Assembly (NCBI RefSeq): GCF_963921235.1
Contig: NC_086097.1
Location: forward strand, 90,088,001 to 90,152,000
Source of the DNA: Mobula hypostoma
Taxonomy: Eukaryota
Direction of reading: 5' to 3'
Length of the DNA stretch: 64,000 nucleotides
Shown here piece by piece: positions 1-64,000 of the stretch. The first letter of the stretch is position 1. Each line of letters starts with the position of its first letter. A program made the position numbers and the translations under genes. A model generated the notes under the pieces. It worked only from the letters and a program-made list of their open reading frames with translations, was not told where the DNA came from and ran no database searches.

Positions 1-52
1 GTATGTGTGTGTGTGTGTGTGTGTATGTGTGTGTGTGTGTGTGTGTACGTGT

Positions 53-88
<36 letters not shown>

Positions 89-158
89 ACGTGTGTATGT
101 GTGTATGTGTGTGTGTGTGTGTGTGTGCGTGTGTGTGTGTGTGTGTATGTGTGTATGT
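1..158. repeat. (GT)n microsatellite, imperfect
   Basis: Direct GT/GC/AT dinucleotide run; ORF 7..279 (CVCVCV) is an artefact of it. Confidence 0.98.
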
Positions 159-270
159 TATTGTAATTAACAGGTTTTCTGTTACTATGCATTACAATGT
201 ACTGCTGCTGCCAAGTCAACAAATTCCACGACATATGCTGGTGATATTAACTCTGATTCTGATTCTGATC
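159..270 (+). mobile_element. 3' tail of Rex1/Babar-like LINE
   Basis: TGTACTGCTGCTGCCAAG..ACAAATTCCACGACATATG ending in (GATTCT)n; same tail at about 51040-51107 and 63955-64000. Confidence 0.7.
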
Positions 271-1074
271 ACAGTATGAAGCAGTGTACTTTTTCAATGA
301 AGGGCAAGAGAAACCACAACACCCTCCATATTTTCCTACAAAATCCTCAGATAGAAGAAAAAAAGAAACCAATATTGTGACCTAATCTAATCGCTTCAGA
401 ATTCTGGGCAGCGTTGGCATACAGTGGCCTTTTTAGCCTGCCCCACCATCCAGTATGGTCATAGCTAATCTGCACCAGGCGTCCACACCATTTTGCTGGC
501 AAGATAACACCTCCTGCCCAACTTTAGTTCTTGGCCAACTCATTGTGCATTTAAGTGCCAGCTGCTCTGGAACAGGATTGGAGCCACTTCTGGGGTCAGT
601 CAGGTCAGGATGGCAGGTTGACATTTACAAAGTCAAGGCTGACATACCAGCAGGTCAGCACTGTGAACATGCTACGCTCTCGGAAATACCAGCCTTGAAA
701 TTACATTGTGTGGTGTTGATTTTCCAGCGATGTATCGCTGAAAACTGATCTAGCAAGATGTAATAGGCAGTCAGGACCACGGCTAGGTGGCTTCAGTTCA
801 TTCCAGAATTTGAACCAAACTTCCCAATGAGATTCACCGTTTCACACCTGGAATAATAACTGTGGTAGTCATGCATGGTATCTAGTTGTTCTCAATGCAA
901 CATTACAAGATAAACTAAAGCAAGCTGTCAAAGGAGAGACAGTTTGTCAATCCAGAAACAATTAGATTTTAATAATGCAGTTTTTAACACCTGGAATATA
1001 CAGGAGAATCATTTCGTCCTAGCTACTCAACAGAAAAACAGGCTCTTCCATGTGAACAAGATGTTTATCCAAGG

Positions 1075-1447
1075 TAGTCCCATTTGCCTGAATATGTCCT
1101 GTATCCCTCTAAATCTTTTCTGTCCATGAACCTGTCCAAATATCTTCTAAACATTGTCATTGGACCTGTCTCCATAGCTTCCTTTGGTGCTTGTTTTGCT
1201 TTTTGCTTTCACTCTTGCCCCTCACCTTTCTCCTCTCACATTGAACCTGTCCCTTCTACTTTTAGGCTCCCCTACCATGGGAAACAGGCTGTGATTATCT
1301 ACTCTGTGGCCCTCATTATTATACACAACTCTATAAGGTCACTCCTTGGCCTCCTATGCTCCAGGAAAACAGGCCTAGTCCCTCCTTATAACCAAAACCC
1401 TTCAGTCTAGGCAACACCCTTTCTAACTTCATCACATCCTTCCCACA
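1075..1447 (-). mobile_element. Degraded CR1 LINE 3' fragment
   Basis: Collinear by eye with the CR1 3' end at 60311-60740. Confidence 0.55.
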
Positions 1448-1454
1448 GTGCAGG

Positions 1455-1720
1455 GCTCACTTTCAAGAACTCTTCATCTCATGTCCTCGATATTTATTGT
1501 TTATTTATTTATTTATTATTATTATTATTTCTTTCTTTTTGTATTTGCAAAGTTTGTTGTCTTGTGCACGCTGGTTGATCACCCAAGTTGGTGCAGTATT
1601 TCATTGAACAGTTATTATTCTGTGGATTTATTGAGTATGCCCGCAAGACAATGAATCTCAGGGTTGTATATGGTGACAGATATGTACACTACTTTGATAA
1701 TAAATTTACTTTGAACTTTG
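1455..1720 (+). mobile_element. Rex1-like LINE 3' UTR
   Basis: Ends GATAATAAATTTACTTTGAACTTTG; matches copies at 5170-5375 and 48756-49020. Confidence 0.75.
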
Positions 1721-1739
1721 CAAACAATACTCCATGTGT

Positions 1740-2112
1740 TTCAGAATCAGGTTTAATATCACTGACATATGGTGTGATATTTGTTGTTTTGCAGCGGAGT
1801 AATATATTAAAATGTACCATAAATTATAATAAGGAATACATATCAAGAAATTAAATTCAGTAAGTAGTGCAAAAAGAGAGGAAAACAGTAAGGTAGGGTG
1901 CTCAAGGGTTCATTGTCCGTCAGAAATCCGATGGTGGAAGGCCGGAAGCTATTCCTACTATGTTGAGTATGTGTCTTCCAGCTCCTGTACCTCCTCTCTG
2001 ATGGTAGTAATAAGAGGAAAGCATGTCCAGGGTTATGGCTTGTACAACTGTAAGCATGATGCCCCAACTCTTGTATTTCCTGCGACGGCTGATGAAAGCA
2101 AACATGCCACAC
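1740..2112 (-). mobile_element. Rex1-like LINE 3' fragment, tail-to-tail with previous
   Basis: LLLPSERRYRSWKTHT..RNSF C-terminal motif, (GATTCT) tail. Confidence 0.75.
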
Positions 2113-3171
2113 ACATCTACACCACCATGTCCACCTGTGCCTCCTTCACCATCCAGCTTAAGTGCTCATGTAATTCCAATATTTACTTTGGAGTTTCCAA
2201 CTGCACACCAACTCTATTGCCACTCATCCTCCACCCACCACTCTTCCTCCCTCTGCTTCATGATCCAAAAAGCCAGGTTGCCCAACTCTACTATCTCCTC
2301 AGCTCCTCTCCATCACCTAAGACACCAGTTTCCAATTCCAACACTGAGCCCCAACTATTCCAGTCCCTGGATAGTCTTGATCTCCAATCCCCAGCCCCAT
2401 GACACCAATCTCCAATCCATCCAGTCTTGACCTGCCACTGCCCAAAGCCCTGTGACTATATTAGGCCTTAATTCTGAGCAGTTTACCCCACTCTCTCAAC
2501 TGATATCACTCAGTACTGATCATTTTTGTTTGTACTTGCCCAGCCCAGCCATATCCAGGCCATTAGCCTCAGTCACTGACCCAGCACCTGGCCTTGACTC
2601 ACTCACCTCGCAATTCCCTCATCTTACCTGATACCATCCCTGTACTTGACCTTGGGCTGCAGTGAGCCAAGTGCTATTGTAACTTGCAACATCTGCCGCA
2701 CAATTAAAACAGCCATAATCACACCCATTCAATCTGCATTACCAGAATTATCTTTACAGATGGTAAACCATCTGACCTCTTAAGGGAATGTTTGAGATTC
2801 CATTGCACTATTATGGTAAACATCTAACAATAAACCAGTAGAATAGATTATCTGATTATGAATCTTACTGTTGTGTGGAAACTTGTCGTGTGGCTGCTCT
2901 GCTCCCCACAATTCAACAGTGGCTACATTTCAAAAAGACTTAGTTGTCTGCGATGTGGTTTTGGAAATTCCGGCACCACAAAGTAAACAGAAATTAGGGA
3001 GTTGGGTAAATTTTATTCACTCAGTCATTCCACAGCCCTGCCCCTGTCTTACACTTCCAGATTTAAAATGAGTTTAAATTCAGCAAAAGCTGCTTGAGTG
3101 CGATTTCTCCAGAACATGGGGGAGGCTGTTCGAAGATGGATGGTTTAATTTAGATTGTCAGTTAAGTTTAG

Positions 3172-3449
3172 ATGGGTGCCATGGTCGCACCGTGGTTATT
3201 ATTGCTCGGGGCATCGGAGTTCGGAGATCAATTCCAGTGCCGTATGTAAGGCATGTCTGTCCATCCTCCCCATGGAATGCACGGGCTTTTCCTGAGTGCT
3301 CCAGTTTCCTCACACAGTCCAAAGATGTACTGGGTGGGTTGATTGATCATTGTAAATTGTCCTATGGTTATGGTTAATCAGGTTCAACAGGGGTTGCCAG
3401 GGTGACATGGCCCACGGGGCCAGAAGGGTCTTCTCCACGCTGTATCATT
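3172..3449 (+). mobile_element. V-SINE (HE1-like)
   Basis: V-domain TCCTGAGTGCTCCAGTTTCCTCACACAGTCCAAAGATGT, degenerate tRNA head. Confidence 0.75.
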
Positions 3450-4268
3450 TGTGACGACAAACCAAGTTATCAGAAGATTGATGCTGATGAGAGAGATAAG
3501 TGAGACAATGGAGAAACATTCCAAGTGCTAATAAGAGAGAAGAGAGAGATTAATGAGAAAGAAACACATTTCAGATATAGACAGACCGGTTGCTTTGAAC
3601 CTGAACTGGTTGAAGTTTGATAGACAGGCGATACCCCAGCAGGGGGATAAAAAGAACAGGTTCACTAAGGCACGACACACACCACGAGATCACGAGATAA
3701 CGAGACCCTGGAAGAGCGGTGTGCCCCCACAAGTTGGTGGGAGTTTGGAGGTCTGGTTCGAGGGAACCGACCATAGACTGACAGGGTGAAAAGGTACGAT
3801 CGGCGGGAACCTGGTGTGTGTGTCCACCCTTGCCTGGGTGCCGGGTTCACTGTGGAAGAACGGTCGTATCCGGAATGGAGGGGGCACAGTCGGTGACCAC
3901 AGAAGACATAAAAGGGTTTGCCCGAAAGCTAACTGCGAAGAACATCAAAGGTCTGTTTGAATCAAAATTTGCATTCTCTCTCTCCAACAGCGATTACTGC
4001 GAACTGTATTAAGCTGATCTGAACTCTGCGTCACTTGAGACTGATCATTTTACCCTTAGACTGCGATAGAGCTTGGTTGATTCCTATTACCCTAGTTCTG
4101 TGTACATTTGTGTTTTATCATTGCTAACCTGTTGCATTTACATCCTTACGATTAGAGTACTGTGTTACTTATTTCTTAAATAAAACTTTATTAGTTTCTG
4201 TTAAACCAAACTCCAACTAAGTGGTCCATTTCTGCTGGTTTGGCAACCCAATTACAGAGTACAGAACA
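3450..4268 (+). mobile_element. Solo LTR-like element
   Basis: TGTGAC...GAACA ends, GATAAAA TATA-like box near 3646, AATAAA 4179-4184; no clear TSD. Confidence 0.6.
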
Positions 4269-4717
4269 CGCTGAATAAAATAACGGAGAAAATGGCTCCT
4301 TCAGACTAACTTCTGGGTTTTACTGAGAGGTAAGCACTTCAGGAACAAGGCTGGAGTATTAAATATGCTAATGAGGCAAGAAACCTTTGACTTAACTTAC
4401 TTTCCGTGGTTTAACATGTGTGCCTGAGTACCTCTGGCCTCAGGAGACCTGACAGCTGAAGCAAGGAACATGTAGTTTCAGAGAGAAGATGTTTTTCCAT
4501 GGCTCCTTATAATCTGGGAATAGCAGGGGTAATATACCCCCCTTCTGAAGCTTTCAACCCGCCTCCTCAACCCCATGAGAAACACTCCCCGGCCTGGGAC
4601 TGAGACATGGCAGCCCTAAAAACCACAGCCCACCTCTGTACCAGTCATGAAACTGGACTCCACAGCATGAAGAGGACTGGAGACCTCCTGCATTTCCCTA
4701 CAAGACACTCCATTTAC

Positions 4718-5375
4718 ATTCAAAGTTCAAAGTAAATTTATTATCAATGTACGTACTGTATATGTCACCAAATACTACTCTGAGATTAATTTTCTTGCAG
4801 GCATTCACAGTAGAACAAAGAAATACAATAGAATCAATGGAAAACTACTATATTCTAATGTAATTGCTGTAATGGAAAATCCTACAAAAAGTAGTAGATA
4901 CAGCCCAGTCTATCACGGCTAAAGCCCTCCCCTCCATTGAGCACATCTACACAGAGAGCTGTCACAGGAAAGCAGTATCCATCATCAGGGACTCACACCA
5001 TCCAGCCCATGCTCTCTTCTCACCGCTGCCATCACAAAGGAGGTACAGGAGCCTCAGGACTCACACCACCAGGTTCAGAAATAGTTATTACCCCTCAACC
5101 ATCAGGCTTTTGAACTGGAGGAATTAACCACTTATCTTCACTTGCCCCATTACTGAACTGTTTCCACAGTCGAAGGACTCACTTCAAAGGACTCTTCATC
5201 TCATGTTCTTGATACTTATTGCTTTTTTTTTTCCTTTGGTATTTGCACAGCTTGTTGCCTTTTAGTTGTGTGCAGTCTTTCACTGATTGTATTATGGCCC
5301 TTGTGATTTACTGAGTATGCCCACAAGCAAACAAATCTCAGAGTTGTATATGGTGACATATTGTATATGTACTTC
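4718..5375. mobile_element. Two Rex1-like 3' fragments in opposite orientation (4718-4850 minus, 4870-5375 plus)
   Basis: CAAAGTTCAAAGTAAATTTATTATC tail on minus; KAVSIIRDSHHP..RRYRSLRTHTTRFRNSYYP coding on plus. Confidence 0.75.
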
Positions 5376-6317
5376 GATTTCTTTGTTCTGCTGTAGATCC
5401 TGCAAGCAAATTATTATGTGTTATTTGGCGACGTAACCCAGCCATGTAAGTATCCACGACACCACCCTTGTCCCTCCTCCTGTCTGGTCTACTTCCCATA
5501 ATGCAGCAACCTGAACTTCAGTCTATCGATAATGGGCTCCCAACACTGCTTCGGCAAATGCAAAATCTGGTGAACCTCACTACTCCCTAATGATCAAAAC
5601 TGTTGTGGCATCCAAAGCTCTGTGTCGCAAGGGGGGGAGGGCAAGAAGTTGTAGACAATGCATCTTTCACTGGTTCAACATCCCTCAGTGAAAGGACTTA
5701 CTGTAATTTTCTGTTATTATTAGAACAGCATCACTGGGTCAAAGGATGATGACAGCCTCTTGTTCTGAAAACACTCACGCCAAACAATTTCTTGGTTATT
5801 TCTAAAAATGAGCATGACTTCAAGAACTGACAGAGAAACTGAGAACATATTCCTTGCGAAAAAAAAACATTGTGTGCAACAAGTGCACCTTCCATTGATA
5901 TACTGCAGAGTCAGATTTTGGCAGGAGTTCTGGCACTTTCCAACATAGTTACAGGCATCACGAATTCCCAACTGTCCTCCACTGCTGTCTCCAAGTGGAC
6001 TCTCTACTACTCCCAAAATCTGCCCTCAGGTCTTGCACCAAATTAGACCTTGCACAGGATCTGTAAGCCGAGTTGTTTCGATAACTGCCGGAGAAGACAA
6101 AAAAAAGTTGCACTTTTTGTTCAATCATTTGTGTTAGTTTTAATGTTGGTAGAGGTATTTTAAATGCTGATTTTTTAAATGAATTTTAATGAATTATTTT
6201 TGAAGCACTTATATCACTTTTGGAATAGTTCTTAGATGTTTATGTCAGTGATGTTATGACATTTGCAGTTGGCAAACAGTCAAGCTAGCAGTAGAAGAAT
6301 CCATTACACCATTGCCT

Positions 6318-6813
6318 ATATCATCTGCGGCCCAAGGGGAATACCAATGCCTAGATGACTGTCTTGCCCTATGGATTTGGAGCTGTGTAGTTCAAAGCAA
6401 CGGGGAACACAGGCTGTGAGAGTAAGCAGCATGTACCACTCTACAAAATTTATACCCTTGTACCCTTGGGTGACGAGGTGGACATAAGTCTCTACCAAAG
6501 GAGGTGTAAGGTGCTCCTTCCCACCACTAGCCTGCAGGTCATCCTTGGGCAAGGTGTAGCACCTACTTAGCTCCCAGACCAGGGTCATGTGAATCCATGG
6601 GAGCAGGTCGTGGATGGTCGTCTGAGCAGCTGGTGCATATCACAAGTCCTGGTTATGCGACCACTGACACCAGGCAGACAATCTCTGAAGAGTAAAGACA
6701 CTGCCCAGAAGAAGGCAATGGCAAACCTCTTCTGTAGAGCAATTTGCCGAGGACAATCATGTTCAAAGACCATGATTGCCCACATCACACGATATGGCAC
6801 ATAATGATGATGA
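6318..6813 (+). mobile_element. Non-autonomous RTE-X-related element
   Basis: GAAGAAGGCAATGGCAAACC motif (also at about 62775-62792 minus), terminal MIAHITRYGT* like the RTE-X end at 62930, (TGA)n tail. Confidence 0.6.
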
Positions 6814-7516
6814 CCTCAAATGAGGGAAAGCATTACTCCACAGCAAGGTGATCAGACAAAATGGAGTAGCAGTATAAATGAAATGATATTAGGAAGTGTA
6901 ACCAAAACTTTGAGCAAATATATACCTGACTGAATTGTTTAATTGTCTGTGCTTCCTGCTTCTGCCTTTGTTCCTGGAACTTTATTAGATTTGACACCAG
7001 AATTAGAAATTTCAGAGTTAAAAGTGACAGGGAACACAGTGTCAATCGTCATTTAGAACATAGAATCTTACAACACAGTACACACAGGCTCTTCAGCCCA
7101 CATTGTTGTGCTGCCCTTTGCATAAAGGAATTCCAGCTCTCTACTGCTCATTGCTATTAGAAGTACTTCATAATGGCGCTCCTGGTTCAGTGCCTTCTAC
7201 TTCTGGAGAGATATGCAACACATAGGCTTTCCCCTGTCCTCCTTAACTGTTATCCTAAATATATAGAGATCACAGATTAACCTTCCAAATTTAAGGTAAT
7301 ACACCAACTATTAGTGTTAGGCTGTTCTGGAGTTAGGGTATATAACAAATATTAAGTTCGACGGTAGGCATTCTTCAGATGTGAACGTGGGCTGCATATG
7401 GAACAGTAGTTTTCCAGGAGCTGTGGTCTGAAGTCGATATCAAACCAAACAATGTTGATTAACATTCATTTTGGGTGTCAGGAGTGTGGAAGCGAAGAAG
7501 GAGGTGTGAAACTATA

Positions 7517-8384
7517 CTGAAACCCCATTATAACGCGATCGTTTGGGTCCATAAAATGTCATCGCGAAAAAAGCGGGGTGGCTTTAAATCAGGGTTGTTG
7601 TTACTGTAGAAATAAAAACGCAAATTAATTTTAGTAAAGCTTTTTAATACACAAAACAACAAATAAAAACATCCAAGAATATTAGCAATCATCAATTACA
7701 GTTTATTTCTTAAAAAAGTGATCGAGTGTTCCTTGCTCGAACGTAGAATGTCACTGGCTGCGAGGGAAATCTAGAATGCTTCTGAGTTGGAGGTTTTTTA
7801 TGTGGTGCACCTCCTGGGTCTCCAGCCAATGGAGGCTAGCCTCAAGGTGTTCAATGGCTTCAGACACTTTTGGGGGTGGGGGTGGAGGCTGTACGTTATC
7901 ATCTTCTTGTGGCTCGAGAACGGGTACACTTGCCTCCGCCGGTGCTATAGTTACGTTACGGATGATCTCGGCATCCGTCAGGTGCTCATTTGTTGGGCGT
8001 TCGTCGTCGGCAGAGTACCACTGATGTAGCTCTTCTTTGTTCCAATCAGACAGCTTCTCTGCCTCACACACATCTTCTGACACTAACACTTGAGAAATCC
8101 CGTGACAGTGTTTAAACCAGTCTAACCATCCATTGCTAGCTTTGAACTGTGAGGTTTCTCCATTGATCTGCTTGTCAAAGTTGTCAGGGTAGGGAGAGAC
8201 CCTAAATGATAGGAGAAGACTGGAGAGGGAGGGATGAAACCAAGAGCTGGGAAGTTGATTGGCAAAAGGGATACAAGGCTGGAGAAGGGGGAATATGGAT
8301 TGACATGGACATGGAGTCCAATGACTCATCGTGTTATATCCAAATTCATATTAAATCGGGGCGCGTAAAATCGGGGTTTCACTG
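7517..8384 (-). mobile_element. Internally deleted Tigger/pogo DNA transposon
   Basis: TIRs CTGAAACCCC / GGGGTTTCACTG, TA TSD, empty site at 10395-10410; ORF 7751..8329 has FKASNGWLDWFKHCHGI (CENP-B HTH) fused to the C-terminus, no DDE. Confidence 0.88.
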
Positions 8385-8759
8385 TATATGTAATTCAAAG
8401 GAAGCATTGTAGATACATTGTAACTATAGAATTGTCCTGCTGTTACCTTTGACCTTTAGCATATAAAAATGTTATGTAATATCGGGTCAAGAGGCTTCTT
8501 CTTGCAAGGGCATTGAGTAAAACACTTCTGTGTCCACTAGCTTCAGTGTCTCTATGGTGACTTTGCTCACATTACAACATTTGGCGCCTCATCTGGGATA
8601 TATTTGTGATCCATCGTGTGGTCAGCTGTCTAAGTGGGTGAGTATTTTTAAAACTAGCACTTACACTTGGATCTGTTCAGTTTGGAAACTACTGGATCAC
8701 GAGGTATCACAAACACAGCGGAGAGCAGAACTAGTAGATGCGAAAGTATTGTGGGGTGG

Positions 8760-8801
8760 GTGTGTGTGTGTGTGTGTGTGTGCGCGCACGCGTGTGTGTG
8801 T
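8760..8801. repeat. (TG)n microsatellite
   Basis: Direct. Confidence 0.9.
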
Positions 8802-9384
8802 TTGTTTATGTAAGAGACTAAACGTTTGTGTGTTAATTTATGAGACGGGGTCACCAGTTACAAAAGGGGGTTACTGACCATTTGGGACGCCAATGGGGTG
8901 CATGTATTCTCCTTCGGGGAATATTAGCAAGTGCGTTTGTGTGTTTTAATAATAAGCCTGTAACCTTGCAGTAACAGATTCAAATGCAAAGGATCACAAC
9001 AGGCATTATGGTCAGACACACATAAGTAGCAGATTGCAGAGTACATACCCTGTGGTTTTAAGTGTGTACTGTTTAATTTTTATCCATCATTTATATTTTG
9101 CATAGAGTGGGAATTAGTGTAGAGATATTTGAGAGAGCTTATATCTGTTAGGATGGCACCAGTTGAGGTCAGGGCAACGTCAGATTAAGAACCCTGATGA
9201 CCTTAGCCAGCCTTGACCTTGATTACAACCATCTATAAGGACTTTGTCAGAGTTGCCCTCAGTTAAGGCCACTTGCGGGAATGCAGAATTCTGGTGTAAG
9301 CTCGAGGAAATGATTGAGATTCACCAGATGCACCCTAAAGGTATACATGTGTTGGTAAAAGCAAAGTGCTCAAGGAATATGTGG

Positions 9385-9893
9385 GGCAAATCGAGTGTGG
9401 AGGAGCAACATCTTATACTCCGTTTGGGTAGCCTCCAACCTGATGGCATGCGCATCGGTTTCTCAAACTTCTGGTAGTGCCTCCACTCCCCCCGCACCTC
9501 ACCATTCCCCACCCCATTTTCCCTCTCTCACCTTATCTCCTTTCCCACCCATTGCCTCCCTCTGGTGCTCCTCCTCTTCCTTTTCTTTCTTCCATGATCT
9601 TCAGTCCTCTCCTATCAGATTCCCTCTTCTCCAGTCCTGTATCTCTTTCACCAATCAACCTCCCAACTCTTTACTTCACCCCTCCCTTCATCCCAGTTCC
9701 ACCCACCACCTGGTGCTTCTTTCTCCCTCCCACTTTCTGACTCTGACTCCTCATCTTCTTCCCCAGTCCCGATGAAGGATTTTGGCCCGAAATATCGACT
9801 GTACTCTTTTCCATTGATGCTGCCTGGACTGCTGAGCTCCTCCAGCATTTTGTGTACGTTGCTCGGATATTCAGTGCCTGCACACTTTCTCTT
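9385..9893 (+). mobile_element. Penelope-like element 3' fragment
   Basis: EEQHLILRLGSLQPDGMRIGFSNF* end of GIY-YIG ORF, pyrimidine-rich tract, decayed hammerhead at 9764-9801. Confidence 0.85.
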
Positions 9894-10514
9894 GCTTGTC
9901 CTAAAAGAGAGCCAAGTGTGAGAATCACTCGGCAAAGCAGGCAGAATCCATCACAGCATCTTCTCTTTCCTGTCTGACTGCCAGCCATTTTATAAAGCTG
10001 GTGAGGACGTTGCCCATGATGGTCATTTGCAGGTGTACTCGAGGCTTATGAGGGGGCTGGCCGTGCAGGAGGAAAAACCATGAGGGTGGAGAAAGTCAAC
10101 TCAGGTACTTGAGATTGAGGGAGAGCAGCTTCCTGTAGGGTTTTGGGATTGCCCAAACAATGAAGGTACATAGACACACAGGAGGTCCAACAGTTAGGGC
10201 ATATTCTGGAGTTAGGGTATACAGCAAATATTTACTTCCCCAGCAACCAGTCTTCAGACATGAACATAGATTGTGTAGATTGAATTTAAAATGCAGCCCT
10301 GAACAGAAGCTTTCCTGCAGCTGGGCATTGGATTTGATTGCAAACCAGACGGTGCTGATTAACATTCATTTTGGGTGGGTGTGAAGAAGGAGGTGTGAAA
10401 CTATATGTTATTCAAAGGAGGCATTGTAGATACATTGTAAGTATAGAATTGTCCTGCTACACGCACAACACCCTAGAGGAACTCAGCAGGTCGGGCAGCA
10501 TCCATGGAAACTAT

Positions 10515-10552
10515 CAGTCAACGTTTCGGGCTGGAACCCTTCATCAGGACTG
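10515..10552 (-). ncRNA. Minimal type I hammerhead ribozyme motif (PLE-associated)
   Basis: CAGUC-CUGAUGA-A-GGG(UUCCAG)CCC-GAAA-CG-UU-GACUG: stem I, core, stem II, palindromic ACGU in place of stem III. Confidence 0.75.
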
Positions 10553-10816
10553 AAGAGGGAAGGGGCAGAGGCCCTATAAAGGAGGTGAGGGGAGGGTGGG
10601 AAGGAGAAGGCTGGTAGGTTCCAGGTGAAAAACCAGTAAGGGGAAAGATAGAGGGATGGGGGAGGGAAAGCAGGGAGGTGATGGGCAGGAAAGGTGAAGA
10701 AGGAATAGGGGAAAACACAATGGGTAGTAGAAGGAGGCGGAACCATGAAGGAGGTGATAGGCAGCTGGAGGAGGGGGCAGAGTGAATCTGGGATGGGGGA
10801 AGGGAGGGGGAGGGAA

Positions 10817-11143
10817 TTACCGGAAGTTGGAGAATTCAATGTTACTGACAAGGGGCTGGAGACTACCTAGATGGTATATAAGGTGTTGCTCCTCCAACCT
10901 GAGTTTAGCCTCATCATGGCAGTAGAGGAGGCCATGTATGGACATATCTGAATGGGAGTGGGAAGCAGAGTTGAAATGGGTGGCTACGGGGAGATCCTGT
11001 CTGTTTTGGCAGATGGAGCGGAGGTGCTCAACGAAGCGGTCCCCCAATCTGCGTCGGGTCTCACTGATGTAGAGGAGACCACACCGGGAGCACCGGATGC
11101 AATAGATGACCCCAACAGACTCACAAGTGAAGTGTTGCCTCAC
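10817..11143 (-). pseudogene. PLE GIY-YIG endonuclease domain remnant
   Basis: FTCESVGVIYCIRCSRCGLLYISETRRRLGDRFVEH...VATHFN. Confidence 0.9.
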
Positions 11144-11436
11144 CTGGAAGGACTGTTTGGGGCCCTGAATGGTGGCAAGAGAGGAGGTGTAGGGACAGAT
11201 GTAGCACTTATGCTTACAGGGATAAGTGCAGGGTGGGAGATCATGGAGAGGGACGTGTGGATCAGGGAGTCGGGGAGGGAACGATCCCTGTGGGAAGCGG
11301 AGAGGGGTAGAGAGGGAAAGATGTGCTTAGGGGTGGGGTCCTGTTGAAGATGGTGGAAGTCGCGGAGGATAATGTGCTGGATAATGAATTATCCTGCTGT
11401 AACCTTTGATCTGTAGCATATGTGAAACACTTATAC

Positions 11437-12082
11437 ATTAGATTAGATTAGATTATGAGGACATACAGTCCTCTTTTATTGTCATTTAGTAATGCATGCA
11501 TTAAGAAATGATACAATGTTTCTCCAGAATGATATCACAGAAACACATGACAAACCAAGACTGAAAATCTGACAAAAACCACATAACTATAATATATAGT
11601 TACAACAGTGCAAAGCAATACCGTAATTTGATAAGAACAGACCATGGGCATGGTAAAAGTCTCAAAGTCCCATCATCTCACGCAGACGGTGAATCTCCAG
11701 CGCTGCAAACTTGCCGATACAGTATCCCAGAAGCATCTGACCACAGTCCAACCCCGAGTCCGTCTGAAAACTCCGAGCCTCCAACCAGCTTTCCGACACC
11801 GAGCACCAAGCGCCATCTCTGCCGAGCGCTTCGACCCCGGCCCCAGCAACAGGCAATAGGCAAAACCGAGGATTTGGGGCCTTCCCCTCTGGAGATTCTC
11901 TATCACACAGTAACAGCAGCAGCGAAGCAGGCATTTCAGAAGTTTCCCCAGATGTTCCTCCGTGCTTCTTCACATCTGCCTGCATCAAATCAGGATTGTG
12001 CACGGCATCCTACTTCACAGATACGATATCATTCGGAACGGCCACGCGTGCTGTGTCGTGCCACCATCTTCTCCTCCCTCCC
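11437..12082 (-). mobile_element. Non-coding LINE-derived element with (TCTAA)n tail
   Basis: Same family as 33559-34182; starts GGAGGAGAAGATGGTGG on minus. Confidence 0.75.
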
Positions 12083-12589
12083 TCCACTAGCTCCACTATA
12101 TATCCACTAGCTTCAGTGTTTCTCTGGTGACTTTGCTCATGTTACAACAATTAGTATAAAATCTTCTCCAAATTTAAGTGTGCATCTAGCATATTGACTG
12201 ACCATTCTATCCATTGTAACATTAAAACAGAAAATGGTGGAAAAAGCTTAGCAAGTCAGAAACACACGAAATTGTGCAGATTCTGGAAATCTTTAACACA
12301 CTCACACTGCCGGAGGAGCTCAGCAAATCAGACAGCATCTATGGAGGACAATTCTTAATATCAAAGTAAACTTTATTCATAATAAAATATATTTACAAGA
12401 ATAAACTGTGAAATGCCTTTTCATTCTTTCATTCATTGTCAATGCATTAAGTAGTGTTTTATTACATTCCTTAGAACTAATAGGACTGTTGTCATTCTGT
12501 GGCCCCCCAGGGGAGATGCACTACTACAATAATTGAGGTGCTTCCTCGCCCAACCCAGCCCCTCCCTGTCCAGAAGTGGAAGAGGTAAG

Positions 12590-12908
12590 GGCTGAGCATC
12601 GACTTCTCTAACTTCCAATAATTTCTTGCCCTCCTCCTTCTCTCCTTTTCTATTCTGGCTCCCCTATCATCCCCAACTTTTCACTTGCCCAACACCTCCC
12701 TCTAGAGCCCCTCCTCCTTCCCTTTCTTCCACGGTCCACTATCCCCTCCTGTCAGATTCCTTCTTCCTCCCCCCACTTTCTTATTCTGGCTTCTTCCCCT
12801 TTCCACTGCACTCCTGATGAAGTCTCGGCCCGAAACAACGTTTGTTTATTCCCTTGCATCGATTCCGCCAGACTTGCTGAGTTCCTCCAGAATTTTGTGT
12901 GTGTTGCT
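12590..12908 (+). mobile_element. PLE 3' fragment with decayed hammerhead
   Basis: CCTGATGAAGTCTCGGCCCGAAAC then GCTGAGTTCCTCCAG..TTTTGTGTGTGTTGC. Confidence 0.8.
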
Positions 12909-13316
12909 TAGCGAGTCAGGAAGCATATGTAGAAGCAAAAGCAGAGAATACTACCAGACCTACGTAATTTTTCCATGCTCTGTTTTAATATTACGTTCGC
13001 TCAGTTTTCTACCAGTGTAGGGTAAGGCCTGTTGTGCGTTACACAAACTAAAATGCTCACTGTGCTGGTAAATGCCGTTATTAAGTATGTTGGCTGACTG
13101 GATAGCAGACATTTCTTTTGTTTGACGTATTCCCCACCTGTTGTAAACTGACTATCTCCAATCTCACAATCTCTCCCAGTTCTAAAGAAAGGTTACAGGA
13201 ATGAAATGTAAACCGATTTTCTTCTGCAGGTGCTGCCTAAACTGCTGAACTTTTCCAGCATTTTCTGTTTTTACTTTATTTCAGATTTAACAGGAGCTGA
13301 AGTTTTCATTGGCGAA

Positions 13317-13850
13317 TTGGTGGAGTTTGTTGCCACAGCGCGGCTGTGGAGGCCAAGTCACTGAGAATGTTGAAGGCAGAAGTTGGGGCATGAAGGGTTA
13401 CGGCAGGGCAAAAAGCATTATCAGGGATGCATCTCATTCTAACCATGGACTTTTTACTCTCCTCCCATCCGGTAAGCACTACAGGAGCCTCCACTTCCGC
13501 ACCAGCAGGCACAGGAAGAGCTTCTTCCCTGAGGCTGTGACCCTGCTGAACCTCACATCACAGAGCTAAGCAGTATTGCACCCATATTGTACTGTCTCAG
13601 TACTTTTATATTTGTGTGCTGTAGCACTTTTTTATTCGCAGTTGTTTTGTAAATAACACTATTCTTTGCATTTCTGGTCAGATGCTAACTGCATTTCATT
13701 GGCTTTGTATCTGTACTCGGCACAATGACAATAAAGTTGAATCTAATCTAATCTAATTTGGGCTGAGAGGGAAATGGATCGATCATGATAGAATTGCAGA
13801 GCATTCTTGACAGAGCAAATGGCCTAATTCTGCTCCTATGCCTAGTGGTC
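13317..13850 (+). mobile_element. CR1 3' end interrupted by a Rex1-like 3' fragment (about 13400-13756)
   Basis: GCTGTGGAGGCCAAGTCA and AAATGGCCTAATTCTGCTCC CR1 motifs flank RAKSIIRDASHSNHGLFTLLPSG with (TCTAA)n tail; insert nearly matches 53960-54325. Confidence 0.8.
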
Positions 13851-14406
13851 TTTTTGTCATTATCTCCTATATACCTTGCCAAATTCATGCGCTAATTAGT
13901 CTTAGTAACCAGCCTCAGCACAGCTATAAATACTAACCCTTTCTGGTTCAGCCTCTAGCTGTGAAACCCAGAATTCCCTTAGTTTTCTAAATCATCTTCT
14001 CCACTTGTCAAAGACAATTTTTATATATAGTCTCTGCAGGACTGTTGGATCTCACCGTTTCTAGGTTTTCTCCATTTAGAACATATAATCTACATCAAGA
14101 ACAATTTGACACCTTTCAGGTCTGCCTACAATGAAATCCACTGCCACGTTTTTTGGTCTGTGTAAAGTGTTGTTAATGTGCTGGAACCTGCCAGCAGGCC
14201 TTATCCAACACTGAGCTAACACAACATAAAAACAGAAAACAGTAAAACTAAGTAGGTCAAGCAACATTCACCACTTCTTTTTTGACAGATACTGCCTGAC
14301 CTGCTTAGCTTTTCCATAATTTTTTTTTATTTTCTGTTTTCATGTAATATTGGCTCAGTTTTGGTCAGGCAACATTCACTGTATGTTATATCTTTGTAAA
14401 CTAACA

Positions 14407-14530
14407 TAAACACAAAAGTTTCTGCAGATGCTGGAAATCCAGAGCAAAACACAAAATGCTGGAAGAACTCAACAAGTCAGGCAGCATCTATGGACGTTGA
14501 TGTTTCAGGCCGAGACCCTTCTTCAGGACT
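14407..14530 (-). mobile_element. Short PLE end with hammerhead motif
   Basis: Reverse complement AGTCCTGAAGAAGGGTCTCGGCCTGAAACATC. Confidence 0.8.
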
Positions 14531-14717
14531 TCATCATGATCAGGTAACATAACATATTCATTTACACTGTCTACATTTTGCTTACATTCCCCTGTGAGAA
14601 ACTTAATTGAGTGCCTTCTGAACATCTGCATACATAATATCCAAACAGGTTACTGAGTAAAGGTCAACAAAATGAAACAACAGCAGATTCTACAGGTGCT
14701 GGAAATCCATAGCAGCA

Positions 14718-14915
14718 TGCCTGAAGCTGTGGAGGCCAAGTCATTGAGTATATTTAAAGCGGAGGTTGATGGGTTCTTAGTTGGTCAGGGCATCAAAGGT
14801 AACAGGCAGAAGGCAGGAGAATGAGATTGGGAGGGATAGTAAATCAGCCATGATAGAATGGCAGAGCAAACTTGATGGGCCAAGTGGCCTAATTCTGCTC
14901 CTATACCTTGTGGCC
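14718..14915 (+). mobile_element. CR1 3' end
   Basis: Matches 24045-24240. Confidence 0.8.
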
Positions 14916-15967
14916 ATATTAGCTATTCTCTAGACCTCTAGCAACTCACCTGTAAAGACGTTTTAGATACTGTAGCTCTGCAGCCCCTCTAGAATCTCTG
15001 CACTAGCTTCCAACATGGCTCAAGGGGACACCTTGTCAGGCCATGGGGATTTACTCACCCTAAGTCACCTCAAGCCAGCAACACCTCCTCTTCCGTAATC
15101 CGGATACAGTCCATGGTCTCACTACTCCATCCATGATTTGTCTTGTCATCCTTTTTTTTGTTCCTCGTATTTCTTCCAACTAGGGACGTGACAATTTGTA
15201 GAATTTTATTTGTCATTTAATGTTATGCTGCTCGATGCCTTCTTTGGTTATCCACGGCATTTTTTCTGACATGTAAGGATCTCTTTACTCAAGGAAGTGA
15301 ATTGGTTGTCATCAAACTAATTATTTTCTGAGCACCTCCCACTGATCTATTGCCCTTTTGCCCAATAATAGACTTGAATTAATTTACCATGGATAGCATC
15401 CACCTCATTGCAAGGAAGTCGACATACCTACATTTGGAATAGTAGTACTTGTTCAATACTTATCCCTTCCAAACTTGCAATAAACCTGCCCATACAATCT
15501 TGTTGCTAAAAGGTTAAATTTGGCTCATAGTTAATACTTAAGTGTAAAATACATTAATCCCATTGTTAGTTCTGAAAAACAGCCTCAAAAAGTTCACAGC
15601 TGTTCAGGCATAAACCAGTTTGCTGGATGAATATGCAAATTAAATATCTGTATTCATACTACTCTGCCTTTGCCACACGATTATCTGTATTTCTGCACTG
15701 TAACACTTTATAGCAGCTACTTCACAGACCTCTTCAGTCTTAAATCCTTTATTGCTATCAATTATATGTCTCCTGTGCCTTTCTCTTTCTTATTAGGTCC
15801 TTACTAATCATGAGGTGACTTAATCCTGTACTACAATTCTTCCCTAATACAATTTTCCCTTCTATTCCTGTCGCTCATGTACCAACACCCCTCCCCTCCC
15901 CCTCAGTTTTGATTGGCTGGCAAACTTGTCTGAGAAATATCTATGACGCCGTCGTAGTGCTATCACT

Positions 15968-16795
15968 CGCATCAAGTAGGATGTTCTCCTAAGGGGTTGC
16001 CTATTGGTGGGTCCTCAGAGCAGAGGATCCGGGATCCACCTATTGTGGTGCGGTGTGGACACAGCGGTGGCTGTCACTAGTGGTTGGGTCATTTGGCTGT
16101 TCAGTCCCTCCCTCCGCAGTTGTCGCTTGTTTTCTGTGGCATAGCAAAGGTCACTCTCATGTAGCGCAGAATAGATTTCCTCCAGGAGCATTAATGTCTT
16201 TCCGGTCTTTAGATGTAATGTTGAATTTCTTCATGCTGATTGAGATGTTATCTTGGAAGCATTTCTTTCGCTCACGGGGGGGGGCGGGGCTCACTGACCT
16301 TCCTTCAACTGGGAGTAAAGAATCTGTTTGGGGAGACATGAGTTGGACATCCAGATGAATTGACCCACCCACTGGAGTTGCCGTTGCTTTATCATGGTGG
16401 AGATGCTGTTCATGTTGGCCACTGGTGTTAGTGTGTTTGTCCTTCCAGACGATCCTCAAGATCTTTTGTAGCACTCTTTGGCAGGATTTCAGGGCTTTCA
16501 GGTGTCTGCTGTAGGTGGTCCATGATTCAGGTCCATAGGAAGGACAGCTATCCTATAGACCATGCTTGGACTTCTAGGTTGCAGTCTTCAAATACTCTTT
16601 TTGGTAATCTTGCATAGGCTTCACTCGCATTACTCAAGCGGAGGGTGATTTCGGAGTTGACGTCAATGACAGGTACTGAGACTACGGCATAATGGCATGT
16701 CAGCCACAGTACTCAGCCATACAGGGGTTGAATCAGAACCCTTCACTGTCAAGGCAGGAGTTAAACACGGCTGTATCATTGTGCCTGCCCTATTT
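15968..16795 (-). mobile_element. RTE LINE fragment with inverted 5' segment
   Basis: Minus: LQKILRIVWKDK, RERKKCFQDNI; plus 16670-16795: HNGMSATV..SEPFTVKAGVKHGCIIVPALF. Confidence 0.8.
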
Positions 16796-17182
16796 GTCTA
16801 TATAATGTTTTCCCTTGAAGTTGAATTTGTGCATACATCTCAATCAGTATTTTCTTTACACTGAATACATTTGTATAATTAATCCTTACACTCCATTATG
16901 TCCTTTCATTTTATAGTTTCACTGGTAATTTTCTTGTTTCCTTCCTGGTTCCAATAACTCATTTGATAGAAACAACACCCTCTGGCAGTTGCTGGTCCTA
17001 TCACACTGCAAAAGGGTGTGTCCCTTTAAGCATACCAATTTGTCAGAAGCAGCTGTAAATTGATTGTGGCCCCTTCAGGAACCACATAGGTCTCATTTTC
17101 CTTTTTGGCTGCACTGAGGCCAAATGCAACAATGCCTGCTGAAAACAGGTGCAATCTAGTTTCAGCAGCTGAAGAACGAACT

Positions 17183-17433
17183 TTATTTATTTATTGAGAA
17201 ACATCGCAGGACAGGCCCATCGAGCCACACCACCCAGCGACCCCCGAATTAACGCTAACCTAATCACAGGGCAATTTACAATGACCAGTTAACCTACTAC
17301 CTGGTACATCTTTGGACTGTGGGAGGAAATTCACGCAGTCATGGGAAGAACATACCGTCCTTACGGACAGTGGGAAATGAACCTGGGTCACTGGTACTGT
17401 AAAACGTTGTGCTCACCATTACATTACCGTGCC
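17183..17433 (-). mobile_element. V-SINE
   Basis: CATCTTTGGACTGTGGGAGGAAA V-domain reverse complement, (TTTA)n tail. Confidence 0.8.
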
Positions 17434-17566
17434 ATGTGATCATTGGTTTTAGAAGTGTTGTTACTATTGCCATTTTCCTCAGGACCACTCTTCACTTATA
17501 TAAAATCATCAATCCCCAGATTCATTCTTTCCATTAGGAAACTAGTTCCAGTCAGGCTGAGGAGAA

Positions 17567-19120
17567 AGGTTCAAAGGTTGAATTTAATGTCAGAAAAATG
17601 TATACAATATACATCCTGAAATGCTTTTTCTTCACAAACATCCACAAAAACAGGGAAGTGCCCCAAAGAATGAATGGCAGTTTAACGTGAGAACCCCAAA
17701 GTCCCCCCACAGACCCCACGCGCGTAAGCAGCAGCAAGCAACAATCCCCCCTCCCCCCACCAGCAAAAAAAAGGTGCATCGGTACCGTCACCGAGCCCAA
17801 GCGTGTGCTACGCAATAGCAAAGACACAGACCAAAGTTACCCCAAAGGCTTCTCATTTCATCCGACATTCGACAAACCGCAGCAAGCAGGAGGCATAACA
17901 ACAACCCGCTGGTTTACATAGTAGTCGTAGTCATACTTTATTGATCCCGGGGGAAATTGGTTTTCGTTACAGTTGCACCATAAATAATTAAATAGCAATA
18001 AAACCATAAATAGTTAAATAGTAACATGTAAATTGTGCCAGGAAATAAGTCCAGGACCAGCCTATTGGCTCAGGATGTCTGACCCTCCAAGGGAGGAGTT
18101 GTAAAGTTTGATGGCCACAGGCAGGAATGACTTCCTATGACGCTCTGTGCTGCATCTCAGTGGAATGAGTCTCTGGCTGAATGTACTCCTGTGCCCAACC
18201 AGTACATTATGTAGTGGATGGGAGACATTGTCCAAGATGGCATGCAACTTAGACAGCATCCTCTTTTCAGACACCACTGTCAGAGAGTCCAGTTCCATCC
18301 CCACAACATCACTGGCCTTACAAATGAGTTTGTTGATTCTGTTGGTGTCTGTTACCCTCAGCCTGCTGCCCCAGCACACAACAGCAAACATGATAGCACT
18401 GGCCACCACAGACTCGTAGAACATCCTCAGCATCATCCGGCAGATGTTAAAGGCCCTCAGTCTCCTCAGGAAATAGAGACGGCTCTGACCCTTCTTGTAG
18501 ACAGCCTCAGTGTTCTTTGACCAGTCCAGTTTATTGTCAATTAGTATCCCCAGGTATTTGTAATCCTCCACCATGTCCACACTGACCCCCTGGATGGAAA
18601 CAGGGGTCACCGGTACCTTAGCTCTCCTCAGGTCTACCACCAGCTCCTTAGTCTTTTTCACATTAAGCTGCAGGTAATTCTGCTCACACCATGTGACAAA
18701 GTCCGACGTTTAAAGTCCGTCTTGTCGTTTTTTACGAGCTCTGTGTCCTAAGATCACAAAGAGCTCAGGTCTTCGGGCCCACAGCGAAAGATTTTCCAGC
18801 CTCACTGACGACACATGAGTCTCCTGCCGTGACACCGACCCTCCATCCGCCCATCTCCAGAGCCCTAAGATATTAGGCTTCCAAACACGATCAAGACTCT
18901 CAGGTCAAACCCTTGGCATGTCAAATAACAGCCAGTCGTGGAACCCCGAGAATGGGTTCCATTCCCGCAAAGAACCAAAGCCGGCGTGTAACTCCAGGTC
19001 AGGGTCTGCAAAAGAACCCTGAAGGGGAAAAATAATGATATTAAAGGTGGAAATAAATCTGTTTCCGAAGATGCAAGCAAAGGAGTTGCCATTAGGCCCC
19101 ATCATCCCTCCTAAGCTCCG
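17567..19120 (-). mobile_element. Non-coding LINE-derived element with (TTGAACCT)n tail, interrupted by Rex1
   Basis: Tail AAGGTTCAAAGGTTGAATTTAATG; GC-rich body on both sides of the insert. Confidence 0.55.
17919..18704 (-). mobile_element. Rex1/Babar-like LINE, 5'-truncated
   Basis: ORF 18062..18661 KTKELVVDLRR..YKYLG..LDWSKNT..KKGQSRLYFLRRLR; (GACTAC)n tail. Confidence 0.92.
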
Positions 19121-19827
19121 TCTTCACAATTTAATAATTCTTCATGTTCCTTTCATTCCACTTCATGAAATCTATTGGAATACAGGTTGAGTAAACATGA
19201 AGAATTTGCTAAAGCAATGCAGACACCACTAAACCCTTTATCAAAGACCTGATTGCTTGGCAAAGTTTAATCAGCTTTGTGCTGACCTGAGGCTGCTATC
19301 TGCAACTAATGGGCCCCTGGATCAGCTGCAGCGATGACTGGCTTTGTGGCCGTGGCTCACTTCTGTGAACTTCAGTTCTGAACGGTATTTGTTTACTTTT
19401 ATTGTTTGCACAATTTGTTTTTTTCTGCACATTGGGAGTTTGACAGCCTTTTTAAAAATGGGTTCTATTGGGTTTCTTTGTTTTGTGGCTGCCTGTAAGG
19501 AGATAAATCTCAAGGTTGTATACAGTATACATTGATAATAAATATACTTTGAACTTTGATTCAACATAACGATTGCCATCTGTGGAGATCTTTGGTGACT
19601 CAGGGTTTGAGTCATTCTCATCAGATTAAAAGTAATGCTAGGGTAAATATAGTGTCCGTTTGATGATCTCTGGAAGTGTCAGGGTGTTTTATGACCACAA
19701 ATCTAAAAGGGGTGAAAGGTTAGCAGGTAGGTGGGAATGTTGGCCTGAGGTTACAATCAAGTCACCTTTGATCCTATTGAGCAAATTGAAGAGTCTAAGC
19801 GGCCTCCTCCTGCTCTGTGTGTTCAAT

Positions 19828-20405
19828 CACAAATAAGAGAAAATCTGCAGATGCTGGAAATTCAAGCAACACACACAATATGCTGGAAGAACTCAGCAGG
19901 CCAGGCAGCATCAGTGGAAAAGAATAAACAGTCGATGTTTCAGGCCGAGACCCTGCATCAGGGCTGGAAAATAGATGAGGAGTTAGAGTAAGAAAGTGGC
20001 GGGGGGAGGGAGAGGGGAGGAAGAACCACAATGTGATAGGTGAAACCTGGGGGGGGCGGTGGAATTGGTGAAGTAACGAGCTGGGAAGTTAATTACTGAA
20101 AGAGATACAGGCCTGGAAAAGGGGGAATCTGACAGAAGAGGACAGAAGGCCATGGGAGACAGAAAAGAGAGAGGAGCACCAGAGGGAGGTGATGGGCAGG
20201 TAAGGATATAAGGTGAGAGAGGTGAGAAACCCTCCCGGTTTCCCCTATCAATTTGTGGTTCTTCCTCCCCTCCTCCCACTTTCTTACTCTGACTCCTCAT
20301 CTTTTTCTCCAATACTGAAGAAGGGTCTTGGGCCGAAAGGTCAACTGTGCTCTTTTCCATAAATGCTGACTGGCCTGCTGAGTTCCTCCAGCATTTTGTG
20401 TGTTT
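19828..20405. mobile_element. Inverted pair of PLE ends, each with a hammerhead motif
   Basis: 19855-20047 is the reverse complement of about 20237-20405; motifs at 19929-19966 (-) and 20310-20347 (+). Confidence 0.85.
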
Positions 20406-21423
20406 AATAGTTTTGAAATGTAGGCATTGTGGTGTGGATATCATGGTAACCAAGTCCCACACAAAGCAATGGAATAAGGGATCCTCTCTCTTCTCACTGC
20501 TGATTGAGAGCTAATTATTAACCAGGTCACCAGTCTTAAAACAGGAAGGAAAAATTGGAAAAGGTTCAAACGTGACTCTACAGGAAATGCCATTGCTGAT
20601 AATGCACATCCAGCCTCAAAACAACCTTATGAAAGATGTCATCCTCAGGAGTGGAACCTGATGTCATCTGTTTATTTGTTGCTGTTTGAAAGATGAGCTC
20701 TTCAAGACAATCCTTTAGCTATTAAACACTTGGTTGGAACTCCATTAAGATACAGGTGTGGTAACCCGATCACAAGCTCCTGCAGGTGTACCGCAGTGAA
20801 TTTGAACAGTAAGAATCTCTTGTTAGGTATGAATGAAGTGTGTGGTGGAGAGCTACAAATGGAATCGCCTTCTCCCTGAGGAATCTTCGGCTCACGCCAT
20901 GTTGCTCACATGTGGTGACCTCATGCTGAAGGTATGGGACATGGAGCTGAATAATGTTAAAGAACAGCGGGGAAGTGGGAAAGAATGTTGCTGGTGAACA
21001 TAAACGGTGACATCACTATCAGTCTGCACTGAACAACCTGAAAGGATTAACAGAGCTAAGCTAGCGACAACAGATAACATGGGGCTATAAGAGCAAACTG
21101 AAATGCAGGAAACATACCAATTCAGCAGTGACTGATTGACTGCATTCCCTCAGAGAGCCAGATCTGGCTCAAGTTGATCAGATGAGCTAGCTCTAGGTTT
21201 CAACTGAATAAAATGTAACGTCTGACCCTGATATACTGCAGGATGTCAGCATGCTTGGTTTGGAGTTAAGTGATGCCAAAGTTTCTCCGTGTAAATTCCC
21301 AAATTGGCAACAGTAAAACTAAAAGTATGAATTCAGCAATGTCAGAATTGAAAAATAACAGTTTGAGAATTATAAAGTACTGTTCATACTTCCGAACATC
21401 CCAAAGCACCTTTCAGTGATTAT

Positions 21424-21668
21424 GTTTTATTTTTAGAGATGCACGTTAACAAACCCTTCCAGCGCAACGCGCCCGTCCTGCCCAATTACACCCAGGTGGC
21501 CGACTAACCTCCTAACTGGAATGCCTTTGGAATCTGGGAGGAAACTGGAGCACCCAGAGGGAATTTAGGTGCTCACGAGGAGAATGCACAAACTCCTTGT
21601 AGACAGTGGCAGAATTGAACCCAGGTCGCTGAGCTGTAATCACATTATGCTAACTGCTACACTACCAC
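21424..21668 (-). mobile_element. V-SINE
   Basis: GGGAGGAAACTGGAGCACCCAGAGGGA V-domain; tRNA-like head near 21605-21668. Confidence 0.8.
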
Positions 21669-21677
21669 TATTTTCTG

Positions 21678-22338
21678 AAACATGGAACATTACAGCACAG
21701 TAGAGGCCCTTCGCCCCACAATGATGTGCTGACATTTTAACCTACTCTTAGATCAACCAAACCCTTCCCTCCCACATAGCCCTCTATTTTCCTGTCATCC
21801 CTTGCTTATTAAAGAGTTTTTTAAATGCCCATAATGTATCTGCCTCTACCACCACCCCTAGCAGCACATTCTATTCACTCTCTGTGTAAAAAAATTACCT
21901 CTGACCATCATCCTGATACTTCCCTCCAATCACCTTAAAATAATGACCTCCCCCCACTGTATTATCCATTTTTGTCTTGGGAAAAAGTCTCTGGCTAACC
22001 ATTTGATCTATGCCTCTTATCATCTTGTACACCTCTATCAAATCACCTCTAATCCTCCTTCATTCCAGAGAGAAAAGCCTTAGCTCGCTCAGTCTATCCT
22101 CATAAGTCATGTTCCCTGATCCAAGCAGCATCCTGGTAAATCTCGTCTGCACCCCCTCTAAAGCTTCTACATCTTTCCTATAATGAGGTGACCAGAACTG
22201 ATCACAATATTCCAAGTGTAGTCTAACCATGATTTTATAGACCTGCAATATTACCTTGCTGCTCTTGAATTCAGTGCCCTGTCTAATGAAAGCCTATACG
22301 CCATATGCCTTCTTAAAAACCTGTCAACTTTTGCAGTA
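21678..22338 (-). mobile_element. CR1 LINE 3' fragment
   Basis: VRLHLEYCDQFWSPHYRKDVEALEGVQTRFTRML. Confidence 0.9.
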
Positions 22339-23274
22339 ACAAAGGCATTGTTTGAGTATAATAAATATCAGTGCTAAATTGTGGACTGCGGGATTTTTGA
22401 ACGGTATCATAATGACTAGAAGAATATTAGCCAGTGACCAAAATATTGACCAAAGCACCTTTGGTCTTCATTAAGTCATTGCCATGTATTTGCCAATTCC
22501 AGTAAGATGGCACCCCATTTGGTCACAGCAGCTGCTTCAACTTCAACAAATGGTGCAAATGTTTGTCTTAAGCATTTTGCTTGTGATGGCAAGCCCCTGT
22601 TGGATATTTGTAATACAAGATACGGCAAGTCTAGTTCATTGGCGAGTCCTGGCAGGGAGCTGGGTGGCCTCGGTTGTTGCATGGACCAGGTCCTCATGCT
22701 GCTACATCCACCCAGGGAAGGAGGCAGTAGAGGTGCTGTGGGTGTGCTGGAATCCGCACTGGGTTGGGGGCTGACCCCTGCGGGCAGTTTCCAAATCGGG
22801 GCTGCTCTCCAGAGTTCACTCCCTGACAGACAAGCTGAATTGCCTTCACCTGCGGCTGACCCAGTGCAAGACAAGCCGATTTGCTTTTGTTTGTGGCTGA
22901 CCCAGCATGAGATGTGAAACTACTGTGTACTTGTTCTTGCAGAAACGTGGCTCCAGGACAAAATCCCATGCAACATCAATCTTCAGGTTTTGCCATTCGG
23001 GGACTTATACAAATATTGTTTTGTGTCTGTATGTGCAATTGTAGCTATATGTGCTGTGCGCTGGGTGTGACTGCACGTACTGTGCTTTGCACCCTTGCTC
23101 TGGAGGAATACTGTTTCATTTACATGTGTATGGTTGAATGACAATTAAACTTGAACTTGAACTTTTTTCATCCACCAGAGAGGGCAGACAGAAGCTCAGT
23201 CCAACTGAAGGGCAACGTTTCCAACAATGGAGAGATCCTTCAGTGTGGCACTGGGAGTGTCAGTCTGGATTAGA

Positions 23275-23570
23275 GTCATAGAGTACCATAGCACAGAAAC
23301 AGGCTCTTTGGCCCATCTAGTCCATGCCAACCTGGTCTTCTGAATAGTCCCATCTCCCTGGACCTGGACCATAGCCCTCTATTACTCTCTTATCCAAATC
23401 TCTCTCAATTGAATCCGCATTCACCACTGCTTGTTCCATATTTGCACACCCTCTGAGTGAAGAAGTTTCCACTCAGATTCCCCTTAACTGTTTCACTTCT
23501 CATCGTAAACCTATGACCTCCAGCTCTAATCTCTAGTGTCCTGAGGAGAAAAAGACTGCATGTATTCAGT
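23275..23570 (-). mobile_element. Degraded CR1 3' end
   Basis: AGCACAGAAACAGGC.CTTTGGCCC tail motif; ACCCTCTGAGTGAAGAAG. Confidence 0.65.
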
Positions 23571-23859
23571 CAGCTACCCACAAAGTTTGTTTGCAGATGA
23601 TAGCATCTTCATTTGTTTCCTTAGAGCAAAGAGCCGGTAATTGACTTGCCAGTGTGCAATAGGCTCTAACGTCAACAAGTAAAATTCTGCCTCCACTTCC
23701 TTCATCAAGAAATAAACAACTACTTATGCCCTGGGATTCTAGTTTCCCTGCGAGTCCATAGACACAGAGGAACTATGGACTCTCATTGGAAACACATTTC
23801 AAGGTGGAGCCTGGTTCAATCACTAATAGCAAAGTTGAGAATATATTATCAGCTCCATA

Positions 23860-24240
23860 AGGGGGGACTTCATTGAAATCTATCAAATGTTGAAAGCCCT
23901 TGATAGAGTGGATGTGGAGAGGATGTTTCCTGTGGTGGGGGAATCTAAGACCAGAGGACACAGCCTCATGATAGAGAGACATCAATTTAGAACAGAGATA
24001 AGGAGGGATTTTTTTAGCCAGAGGGTGGTGAACCTGTTGTCACAGGTGGCTGTGGAGGCCAAGTCATTGGGTATATTTGAGGCAGAGCTGATAGATGCTT
24101 GATTAATCAGGGCATGAAGGGATACGGGAAGAAGACAGGAGATTGGGGCTGAGAAGGAAAATTGATCAGCTTTGATGAAACGACAGAGAAGACTCGATGG
24201 ACCAAATGGCCTAATTCTGCTCCTATATCTTATGGTCTAT
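23860..24240 (+). mobile_element. CR1 3' fragment
   Basis: LDRVDVERMFPVVGESKTRGHSL..FFSQRVVN; TATGGTCT tail. Confidence 0.9.
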
Positions 24241-24548
24241 ATATAGGCATCCGTTAGTCTCGTGAGACCATGGATTTGCGCCTTGGAAAATTTCCAGGGC
24301 GCAGACCTGGGCAAGGTTGTATGGAAGACCAGCAGTTGCCCATGCTGCAAGTCTCCCTTCTCCATGCCCCTGATGTTGTCCAAGGGAAGGGCAAGGGCCG
24401 ATACAGCTTGGCACCGCTGTCGTCGCAGAGCAATGTGTGGTTAAGTGCCTTGCTCAAGGATACACACGCTGCCTCAGCCAAGGCTCGAACTAGCGACCTT
24501 CAAATCACCAGACGAATGCCTTAACCACTTGGCCACATGCCAACACAC
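24241..24548 (-). mobile_element. tRNA-headed SINE with CORE-like block
   Basis: A box TGGCCAAGTGG, B box AGTTCGAGCC, TCCTTGAGCAAGGCACTTAACC; TSD TATGGTCTAT 24231-24240 / TATGGTTTAT 24549-24558. Confidence 0.85.
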
Positions 24549-24799
24549 TATGGTTTATTAACACCTAATGAAGATACCTGAAGTCAACTTACTGACTTAA
24601 TGTAAGGTTGCCATCCTTAGCTCAGCTTCTAGTATCTTTGAGCAGCAACATATTTTAATTTGTGAAGGGAGTTGAAAAATGATTGGTAAGTCACATCCTG
24701 TTTCTGCCTGTAGTCACATACATATCATGATAATAGCATATCTATTGAGTGCGATTAATCTAAAAATGCTTACAAAATGTCAAGACAAAATTGGCACCA

Positions 24800-25420
24800 A
24801 GCTTGCTGGTTGAGTGGTGGTGTAACAACAACTTGCAGTTGACATCAGCAAGACCGAAGAACTGATTATGGACCCTATGAAGGGGAAGTAAGAGGAATAT
24901 GCACGTCATTGAGGGGTTTGTGGTGAAAGTGAGCAGTTTCACATTGCTGGGTATCAAGATCTCAGAGAAACCGCCTTGGGCCCAGCACTTTGACTCAACC
25001 ACGACAAAAGGTGCACCAACTTATCAACTTCCTTACAAGTTTAAGGAGATTTAGCATGTCATTGAAGACTCTGACAAAGCTCTACAGATATAGAGTGGCA
25101 TGGATACTCCAATACACAGGAAGAAGGAGGCTACGGAGAGCGATGAACTCAGCCAGGTCCATCCTGGATACAGGCCTCCCCACCCTCAAGAACATCTGCG
25201 AGAGGTGATGTCCCAGGAAGGCAGCGTCCATCATCAGCACCCTCACCATCTGAGCCTTGCCCTCTCCTCAGTGATGCCAGTAGTCAAGGAGGGTACAGGA
25301 GCGCCAAGACCCATACCTCAAAGTTCATTACTTCTTTGCCACTATCATCAGGTTTTTGAACTGACCTGAAAAACTTTAATACTCCTTCAGTCTATAGTTT
25401 TTTCTCTCTCTCAATCTTGC
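24800..25420 (+). mobile_element. Old Rex1-like LINE fragment
   Basis: WWCNNNLQLTSARPK / KTEELIMD and FLTSLRRFSMSLKTLTKLYRY remnants. Confidence 0.75.
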
Positions 25421-26314
25421 ATTAGTGCTGGGATACCCAACCTTTTTAATGCCAAGGACTGACTGAAAAATCCACTATAAAGGGTCTGCTGATGAGATAT
25501 CCTTGTGAATATATTTAAGACTTACTGTAACCTGCCTTGAAAACTCAAGGTAGAGCTATTTTGATATTTGTTGAAAGAATCTCCAGCTGTAGATTGCTGT
25601 AAATTCCTAGAACAATAAAACTGCAGAAAAGTTGGACCAAAATATTAGCGGTGGTGCTGAATGTACGCACGACCTTTGGTGAGGAGATAATTTTTATGTG
25701 TTGGATAGGTACTGTTAGTGGCTGATTGATGATATTGTGTGGAGGCCTGAGGTGATCTAACCCCTGTTTACCAGGACTCCAAAATAAAATTTAGCACTCA
25801 TATTCAGGAGTTCTAAAACCAATTTCATTGTAAAGGACTTGTTCGCATTGTGAGATGTCACCATGAAACAAAAAAAAGAGAGAGTAGATTGAGCCTGCTG
25901 CCCTGGCTATTCTATTCTGTGATCATAAAGTAACATTTTACTCCATTCATTTAAAAGCAGATGAAGGAAAGAGACCTGAGTGTGCCCAAAACTCTGAGCC
26001 ACAGGTGAGAGTGGACTAGCAAGAGGGAAGCCATCTGTAGACATGGCATGGAAACAGTTAGGAAGGTTGATGGCAAAACAAGCATTCTAGCAGATGAGAA
26101 ACCGAGGCAAGGGACTTAGGAGTGAGAAAATGCAGGTGTAGCAATTCTTCCTGGATGGGAACTTTGGGGGCGGGGGGGGGAGTTATATATGCCTCATGAT
26201 CCAACTGTTTTTGTTTTATCTATGCCCTCAGAGAAAGAGCGTATCATACAATCATATAGCACAGAAACAGGCCCTTTGGCCCAACATGTCCATGCTAACC
26301 ATCAGGTACGCATC

Positions 26315-26445
26315 TACAAACAGGAGAAAATCTGCAGATGCTGTAAATCCAAGCAACACACAGAAAATGCTGGAGGAACTCAGCAGGCCAGGCTTCATCT
26401 ACGGAAAACAGTGGATGTTTTGAGACCCTTCAGCAGGACTGGAAA
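26315..26445 (-). mobile_element. Short PLE end, hammerhead partly deleted
   Basis: AAATCTGCAGATGCTG..AATGCTGGAGGAACTCAGCAGGCCAGG..GAGACCCTTCAGCAGGACTG. Confidence 0.75.
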
Positions 26446-27603
26446 AAAAGATCTGTACTCATCTATACTAATTCCATTTATCAGTATTTAGTCTGAGTGC
26501 TTAGCAGTCAAAACCACAAAGCAAGTCCCAAGTTCATAGACTACTGGGCTACAATGATGGCTTACCTTTGTTAATTTCAGAGACCTGGACCACATCCAGC
26601 AAGCACCAAGGCATTGGAGAGGTACCACCAATATTGTCTCCACAAAATCCTCCAGATCTGCTGGCAGGTTAAACAAAGTAATGTTAGAATGTTGATGTTT
26701 TGGAAAGAGTGCAGAAGAGGTTTACCAGGACGCTGCCTGCTTTAGAGGGCATGTGCTATCACGAGAGGCTGGATAGACTTGTGTTTTCTTTGAAGTGGTG
26801 AAGGCTGAGAGGAGAGCTGATGGAGGTTAATGGCATTATGACAGAGAGATTTCAGTAAGGCAAAGAATTATGTTTGAGCACTGTCTCTTTAAATAGCACA
26901 ATCTTGGAAAAAGTGGGGTTAGTAAAACCTAGTTATTGTGTAAATAATTGAGGATTATTGTTTTATTGGACCGCTGATATTGTAAATCACACTGCAGATG
27001 AATTTAATTATTGTTGACATTATTTGTGGAGATTGCTGTTGGGAAAAAAAAGCGCATGCACAAACTCTGTTGAAGAGGCAGGTAATATATTTCCTGGAAG
27101 GCAACAAAACACCCAGAAACGGGCACAATCTTTCTCTGCTCTTAGCATGTCAATGGTCCCTCCCATCTGTTCAACAATCTCTTTGACCCCCTACCATCAG
27201 GCAAGAGGTACCATGGCATTAGGACAAGAATTATTAGGATGAGAAACAGCTTCTTCCACTGGGCCGGGAGACCACTGAACTCCCTATCACCACCCAGGTC
27301 TCATCACACATGAAGCACCGGTAGCTCTGTAGTTTATTTTTTAACTTGTGTCATAAATGCACCTTATTAATTTACTAGTGCTAATATTACTCTTTGGGTT
27401 ATGTGTGTGTGACCAGAGGCATATCTAAGGTATGGCAGGTATGGCACCTGCCCTGGGCGCCACTGAGCAGTTTCTATTAATGTCAGACAAGCCATCCTCA
27501 GATAATGAAAAAAGAATTTTCTTCAGATGTATGATCCGTCTTTGATTATCATGGGTAAGAAGCACTAGGATGGACTTATTTCAGAGCATTGTGTATGAAG
27601 ACC

Positions 27604-30600
27604 ATGAAATGTTTCTTCACGAAGAAGGAAAGTGGAGCTGAAAGATGGAAGAAATGAAAGTTGGAGGCAGAGGAAGCCAAGAAGTCGAGCAAGTTCTGCA
27701 TACCCTTCTTTGAAAAGCCCGGAACAAGTAGTTCGACACATTCCATGGAGTTGCCTGCAGCTGCTGCAAGTTTGTTAGAATCCAAAGGTGGATCAAGTAC
27801 AAATGCGTCACAAGCCGAGGAGGAAGTCAAGTCAGATAAATCCGAGTATGACAAGATTAAGAGTGAGGCTGCCACAGAGAACGTGGACATGACAGAAGGG
27901 GAAGACAATGGTGGTGGTGGTGATGTTGAGTTTATTGACAAGATTTTACCTGATGACACTGAACCTAGTGAACTGGATGGTGTCAAAGAGCCTCGAACTG
28001 TCATTCCACAAGTGATTGAACAGCATGACACTGGACTTCTGAAGTCCGACAAGGATACTGGAAAAGCAATTCTGCCTGACACGTTGAGAACAGAAATAAT
28101 AAAGCCGGGTTCGAAGTATTTCCAGAACAGTGAGGGGCCTTTCCTACCAACAAATAATTGCTCAATGAACCAAGCTTGGTTCAAGAGGAAATTGGGAAAT
28201 GGTCGTGGTGAAGAAGTGACTCGCTCATGGCTGGTCTATTCCCCTTCTAAAAAGTCTGCATTTTGAATCTGTTATCTTCTCTATTCCCGGTCAGACCATC
28301 AATTCCAATTGGAGCAGGAAAGTGGATTCAACCAGTGGAAAGCACCTGAAAAGATTAGTGTTCATGAAAATGCCAAGAATCATCAGGAATGCTTCACACA
28401 GTGGAAAGAAATGGAAAGAAATTTAGCTGGAAACACAGGAGTTATTGACGCGATATTTCAGTCACAGATTGAGAAGGAAAAGCAGAAGTGGTGTGATATC
28501 TTGACGAGAATCCTTCACTCCATAAAATTCCTTGTGACTCAGAACCTTGTTTTGCAAGGACACAGGGAGTCACCTCAGCTAGACGATGACTCCAATGTAG
28601 GAAAATTCCTTGGCTTACTGAAACTACTGGCCATCTTTGACCCTGTCATAAAAGAACACCTCACTTATTTGAAGTCATCCTGGATCCACGTCCTATCTTC
28701 CACCGGGTGTCCAGAACGAATTCATTCACATGATGGCATCCACTGTTCACCAGAGTTTACTGAGAAGCATTCGTAAAGCTAAGTACTATGGTCTAATGTT
28801 CAACTTGACTCCTGATCAGGCACACTGTGAGCAGATGTCAGAATCAGCGAGGTATGTGGAAGTTGATTTTGAGAGGAAAACAGTCCGTGTTAGAGAGTCC
28901 TTCGCTGGTTTTATCCAGATAAGCCAGAAGGATGCTGACAGCTTGGTTGAAGACATCTTGAAACAGCTAGAGAAGGACGAAATGGAGCTACAAGATTGTT
29001 GGTCACAGTGCTATGACAACGCTGCTGTGATGGCTGGACACAGAAATGGTGTTCATCAAAGAATGCGAGAAAAACAAACTGGTGGTGTTTGTGAATCGCG
29101 ATAATCACTCACTCAACGTGATGGGTGTACATGCAGCCAAGTCAGGTCAAGTCACTTTTTATTGTCATTTCGACCATAACTGCTGGTACAGTACACAGTA
29201 AAAACGAGACAACGTTTTTCAGGACCATGGTGCTACATGAAACAATACAAAAACTACACTGAACTACGTAAAACAATACAAAAACTACACTAGACTACAG
29301 ACCTACCCAGGACTGCATAAAGTGCACAGAACAATGCAGGCATTACAGTAAATAATAAACAAGACAATATGCACAGTAGAGGGCAGTAGGTTGCTGTCAG
29401 TCCTGGCTCTGGGTATTGAGGAGTCTGATGGCTTGGGGGAAGAAACTGTTACATAGTCTGGTCGTTAGAGCCCGAATGCTTCAGTGCCTTTTGCCAAATG
29501 GCAGGAGGGAAAAGAGTTTGTGTGAGGGGTGTGTGGGGTCCTTCACAATGCTGTTTGCTTTACGGATGCAGCGTGTGGTGTAAATGTCTGTAATAGCGGG
29601 AAGAGAGACCCCAATGATCTTCTCAGCTGACCTCACTATCCACTGCAGGGTCTTGCGATCCGAGATGGTGCAATTTCCGAACCAGTCAGTGATGCAGCTG
29701 CTCAGGATGCTCTCAATACAACCTCTGTAGAATGTGGTGAGGATGGGGGGGAGATGGACTTTTCTCAGCCTTCGCAGAAAGTGGAGACGCTGCTGGGCTT
29801 TCTTTGCTATGGAGCTGGTGTTGAGGGACCAGGTGAGATTCTCCGCCAGGTGAACACCAAGAAATTTGGTGCTCTTAACGATCTCTACGGAGGAGTCATC
29901 AAATTTCAGCGGAGAGTGGTCGCTTTGTGTCTTCCTGAAGTCAACAACCATCTCTTTTGTTTTGTTCACATTCAGAGACAGGTTGTTGGCTCTGCACCAG
30001 TCCGTTAGCTGCTGCACCTCCTCTCTGTATGCTGACTCATCGTTCTTGCTGATGAGACCCACCACGGTCGTGTCATCGGTGAACTTGATGATGTGGTTCG
30101 AGCTGTGTGTTGCAGCACAGTCGTGGGTCAGCAGAGTGAACAGCAGTGGACTGAGCACACAGCCCTGGGAGGCCCCCGTGCTCAGTGTGATGGTGTTGGA
30201 GATGCTGCTTCCAATCCGGACTGACTGAGATCTCCCAGTCAGGAAGTCTAGGATCCAGTTGCAGAGGGAGGTGTTCAGGCCCAGTAGGCTCGGCTTTCCA
30301 ATCAGTTTCTGAGGAACGATTGTGTTGAATGCTGAACTGAAGTCTATGAACAGCATTCGAACGGATGTGTCTTTTTTGTCCAGGTGGGTTAGGGCCAGGT
30401 GGAGGGTGATGGCAATGGCGTCGTCTGTTGAATGGTTGGGACGGTACGCGAACTGCAGGGGGTCCAGTGAAGGACCAAGCGGGATACAATGATGGTCACG
30501 TTTTTTAGAACCATCAAAGCTCTCTACGTGTTTCTCTCTCGTTCAACACAGCACTGGGAAAAACTTAAAAACGCCGTGCCTGTGTTTGTTAAGTCAGAGT

Positions 30601-31558
30601 CCGAAACCAAGTGGAGTGCAAGGACAGATACAGTGAAGCCCATCAACAAGTACCTTGAGGAGATACTTCAAGTTCTCCAGGAGAACAAGAAGTGATGCAA
30701 GGCAGCTGTACAACCACATGTTGAGTTACGATTTTCTGATTTTGCTAGGATTTTGGAACAAAGTACTCATTTGCATTGATCGTATTCAAAAGAGGCTGCA
30801 GGACCCTAGCATGAACTTCCGCGATGCTTCCCTGGATTTGAAAGCCCTCCGAGATCATTTTTATGATGAAAAAGAAGTGTTGGTCAGTGAGTCACTCGAA
30901 GAAGGAGTCGGTCTCTGTCAAGAATGGAATATTGAAGTTGAAAGATGTCAGAGGCGAAAGAAATGAATGGCTGATGAGAACTCGAGAGACGCTGGGTTAA
31001 CAGCTAAGGAGGAAATGGAAGAAGTCATGAAGGGAACACTGCCATCTTCACAGAGAAATGGACGAAAGGTTTGCTCGTTTGCATGACACTGACGCCAAGT
31101 TTGGGTTGCTTCTCGATGTCGAGGGACTGTGTTATGGCACCAACAGTAACGACCTAAAGAAGAAGTGCAAAAATTTGGGTAAATTGTACAGCTCTCATGT
31201 TGATGGATAGCAGCCATATGAAGAAATTTTGGATTGCAGAATGTTGCTATCAAGGCGGGTCAACATGAAAATATCAAGACCTGAAGAGCTTCTTGGATTT
31301 ATTGGAGATGAGAGCGTCTACCCCAATCTTCACATTGCTATTCAGATAATGCTAACCATCGCAGTTTCCATCGCCAGCTATGAAAGATCATTCAGCAAGT
31401 TACAACTAACACTTTCGTATTTGAGAGCCTCCATGGGTCAAGGCAGACTCTGTGATCTTGCTCTGCTGAGTGTAGAAATAGAAGAAACAGAAAAAACTGA
31501 CTTTGATCACATCATAGACCAATTTGCATCAGTGAAAGCAAGGAAAGTGCAGTTATAA
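27604..31558 (+). pseudogene. hAT transposase, disrupted by stops, frameshifts and Rex1 insert
   Basis: RSWLVYSPSKKSAF, QNLVLQGHRE, QCYDNAAVMAG, SETKWSAR, TIAVSIASYERSFSKL (dimerisation domain). Confidence 0.92.
29142..30474 (-). mobile_element. Rex1/Babar-like LINE, 5'-truncated, inside hAT transposase
   Basis: ORF 29481..30356 [33 protein letters not shown] 29137-29141 / 30475-30479. Confidence 0.95.
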
Positions 31559-33558
31559 TTTTCATGTAGTGCCATAATTTGTTAATTAAAAGATTAACGA
31601 GCTTGACTTGCATTTTTGAGCTGATATTATGGTAAAGTTATCTAAAAGATGGGTGTCAGATGTTTGGACAGGGGCACAATTTCAGTGCTTGCCATAGGCG
31701 CTATTTTCGGTAGATACGCCCCTGTGTGTGACTTATATGTACAGCTTGCTCCAGAGGAACTTTGTTTCATCTGGTGGTATACACGTGTGCAGTTAAATTT
31801 GAGGTTCGAGTTTAATTGTCATTGAACCACACTCATGAATGCAGCCAAATGAAACAGTGTTGTGACAAAAACATCTGTGCGAAAAGAAGGCTTCCCAGTT
31901 CTGACAAAAGGACTTTGACCTGATATGTTAGAGCTGTGTTTCCCTTCACACAGATATGGCCTGACCTGCTGAGTATTCGTGCCATTAACTTCAGTATCAC
32001 GCATAGGAATTTATAGGACCATAATTTTGATAAAACTGCAAATTAACAAACAGAAACTTGGAAAAGACTCAATGATCAATATGTCCAACCAATACAAACA
32101 ACTATCAACAAAACCATTAGAAATTAATTTATGTAGTTCAATTGGATCAAAATCAAATTCTGTAAGGCTCTGGTCAGATTGTACTGTAATAATTGTATCT
32201 AGCTCTGGTCACCAAAACTCAAAATGCAAAACATACTTGAGCAAGCTCAGACACTCTCAGCTTCCCAGTCTAAGGATCATTCCCGGCTTCTTTTCCTGAT
32301 TCTTGCCACATCTGACTGTATGCTTTAGAGCAGTTGTTCTCAATGTGGGCCATATTGTCCCTTAGGATGCCATGCCAGATTTTGTAGGGGCCACGAGTAA
32401 GAAACAAGAAAATGGGGGAAACCAGTTTCTGAATGGGTGTTTGCTGTTATAATGAAATATTACTAAAATAAATAAATAATTTAGTTGGATCCCTGAATGA
32501 AATGAATGGGAACATATGCCAGATGATGCAAACAAGGCAGCAGAACCATTTAGCCTTTGTGTGCTGGGGAGGGAGGTGATGTGGCACATCAATTATTATC
32601 TCCGCTCCTGCTTATCACCATTCACACCCTGCAGGGCGGCCCACTGAGCCTCGCTCCACATCCATCCCCCAAATCACAAACTGTGGATAGAGCGAGGCTG
32701 TCAGCAGGCCTGCAGCAGGAGGCTGGCTCTCTTTGCCTTCCACTGACCTGTGCAGGTTATAATACTTACAAAACATGACATGAAGGCTGCAGTCACCACA
32801 GCGGGGGCAACTGCCAGAAACAGTTAAACTGCGGAGAAACAAGATCACGTGGTTTACCATTGCCATCGCAATCTACCACCACAACTTCCATTAAATTCCC
32901 GATATTTATCATCTTTTGAAAGGAAGTCCAATTTGCTTTTCTTGGCGAATACATTTCTCTTTATTGCCTCATAGAATTTGCATACAGGTGTCCTCCACTT
33001 TTCGAATGTTCGCTTTATGAAACCTCACTGTTACGAAAGACCTACACTAGTTACCTGTTTTCGCTAACAGAAAGTGTTTTCACTGTTACGAAAAAAGGCA
33101 GCGCGCGCCCCGAGCAGCCACTGCTTCCCCAGAACGGCATTCTCGCCAGCTTTGCTTAAACACATGCCTGTGAGCATCCGTTAGCAAGATGAGTTCTAAG
33201 GTATCGGAAAAGCCTGAAAGAGCTCGTAAGGGTGTTACACTTAGTGTAAAACTAGACATAATTATGCATTTTGATCGTGGTGAACGAAGCAAGGACAAAG
33301 TGAGTTTGGTTTGTGGAAGTTAACAAAGATGATGTTGAAGAGGTTTTGGCATCCCATGACCAAGAGCTGATAGATGAAGAGCTGATGCAATTGGAAGAAG
33401 AAAGGATAACAATCGAAACCGAATGCAGTAGCAAAAGTGAAGTCGCCCAGAAACTGAACGTGAAGCAACTGCGTGAGATTTTCACTACAATCGACAACAA
33501 TGATTGCAGAGAAATACGACTTTAATTTTGAAAGGGTATGTCGTCTTAGGGCATATTT

Positions 33559-34182
33559 AGATTAGATTAGATTAGATTAGATTAGCTTATGAAGACACAC
33601 AGTCCTCTTTTATTGTCATTTAGTAATGCATGCATTAAGAAATGATATAATATTTCCTCCGGTGTGATATCACAAAACACAGGACAGACCAAGACTGAAA
33701 AAACTGACAAAACAACATCATTATAACATATAGTTACAACAGTGCAACAATACCATAACTTGATGAAGAAGTCCACGAGCACGGTAAAAGTTCAAAGTCT
33801 CTCAAATGTCCCACATCTCATGCAGACAGGGAAAGGAAGAACTCTCCCTGCCATGCCGACCACAGTCTGACTCTGAGTCATCCGAAAACTTCGAGCTCTG
33901 ATCAGCTCTCCTACACCGAGTACTGAGCGCCATCTCTGTCCAAACAATTCGACCTCAATCTCGGTCGTCAACAGCAGACAAAGCCAGGGATTTTGAGGCC
34001 TACCCTCCAAAAGATTCCTGACTGTGCAGTAACGACAGCAGCGAACGAGCTTTTCAGAAATTTCTCCAGATGTTCCTCTGTACTTTCACGTCCCTCTCCA
34101 TCAAATCAGAATTGTCCACGGCCCCTATTTAACTGATACGATATCATTTTTCACCGGAGGGCTGCGCTCTCTCTCCTCCCGC
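33559..34182 (-). mobile_element. Non-coding LINE-derived element with (TCTAA)n tail
   Basis: TSD TATTT 33554-33558 / 34183-34187; Tigger coding rejoins across it; paralog of 11437-12082. Confidence 0.85.
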
Positions 34183-34851
34183 TATTTGCAGGATGGTTTG
34201 AGTGCTTACAAAGAACTGTATGATAGAAAAATGCGCGACTGTCATTTTTCAAGCCTTCCACATCAGCCACAGCAGACGACAAACCTCGACCTTCGACATC
34301 GAGGCAAGCAGACATAGAAGAAGATGACCTGCCTCCCTGGTGGAAACAGACGAAGATGAGATGACACTCCCATGTCCCACCACCCCAAGCCCCGGACTGC
34401 GGACCGATACATTGCTGCGGAGAATGCAGCGGTAGCCAGGACGCACCCAGCACATCTTTAAGAAAAAAGCCGAAATAAACAAGCTAGTTAATTAGGTGCC
34501 ACCCGGCACGTAAATGTTGTGCCATACCACACTGAGATGCAGTTGGTGAGTATACTCTCAATGGTACAGCGGTAAAAGTCCGTCAATATCCTGGGACGGG
34601 GTGAGCTTTTGCGCCTTTTTGATCAGGATGGAGGAGTTCAGGGACCAGGTGAGATTCTCGGAAATGTGGACACCAAGGAATTTGAAGCTTGATACCCGCT
34701 CCACTACAGTTCTGTTGATGTAGATGGGGACATGAGTGTGACTCCTGGCATGCCTGAAGTCCACAATGATCTCTTTGGTCTTCTGGGTGTTAAGGGCCAG
34801 GTTGTTGTCGGCACACCACATGGCCAGGTACTGGACCTCGTCCCTGTAGGC

Positions 34852-36037
34852 CAGGGGTCCCCAACCTTTTTTGCACTGCGGACCGGCTTAATATTGACAA
34901 TATTTTTGCGGACCGGCCGACCCTGGGGGGTGGAGCGGGTAGGGTTGCCAGCGGACAAGAGTAGCAGTCAAATATGTTGTTTACCCTGAGAAAGACTACA
35001 ATGACCATGAAGCCTTGCGCGGGCACCAGTGCACATGCGTGAACGTGCCGATTTTTCCCACAAATCATTTTTGGCGATTCTGTTCGGGGGTTTGGGGACA
35101 CAGTGTTAATCACGACCGGAATGTAGGTGATAAGTGACTAATACACTCAATTTCGTTTCTAAAAGGGTTTATCTAACGAATTTAATATTAAACATACAGC
35201 GCATATTTTCCTCGCATGAATATAGTGATAAGTCAATTATTAGGGGAGGACAGGGGAGCTTGAAGTAAGTGTTGAATGAACTTCCAGTAGAAGTAGTAGA
35301 GGCAGGTTCGATATTATCATTTAATGAATAATTGGATAGGTATATGGACAGGAAAGGAATGGAAGGTTATGGGCTGAGTGCAGTTCGGTGGGGCTAGGTG
35401 AGAGTAAGCATTCGGCACGGACTAAAAGGGCCGAGATGGCCTGTTTCCGTGCTGTAATTGTTATATGGTTATATAAGTCACTTATAAGTCAATAGCATCA
35501 TAACATTTTAAGTAACGTTTGGATATTAAACACACATCACATATTTTTCCCGTACGAACATATAAAATTATTGCAACACACCAATATCGCTGAATCAGTG
35601 GGAGCCCTGGGTTTGTTTTCCTGCAACAACACAGTCCTATAGAGGAGTGATGGGAGACAGCGATACTCGAAGGAAGTTCCTTATGTCCAGTCTATTCCGC
35701 AACTTAGTTTTCGTTGCATTCATTGCAGAGATATGTTGGAAATGGAAGCAACGTTTTCGGTGCTTTCATGGCTATCTCAGAATATTTAGCCTTGACTTTG
35801 ATCCAGAATGCCGGCAGAGATGTTATGTCAAACATACTTTTCAGCCCGCCGTCATTTGCAAGCTCGAGGAGTTGATCTCCTTCCCACACTGACATGGATG
35901 ATGCACGGGTAATGACTTCGCATGCGTTCAAGCTCAACAGGGGTGTGACAGGGAATGAGGAAAGGTGCAGCTAACCCATATCATTTCTTCGTGGCCCAGT
36001 AGCACATGCTTTGCGGCCCGGGGGTTGGGGACCGCTG
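34852..36037 (-). mobile_element. Non-autonomous Charlie3/MER1-like hAT
   Basis: TIRs CAGGGGTCCCCAACC / GGTTGGGGACCGCTG; perfect TSD CTGTAGGC (34844-34851, 36038-36045); QLLELANDGGLKSMF..FWIKVKAKYSEIA..LLPFPTYLC. Confidence 0.95.
35241..35472 (+). mobile_element. CR1 3' end inside the Charlie element
   Basis: TTGGATAGGTATATGG..GGCCTGTTTCCGTGCTGTA; flanks ATAAGTCAATTAT / ATAAGTCACTTAT. Confidence 0.8.
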
Positions 36038-37026
36038 CTGTAGGCCGTCTCGTCATCCCCTCTGATCAGGCCAACCACTGTGGTGTCGTCTGCGAACTTG
36101 ATTATGGAGTTAGAACCATGTACAGGAACGCAGTCATAGGTGAAAAGGGAGTACAGAAGAGGGCTCAGCACACTGCCTTGAGGCACGCCGGTGTTCAGGG
36201 TGAGAGTGGAGGAGGAGAGGTTGTCTAACTTATCTGATTGGGGTCTGTTAGTCAGGAAGTCCAAGGTCCAATTGCAGAGGGATACATTGATACCAAGCTT
36301 GCGAAGTTTGGTGATCAGTTTGGAGGGGATCACAGTATTGAATGCCAAACTAAAGTCAATGAACAGCATTCTGACATAAGAGTTGGGGCTGTCCAGGTGG
36401 GTCGGGGCAGAGTGAAGTGCCGTGGAGATGGCGTCCTCTGTTGACCTGTTGGTGCGATAGGCAAATTGATGGGGGTCCAGGGTAGTGGGCAGACAGGATT
36501 TTAGATGTGATAGAACCAGTCTCTCAAAGCATTTTGCAATGATGGGGGTGAGTGCAACTGGGCGGAAGTCATTCAGGCCGGTGGCAGTGAAATGCTTCAG
36601 CACTGGAACGATGGTGGCGATCTTGATCTATATGTTACCATTATTTTAGCTTTTATGTGTTATTTGGATTGATTTGGTAGGTTATTTTTGGGTCTGCGAA
36701 CGCTCACAAATTTTTCCCATATAAATAAATGGTAATTGCTTATTTGCTTTACGACATTCCGGCTTACGATCTGTTTCATAGGAACGCTTTACCTTCGGAT
36801 GGCGGGGGAAACCTGTATATAATAGCATTTTCTAAAAATTTAAATTATTTTTTAAAAATACTACCTAAAAAGCTAAATTTATTATTACATGTACATTTAA
36901 TACTGATACCGATACATTAGATTATACTTAGTATAATTCTTCAACAATTACTAAATTTCTATAGAGCCTACTTACACAATTGTATTGTTACTGTTTTTTA
37001 TATACACACACACACACACACACATA

Positions 37027-37400
37027 CGGGGTGATTGATAAGTTCGTGGCCTAAGGTAGAAGGAGTCAATTTTAGAAAACCTAGCACATTTATTCTTCAA
37101 CATCGTCCCCTCCTACATGTACACACTTAGTCCAGCGGTCGTGGAGCGTACGGATCCCTTCTTTGTCGAAGTAGTTTGAAGTTAATAACTCATCTCCTTC
37201 TACCTTAGGCCACGAACTTATCAATCACCCCTGCTGTGGACCACTTTCTGGAGGTCCAAGACGCCGACTTCTACAAAGAAGGGATCCGTATGCTCTACGA
37301 CCACTGAACTAAGTGTGTAAATGTAGGAAAAATAAATGTGCTAGGTTTTCTAAAATTGACTCCTTCTACCTTAGGCCACAAACTTATCAATCACCCCTCG
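37027..37400. mobile_element. Palindromic mariner-derived MITE
   Basis: TA flanks; approx. 140-bp inverted arms beginning GGGTGATTGATAAGTT; remnant DFYKEGIRMLYDH*TKCVNVG of mariner C-terminus. Confidence 0.9.
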
Positions 37401-37489
37401 TATATACATACACTGTATAAGACACACACACACACACATCTATATAAACAAAGCATAAATAAATATACAATATATATATAATTTTAAAA

Positions 37490-38359
37490 TGCTGTGCCTG
37501 ATGTGTTTTGCATACACTGTGTTATCCTCCATCAGCACTTGGTTGCAAAAACATTGGGAGCACTCTTGCTGCTGTAATTATGGTTGTCAACTTCATTAGA
37601 TCAAATGCCCTTCAATATCATCTTTTTCAACAACTTTCTGAGGAAAATGAAGAAGACTGAATGGCTACTTATGCATACAGAGATCTGGTGGTTATCGAAA
37701 GGTATTTGTCTTTGTCACATTTTTGCACTCTGGGATAAAATGTAGCATTTCTAAGTGATAAGCAGTTTGGAGAACAAATTGTTGCTGCTAAGTCTGACAT
37801 ATTTTACCTGTCTGATTTAGATGAAAACCTGAATTTATTATACAAACATTTACAAGGAAAAAACTGCAATCTCATATCATGCAAAGATGCTATTACTCTT
37901 TTCCTTGGAAAGCTCAAATTTTTGAGCAGCATTATTGGACATCGTGAGTTTATGAGATTTCCTTCAGAGAGCTGCTGGAGATGCATATTCCAGCTTGGGT
38001 GGTGGATCCATTTGGGGTGAATGTGAATGATGTTGATACCACTTTGTAGGAATGTCTTATTGAGCTGCAGAGTGACATACCATCTCAAGCAAACTTCAAA
38101 CACAGCAAACAAACTTTCTGGATAACTAGTGATAATCAAAATATGTTGACAGCTCTGGGAGAAAACAAAGTTGCTTTTAATTGGATTTTCCACCTTTTAT
38201 CTAGTTGAATGTGGTTTTAGTCAAACTCTTCACCTGCTATCAAAAGGTCATAACCATCTTGATGTTGTGAAAAGAGGTGATCTTCACTTATCCTTAATCA
38301 AGATGCAACCAGATATCCAAAATCTCACTAACTTGCATCAGTTGCAAGTCTCTCACTAA
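37490..38359 (+). pseudogene. Buster/Charlie hAT transposase C-terminal half
   Basis: IHCVILHQHLVAK, HTEIWWLSKG, FSTFYLVECGFS..DLHLSL..HQLQVSH*. Confidence 0.88.
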
Positions 38360-38535
38360 ACACACAAAGCAACAATATTAAGTGCTTTTTCATTGCTGGT
38401 TGCAAGAATATAGTGGCGAGCATTCAGTCCATTATGTCAGGGGCAAAAAGCTTGTTTATCTCAATTGTTGCTTTCACTGAGACAAGCACAATGACAGAGT
38501 GCAACAGCTCAGTGAGAACTAACCCAGTCATATGC

Positions 38536-38870
38536 AAGCAACACACATCAAAGTTGCTGGTGAATGCAGCAGGCCAGGCAGCATCTCTAGGAAGAGGTAC
38601 AGTCAACATTTCGGGCCGAGACCCTTCATCAGGACTAACTGAAAGAAGAGCTAGTAAGAGATTTGAAAGTGGGAGGGGGAGGGGGAGATCCAAAATGATA
38701 GGAGAAGACAGGAGGGGGAGGGATGGATCCAAGAGCTGGACAGGTGATTGGCAAAGGAGATATGAGAGGATCATGGGACAGGAGGCCCAGGGAGAAAGAA
38801 AAGGGGGAGAGGGGGAAACCCAGAGGATGGGCAAGGGGTATAGTGAGAGGGACAGAGGGAGAAAAAGAAA
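38536..38870 (-). mobile_element. PLE 3' end
   Basis: Purine-rich tract plus hammerhead motif as in 10459-10816. Confidence 0.85.
38600..38637 (-). ncRNA. Minimal hammerhead motif, palindrome mutated
   Basis: UAGUC-CUGAUGA-A-GGG(UCUCGG)CCC-GAAA-UG-UU-GACUG. Confidence 0.6.
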
Positions 38871-40325
38871 ATTGTAGTTCTGGAGAGCCTCCAACCACTG
38901 CGCCAGCTGCCCCGTGGGACCGCGGAAGCTGAGCCGCCAGATCGGTAATGTACGGTTCATGCGAAGCAGGCACCGTCGACTGAAGAGATGGAGTGGAAGT
39001 GGACCACGGCCAAGAGCTCCAGGCGGGAGACACAATGGTTCCGATTAGGACAGTTCAGGGTGCAGCTGAGGTACACCACAATGCATTCTCCTTGGTCCTC
39101 CTCCTGTGACGGCACTGCACCTAGCCCACCCCGCCAACCGCATTGCTGGTGCTCGCGACAACAATAAACAGGCGTGCTGGATCAGGGTACACCAGCACTG
39201 GGGACTGGGTGAGCGCAGCTCGCAGCTGGTTGGAGGAGGCAGTGCAGGGGTCAGTCGAGGCGAAGGGCCTTCCCCTTCTCGGTGAGCTAGTGCAGAGGAC
39301 TGGCAATGGTGGCAAAGTATGATGCGAGTCTCAGGAAGCTGCAAAGCTCAGAGATATCATGGGGGGGGAGGGATTGGGCCATTCCCTGACTGTCGCCGCC
39401 TTCTCAGGGTCTGTCTCCACTCCTTCTGAACTCACCGCATGCCCGGGGAGCTTCATCTGGTGGCGCAGCATTACGTGGGGTTGAGGCACAGATTTGCCTG
39501 GCAGACGGTGGCAAAGACCTCTTCCAGGGTCCGCAGAGCATCGTCAAGAACGGCGGCATGCACCAGGAGGTGGTCCAAATAGATGGCACAGCGACTCCGT
39601 GGAAGGTGAGCTACACCCTCTCCATCAGTCCTCGAGCGTGGCCTGGGTGTCACACAGGCCAAACCGCATAATCCAGAAGTGCCATAGCCCTTGGCCAATG
39701 GCGAAGGCAGGCTTGGGCCGGGCCTCTGGGGCCAGTTCGACCTGCCAGTAGCCACTGCGGAGATCGAGAGAGCTGAACCAGCTCGAACCCGTGAAACAGT
39801 CTAAGGCATCATCAATTCTGGGCAGCGGGTGGGAGTACTTCCGGGTAACAGCATCGAGATGGCGGTAGTCTATGCAGACCTGTCTTTCTTCCTCACCAAC
39901 ACCGCTGGGGCTGCCCACAGGCTGTCGGAGGGCTCAATGATGTCAGCCGCTGCCTCCTCTTTGATCTGCTGCTCTGCTGCCTGGCGTTTGGTGAGGGCCA
40001 GGCGATGGGGCTGCAGGAGAATGGACTGGGCATCCCAGGTGTTAATGTGGTGTTAGACAAGCCCTGTGCGAATACAGTCCTTGTCCCTGGCTGAAAAGAT
40101 GTCAAGGTGCTGGTCCAGGAGGTCCAGGAGGTGAGTTAAGTATTATGACATGATTGCTTCAAAGTCAACATTTCCCGTGCATGGTTCACACAGTCAAAAC
40201 AATTCCCTTCAATTTGGTATATCTTGTATCAGATTAGCATAGCATGGGAATTGGCATAGTAATTGTGTACACTGCTTCCATCCACTGTGAGGGAGGAACA
40301 CCTGTGAGAGTTCTCTCTGCAATCT

Positions 40326-41122
40326 TTACTTTACTGTCACCAAACAATTGATACTACAGTGTACAATCATCACAACGATATTTGATTCTGCGCTTTGCGC
40401 TCCCTGGAGTACAAATCAATAGTAAATAGTAAAAATTTAAATTATAAATCATAAATAGAAATAGAAAAGGGAAAGTAAGATAGTGCAAAAAAAACCGAGA
40501 GGCAGGTCCGGATATTTGGAGGGTACGATCCGGGTCGGGATCCGTTCAGCAGTCTTATCACAGTTGGAAAGAAGCTGTTCCCAAATCTGGCCGTACGAGT
40601 CTTCAAGCTCCTGAGCCTTCTCCTGGAGGGAAGAGAGACGAAAAGTGTGTTGGCTGGGTGGGTCGTGTCCTTGACTATCCTAGCAGCACTGCTCCGACAG
40701 CATGCGGTGTAAAGTGAGTCCAAGGACGGAAGATTGGTTTGTGTGATGTGCTGCGCTGTGTTCACGATCTTCTGCAGCTTCTTCCAGTCTTGGGCAGGAC
40801 AACTTCATGCCAGGTTGTGATGCACCCCAGAAGAATGCTTTCTATGGTGCATCTATAAAAATTAGTGAGGGTTTTAGGGGGCAGGCCAAATTTCTTTAGC
40901 TTTCTCAGGAAGTAAAGGTGCTGGTGGGCCTTCTTGGCAGTAGACTCTGCTTGGTTGGACCAAGTCAGGTGATTTGTGATATTGACCCCGAGGAACTTAA
41001 AGCTTTTGACCTGTTCCACTTGCGCACCACCAATGTAAATGGGGTTGTGTGGTCCGCTACACCTTCTGAAGTCAACAACCAATTCCTTCGTCTTGCTGAC
41101 ATTGAGGGATAGGTTATTGTCT
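40326..41122 (-). mobile_element. Rex1-like LINE inserted in RTE 5' UTR
   Basis: VVDFRR..SFKFLGV..LYFLRKLKKF; (AAAGT)n tail; same subfamily as 57312-57827. Confidence 0.9.
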
Positions 41123-41550
41123 GGACCTGTGCAACCCCCTACTCATCTAAAATCCATTCACGCACACGCTGTTCCTTTCTGAGGAGTGGGGTATCCTCAA
41201 CACACCCAAGTCCTGACAAGTGGCGAAGTGGTAAGCTTGACCAGCTGGGAGCTGTAGTCATGTCTGCATGCAGGCGGCAGGGGGAGAGTGGTCGCAGATG
41301 GATTGCAGAGCGGAGATCCGGTGAGGCAGCACCCTCTACGTCTGAGCAGCCCTGTTCAGGGAGGCACTGCTCACCCTATCATTAGGGAAGGGCCTAGAAA
41401 AGGTGGCTCAAACAAAGCCCGCTCACACCAACCTGGCGAGTCTGCCGCAGCTGGCGGGTCGTCCAACTCTAGCGGTAAGAATCACAAGCAGAATCTGATC
41501 GTCGCCTCATGGAACATACAAACTCTGTTGGACAATGCTAACTCAGATCG

Positions 41551-42786
41551 TGTCATGGTCCGGATCGGGGTCCCTTTAAATTTACCTTGTTTATGTTACG
41601 AACTGGACCGTTGATTCCCTGTTTTCCCATGTCCCTCGACTTTGGTGATTAGAGGCAATTAACGCCCGGCTGAACCGGTAGTTTATAGTCTCCGGCTTTC
41701 AGCCGTTCGGCGCAGGACCGTCTGCAAAGTCACGGAGTGCCAATGTCATCTGGCCGGAGCAAGCCTGGTCTCTGCCAAAGGGTGTGCCGGTAATTCCCCT
41801 TTCCTCATCGGAGCAACCCTGTCCAGTTACCTCGCCAAAGCGAGCCTGCAAAGTTTCCTCACCGAGGTGGGTCCGTCAGTTAACCCGCCGGAGGGAATCA
41901 AGAACTGCTGTCTACTGTTCCCAGGTCAAGTCAAGAGCTCGCCACTACCCGGAAGCTCCAAGTCAAGTCCTGTCCCTGGTGGCATTCAAGCACCAAGTCA
42001 AGTCCTGGCCCTGGCGGCATTCAAGCACCAAGTCAAGTCCTGGCCCTGGCGACATTCAAGTACCAAGTCAAGCCCTGGCCCTGGCGGCTTCCCAGTTCTG
42101 AGACAAATCCTGGCCTTGGCGGTCTGTGATTCCTGCCCTACCCCCTTGTCTGAATCCCTTCTCTGCCCCTCTCGACTCTAGCCCTCGTCTGCTGCCCCCG
42201 CCTGCACTTTGGTCTAGTTCCATCGCCGGAGCTAGATTGGTACTGTCCGGTGTTCATTCGTGTTGGTCTTGTCTTGTCTTGTTTTGTCCTTGCCTCCATG
42301 GGGTAAGTCAGGCCGTCTTGCCATTGCCCTGCAGAGGATCATGAGTCCCGGCCCTATGTCCTGTACCCAAGGAGGGGTCCCGACTCTGTGTTCTGTGTAT
42401 GTGTCTATGGTTCCATGTACCTGCTCCCCTAGACCGAGGCTCTGTGTTCCCATGTTCCCCCTCTCTCTAGCCCATGTCATGTCCATGCCTGGTTCTGGGG
42501 TCCTAGCCCGAGGCAAGACCCAGGTACTGGGTCCTTGCCCAGTCTCGGGCTCGGAGTCCATACCCTAGCCTCTTCATGTCTCCTCTAGTTCTGGGAGCCG
42601 ATTCCGAGTCCAAGCCCAGACCATTGGCCCCAGCCTAGTCGTAGTCCTCAGTCCTTGTCCAGTTTGCTACTCCTGCTCCTGCCTTGCTCTCCTGGTATCG
42701 AACAATAAACTAAATCTAAGTAACCTCACAAGATGTGTCTTGCATTTGGGTCCACCCTTGCTCCCAATGCCCCCGCCATTGTGACA
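41551..42786 (+). mobile_element. Solo LTR (1236 bp)
   Basis: TGTCA...TGACA, perfect 5-bp TSD GATCG, AATAAA 42704-42709; RTE frame rejoins as ANSDR|PERCTAL. Confidence 0.95.
41959..42088 (+). repeat. Approx. 35-bp minisatellite inside solo LTR
   Basis: CAAGTCAAGTCCTGGCCCTGGCGGCATTCAAGCAC, nearly 4 copies. Confidence 0.9.
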
Positions 42787-45700
42787 GATCGCCCAGAGAG
42801 ATGCACTGCACTTGTTGCTCATGTGCTCAAGGACTACAGAGTGGACATTGCGGCTTTCCAGGAGTCTCGACTTGCTGGAGAGGGCACGCTTTGTGAAGAG
42901 AAAGGAGGGTACACATTCTTCTAATCTGGCAGACCCGAAGAAGAACGAAGAGAATCTGGTGTGTGCTTGGCTATCACGAACTGCCTTGCAGCAAAGCTAC
43001 CAACCCTGCCTGTTGCTGTAAATGACCAAATCCAGATCTTGCATACAGCTTTGCAAGGAAAACGCCACCTCACCAAAGTCAACGTTTACACCCCAACTCT
43101 GCTTAATCCCAGTGAAGTCAAGGAGGCATTCTACAGTGAGCTGAAAACCACCATCAGTAGCGTGGCAACTTCCGATAAGCTGCTGTTGCTGGGAGACTTT
43201 AATGCTCGGGTTGGCAAGGAGTCCACTGTGTGGCCTGGTGTGATTGGATGCCAAGGGGTTGGCAACAGTAACGGTAACGGTCTACTGCTCTTGTCAATGA
43301 GCACAGAATTCAAACTGTGAATTACTAGCACACTGTTCAGATTGCCAGACAAGCTCAAATGAACAAGGATGCATCCACGATCTAAAAGCTGGCATCTCAT
43401 TGACTATGTCATCACCCGACAATGAGACATCTCTGACGTTCGTGTCACCAGAGTTAAGCGTGGAGCTGAGTGCTCAGCTGATCATCAAATGGTGTGGTCG
43501 GATCTATGTCTATCGATCAAACCTCCACGCAGACTGAACACTGCCAAACCACCCAAAAAGCTGAACACCACCAAACTGAAACATCGCCAGTGTGCTGATG
43601 CCCTGAAATCCTCTATGGAAACTGCTGTAAGCAGACTGGTTGAGAATCCACCAGACGATATTACTGACCACTGGAATGTCTTCAAAGAAACGGTCTACAG
43701 CGCTGCCCAGGACACCTTGGGGAAAGTCAAGTGCCAGCATCAGGACTGCTTTGATGAGAACAACCAATCTGTGCAAGAGCTTTCTAAGAGCTAAGGCAGC
43801 CACACACCAAGCTCTTCTTCGACACCCAAACTCAAGTTCCAGAAACGTGCCATTTTGAGTGCAAAATCAACTTTGCAGAGGCAGCTCAGAGCTATGAAAG
43901 ACCAGTGGTGGGCCAACAAGGCCAAGGAGTTACAAGCCTTCACTGACCGTAATGACTTAAGAAGCTTCTATGAAGTGATCAAGGTTGTGTATGGTCCATC
44001 AAAACAAGGCGCCTCACAACTCCTGAGCAAGGACAGTACACCCATCTTCGCTGAGAAGTCAGTGCACATAAAAAGATGGCAAGAACACTCCCACAAACTG
44101 CTGAACAGACCAGGAACCATCACTGATGAAGAACTAGACAGAGTACACCCTCAACCATACTGTTTGAGCTAGATACTCCCCCTACTCTTCATGAGGACAT
44201 CAAAGCCATCAGACAGCTAAAACCCAACAAAGCACCAGGGCCTGACGGTACCACAGCCGAGATCTACCAGTATGGTGGTCACACACTGACATCATGCCTG
44301 CACCAGCTGTTCACAAAGTTGTGGGGAGCTGCAGAACTACCACAAGACTTCAAAGATGCATCAATTGTGACCATCTACTAGAACAAGGGAGACAAGAGAG
44401 ACTGCAACGATTACCGTGGCATCTCTCTTCTGTCAGTTGCGGGAAAATGCCTCGCGAAGATCATCCTTAGGCGCTTGGTGTCCAACATCAGCGACAACAT
44501 CCTTCCAGAAAGCCAGTGTGGTTTTTGAACAGGTCGTAGTACAGTGGACATGATCTTTTCACTGAGGCAGCTCCATGAGAAATGTGTTGAGCAGCAGAGA
44601 AGATTCTATGTCACATTTGTTGATCTAACCAAAGTGTTTGACACTGTTGGTAGTGATGGCCTGTGGAAGCTCCTACCAAAATTCGGTTGCCCCCCCCCCC
44701 CAAGCCTAACCAACATCATCTGTCAGTTCCACAAAGGCATGGAAAGCCACATCAACATGTGTGGTGAGTGGTCAGACCCATTTTCCATCAGCAATGGCGT
44801 AAAACAGGGTTGTGTTCTGGGTCCTACTCTGTTTGGACTATTCTTCGCTGCTGTTCTTCAGGATGCCACATCAGACCTGAAGTCAGGGATCTTCCTACAA
44901 ATGAGGACTGATGGTGGGCTCCTCAACCTCGCAAGACTGAGAGCAAAAACAGAAGTCAGGGACATCGTGGTGCATGAGCTGCAGTTTGCTGATGACTGTG
45001 CACTGGTTGCCCACTCTCTCGAAGACTTACAGGCGATCACCAGTCGCTTTGCCAGTACAGCCAAAAGCTTCGGACTGACAATCAGCCTGAACAAGACGGA
45101 AGTTTTGTACCAACTGGCTCCTTGCTCAAGCTACGAAGAACCAACTGTCCTCATTGATGACACTCGTCTCAATGCTGTCAACAAGTTTTGCTACCTGGGC
45201 AGCATAATAACATCCTCAGCTTCTCTGGATGTAGAGACTGAGTCAAGAACCAGAAAAGCCTGCTTTGCCTCTGGTCAGCTGAAAGATCGAGTTTGGTCAC
45301 AGAACGTCAGGTTGGCCACCAAGTGCAAGGTATACAGGGCCGTTGTCATATCAGCCTTGCTATACAGATGTGAGATGTGGTGCCCTTATCAGAGACACTT
45401 ACGCCAGCTTGACCAACTGCAGCAGCATCACCTACGTTCTCTGATGAAGATCACCTGATGAGACAAGGTCTCCAATACTGAGGTCCTCTCTCGAGCCGGA
45501 ATGCCAGCAGTTTCAACCTTGGTGATGTCAGCCCAACTGCGCTGGGTAGGACATGTTGTTGGAATGCCTGACGGAAGACTGCCCAAGGACATCTTGTACA
45601 GCCAACTGTCCAGTGGTACCCAAAAACGAGGAGGCCAGCGACTACGGTACAAGGATGTTCTGTACAGGAGCCTCAAGAAAGCTGACATTGCCCCATCAAC

Positions 45701-48700
45701 ATGGGAGGATCTGGCTCAAGATCGCTCACGGTGGAGGGACGCCATCAGAAAAGGTGTGGACGCTGCTGAGAACAAGCTCAACGAGGCAACAGAGGAAAGG
45801 CACAGGAAGTGCCACAACAGAGCTTCTGCCCCTGCTGCCCCTCCAGGCCTCACCTGCCCAGTATGTGGCAAGCAGTCCTGTACAGCCACTCCAGGACGCA
45901 CATATCAAACCCCACTAACTGACTGAAAGGAAGAGAGAGAGAGAGAGAGAGAGGTCCAGGAGGTCTGTCAGCCACCGCCGCTGGCTCTGTTGCTGCAGCT
46001 CCCGCCCTGCCTGGACGGTCTCACTGCAGGACACTGCAGCTGTGCTGCCGATGTTGTAGCGCTGCGTCGGCGCAGTTGCTGATGAGAGGGGCATGGTGAA
46101 CTGCCCTGGGGTGGCATTGCCCCCTCGCAGGTTTCGGTGCAAAGCATTGCATTTCATCGGGCTGCTGCAGGGTGTGCTACACCGCGGCGGGTTGCTGTGA
46201 GTCTGGCAGTGGTGTTGCTGCGTCTGCCTGGTCCACTTCCTGGAGCTGCCCTGCCAGAAAGCCACGGCTTCAGTGCCCAGGTAGAGCATTGCCACCGACA
46301 CATCCACATGGGCACCCCCCCATTGGGACAGCAGGCCCAGGCCAACGATGCAGGACTCCTGGATATCGGCGAGCCACACCTCCTGCTCCACTGTTATTTT
46401 CCCAACTGCGATGCGCTGCCTCCTCTTCCCTCGCATTGCCGCACGGCCACCGGTGACCGTAGCCAGCTGAACCCCCATTGTTGTCCACCCAGGCAAAGAC
46501 GGCTGGTCTGTGCTGGGGAGGACACCGGAACTGGTGATGGTTGACCACGTGTCCACCAGCACAAAGCATCAGACATCCTCCACCACACAGTCCACGTAGA
46601 AGCCTTGCCCGTCACCCAAATGGCCCAACAGGGGAGGTGACAACGGAGGGATTCTGCTGGAGGTTTCGAGCGGCACTTCTCCCTCGGCATACCCGGATGG
46701 CTGTGCTGGGCTGCAGCATGGCACTGGTGCGGGGCAGTTCTGGGCCACGTGGCATTCCTCACCGAGATAACTGCGTGGCACCTGACGGGGCTGGTTGGAC
46801 CTTTCTCACGGCCTCCTCCTCATCAGTTTTCTCCTTCGCTTCGATGACACAAGTTCAGATTCAAGGCATGTGGGGCAACGCTGGAACGTCTTGGGGGCTA
46901 AAACTGCATCTGCTTCTCCACCTCTGTCAGTGCCTTGGCCAGCGATGATGGTGATATCAGGTGAACATGCTGCCAAACACACTCTGGCATCAGCGCCTTT
47001 ACAAAGGCATGGAGGGCAAGCTCTTCCTGGATCTCGGGAGGGAACTGAGGGTAGCCGTGCCAAGCACAGTGGTGGCCATCTGCTGCAAACATCCCCAGGC
47101 TTTCTCCCATACTATCCAGTTCTTCCCTCGTTACTTCCTCCAAAGGCCTCTGCTCGAAATGCCACTCCAGCGCCGCTACGAGGGCCTGTAGTCATGCTGT
47201 TCAGCTGGCATTAGGTCGAGGAGGGCCCACAGGGCAACCCCTCCAGTGCCAAGGCAAAGTGCACCGCCGTCTCATTGGGGCTCCACCGGTTGTGCCATGC
47301 GGCAAGTTTGACTTGCGCTAGCTAAGGCTCCAGGCGACTGGTACCATGGTATCTGGAGAGCTTCAGGGAGGACCTTGTGGCATTAATTGCTGGGGCCTGT
47401 TGGTCCTCCTCTTTCGCCTGTGCCATTAGTGGTGCCTACCACATTGCCCATCTTCCTTGGGTGCCCCGCCACTGGCCACGAGGGAGGTAGGTGATCACTC
47501 TGCCATGTACCCTGGGATGGCACAAAGCTCCATTTTCCAGGTTCTCCCTCTGTGTCGGCATCCCATTGTCGGCAGCAGTGCGGGGGAGGTATACCACTCG
47601 GTCCCTCGACTTAGTCCTTGAGTGTTAAGGCACTCCATCCAATGTCGTAGCTCTTCACTTCCACTGAAAATTTCTAATCCCACCCAATGTGGCAGCATTC
47701 GGTCAACGATGATGGATGAGGAAAGCTCATTTATCTCAACGGCCGTTTGAATTGTGACAACTCAATCACAGACAGAGTGCAGTGGCTCGGTGAGAACTAA
47801 TCTAGTCACATACAGACAGAGGAGCTGATTATTACACACCTCGGTTACATTCAGGGTTGTAACTCAAGCAAACGACTTTATAACCCAAGCTAAAATGTAA
47901 CAATAAATGAACTTGAACATCTGACCATAATTCCATTGAACACACAGACCACAAACACAATTTAAAACAAAAACAATAAGTAGCGCTGGCTGCTAGGAAT
48001 GCTGGAGCGAGCTGTCGACCATGTCCTTGGAGCGCCACACTATTATTTATGTTATAAATAAAGTGTCCTATTCAGAGCTTTGAAATAGTTTTATTGTTCA
48101 TATACAGTTGTAACATTATATTTAACATATAACAAACCTATAACCTGTTAAAACATAAATATTGACTGCATATTAGAATAATTAGTACAGTTGAGCATCT
48201 AACAGAGACAATGGAGGGAGGGTCCACAGTGGTAAATGAAAGTCACAACTGAGAACGGTTGAGAACCACTGCAGAGAAGATCCAAAAGGAGGTTTTGTAT
48301 CCAATATCTGATTCCAAGAGAAGATTGCATCAATTTCGGTTTTCTGCGGGGAGAAGAGAACCCGAGATATGACTTATGGAAGTTGGAAAATAGTTAAAGG
48401 AATAGAAAGATCAATCATTGGAGAAACAAGCACTGAAAAAATATTTGGATTTTTGATGATGGATAAATCAGTTCCTCCTCTGTAATTATAATGATATGAT
48501 AATGCTTCACAAATGCAAAAGTCGCAATAAATATCCGTGTATTAAAAAGCCTGGCTTATCCTTCACATCACCTCTTACCATTATAAAGCTCTATGCCTGT
48601 ATTTATAATGGAAACTGCCAACTCAAGCTTTGTCAAGCTTTATTACAGCCTCCTACACAACCTTCTACTTTTGTGTGCTGCTGCAACTTCTGAAAGCAAT

Positions 48701-48755
48701 TCATTTCCTCCTGTTACCTTTAAGTTTAATAACTGGATCCTAAGGGTTATAGAAT

Positions 48756-49412
48756 GTTCAAAGTTCAAAGTAAATTTATTATCAAAGTACATATATGCCA
48801 CCAACTATAACACTGAAACTTGTTTTCTTGAGGATATATTCAGTAAATCCAAGAACCATAATACAATCAATGAAGGACTGCACACAATAGGGTGGACAAT
48901 CAGTGTGCAAAAGACAACAAGCTGTGTAAATACCAAAGATAAAATAATAATAATAATAATAAATAAAGAATAGATATTGAGAGTATGAGATGAGGAGTCC
49001 CTGAAAGTGAGTCCATAGGTTATGGGAATGTTTCCATGATGGAGCAAGTGAAGTTGAGTGAAGTTATTCCCTCTGGTTCAAGAGCCTGATGGTTCAGGGG
49101 TAAATACTGTTCCTGAACCTGATGCTGTGAGTCCTGAGGCTCCTGTACCACCTTCTTGATGTCAGCAGTGAGAAGACAGGCATGGCATGGGTGATGGGGG
49201 TCCCTGATGATGGATGCTGCTTTCCTGCAATAATGCTCTGTGTAAATGTGCTCAATGGTGGGGAGGGTTTTACCCGTGATGGACTGGGCTGTATCCACTA
49301 CTTTTTGGAGGATTTTTTTTTTCAAGGGCATTGCATACCAGATTGTGATGCAGCCAGTCAATATACTCTCCACCACACCACACATCTATAGAAGTTTGTC
49401 AAGGTTGTAGAC
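48756..49412 (-). mobile_element. Rex1-like 3' fragment
   Basis: VESILTGCITIWY..LQKVVDTAQSITG; CTTTGAA tail. Confidence 0.88.
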
Positions 49413-50589
49413 CTCCGATTCTGAGTTCAACTCTGCACAGAGTTAATTGATTTCAGCTAAAGCCATGGTGAAATGCTTTAATTGGTCTTGTGATTCACAG
49501 CAACAAAAAATGGAAAACTGCTTCCTAATCAGCTGCTATTTAGGAACCTCAAGGGGGATAAATTGAAGAAAGGCCCAATCAGGCTCAGGTTTGAAGTCCT
49601 CTAACTACAACCGACTACAGATGCTAGTCGTCAACAATCATTTGGATTGTAGATTCGAGGTAGCTTCTCCTCAGTTCCCTGTATTATATACACAATAGTG
49701 AATGTCTTTTGTACCCAATTCCTGAATATTAACTTCACACAAATGTCAAAGTAAAATCCAGTAAAAAGGGAGTGGGAGTTGGGGGAGGCTGGGGTCATTG
49801 TGTTTTAATAATAGCACATCTTCTCTTATAGTTATAAATCACTGGCATAGGCTTTTGGGGGAATACAGCACACAATTCTGTTCAATACACTTAAGAAAGG
49901 AAGGAAAAAACACATGGCTAAGGGGAAGGAACAGGGAAATGAGACTGATCTTTGAAAGAGCTGGCAAAGGAAAAATGGGCCCAATGGCCCCCGCCTGCCC
50001 TCTATGAATGCGCATTTACTGCATCTCCATGTTAGGAGCTCTGCAGCTGTCATTCTGAGTCTGTCTTGAAGCACATTCAGGTTTTTGTTATCCGTTGAGT
50101 GAAGGTGTTGACAGACAGAGCATCATTTAACTAGTGCATGATTAACTAGTGTCGATTACCGTCAGGATGCAGCAGCGAGTGTGCCATTGTTTCTCAGCAT
50201 TCATGCATACTCTATAATCCCTGACGCTGGGAAACACATTGTGAACAAAATGAGCAATTAACTGAACACATGTACAGCGTCATCTCGAGCCTGCCAATGG
50301 CTGTGAACAATTACTGTCAGCAGCACAGTGCTACGTGAGCTGGCAAACTCGTCAATTCAATGTCCGATATCCCTCTTATAAACCTTGCCACCCAGTTCTG
50401 ATGTAGGCACTGTGAGCATTGTACTTACCCGTCACAGCCAGATGTGGTTTATTGGCTTTTTCACTTCAGAGCCACGAGGTTGTAATTTCATATTTTACTT
50501 CAGGAACTACTAAGTATCTATCTATCTATCTTTCTATCTCCCAGAGAGGAGAAATAAGGAAATCATTTTCAAATGAGATAGATACAGTC

Positions 50590-51107
50590 ACAAAAAAAAG
50601 CACTCCAGAAGCTAGACTTCATTAAAAGCCTGAGAAAATTTGGTATATCACCAAAGACTAACAAATTTCTACAAATGTATCACAGAGCGCATTCTGAATT
50701 GTATCACCGCCTGATATTGATGATGCATAGGATCAAACGAGGCTGCCAGCCAGCTCCATCATGTGCACTTGCCTCCCCACCATCGAAGATACAGTATCTT
50801 CAAAAGGCGATGTTTCAATAAGGTGACATCCATCATTAAGGATCCTCACCACCCAGTACATGCCCTCGTTTCATTGCTACCATCAGGGAGGAGGCACAGG
50901 AGTCTGAAGACACACATTCAATCATTAAGAAGCAACTTCCCCTTTGCCTTCAGAGCTCTAAATGGCCCATGAACTCTACCTTGCTTTCTCGCTGTTGCAA
51001 TATTTATTTAGTATAACTTTTAGTAATTTTTTATGTCTTGCATTGGACTGCTGCCACAAAACAAATTTTATGATATATGTCAGTTATAATAAACCTGATT
51101 CTGATTC
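50590..51107 (+). mobile_element. Rex1-like 3' fragment
   Basis: SIIKDPHHPVHALVSLLPSGRR; (GATTCT) tail. Confidence 0.8.
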
Positions 51108-51929
51108 CGGCTGAGAACTATCTACCCCATTCGCTATCCATTCACCAATCTACCTCATGTGATCTCATGGTATTATGCTAGGCCAAAATTTATCCTTCAG
51201 CCGACATCCTCAATTACCACACCTCTACAATATGTCGCCAGTTGTAAAGTGTTTTGGACTATCACGGGGCTGCAGAAGATGTCATGAAATAACTCATTCC
51301 TTCATTCAGCTTACTTGCTCGTCACAACATGGCTCAGGCAGAAGATGCTACGTAGTTGCATAGAGAGAGCTGAGCCTTTAGAAAGCTGTGTGCATATTGC
51401 ATATCCATTGAGCTAAAGAGCATTAATGATGTGAATAAGACTCTTACAACTTCTAAGTACATAACAGATGGAACAAGTATTCACCAAACACAAGACTCTT
51501 TCCAGTCACAAGGGATTCTGCACATGCTGGAAATCTTCAGAAAACATGGGAGGAGCTTAGCAGGTCAGGCAGCATCTGAAGAGGGAAATGTACAGTTGAC
51601 GTTTCGGGCCAAGATCTTTAGTTTCCCTCCATGGATGCTACCTGACCTGCTGAGATCCGCCAGCGTTCTGTGTTTGATGCTACTCCGAGTCCGCAGCATT
51701 AAACACACGATATGAGCAGGCAGGCTTTTCTGAAGTTTGTTCCATCGCAGGAGTTTCAAAGACAGGGCACAGATGCTGCTGTGGCAACGCAGCATGTTTC
51801 GTTCTACTGAGGGGGGTAGATTTCGAGGCACACATCTCAGCCTTTTATCGTGGGAGCTTGTATTTGAAAATGGTTTTCACCAGCCACCAGCCCATTTTCT
51901 ACATGGATTAAAGCTGGCCAATACCCAGG

Positions 51930-52250
51930 CATTAACCTTTGTGGCACATTTGTTAGTGTTGCTACCTCTGAGATCCAGACACCTGGGCTGGAGCCTCACC
52001 TTGGAGTTTTGCATCTTTTCCATATGATTGCATAGGTTTCCATAAGAAGCTCCTTTTTCTTCCCACATTTCAAAGATGTGCTGGTAAGTTAATTGGCTTC
52101 TATATAGCTCATGTGACAATAGAATCCAAAGCGGAATGGATAGCCAGGCAGGTAACAAGAAAACAAGACAGACAGAATGGTTTTGATGGTACTGTTCTGC
52201 TGAGTGACAGAGAGAACTAATTGGTCCAAATGGCTTTCTTCTGTGTTGTA
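51930..52250 (+). mobile_element. Degraded V-SINE
   Basis: TGGAGTTTTGCATC..TCCCACATTTCAAAGATGTGCTGGT. Confidence 0.65.
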
Positions 52251-53079
52251 ATAAGTACGCAAATTCCTAACTAAGCTGTTGCCCTCATGTGAGTAGGATG
52301 CTAGATTTGGATGCAGCAGCAACATTAGCTATGGATTAAAATTAATTCAATGCTGCGATGAAATTAGGGTGTCCTGAGTACTTGAAAACCAAGACATAAA
52401 TAAGCCAGTCGCGAATCCTTGGAAGCAGATCAGAAGCATCCTGTAGATAGCTCTGATATATAAATCGGCCCTGGAAGGGATTACATGGAATTTACATGGC
52501 GCTACTTAAGATTAGTCAGATGATAGGGTGTCTCAATCAAACTTTGTTTCACATGATACACTACTTTATTCCCTGCTGCAGAAAAGAAGCCACATTTACT
52601 GCTGTGCCTTTTCGCACCCAGATATATTATCAGCAGCATTTGACCATGGCTGCTGACCAACGACCCGAAACGTTGACTGTTCACTTCCACGGATCCTGCC
52701 CGACCTGCTGAGTTCCTCCAGTGTGTCGTGTGTGTTGCTTTGACCCCAGCATCTGCAGAGTATTTTGTGTGTATGGCTCGTTTCAAGTCACTTGCCATCA
52801 ACTGGGAAATTTGCAGATGCTTTTGGGGCTCCTATTCTGGATCAGTCTGCATACTTCCCTCAGAAAATTAGCCTTCTTGGATTTGAGCCTCTGAAATGGG
52901 AAGTCAGAAAAACAAACGGTGGAAAGTAATATCTGGACAATGATTCCTGGAATATCATGTCAAGCGCACCGCCAAAATCCTGATATGAATATAGAGACCT
53001 CCTCACAGACTTCTCACTTTTAGAGCCCAGCCATAAACATCACTCAGTTCAACTCAGGCAACTTGAAGTCCCAAAATTA

Positions 53080-53548
53080 TAGTATTGTGCAGAAGTCTTA
53101 GGTATATATATAGCTAGGGTGAATAAGACATTGGCACAGTACAATATTTGTCAATGTGAAATGGAGAGTGAGTTTGTAAATGTGGTGGGAGCAAAGGATG
53201 TTGGGAATGGTGAGGCTAGAGCGCATGTGAGGGGTGTGGGACAGGTGGCAGAGTGATTTGATTCCAAACAATTGGCTTATTGATTATTACAGAATGTCTC
53301 TCTGGTGCTTCCCGCTCTCTTCCTTCCCCTTTCTGTAACTGTGATTCCCCTCTCCCTAGCCCCTTCCCACTCTCAGTCCATAATAGGGACCCACATCAGA
53401 ATCAGGTTGATCATCACTCACATGTCATAAAATTTATTGTTTATTTTTGTGGCAGCAGTACAGTGCAATGCATAAAATGACTACAGTACTGTGAAAGTCT
53501 TAGGCTCCCTAGCTATACATATGTGCCTAAGACTTTTGCACAGTACTG
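53080..53548. mobile_element. Composite Tc1/mariner-type MITE
   Basis: TA flanks; two approx. 65-bp palindromic units (TIR CAGTACTGTGCAAAAGTCTTAGG) bracketing unrelated sequence. Confidence 0.8.
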
Positions 53549-53959
53549 TAGGTACAGTGTTCTTTCTGCAAATTCTACAGAACAGTCTCCAAGAGAGTAA
53601 ATGCGAGTGAGTTTTCATAAGTGTTCCCATTTCATTGCCTGGTTATGGTACTAGTATGCATTTATTTGACTATGCATTCAATGTTGACGGCCTCTTCATC
53701 TTCAAAGGGATCATCTTTGCAAACTGTTGTCTTGTAGAAAGTCACTGGCCAGCAACTAGAAACATGAACATTGGGAAGCTGGGAGTTCTGGTTCATCCAA
53801 TGTAGTCTTGGTTCAGACACATGAGATTGCAAATGCTGGAATCTGGAGCAACACACAAATGACTGGAGGAACTCAGCAGGCCAGGTAGTATCTATAAAGG
53901 GAAATGGACATTCAGTGGGTTGACCCTTCATCTGGACTGTTTTTGACTGGTCTTGGTTG

Positions 53960-54550
53960 AGATTAGATTAGATTGGATTAGATTCAACTTTATTGTCATT
54001 GTGCCAAGTACAGATACAAAGCCAATGAAATGCAGTTAGCATCTAACCAGAAATGCAAAGAATAGTGTTATTTACAAAATAACTGTGAATAAAAAGTAAG
54101 TGCTACAGCACACAAATATAAAAGTACTGAGACAGTACAATATGGATGCAATACTGCTTAGCGCTGTGATGAGAGGTTCAGCAGGGTCACAGCCTCAGGG
54201 AAGAAGCTCTTCCTGTGCCTGCTGGTGCAGGAGCAGAGGCTCCTGTAGCGCCTACCGGATGGGAGGAGAGTAAAAAGTCCATGGTTAGGTTGAAATGCAT
54301 CCTTGATAATGCTTTTCGCCCTGTCCAGGCAGCGTTTATGGTAGATATTCTCAATGGTGGGCAATTGGGTGCCGATAATCCACTGGGCAGTTTTCACCAC
54401 ACACTGGAGTGCTTTGTGGTCCAATACGGAACAATTGCCATACCACACTGAGATGCAGTTGGTGAGTATGCTCTCAATGGTACAGCGGTAAAAGTCCGTC
54501 AGTATCCTGGGACAGAAGTGAGCTTTCTTGACGCTCCGCAAGAAATAAAG
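53960..54550 (-). mobile_element. Rex1-like 3' fragment
   Basis: ORF 54158..54541; (TCTAA)n tail. Confidence 0.9.
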
Positions 54551-54574
54551 ATCAGCTAAGTCAATGCAGAAATT

Positions 54575-55110
54575 TCAAAAGTTCAAAGTAAATTTTATTA
54601 TCAAAATACATATATGTCACCATATAGAACCCTGAGATTCATTTTCCTATGGGCATACTCAGAAAATCTACAGAATAGTAACTATAACAGAATCAATGAA
54701 AAAACAACCAGAGTGCAGAATACAACAAACTGTGCAAATGCAAATATAAATAAATAGCAATAAATAACAAGAATATGAGATAATGAGATAAAGGGCCCTT
54801 AAAGTGAGACCATTGGTTGTAGAAACATTCCAATGATGGGACAGATGAGTGTAGTTATCCCCTTTTATTCAAGAGCTGATGGTTGAGGGGCAGTAACTGT
54901 TCTTGAACCAGATGGTGTGAGTCCTGAGGCTTTTGCACCTTCTACCAGATGGTGGCAGCGAGAAGAGAGTGGTGGAGATCTCTGATGGTGAATGTTGCTT
55001 TCCTATGACAGCATTTCGGGTAGATGTGCTTTACCCATGATGCACTGGGTTGCATGCACTACTTTTTGTGCGATTTTCCATTTGAAGGCATTAGTGCTTC
55101 CATACCAGGC
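54575..55110 (-). mobile_element. Rex1-like 3' fragment
   Basis: Same 3' UTR as 48756; MAWYGSTNA..QKVVHATQCIMG. Confidence 0.8.
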
Positions 55111-57311
55111 CATGAGGCAAAGACCAATAGCAGGGGCAATGGGATGTGGAGAAAGAGATGAGGAAGGAGTATGTTCATGGCAGTGAAAACACTGGTACAT
55201 ATATCCTGAACAAAACACATTGAAAGCTGACACTTAATTAAGTGACCAGGTGAAACACTAAGCGAATAAATTGGACTTGAATGAAATATTTAGATCTGAC
55301 TCACAATTCCAAGCTCTGTGTCTTCTTCCAATGCGACTGACTAGCTGCCGATAAATTTGTTTTTCATCAGAGTTTAAATAAAACCTTGTTTTGCTGCCTG
55401 GCCTGAGGGGAGCCCTCGAGAATCTCGACTGGAACTGTTTGTCCTTGGGAAAACAAATCTGTTAAAAAATTAATGTAGGAAACAAGACCTCTGAAAAGAA
55501 AAGGTCATCACTTCTGCTTAATGTCAATAGGGTGCTGTAAATTTGATAGGGGTCTGGTCTGGGAAGGGAGATTACTGAAATATGCTACAACAGATATTCC
55601 TGGGGTGAAAGCCTTGCGGAGTGGCAGGCCCCTTTCATTATGGTCTTCATCTTCCGATGTGTTTAAAAGGCAAAGAGACAGTGGTAGCATAGACAGCTGA
55701 TGCTAATTATCATAGTGGGGGTGGAGGTGGCTGTTGATATATCGTGTGGATACAACAGGGAGATGGTCAAATGATTTTGTATGAGCCTGCTGTCACTGGA
55801 TCTGGCTATTGTGAGTCTGGTCACAGGGAGGGGAGGGATTAGTGGAGGCTGCGTCTTTGCTCAATCCAAGTGGGCCCTGAAATGCAAAATCTGTGTTTGT
55901 GCTCATATTCAACTGTCCCTCCGTTGGTGAACAATATTACGTTCTCCAGACCACTCACTCCCATCTATCTTTCCTTCAGGGTTGACAACATTGTCAAGAA
56001 AGCAAAGTTCTCCTGCAGACTGCCCAGCCAGTGCTTTGAACTGAACCCAAGGGTGCTCCCAGTGCACACAGTACATCAAATGTTGGTACATGCAATGTTA
56101 GTGACTGCCAAAAACATGAAGGAAGGGTAGTCATTGCACAAGGCTGCTTCTAAGAAATTCGTGTTTAATCAAATCTGCTCCCAAATATGGGTGTTTAGTA
56201 GCAATTTTTCTTGGACGGCAGCATGACAGCTAAAATGAGAGAGGGCAACAGAAAAATATGCTAAAAGGGAGGAGGGAGAGTGGGGGAGAAGGGATCTAGG
56301 CAGGGAACCATACCTAACAAAGCTGTTCTGGAAGCAATTCTTCCATGTCTGGCTTGGCAAGGAATAGTGAGAGGGGCACCTGACCCGTCCCTTTGTTGCA
56401 ATGCGCTGAACACTCCAGCCACAATTCCCAGCTCCCCATCTGGGATCGGCTCCTCTGCCAGTCTCTGCAAAGGTAACAGCTATCAACAATTTCTACACAT
56501 TGTGTTCCTTCCATGCAATGGCTGGAAATCCCTGCAACATAATGACCTCTGGTATGAGAGTGTTGGCACATTCTATTCCAAAAGGTCCGCTTTTAGAACT
56601 GATGACTGGACAGTTGCCACACTCTTCAAGGCCTGCTGGACATTGCATCCACAGCAGTCTCAGCAACAACTTTACCACCCAGGGCAACTTTTGCTGATGT
56701 CGCATTGGGAGCTGCGGCAGTGGACTTCAGATGCTGAAGGATGTTAGGTAATTGCGTTGCCATGATCTAGAGTGAAATGATACACTTAGCTATATGTCCA
56801 TTCCAATCCATGGGGTGACTTCAAGCATGGTCCACACAAAAAATGAGGATCAAGAAACTAGATATACCTATGTCACTCAGTCAACAAAGACGTAACAGCA
56901 CTTCTTATCTGCTAATTTTATAATCTATCCTTCTTTTTGTTCTATTACACCATCACGTAGGAAATGGCAGAAGAAAATCAGGCTTTTAGAATTCGCTGTT
57001 GTGGAACTTTAAAAGCACGCCAAGAGAAATTACATCATGGTGGCTAAACAGAATTGAATTACTGATCAGACTGAATTCAACTCAAGTAGCTTAATAACTT
57101 CCTGTAGTTACTATCATCCTCATTAGGATGATAGAACTAAAGAACATTAGAAAACATAGCAACTAGATCCTTCAGATCTCAATGGTTAACCAATAAATAT
57201 GGTGCAGAGTTTGACAAGCAATGAATTAAATACCTGGTTCTTATAATACTTCATCTGCTTTCAGTACAGTTTAAATTACTTATTCTGTTTATTATAGATT
57301 CAAAATCTAGA

Positions 57312-57827
57312 TTACTTTACTTTACTTTATACTTTATTGTCACCAAACAATTGGTACTAGAACATACAATCATCACAGCGATATTTGATTCTGCGCTTCG
57401 CGCTCCCTGGATTACAAATATTAAATATTAAAAATAGTAAAAATTAGTAAATATTAAAAAAATTAAATCATAAATCATAAATAGAAAATAGAAAAATGGA
57501 AAGTAAGGTAGTGCAAAAAAACCGAGAGGCAGGTCCGGATATTTGGAGGGTACAACACAGATCCGGGTTAGGATCCCTTCAGCAGTCTTATCACAGCTGG
57601 AAGGAAGCTGTTCCCAAATCTGGTCGTACGAGTCTTCAAGCTCCTGAGCCTTCTCCCGGAGGGAAGAGGGACGAAAAGTGTGTTGGCTGGGTGGGTCGTG
57701 TCCTTGATTATCCTGGCAGCACTGCTCCGACAGCGTGCGGTGTAAAGTGAGTCCACGGACGGAAGATTGGTTTGTGTGATGTGCTGCACCGTGTTCACCA
57801 TCTTCTGCAGCTTCTTCCGGTCTTGGA
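57312..57827 (-). mobile_element. Rex1-like 3' fragment
   Basis: Near match to 40326-40795. Confidence 0.9.
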
Positions 57828-58468
57828 TTAAACTATATCCTTGCAATCACAATTTCAAGACATAATCTACATGATCTCAAATTGGTTTTACATCTATTTT
57901 TCTCCCAACATGATCTTCTTTTTCATTTAAATTTGGATTATTAAACAAGCAGTCCATTTACTGGTTACCCATTTTTGTCAAATTTGTCCTCCGGTGGTTT
58001 CAGGAGAAAGTTACGATAAATTCAACAGGAGCAGCAAAGATAGAAAGCAATTCTAGTTTTGAAAGGTGAAAACTTAGTGTTCCAAAATACATTCAATCAG
58101 TTAAAATAATATTTTGCACATTCATTCAGCAACATTAATCTCTGTTTTAGTCCTTCTTCTCCAAATAGTGCCTGTAAATCAAGGTTCAAAATTCGAAGTC
58201 AATTGTAACTAGATGCTTGTCAACGAAGACAATCAGATGAGAAGACTAAGAGAAAGAGAGAATTACAGCCTCAGGAAACTAGTCTGGAAGATGACCTGGG
58301 GTATAATAACCTATAAATATTTTAACATTTCAGGAGACATGTTAGAGTTCCTGCCAGCTTTCTACAAGGTATTTTATCAGCTAACTTCTAACACTAGGCC
58401 AAAAATTAGAAGTCAGAAACTTAAGTATGTATACATGTAAGAAAATCAAAGATGTTGAATGTCTGAAG

Positions 58469-59346
58469 TGTTACGTAACCGGCAACAATGAATATTAATC
58501 GAGACTGGTTTTATAAAAACAACCAAACATTTATTAAACACATATAAACGATAAGGGAAAAAAAAACAAAGGAAAACTTTAACCGGAGGTTAAACAGGTA
58601 TGCAGCCGTTCATCAACTCCATCCAGCTCTGGTTCTTAAAGCGTTAAATACGGAAACAGTTCTTAAGGAGATACAGTCAGATACAGTTCTTAAAGCGATA
58701 ACTTCAAAAGTCCAACAGTTTTACACATTCAATCGGGAGAGACTTCTCTGGAGAAGGATTTCTTCACCGACGTACCTTTACTGCCGGTTCTGTCCACAGG
58801 ATTCCCGATGCCAAAAATAAACAGTTTAAATCAACTGACCTTAAATTCCTTTTAGAGAGAGAGAGAGCCTTTGTGCATGAACTCATTGCTCTATTGCGAG
58901 AGTTATCTCAATGCAGCTTCTCTTCAACGAAGACTCAATACGGTCGATCCTTTATTAAACTGCCAAACGATGCCGACTTCTCTCAATCCTTCACTTCGAT
59001 GAATTCTTCACTCTCCCTTCAAAACTGTCGGAATTGAGTAGATTGGCACTTCCAGCCGCAAATTTCCAGTCCAAATGCAATATCTTGTAAGAGAACACAC
59101 CTTCTGTTTTAAAAATGAAACTGCGTCTCAAAAACAAACACGCAACAGAAACGGAGGCACAACACGTTCTAGCTGGAAATCTACAAACTCAAAATCCCCC
59201 TGCGTCACCTGAGTCGACCCTTATATAGTCACAGGGCACATGTCATCACGTGACCTCACATCGGCGGGAAAATCACATCAGGTGACCTCCAAAAGACCAT
59301 TACAGCATTCTCACAAAAAAAAACAGATCTCCTTGAGCATGTAACA
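58469..59346 (-). mobile_element. Solo LTR (878 bp)
   Basis: TGTTAC...GTAACA, 4-bp TSD GAAG; minus-strand TATATAA near 59221-59227 and AATAAA near 58530. Confidence 0.92.
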
Positions 59347-59419
59347 GAAGTAAAAAAAACAGAAGATGCTGGAAACACTCAGTATTGCACTTGATGTTCA
59401 CATCGTCTCTATTACATAT

Positions 59420-59650
59420 GTGATACCAAACAGATCACTTCGTGTACAGTCCGCAGGAGTTGACCCTGAGCTTCAGGTTGACTGGCACTTTAATTCCCAT
59501 CCCACTCCCAATCGGATATTTCTGTCTGGGACTTCTGCACTGCTACAATGAGGCCTAATGCAAGCACAAAGAACAACACTCCATCTTCCTGTCTGGGCAT
59601 GTTGCAGCGTGCTGAAGTTGACATCAAATTCTCTAGCTTAGTAACTCACT
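59420..59650 (+). mobile_element. Degraded PLE GIY-YIG C-terminal fragment
   Basis: HFNSHP, GLLHCYNEA, EQHSIF remnants collinear with ORF 10817..11143. Confidence 0.65.
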
Positions 59651-60240
59651 TTTTCTTTCACTCTGTATCAGAACGGGCCATTTCTGTCTCTCATTTTGGC
59701 CCAGTTTATTTTACTCTTATATTCTGGCCTACTAGGCATGTTCCACAGCTTCAACATTTACAACACAATGCCATCTCTTCCTCACCTTTTCTCCTGCTCA
59801 AAACCAGTTTTATGCTCTCATAGAGGGATCAGAAGTGGAAAGAGTGAGCAATTCCAATTTTCTGGGTGTCAATATCTCTGAGGATCTAACCTGAACCCAA
59901 CATATTAACACAGCTACAAAGTAGGTGGCTATATTTCATTAGGAGTTTGAGAAGATTTGGTGTGTCAATGTCATCAAAAACACCTGAAAATTTCTACAGA
60001 TATGCAGTGGAGAGCATTCTAACTGGCCACATCACCATCTGGTATGGTGGGATGGGGGGGGGGGGTGGCTACGGCACAGAATCGAAGTATGTTGAGAGAG
60101 CTGAGTACCTAGTCAGATCCATCATGAGCACTAGCCTCTGTAGTGTTCAGGACATCTTCAAGGAGCAATGCCTCAAAAAGGTGGCGTACATCCCTATCAC
60201 CCAGGTCACGCCTTGTTCTCATTCCTACCATCAGGAGGGA

Positions 60241-62498
60241 ACATAGAACATAGAACATAGAATAGTACAGCACAGTACAGGCCCTTCGGCCCACAATGTT
60301 GTGCTGACCCTCAAACCCTGCCTCCCATATAAGCCCCCACCTTAAATTCCTCTATATACCTGTCTAGTAGTCTCTTAAACTTCACTAGTGAATCTGCCTC
60401 CACCACTGACTCAGGCAGCGCATTCCATGCACCAACCACTCTCTGAGTAAAAAACCTTCTTCTAATATCCCCCTTGAACTTCCCACCCCTTACCTTAAAG
60501 CCATGTCCTCTTGTATTGAGCAGTGGTGCCCTGGGGAAGAGGCGCTGGCTATCCACTCTATCTATTCCTCTTATTACCTTGTACACCTCTATCATGTCTC
60601 CTCTCATCCTCCTTCTCTCCAAAGAGTAAAGCCCTGGCTCCCTTAATCTCTGATCATAATGCATACTCTCTAAACCAGGCAGCATCCTGGTAAATCTCCT
60701 CTGTACTCTTTCCAATGCTTCCACATCCTTCCTATAGTGAGGCGACCAGAACTGGACACAGTACTCCAAGTGTGGCCTCACCAGAGTTTTATAGAGCTGC
60801 ATCATTACATCGCGACTCTTAAACTCTATCCCTCAACTTATGAAAGCTAACACCCCATAAGCTTTCTTAACTACCCTATCCACCTGTGAGGCAACTTTCA
60901 GGGATCTGTGGACATGTACCCCCAGATCCCTCTGCTCCTCCACACTACCAAGTATCCTGCCATTTACTTTGTACTCTGCCTTGGAGTTTGTCCTTCCAAA
61001 GTGTACCACCTCACACTTCTCCGGGTTGAACTCCATCTGCCACTTCTCAGCCCACTTCTGCATCCTATCAATGTCTCTCTGCAATCTTTGACAATCCTCT
61101 ACACTATCTACAACACCACCAACCTTTGTGTCATCTGCAAACTTGCCAATCCCCCCTTCTACCCCCACATCCAGGTCGTTAATAAAAATCAGAAAAAGTA
61201 GAGGTCCCAGAACAGATCCTTGTGGGACACCACTAGTCACAACCCTCCAATCTGAATGTGCTCCCTCCACCATGACCCTCTGCCTTCTGCAGGCAAGCCA
61301 ATTCTGAATTCACCTGGCCAAACTTCCTTGGATCCCATGCCTTCTGACTTTCTGGATAAGCCTACCATGTGGAACCTTGTCAAATGCCTTACTAAAATCC
61401 ACGTAGATCACATCCACTGCACTACCCTCATCTATATGCCTGGTCACCTCCTCAAAGAACTCTATCAGGCTTGTTAGACACGATCTGCCCTTCACAAAGC
61501 CATGCTGACTGTCCCTGATCAGACCATGATTCTCTAAATGCCCAGAGATCCTATCTCTAAGAATCTTTTCCAACAGCTTTCCCACCACAGACGTAAGGCT
61601 CACTGGTCTATAATTACCCAGACTATCCCTACTACCTTTTTTGAACAAGGGGACAACATTTGCCTCCTTCCAATCCTCCGGTACCATTCCTGTGGACAAC
61701 GAGGACATAAAGATCCTAGCCAGAGGCTCAGCAATTTCTTCCCTCACCTCGTGGAACAGCCTGGGGAATATTCCATCAGGCCCCGGGGACTTATCCGTCC
61801 TAATGTATTTTAACAACTCCAACACCTCCTCTCCCATAATATCAACATGATCCAGAACATCAACCTCACTCATATTGTCCTCACCATCATCAAGTTCCCT
61901 CTCATTGGTGAATACCGAAGAGAAGTATTCATTGAGGACCTTGCTCACTTCCACAGCCTCCAGGCACATCTTCCCACCATTATCTCTAATTGGTTCTATC
62001 TTCACACCTGCCACCCTTTTTTTCTTCACATAATTGAAGAATGCCTTGGGGTTTTCCTTTACCCTACTCGCCAAGGCCTTCTCATGCCCCCTTCTTGCTC
62101 TTCTCAGCCCCTTCTTAAGCTCCTTTCTTGCTACCCTATATTCCTCAATAGACCCATCTGATCCTTGCTTCCTAAACCTCATGTATGCTGCCTTCTTCCA
62201 CCTGACTAGATTTTCCACCTCACTTGTCACCCATGGTTCCCTCACCCTACCATTCTTTATCTTCCTCACTGGGACAAATTTATCCCTAACATCCTGCAAG
62301 AGATCTCTAAACATCGACCACATGTCCATAGTACATTTCCCTGCAAAAACATCACCCCAATTCACACCCGCAAGTTCTAGCCTTACAGCCTCATAATTTG
62401 CCCTTCCCCAATTAAAAATTTTCCTGTCCTCTCTGATTCTATCCTTTTCCATGATAATGCTAAAGGCCAGGGAGCAGTGGTCACTGTCCCCCAGATGC
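60241..62498 (-). mobile_element. CR1 LINE, 5'-truncated, lightly decayed
   Basis: ORF2 pieces 61310..62527, 60833..61273, 60311..60805 (SDH, KSPGPDG, DFSKAFDKV, KFADD, RPHLEYC); (TTCTATG)n tail. Confidence 0.96.
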
Positions 62499-62669
62499 CC
62501 ACAGATGCAGTGAGATATGGAAGGCACCCACTGAACGATTCAAAAGCAGCTTCTTCCCAGCTGCCATCCAATTTTTCAAATGACTTTGAACCCATAAACA
62601 CTACCCCACTACCATTCATTTCAATTTTTGCACTACTTATGTAATTTAAATATTTTATATATACACATA

Positions 62670-63902
62670 AAAAAGGAAAGGTACGTCGCATCCGGAGTTT
62701 CTCCGGTTAGCGGACAATTTCCCTCCACGCCACTCTGACGTAGTGGGGAACCACATACGAGGCAAGTTACAGCAGTGGTTTGCCATTGCCGTCTGCCGAG
62801 TGAGTTTCCAAAGAGATCACCAGCTCGTAACCCAGCACGGATGGAAAGCGTGTGGGGAGCCGGCTGGATTCGAACTCGGGACCTTTCATCCCGAAGTCCG
62901 ACGCTGATGTCACTATGCCACCTTCTTCTTCATGTGTCTTGTGCATTACACGCTTGGGTGATCATGGCTTTCCACATCAAACGATCCCATGCAGCGTCAA
63001 TGATATCTCGCACACTTAGACCTGTTAGTTCTTTCACAGTGTCCATATATTTTCTTCTTTGCTTTCCTCTTACGCGTTTCCCAGGCATACGACCTTGTAA
63101 TGTAAGGCATTCTATTTCTCCCTTTCTGATGACATGGCCCAGGAATTCATGTTTCCTCTCATTTAATCTTCTCATTAAAGATCTTTTTGTATGGGCACAT
63201 TGGAGTACTGTCTCATTAGTTACCCTATCTCTATATGATATTTTCAGCATTCTTCTAAGAAACTACATGTCTGTTGCTTCTAAGTTTCTTTGGAGTTCTG
63301 GTGTTATTGTCCATGTTTCAGAAGTATACAGCAAGATTGATCAGATATAACATTTTAGTAGCCTAAGCCTTGTTGTCATAGAAATGTGTCTGTTGGTAAA
63401 AATGGGTTTCATTTTTTGGAAGTTGGTTTTGGCAATGGCAGTTCTTCCTTTCATTTCTACTTTACTTCTTGCATTGTGTGATATAAAGCTCCCAAGGTAA
63501 TTAAAGCTGGTCTTTTTTTCAGTCTCTTGGTTACTGATGTACAATTGGCGGTTGGGAGTATCCCGCTATTTTGATATTACCATACATACATTTGGTTTTT
63601 TTATAGTTGACAATTAAACCAAAATCTGCACTTGTTTGTATTACTTTGTCTTGGAGAATTTGTAGGTCTTCTGCAGCACTTGCTATTAGGGTTGTATCAT
63701 CTACATATCTTATATTGCTGATGTTAACACCTCCAATTTTTATCCCATCTAGGTTTTCTATTTCTCTGAGAATCATTTCACTATAGGTATTAAACAATTC
63801 CGGTGAGGCAACGCATCCTTGTCTAACTCCTCTTTGAATTTTAGTCCAACTGCTTATATTATCATCAATTTTTTTGATGTAACTATGCCACCTGCCAGGA
63901 CT
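62670..63902 (-). mobile_element. tRNA-headed SINE interrupted by RTE-X
   Basis: A box TGGCATAGTG, B box GAGTTCGAATCC; TSD TATATACACATA 62658-62669 / 63903-63914. Confidence 0.88.
62924..63874 (-). mobile_element. RTE-X-like LINE, 5'-truncated
   Basis: RGVRQGCVASP, NIRYVDD, FNYLGS, GKRVRGKQRRKY; (GAA)n tail; 19-bp TSD with one mismatch. Confidence 0.9.
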
Positions 63903-64000
63903 TATATACACATATTTATGGTAATTCACAGTTTTGTTCTCTATTATCATGTATTGCATTGTACTGCTGCCGCAAAGTTAACAAATTTCACCACACATGC

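What the first reader, a model, noticed from the sequence alone, without database searches (positions are those of the whole stretch)
9764..53938. A dispersed family of minimal hammerhead-ribozyme PLE ends (about 12 in 64 kb)
Seen: consensus CAGTC-CTGATGA-AGGG-TCTCGG-CCC-GAAA-CGTC-GACTG recurs, variably decayed, at about 9764(+), 10515(-), 12809(+), 14496(-), 19929(-), 20310(+), 26409(-), 31895(+), 38600(-), 51594(-), 52660(+) and 53910(-). It is followed by the same GATGCTGCC..CCTGCTGAGTTCCTCCAGCA tail. Established: PLE pseudo-LTRs carry minimal type I hammerheads, and non-LTR retrozymes are thought to be PLE-mobilised. Inference: many copies are only 120-350 bp with no coding sequence, so this may be a very high-copy ribozyme-bearing retrozyme/SINE-like family, placing many latent cleavage motifs in any transcript across the region.
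Basis: partly seen in the sequence, partly recalled or inferred. Interest (0 to 1): 0.72.

Follow-up and report, generated by a model that had tools for sequence, protein, structure and literature searches.

The report
Penelope retrotransposon stubs starting at hammerhead
These repeats are real but mostly ordinary: they are the decaying ribozyme-bearing ends of a known kind of jumping gene (Penelope-like), an estimated 850,000 of them in what is likely a shark or ray genome, and the one clue worth keeping is that many begin right at the front of the ribozyme rather than at its cut site, which likely marks where the copied RNA started.

Summary
All 12 sites are real; a profile finds 17 in the window, the genome's ordinary density (324 hits in 1.32 Mb sampled, about 850,000 genome-wide). 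Each is the terminal repeat of an autonomous 3.5-kb Penelope-like element (RT, zinc-finger linker, GIY-YIG), whose minimal hammerhead is already described. They are not a retrozyme or SINE family: no tandem array in the sample, short and long copies share the same variants in family A, every subfamily has both, and cores decay at the background rate in long copies. Only 2 window copies keep a complete motif, both lone. But the short copies are not random truncations either: 5' ends are about 15-fold denser at the hammerhead's front edge (peak 3-4 bases before the core) and show no peak at the cleavage site; 3' ends fall at two sites about 35 bases apart; about a quarter of arms lie in compact head-to-head pairs, with target duplications in 12 of 23 young pairs. 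Best reading: run-off copies of uncleaved RNA that starts at the hammerhead. Rare 250-base tandem mini-units exist elsewhere in the genome. The scan has reported this family and its start-site pile-up before, in this and other genomes.

The parts
9398..9899 (+). PLE 3' end, subfamily C3: last EN codons, pyrimidine-rich 3' region, decayed hammerhead, long (tailed) 3' end; 5' end at -367
10456..11382 (-). 5'-truncated PLE, subfamily B: linker zinc finger and GIY-YIG coding region, 3' region, complete hammerhead motif, short 3' end
10817..11326 (-). open frame of 169 codons: C-terminal linker and GIY-YIG endonuclease of the PLE
   Evidence: Pfam GIY-YIG only E 0.091, below cut-off
10517..10550 (-). 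minimal type I hammerhead with core and stems I-III intact
12760..12908 (+). decayed PLE end; further upstream homology at 12677-12766; short 3' end
14279..14323 (+). weak tail fragment
14408..14530 (-). stub starting at -4, long 3' end, stem I partner deleted
14669..14717 (-). weak tail fragment (E 0.0026)
19820..20222 (-). left arm of a head-to-head insertion, subfamily C3, 5' end -244, long 3' end
20232..20403 (+). right arm of the same insertion, 5' end -82, short 3' end
26316..26452 (-). stub aligned from -16, long 3' end, stem II partly deleted
31891..31974 (+). old decayed stub, aligned from -10
38532..38867 (-). PLE end of the youngest subfamily A, 5' end -231, short 3' end
38602..38635 (-). 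minimal type I hammerhead with core and stems I-III intact (wobble in stem III)
51507..51614 (-). left arm of a compact head-to-head insertion, 5' end +11, long 3' end
52661..52773 (+). subfamily B stub, 5' end +14 (lacks CUGANGA), long 3' end
53833..53939 (-). stub starting at -5, stem II deleted

Best explanation
The motifs are the hammerhead-bearing terminal repeats of autonomous 3.5-kb Penelope-like retroelements, and the short copies are likely by-products of the elements' own enzyme copying uncleaved RNA that likely begins at the front of the hammerhead. Positions count from C3 of CUGANGA (0); the cut site is +27/+28. Shown: full-length units with a hammerhead at each end, 3.5 kb apart, and one ORF starting about 170 bases after the first; two preferred 3' ends (about +95 and +131); target duplications of about 10-15 bp; head-to-head pairs with one end of each kind; a pile-up of 5' ends at -4 to -2; neutral decay after insertion. 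Inferred: the endonuclease nicks both strands with a stagger; RT primes internally at one of the two sites, as PAc does in vitro; when it primes on the copy of these sites near the RNA's 5' end it runs off after 100-135 bases and leaves a stub; priming from both nicks leaves the mirror-image pair; priming at the far repeat gives ordinary long or randomly truncated copies. Inferred and untested: the 5' end is a transcription start (the YYAGTCC there fits a recalled initiator consensus YYANWYY). The dispersed motifs are predicted to be mostly inert.
For: Same-strand hammerhead downstream of the EN match in 28 of 30 loci by pattern, one more by profile (L021). 31 of 31 hits with >=400 bp of shared upstream sequence have PLE coding sequence there. 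Full-length units: L167 (3552 bp), L163 (3477 bp), L054 (3511 bp). RT passes Pfam RVT_1 (E 3.7e-7); CX2-5CxxC linker and GIY-YIG-like motif; best named relatives are bamboo shark proteins at 66-69%. 3' ends of 193 young arms: 80 at +84..104, 79 at +123..137, 8 between, 26 elsewhere. 43 adjacent head-to-head pairs within 50 bp against 5 same-strand and 3 tail-to-tail; 27 of 35 classifiable pairs (42 mapped) have one short and one long end, p 8e-4; duplication score >=10 in 12 of 23 young pairs, 0 of 230 controls, and 8 of 66 singles against 0.2%. 5' end rate at +20..-24 is 14.9 times that at -25..-420 in family A (79 arms, p 1e-16) and 16 times at +5..-9 in 129 unpaired young arms; at +25..+31 it equals its neighbours (3 events). 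Whole-genome exact counts for a family-A motif: 42,530 start at -2; 3.8% lack G at -3, 8.0% of the rest lack A at -4, 5.0% of the rest have a purine at -5, giving roughly 2-4%, 8-9% and 5-6% of copies ending at -2, -3, -4 (mutation rate and flank composition assumed). PAc: internal priming at two sites near the ORF start, both strands nicked and extended, hammerhead cleavage not needed (PMC11167929).
Against: No RNA 5' end was mapped. The pile-up is smeared from about +20 to -24, and part of it can come from microhomology: GTC at -3..-1 is complementary to GAC at +2..+4 in family A, and C at -4 looked over-represented (about 40 of 100 listed rows by eye). An RT stall or a processed end would look alike. 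Full-length copies have 5' repeats of any length (starts at -428 or beyond, -336, -264, -236 or beyond, -31, +44, +70, +92), so upstream sequence is not tied to one start. No excess G suggesting a copied cap at -5 (about 45 G to 55 A in 100 listed rows by eye). Older subfamilies are mapped less precisely (84-89% identity).
Confidence: 0.62

Rival explanations
1. Same PLE origin, but the pile-up marks a place where RT stalls or where the two cDNAs or cDNA and target anneal (hammerhead stems, GTC/GAC microhomology, entry into the pyrimidine tract), not the RNA's 5' end.
For: Smear of ends across the hammerhead; 55 young arms in compact pairs end from -24 to +84; palindromic junctions; palindromes at inverted junctions are described (PMC3846280 passages).
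Against: The peak lies where RT leaves the structure, not where it enters; it persists in unpaired copies (14 of 60 listed unpaired ends fall at -3 or -2); the rate drops to background straight after -25 although the pyrimidine tract runs on for about 250 bases.
Confidence: 0.2
2. The 5' end is made by RNA processing at a 3' splice site: a long pyrimidine tract followed by YAG ends at -3 in every subfamily, as the D. virilis Penelope intron ends at helix I.
For: YAG precedes TCCTGA in all five subfamily consensuses while its stem I partner varies; D. virilis precedent (PMC4209133; PMC2377424 passages).
Against: Splicing predicts ends at -2 with an upstream exon attached; whole-genome counts peak at -3/-4; short copies have unrelated flanks, some with the target duplication directly adjacent; none of 20 mini-unit junctions is an exact GT-AG join by eye, though the pattern required G at -3.
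Confidence: 0.08
3. One reading: a separate non-autonomous retrozyme or SINE-like family, amplified from short masters or RNA circles.
For: 218 of 318 arms have no sequence beyond -25; there is a preferred 5' boundary; tandem mini-units of 248-265 bp exist, one junction in two independent insertions; retrozymes in one chondrichthyan are reported (bioRxiv 10.64898/2026.07.22.740005).
Against: 0 hammerhead-bearing arrays in 1.32 Mb; boundaries are not the cleavage site; short and long family-A copies share six polymorphic columns at like frequencies (p >= 0.48), only two of 137 columns differ nominally (p 0.04); all five subfamilies have both classes; stubs stop at the priming sites and lack the ORF-start region that PAc needs for binding.
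Confidence: 0.06
4. The dispersed hammerheads are active or selected and cut host transcripts.
For: About 9 x 10^4 complete motifs are estimated genome-wide (34 in 1.32 Mb, 0 in reversed control); an unrestricted test showed fewer core changes (ratio 0.64, p 2e-5); long family-A copies ratio 0.41, p 0.07.
Against: In 85 long copies, free of alignment-end bias, the ratio is 0.93 (p 0.36); CpG decay is symmetric at C17/G1.1 (51 v 51) and roughly so at C15.2/G16.2 (55 v 71); single min-HHRs showed no cleavage (PMC4209133) and the PAc ribozyme needed its protein (PMC11167929); head-to-head arms put the two motifs on opposite strands, so they cannot form a dimer in one transcript.
Confidence: 0.04

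Closest known systems
[quoted passage not shown]
   Same: Extra base between A9 and stem II, G10.1-C11.1 pair, palindromic 15.2-16.2 with no loop 3, mostly single dispersed motifs tied to truncated PLEs, some opposite-strand pairs.
   Different: Copy number (about 9 x 10^4 complete motifs estimated here; 4,000-9,000 reported for coelacanth and Xenopus); stem II is short (3 bp plus U-G); no shark or ray is named in the parts read.
PAc, Poseidon PLE of Anolis (Frangieh et al. 2024, PMC11167929)
   Same: Two RT start sites defining an optional tail; both strands primed; uncleaved RNA as template; hammerhead near the ORF start.
   Different: This element has the Neptune/Nematis-type zinc-finger linker; its ORF starts after the tail rather than inside the hammerhead; a 5' pile-up of genomic stubs is not described in the parts read.
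EN+ PLE insertion architecture (Arkhipova et al. 2013, PMC3846280; Craig et al. 2021, PMC8557442)
   Same: 5' truncation, partial tandems, inverted 5' copy, 30-40 bp tail on one end only, 8-10 bp TSDs, solo pLTRs, palindromic junctions.
   Different: Here the commonest product is a 100-135 bp stub or a compact mirror pair; those papers (passages) ascribe solo pLTRs to recombination or deletion and palindromes to self-priming.
Non-LTR retrozymes (PMC7229834; bioRxiv 10.64898/2026.07.22.740005)
   Same: Type I hammerhead, pLTR-related, 170-400 nt units; the rare 248-265 bp mini-tandems here fit the layout.
   Different: The dispersed copies of the finding are monomers or inverted pairs, not tandem repeats, with minimal rather than canonical hammerheads and no shown circles.

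Membership tests
EN+ Penelope-like element | single ORF with RT and C-terminal GIY-YIG endonuclease | tested here: met
   RVT_1 above cut-off; EN motif and weak Pfam GIY-YIG; relatives carry PF00078, some also PF01541; long frames in L161-L168
EN+ Penelope-like element | pLTRs from partial tandems, inverted 5' copies, optional 30-40 bp tail, TSDs | tested here: met
Neptune clade | zinc-finger linker CX2-5CxxC between RT and EN | tested here: met
   CKRKCYTC in L162; shared with Nematis according to PMC8557442
Neptune clade | placement in an RT tree with named PLE clades | not tested
   no named reference set in hand
Minimal type I hammerhead | CUGANGA, GAAA, UH, stems I and II, palindromic stem III | tested here: met
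   all five subfamily consensuses carry the core boxes; 34 complete motifs in 1.32 Mb, 2 in the window
Minimal type I hammerhead | compensatory covariation in stems | tested here: inconclusive
   15 hand-picked rows: 86.7% paired v 85.4% shuffled; 3 pairs changed on both sides, reached by 76 of 500 shuffles
Minimal type I hammerhead | self-cleavage (as dimer or protein-assisted) | not testable with these tools
   needs in vitro assay; folding of consensus monomers and dimers did not give the active fold as minimum
Non-LTR retrozyme | head-to-tail tandem units each with a hammerhead | tested here: not met
   0 of 238 TRF arrays in 1.32 Mb overlap a hit; none in the window; met only by rare mini-units elsewhere
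Non-LTR retrozyme | unit-length linear and circular RNAs from ribozyme cleavage | not testable with these tools
   no raw RNA reads offered; genomic 5' ends show no peak at +28
SINE-like non-autonomous family | own lineage with private diagnostic variants | tested here: not met
   39 short v 40 long family-A copies share variant frequencies; tested in family A only
SINE-like non-autonomous family | defined 5' boundary | tested here: met
   peak at -4..-2 with a smear

The most novel reading that the evidence does not exclude
PLEs replicate through a strong-stop-like step: the RNA starts at the hammerhead, RT primes 100-135 bases in, runs off the 5' end and must jump to the far repeat to copy the ORF. 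Hundreds of thousands of stubs would be failed jumps, mirror pairs would be two run-off cDNAs from the two nicks, and mis-jumps into the ORF start would be the birth route of tandem retrozymes, caught here as 248-265 bp mini-units of which at least one lineage has moved again.
Probability: 0.25. Interest if true: 0.62.

Novelty: new member of a known kind. Interest (0 to 1): 0.3.

Why it matters
As a family it is ordinary: PLE hammerheads, tails and inverted ends are published. Its value is as a very large natural data set on an unresolved question, how PLEs replicate and what their hammerhead does. The insertions say that the template was not cut at the ribozyme, that both strands are primed from two fixed sites, and that copying often ends at the hammerhead's front edge, which gives base-level predictions for 5' RACE and an in vitro assay. 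At least 7% of sampled bases are PLE-derived, so the family also matters for annotating these genomes.

Tried and rejected
Rfam: no match at E<=1; the loose core pattern alone is barely above chance (5 v 2.0 expected). No tRNA-like head in the window. First all-against-all estimate of 5' ends looked continuous but was inflated by inverted arms shared between copies; replaced by sense-only alignment to subfamily consensuses (318 of 324 hits mapped, 6 dropped). Apparent core conservation did not hold in long copies. The tail as coding sequence: open in frame with the ORF in some family-B copies but not in family A, so rejected as a general feature. Sequencing runs: no RNA holder listed; four runs laid were contigs only, type guessed, so nothing on expression, cleavage ends or circles. 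Folding and cofolding of consensuses were uninformative on activity. Strand bias in introns was not tested: no gene annotation. A ninth block of sample sequence was not obtained, so the sample is 1.32 Mb (132 evenly spaced 10-kb stretches of 14 large contigs). Literature: no paper in the library held Penelope + stingray + repeat + genome assembly, Penelope-like + elasmobranch + hammerhead ribozyme, or three of Penelope-like elements, strong-stop, template switch, pseudo-LTR; these searches miss subscription journals and Repbase. Supplements of PMC4209133 and of the 2026 preprint were not seen and may list shark or skate motifs.
Full report
Observation. All 12 sites are present. The tail motif has 10 matches against 0.02 expected, and a profile finds 17 copies in the window and none in reversed control sequence. 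The window lies on a 256-Mb contig of a 3.48-Gb genome. In 132 evenly spaced 10-kb stretches the profile has 324 hits, 0 in the reversed control: about 850,000 genome-wide (standard error about 54,000) and 15.7 expected per 64 kb. The window is typical. The host is likely a cartilaginous fish, because the closest named proteins are from a bamboo shark (66-69%).

What the motif belongs to. The copy at 10515 is preceded by a frame with a zinc-finger linker and GIY-YIG-like motif. Its 30 best genomic matches have a same-strand hammerhead downstream in 28 cases by pattern, one more by profile; L023 has only an inverted one. In the first 800 kb plus the window, 31 of 31 hits with 400 bp or more of shared upstream sequence carry PLE coding sequence there. 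Full-length units with a hammerhead at both ends are L167 (3552 bp), L163 (3477 bp) and L054 (3511 bp); after the first hammerhead the 'tail' runs on into the ORF start. RT passes the Pfam cut-off and the CX2-5CxxC linker is present, which PMC8557442 gives for Neptune and Nematis; no tree was built. Five working subfamilies were defined by eye from a tree and best matches, the youngest at 94% median identity. At least 7.2% of sampled bases match PLE references.

The hammerhead. With 0 as C3: stem I GUC/GAC with variable outer pairs, CUGANGA, one extra A, stem II GGG/CCY closed by U-G, GAAA, palindromic ACGU, cleavage after +27. This is the min-HHR of PMC4209133. A strict descriptor finds 34 complete motifs in 1.32 Mb and 0 in the reversed control, and 2 in the window. 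Covariation was inconclusive on 15 rows. An unrestricted test showed fewer changes in the core than in the tail (77 v 120), but the core lies at the alignment end of short copies; in 85 long copies it is 36 v 38.9 (p 0.36), with a non-significant deficit in 37 long family-A copies (3 v 7.3, p 0.07). CpG decay is near symmetric. So the core is kept in source elements and decays after insertion.

Ends. Of 318 mapped arms, 218 have nothing beyond -25 and 61 reach beyond -300; 223 are 150 bases or shorter. The 3' ends are bimodal, about +95 and +131, the published optional tail. Adjacent head-to-head pairs within 50 bp number 43, against 5 same-strand and 3 tail-to-tail; 85 of 318 arms are in such pairs. 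27 of 35 classifiable pairs have one end of each type, and 12 of 23 young pairs have a target duplication scoring 10 or more against 0 of 230 controls. Each pair is thus one insertion primed from both sides (inference, in line with PAc nicking and extending both strands).

The 5' ends are the informative part. In family A the rate per 100 bases is 0.77, 1.77 and 1.24 at +20..6, +5..-9 and -10..-24, against 0.03-0.10 upstream, a 14.9-fold excess. It holds in 129 unpaired young arms (1.82 v 0.11), while +25..+31 around the cut site shows 0.38, like its neighbours. Flanks of short copies are unrelated or are the inverted arm. Whole-genome exact counts place the peak at -3 and -4. TRF finds no hammerhead-bearing array in the sample.

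Mechanism. Shown are the anatomy, the two 3' ends, the duplications, the pairing rule, the 5' pile-up and the lack of a peak at the cut site. Taken from PMC11167929 are internal priming near the ORF start, two-strand activity and no need for ribozyme cleavage. Inferred is that the RNA begins at the hammerhead and that priming on its 5'-proximal sites gives run-off stubs (0.62). Rivals are a stall or microhomology hot spot (0.2), a splice-site-related end (0.08), a retrozyme or SINE family (0.06) and active host-cutting motifs (0.04).

Retrozyme-like exceptions. A joint seen in one contig led to a pattern search that found 20 places where the ORF start is joined back to the hammerhead; some are 2-2.4 tandem units of 248-265 bp at 99% identity, and one junction is in two independent insertions. 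They are rare (none in 1.32 Mb) and none is in the window. They fit the proposal that retrozymes arise from pLTRs (bioRxiv 10.64898/2026.07.22.740005).

Literature seen. PMC4209133: parts 1-2 of 4 (abstract, results, discussion). PMC11167929: parts 1-2 of 4. The 2026 preprint: parts 1-3 of 5. Passages only: PMC8557442, PMC3846280, PMC8969392, PMC7229834, PMC2377424. No supplements were seen. Searches found no paper on this family in sharks or rays or on a strong-stop step in PLEs. Initiator and branch-point consensuses are recalled. Earlier notes of this scan describe the same family, the start-site pile-up, mirror pairs and mini-tandems in this and other genomes; my pile-up and mini-unit measurements came before I read them, the whole-genome counts after; they are not independent support.

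Verdict. Real, very abundant, a new member of a known kind; not a retrozyme or SINE family. Interest 0.3, carried by the mechanistic clue in the 5' ends.

Noticed in passing
L251-L271 (G000 C2, C5, C9, C12, C36, C40, C50, C55, C58, C63, C71, C76): Mini-units in which the ORF start is joined back to the hammerhead: 20 exact-pattern hits, mostly different junctions; three loci among L251-L265 show 2.0-2.4 tandem units of 248-265 bp at 99% identity. One junction occurs in two independent insertions 98.5% alike, one of them duplicated with its flanks. Retrozyme-like layout.
   Followed up: partly
L054:1605-1852, run X1: One contig joins 1852 back to 1605 (248 bases), like the shared mini-unit junction; the letters between are not known and the run type is a guess.
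   Followed up: no
G000 whole genome: An exact 22-base motif from the ORF start occurs 921 times against 42,530 for an exact 28-base hammerhead motif, so ends outnumber ORF starts by tens of times (motifs not strictly comparable).
   Followed up: partly
upstream of every hammerhead, e.g. window 38636-38867: About 250 bases of pyrimidine tract ending in YAG, with branch-point-like CTCAC or CTGAC (recalled consensus) in subfamilies A and C3: a strong predicted splice acceptor that could be exonised when sense-oriented in introns.
   Followed up: partly
window 60311-62539 (-): Long LINE reverse transcriptase remnants in three frames, likely CR1-type by recall.
   Followed up: no
window 18062-18709, 29481-30542, 35971-36627, 44529-45926: Further non-LTR retrotransposon fragments (RVT_1 or ALKBH8_N hits for three of them).
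   Followed up: no
window 7751-8350 and 27658-28776: DNA transposon remnants: Tc5/pogo-type HTH (E 1.4e-5) and a weak DUF4371 match.
   Followed up: no
window 41953-42122: 35-bp minisatellite, 4-5 copies, in a GC-rich block 38-48 kb.
   Followed up: no
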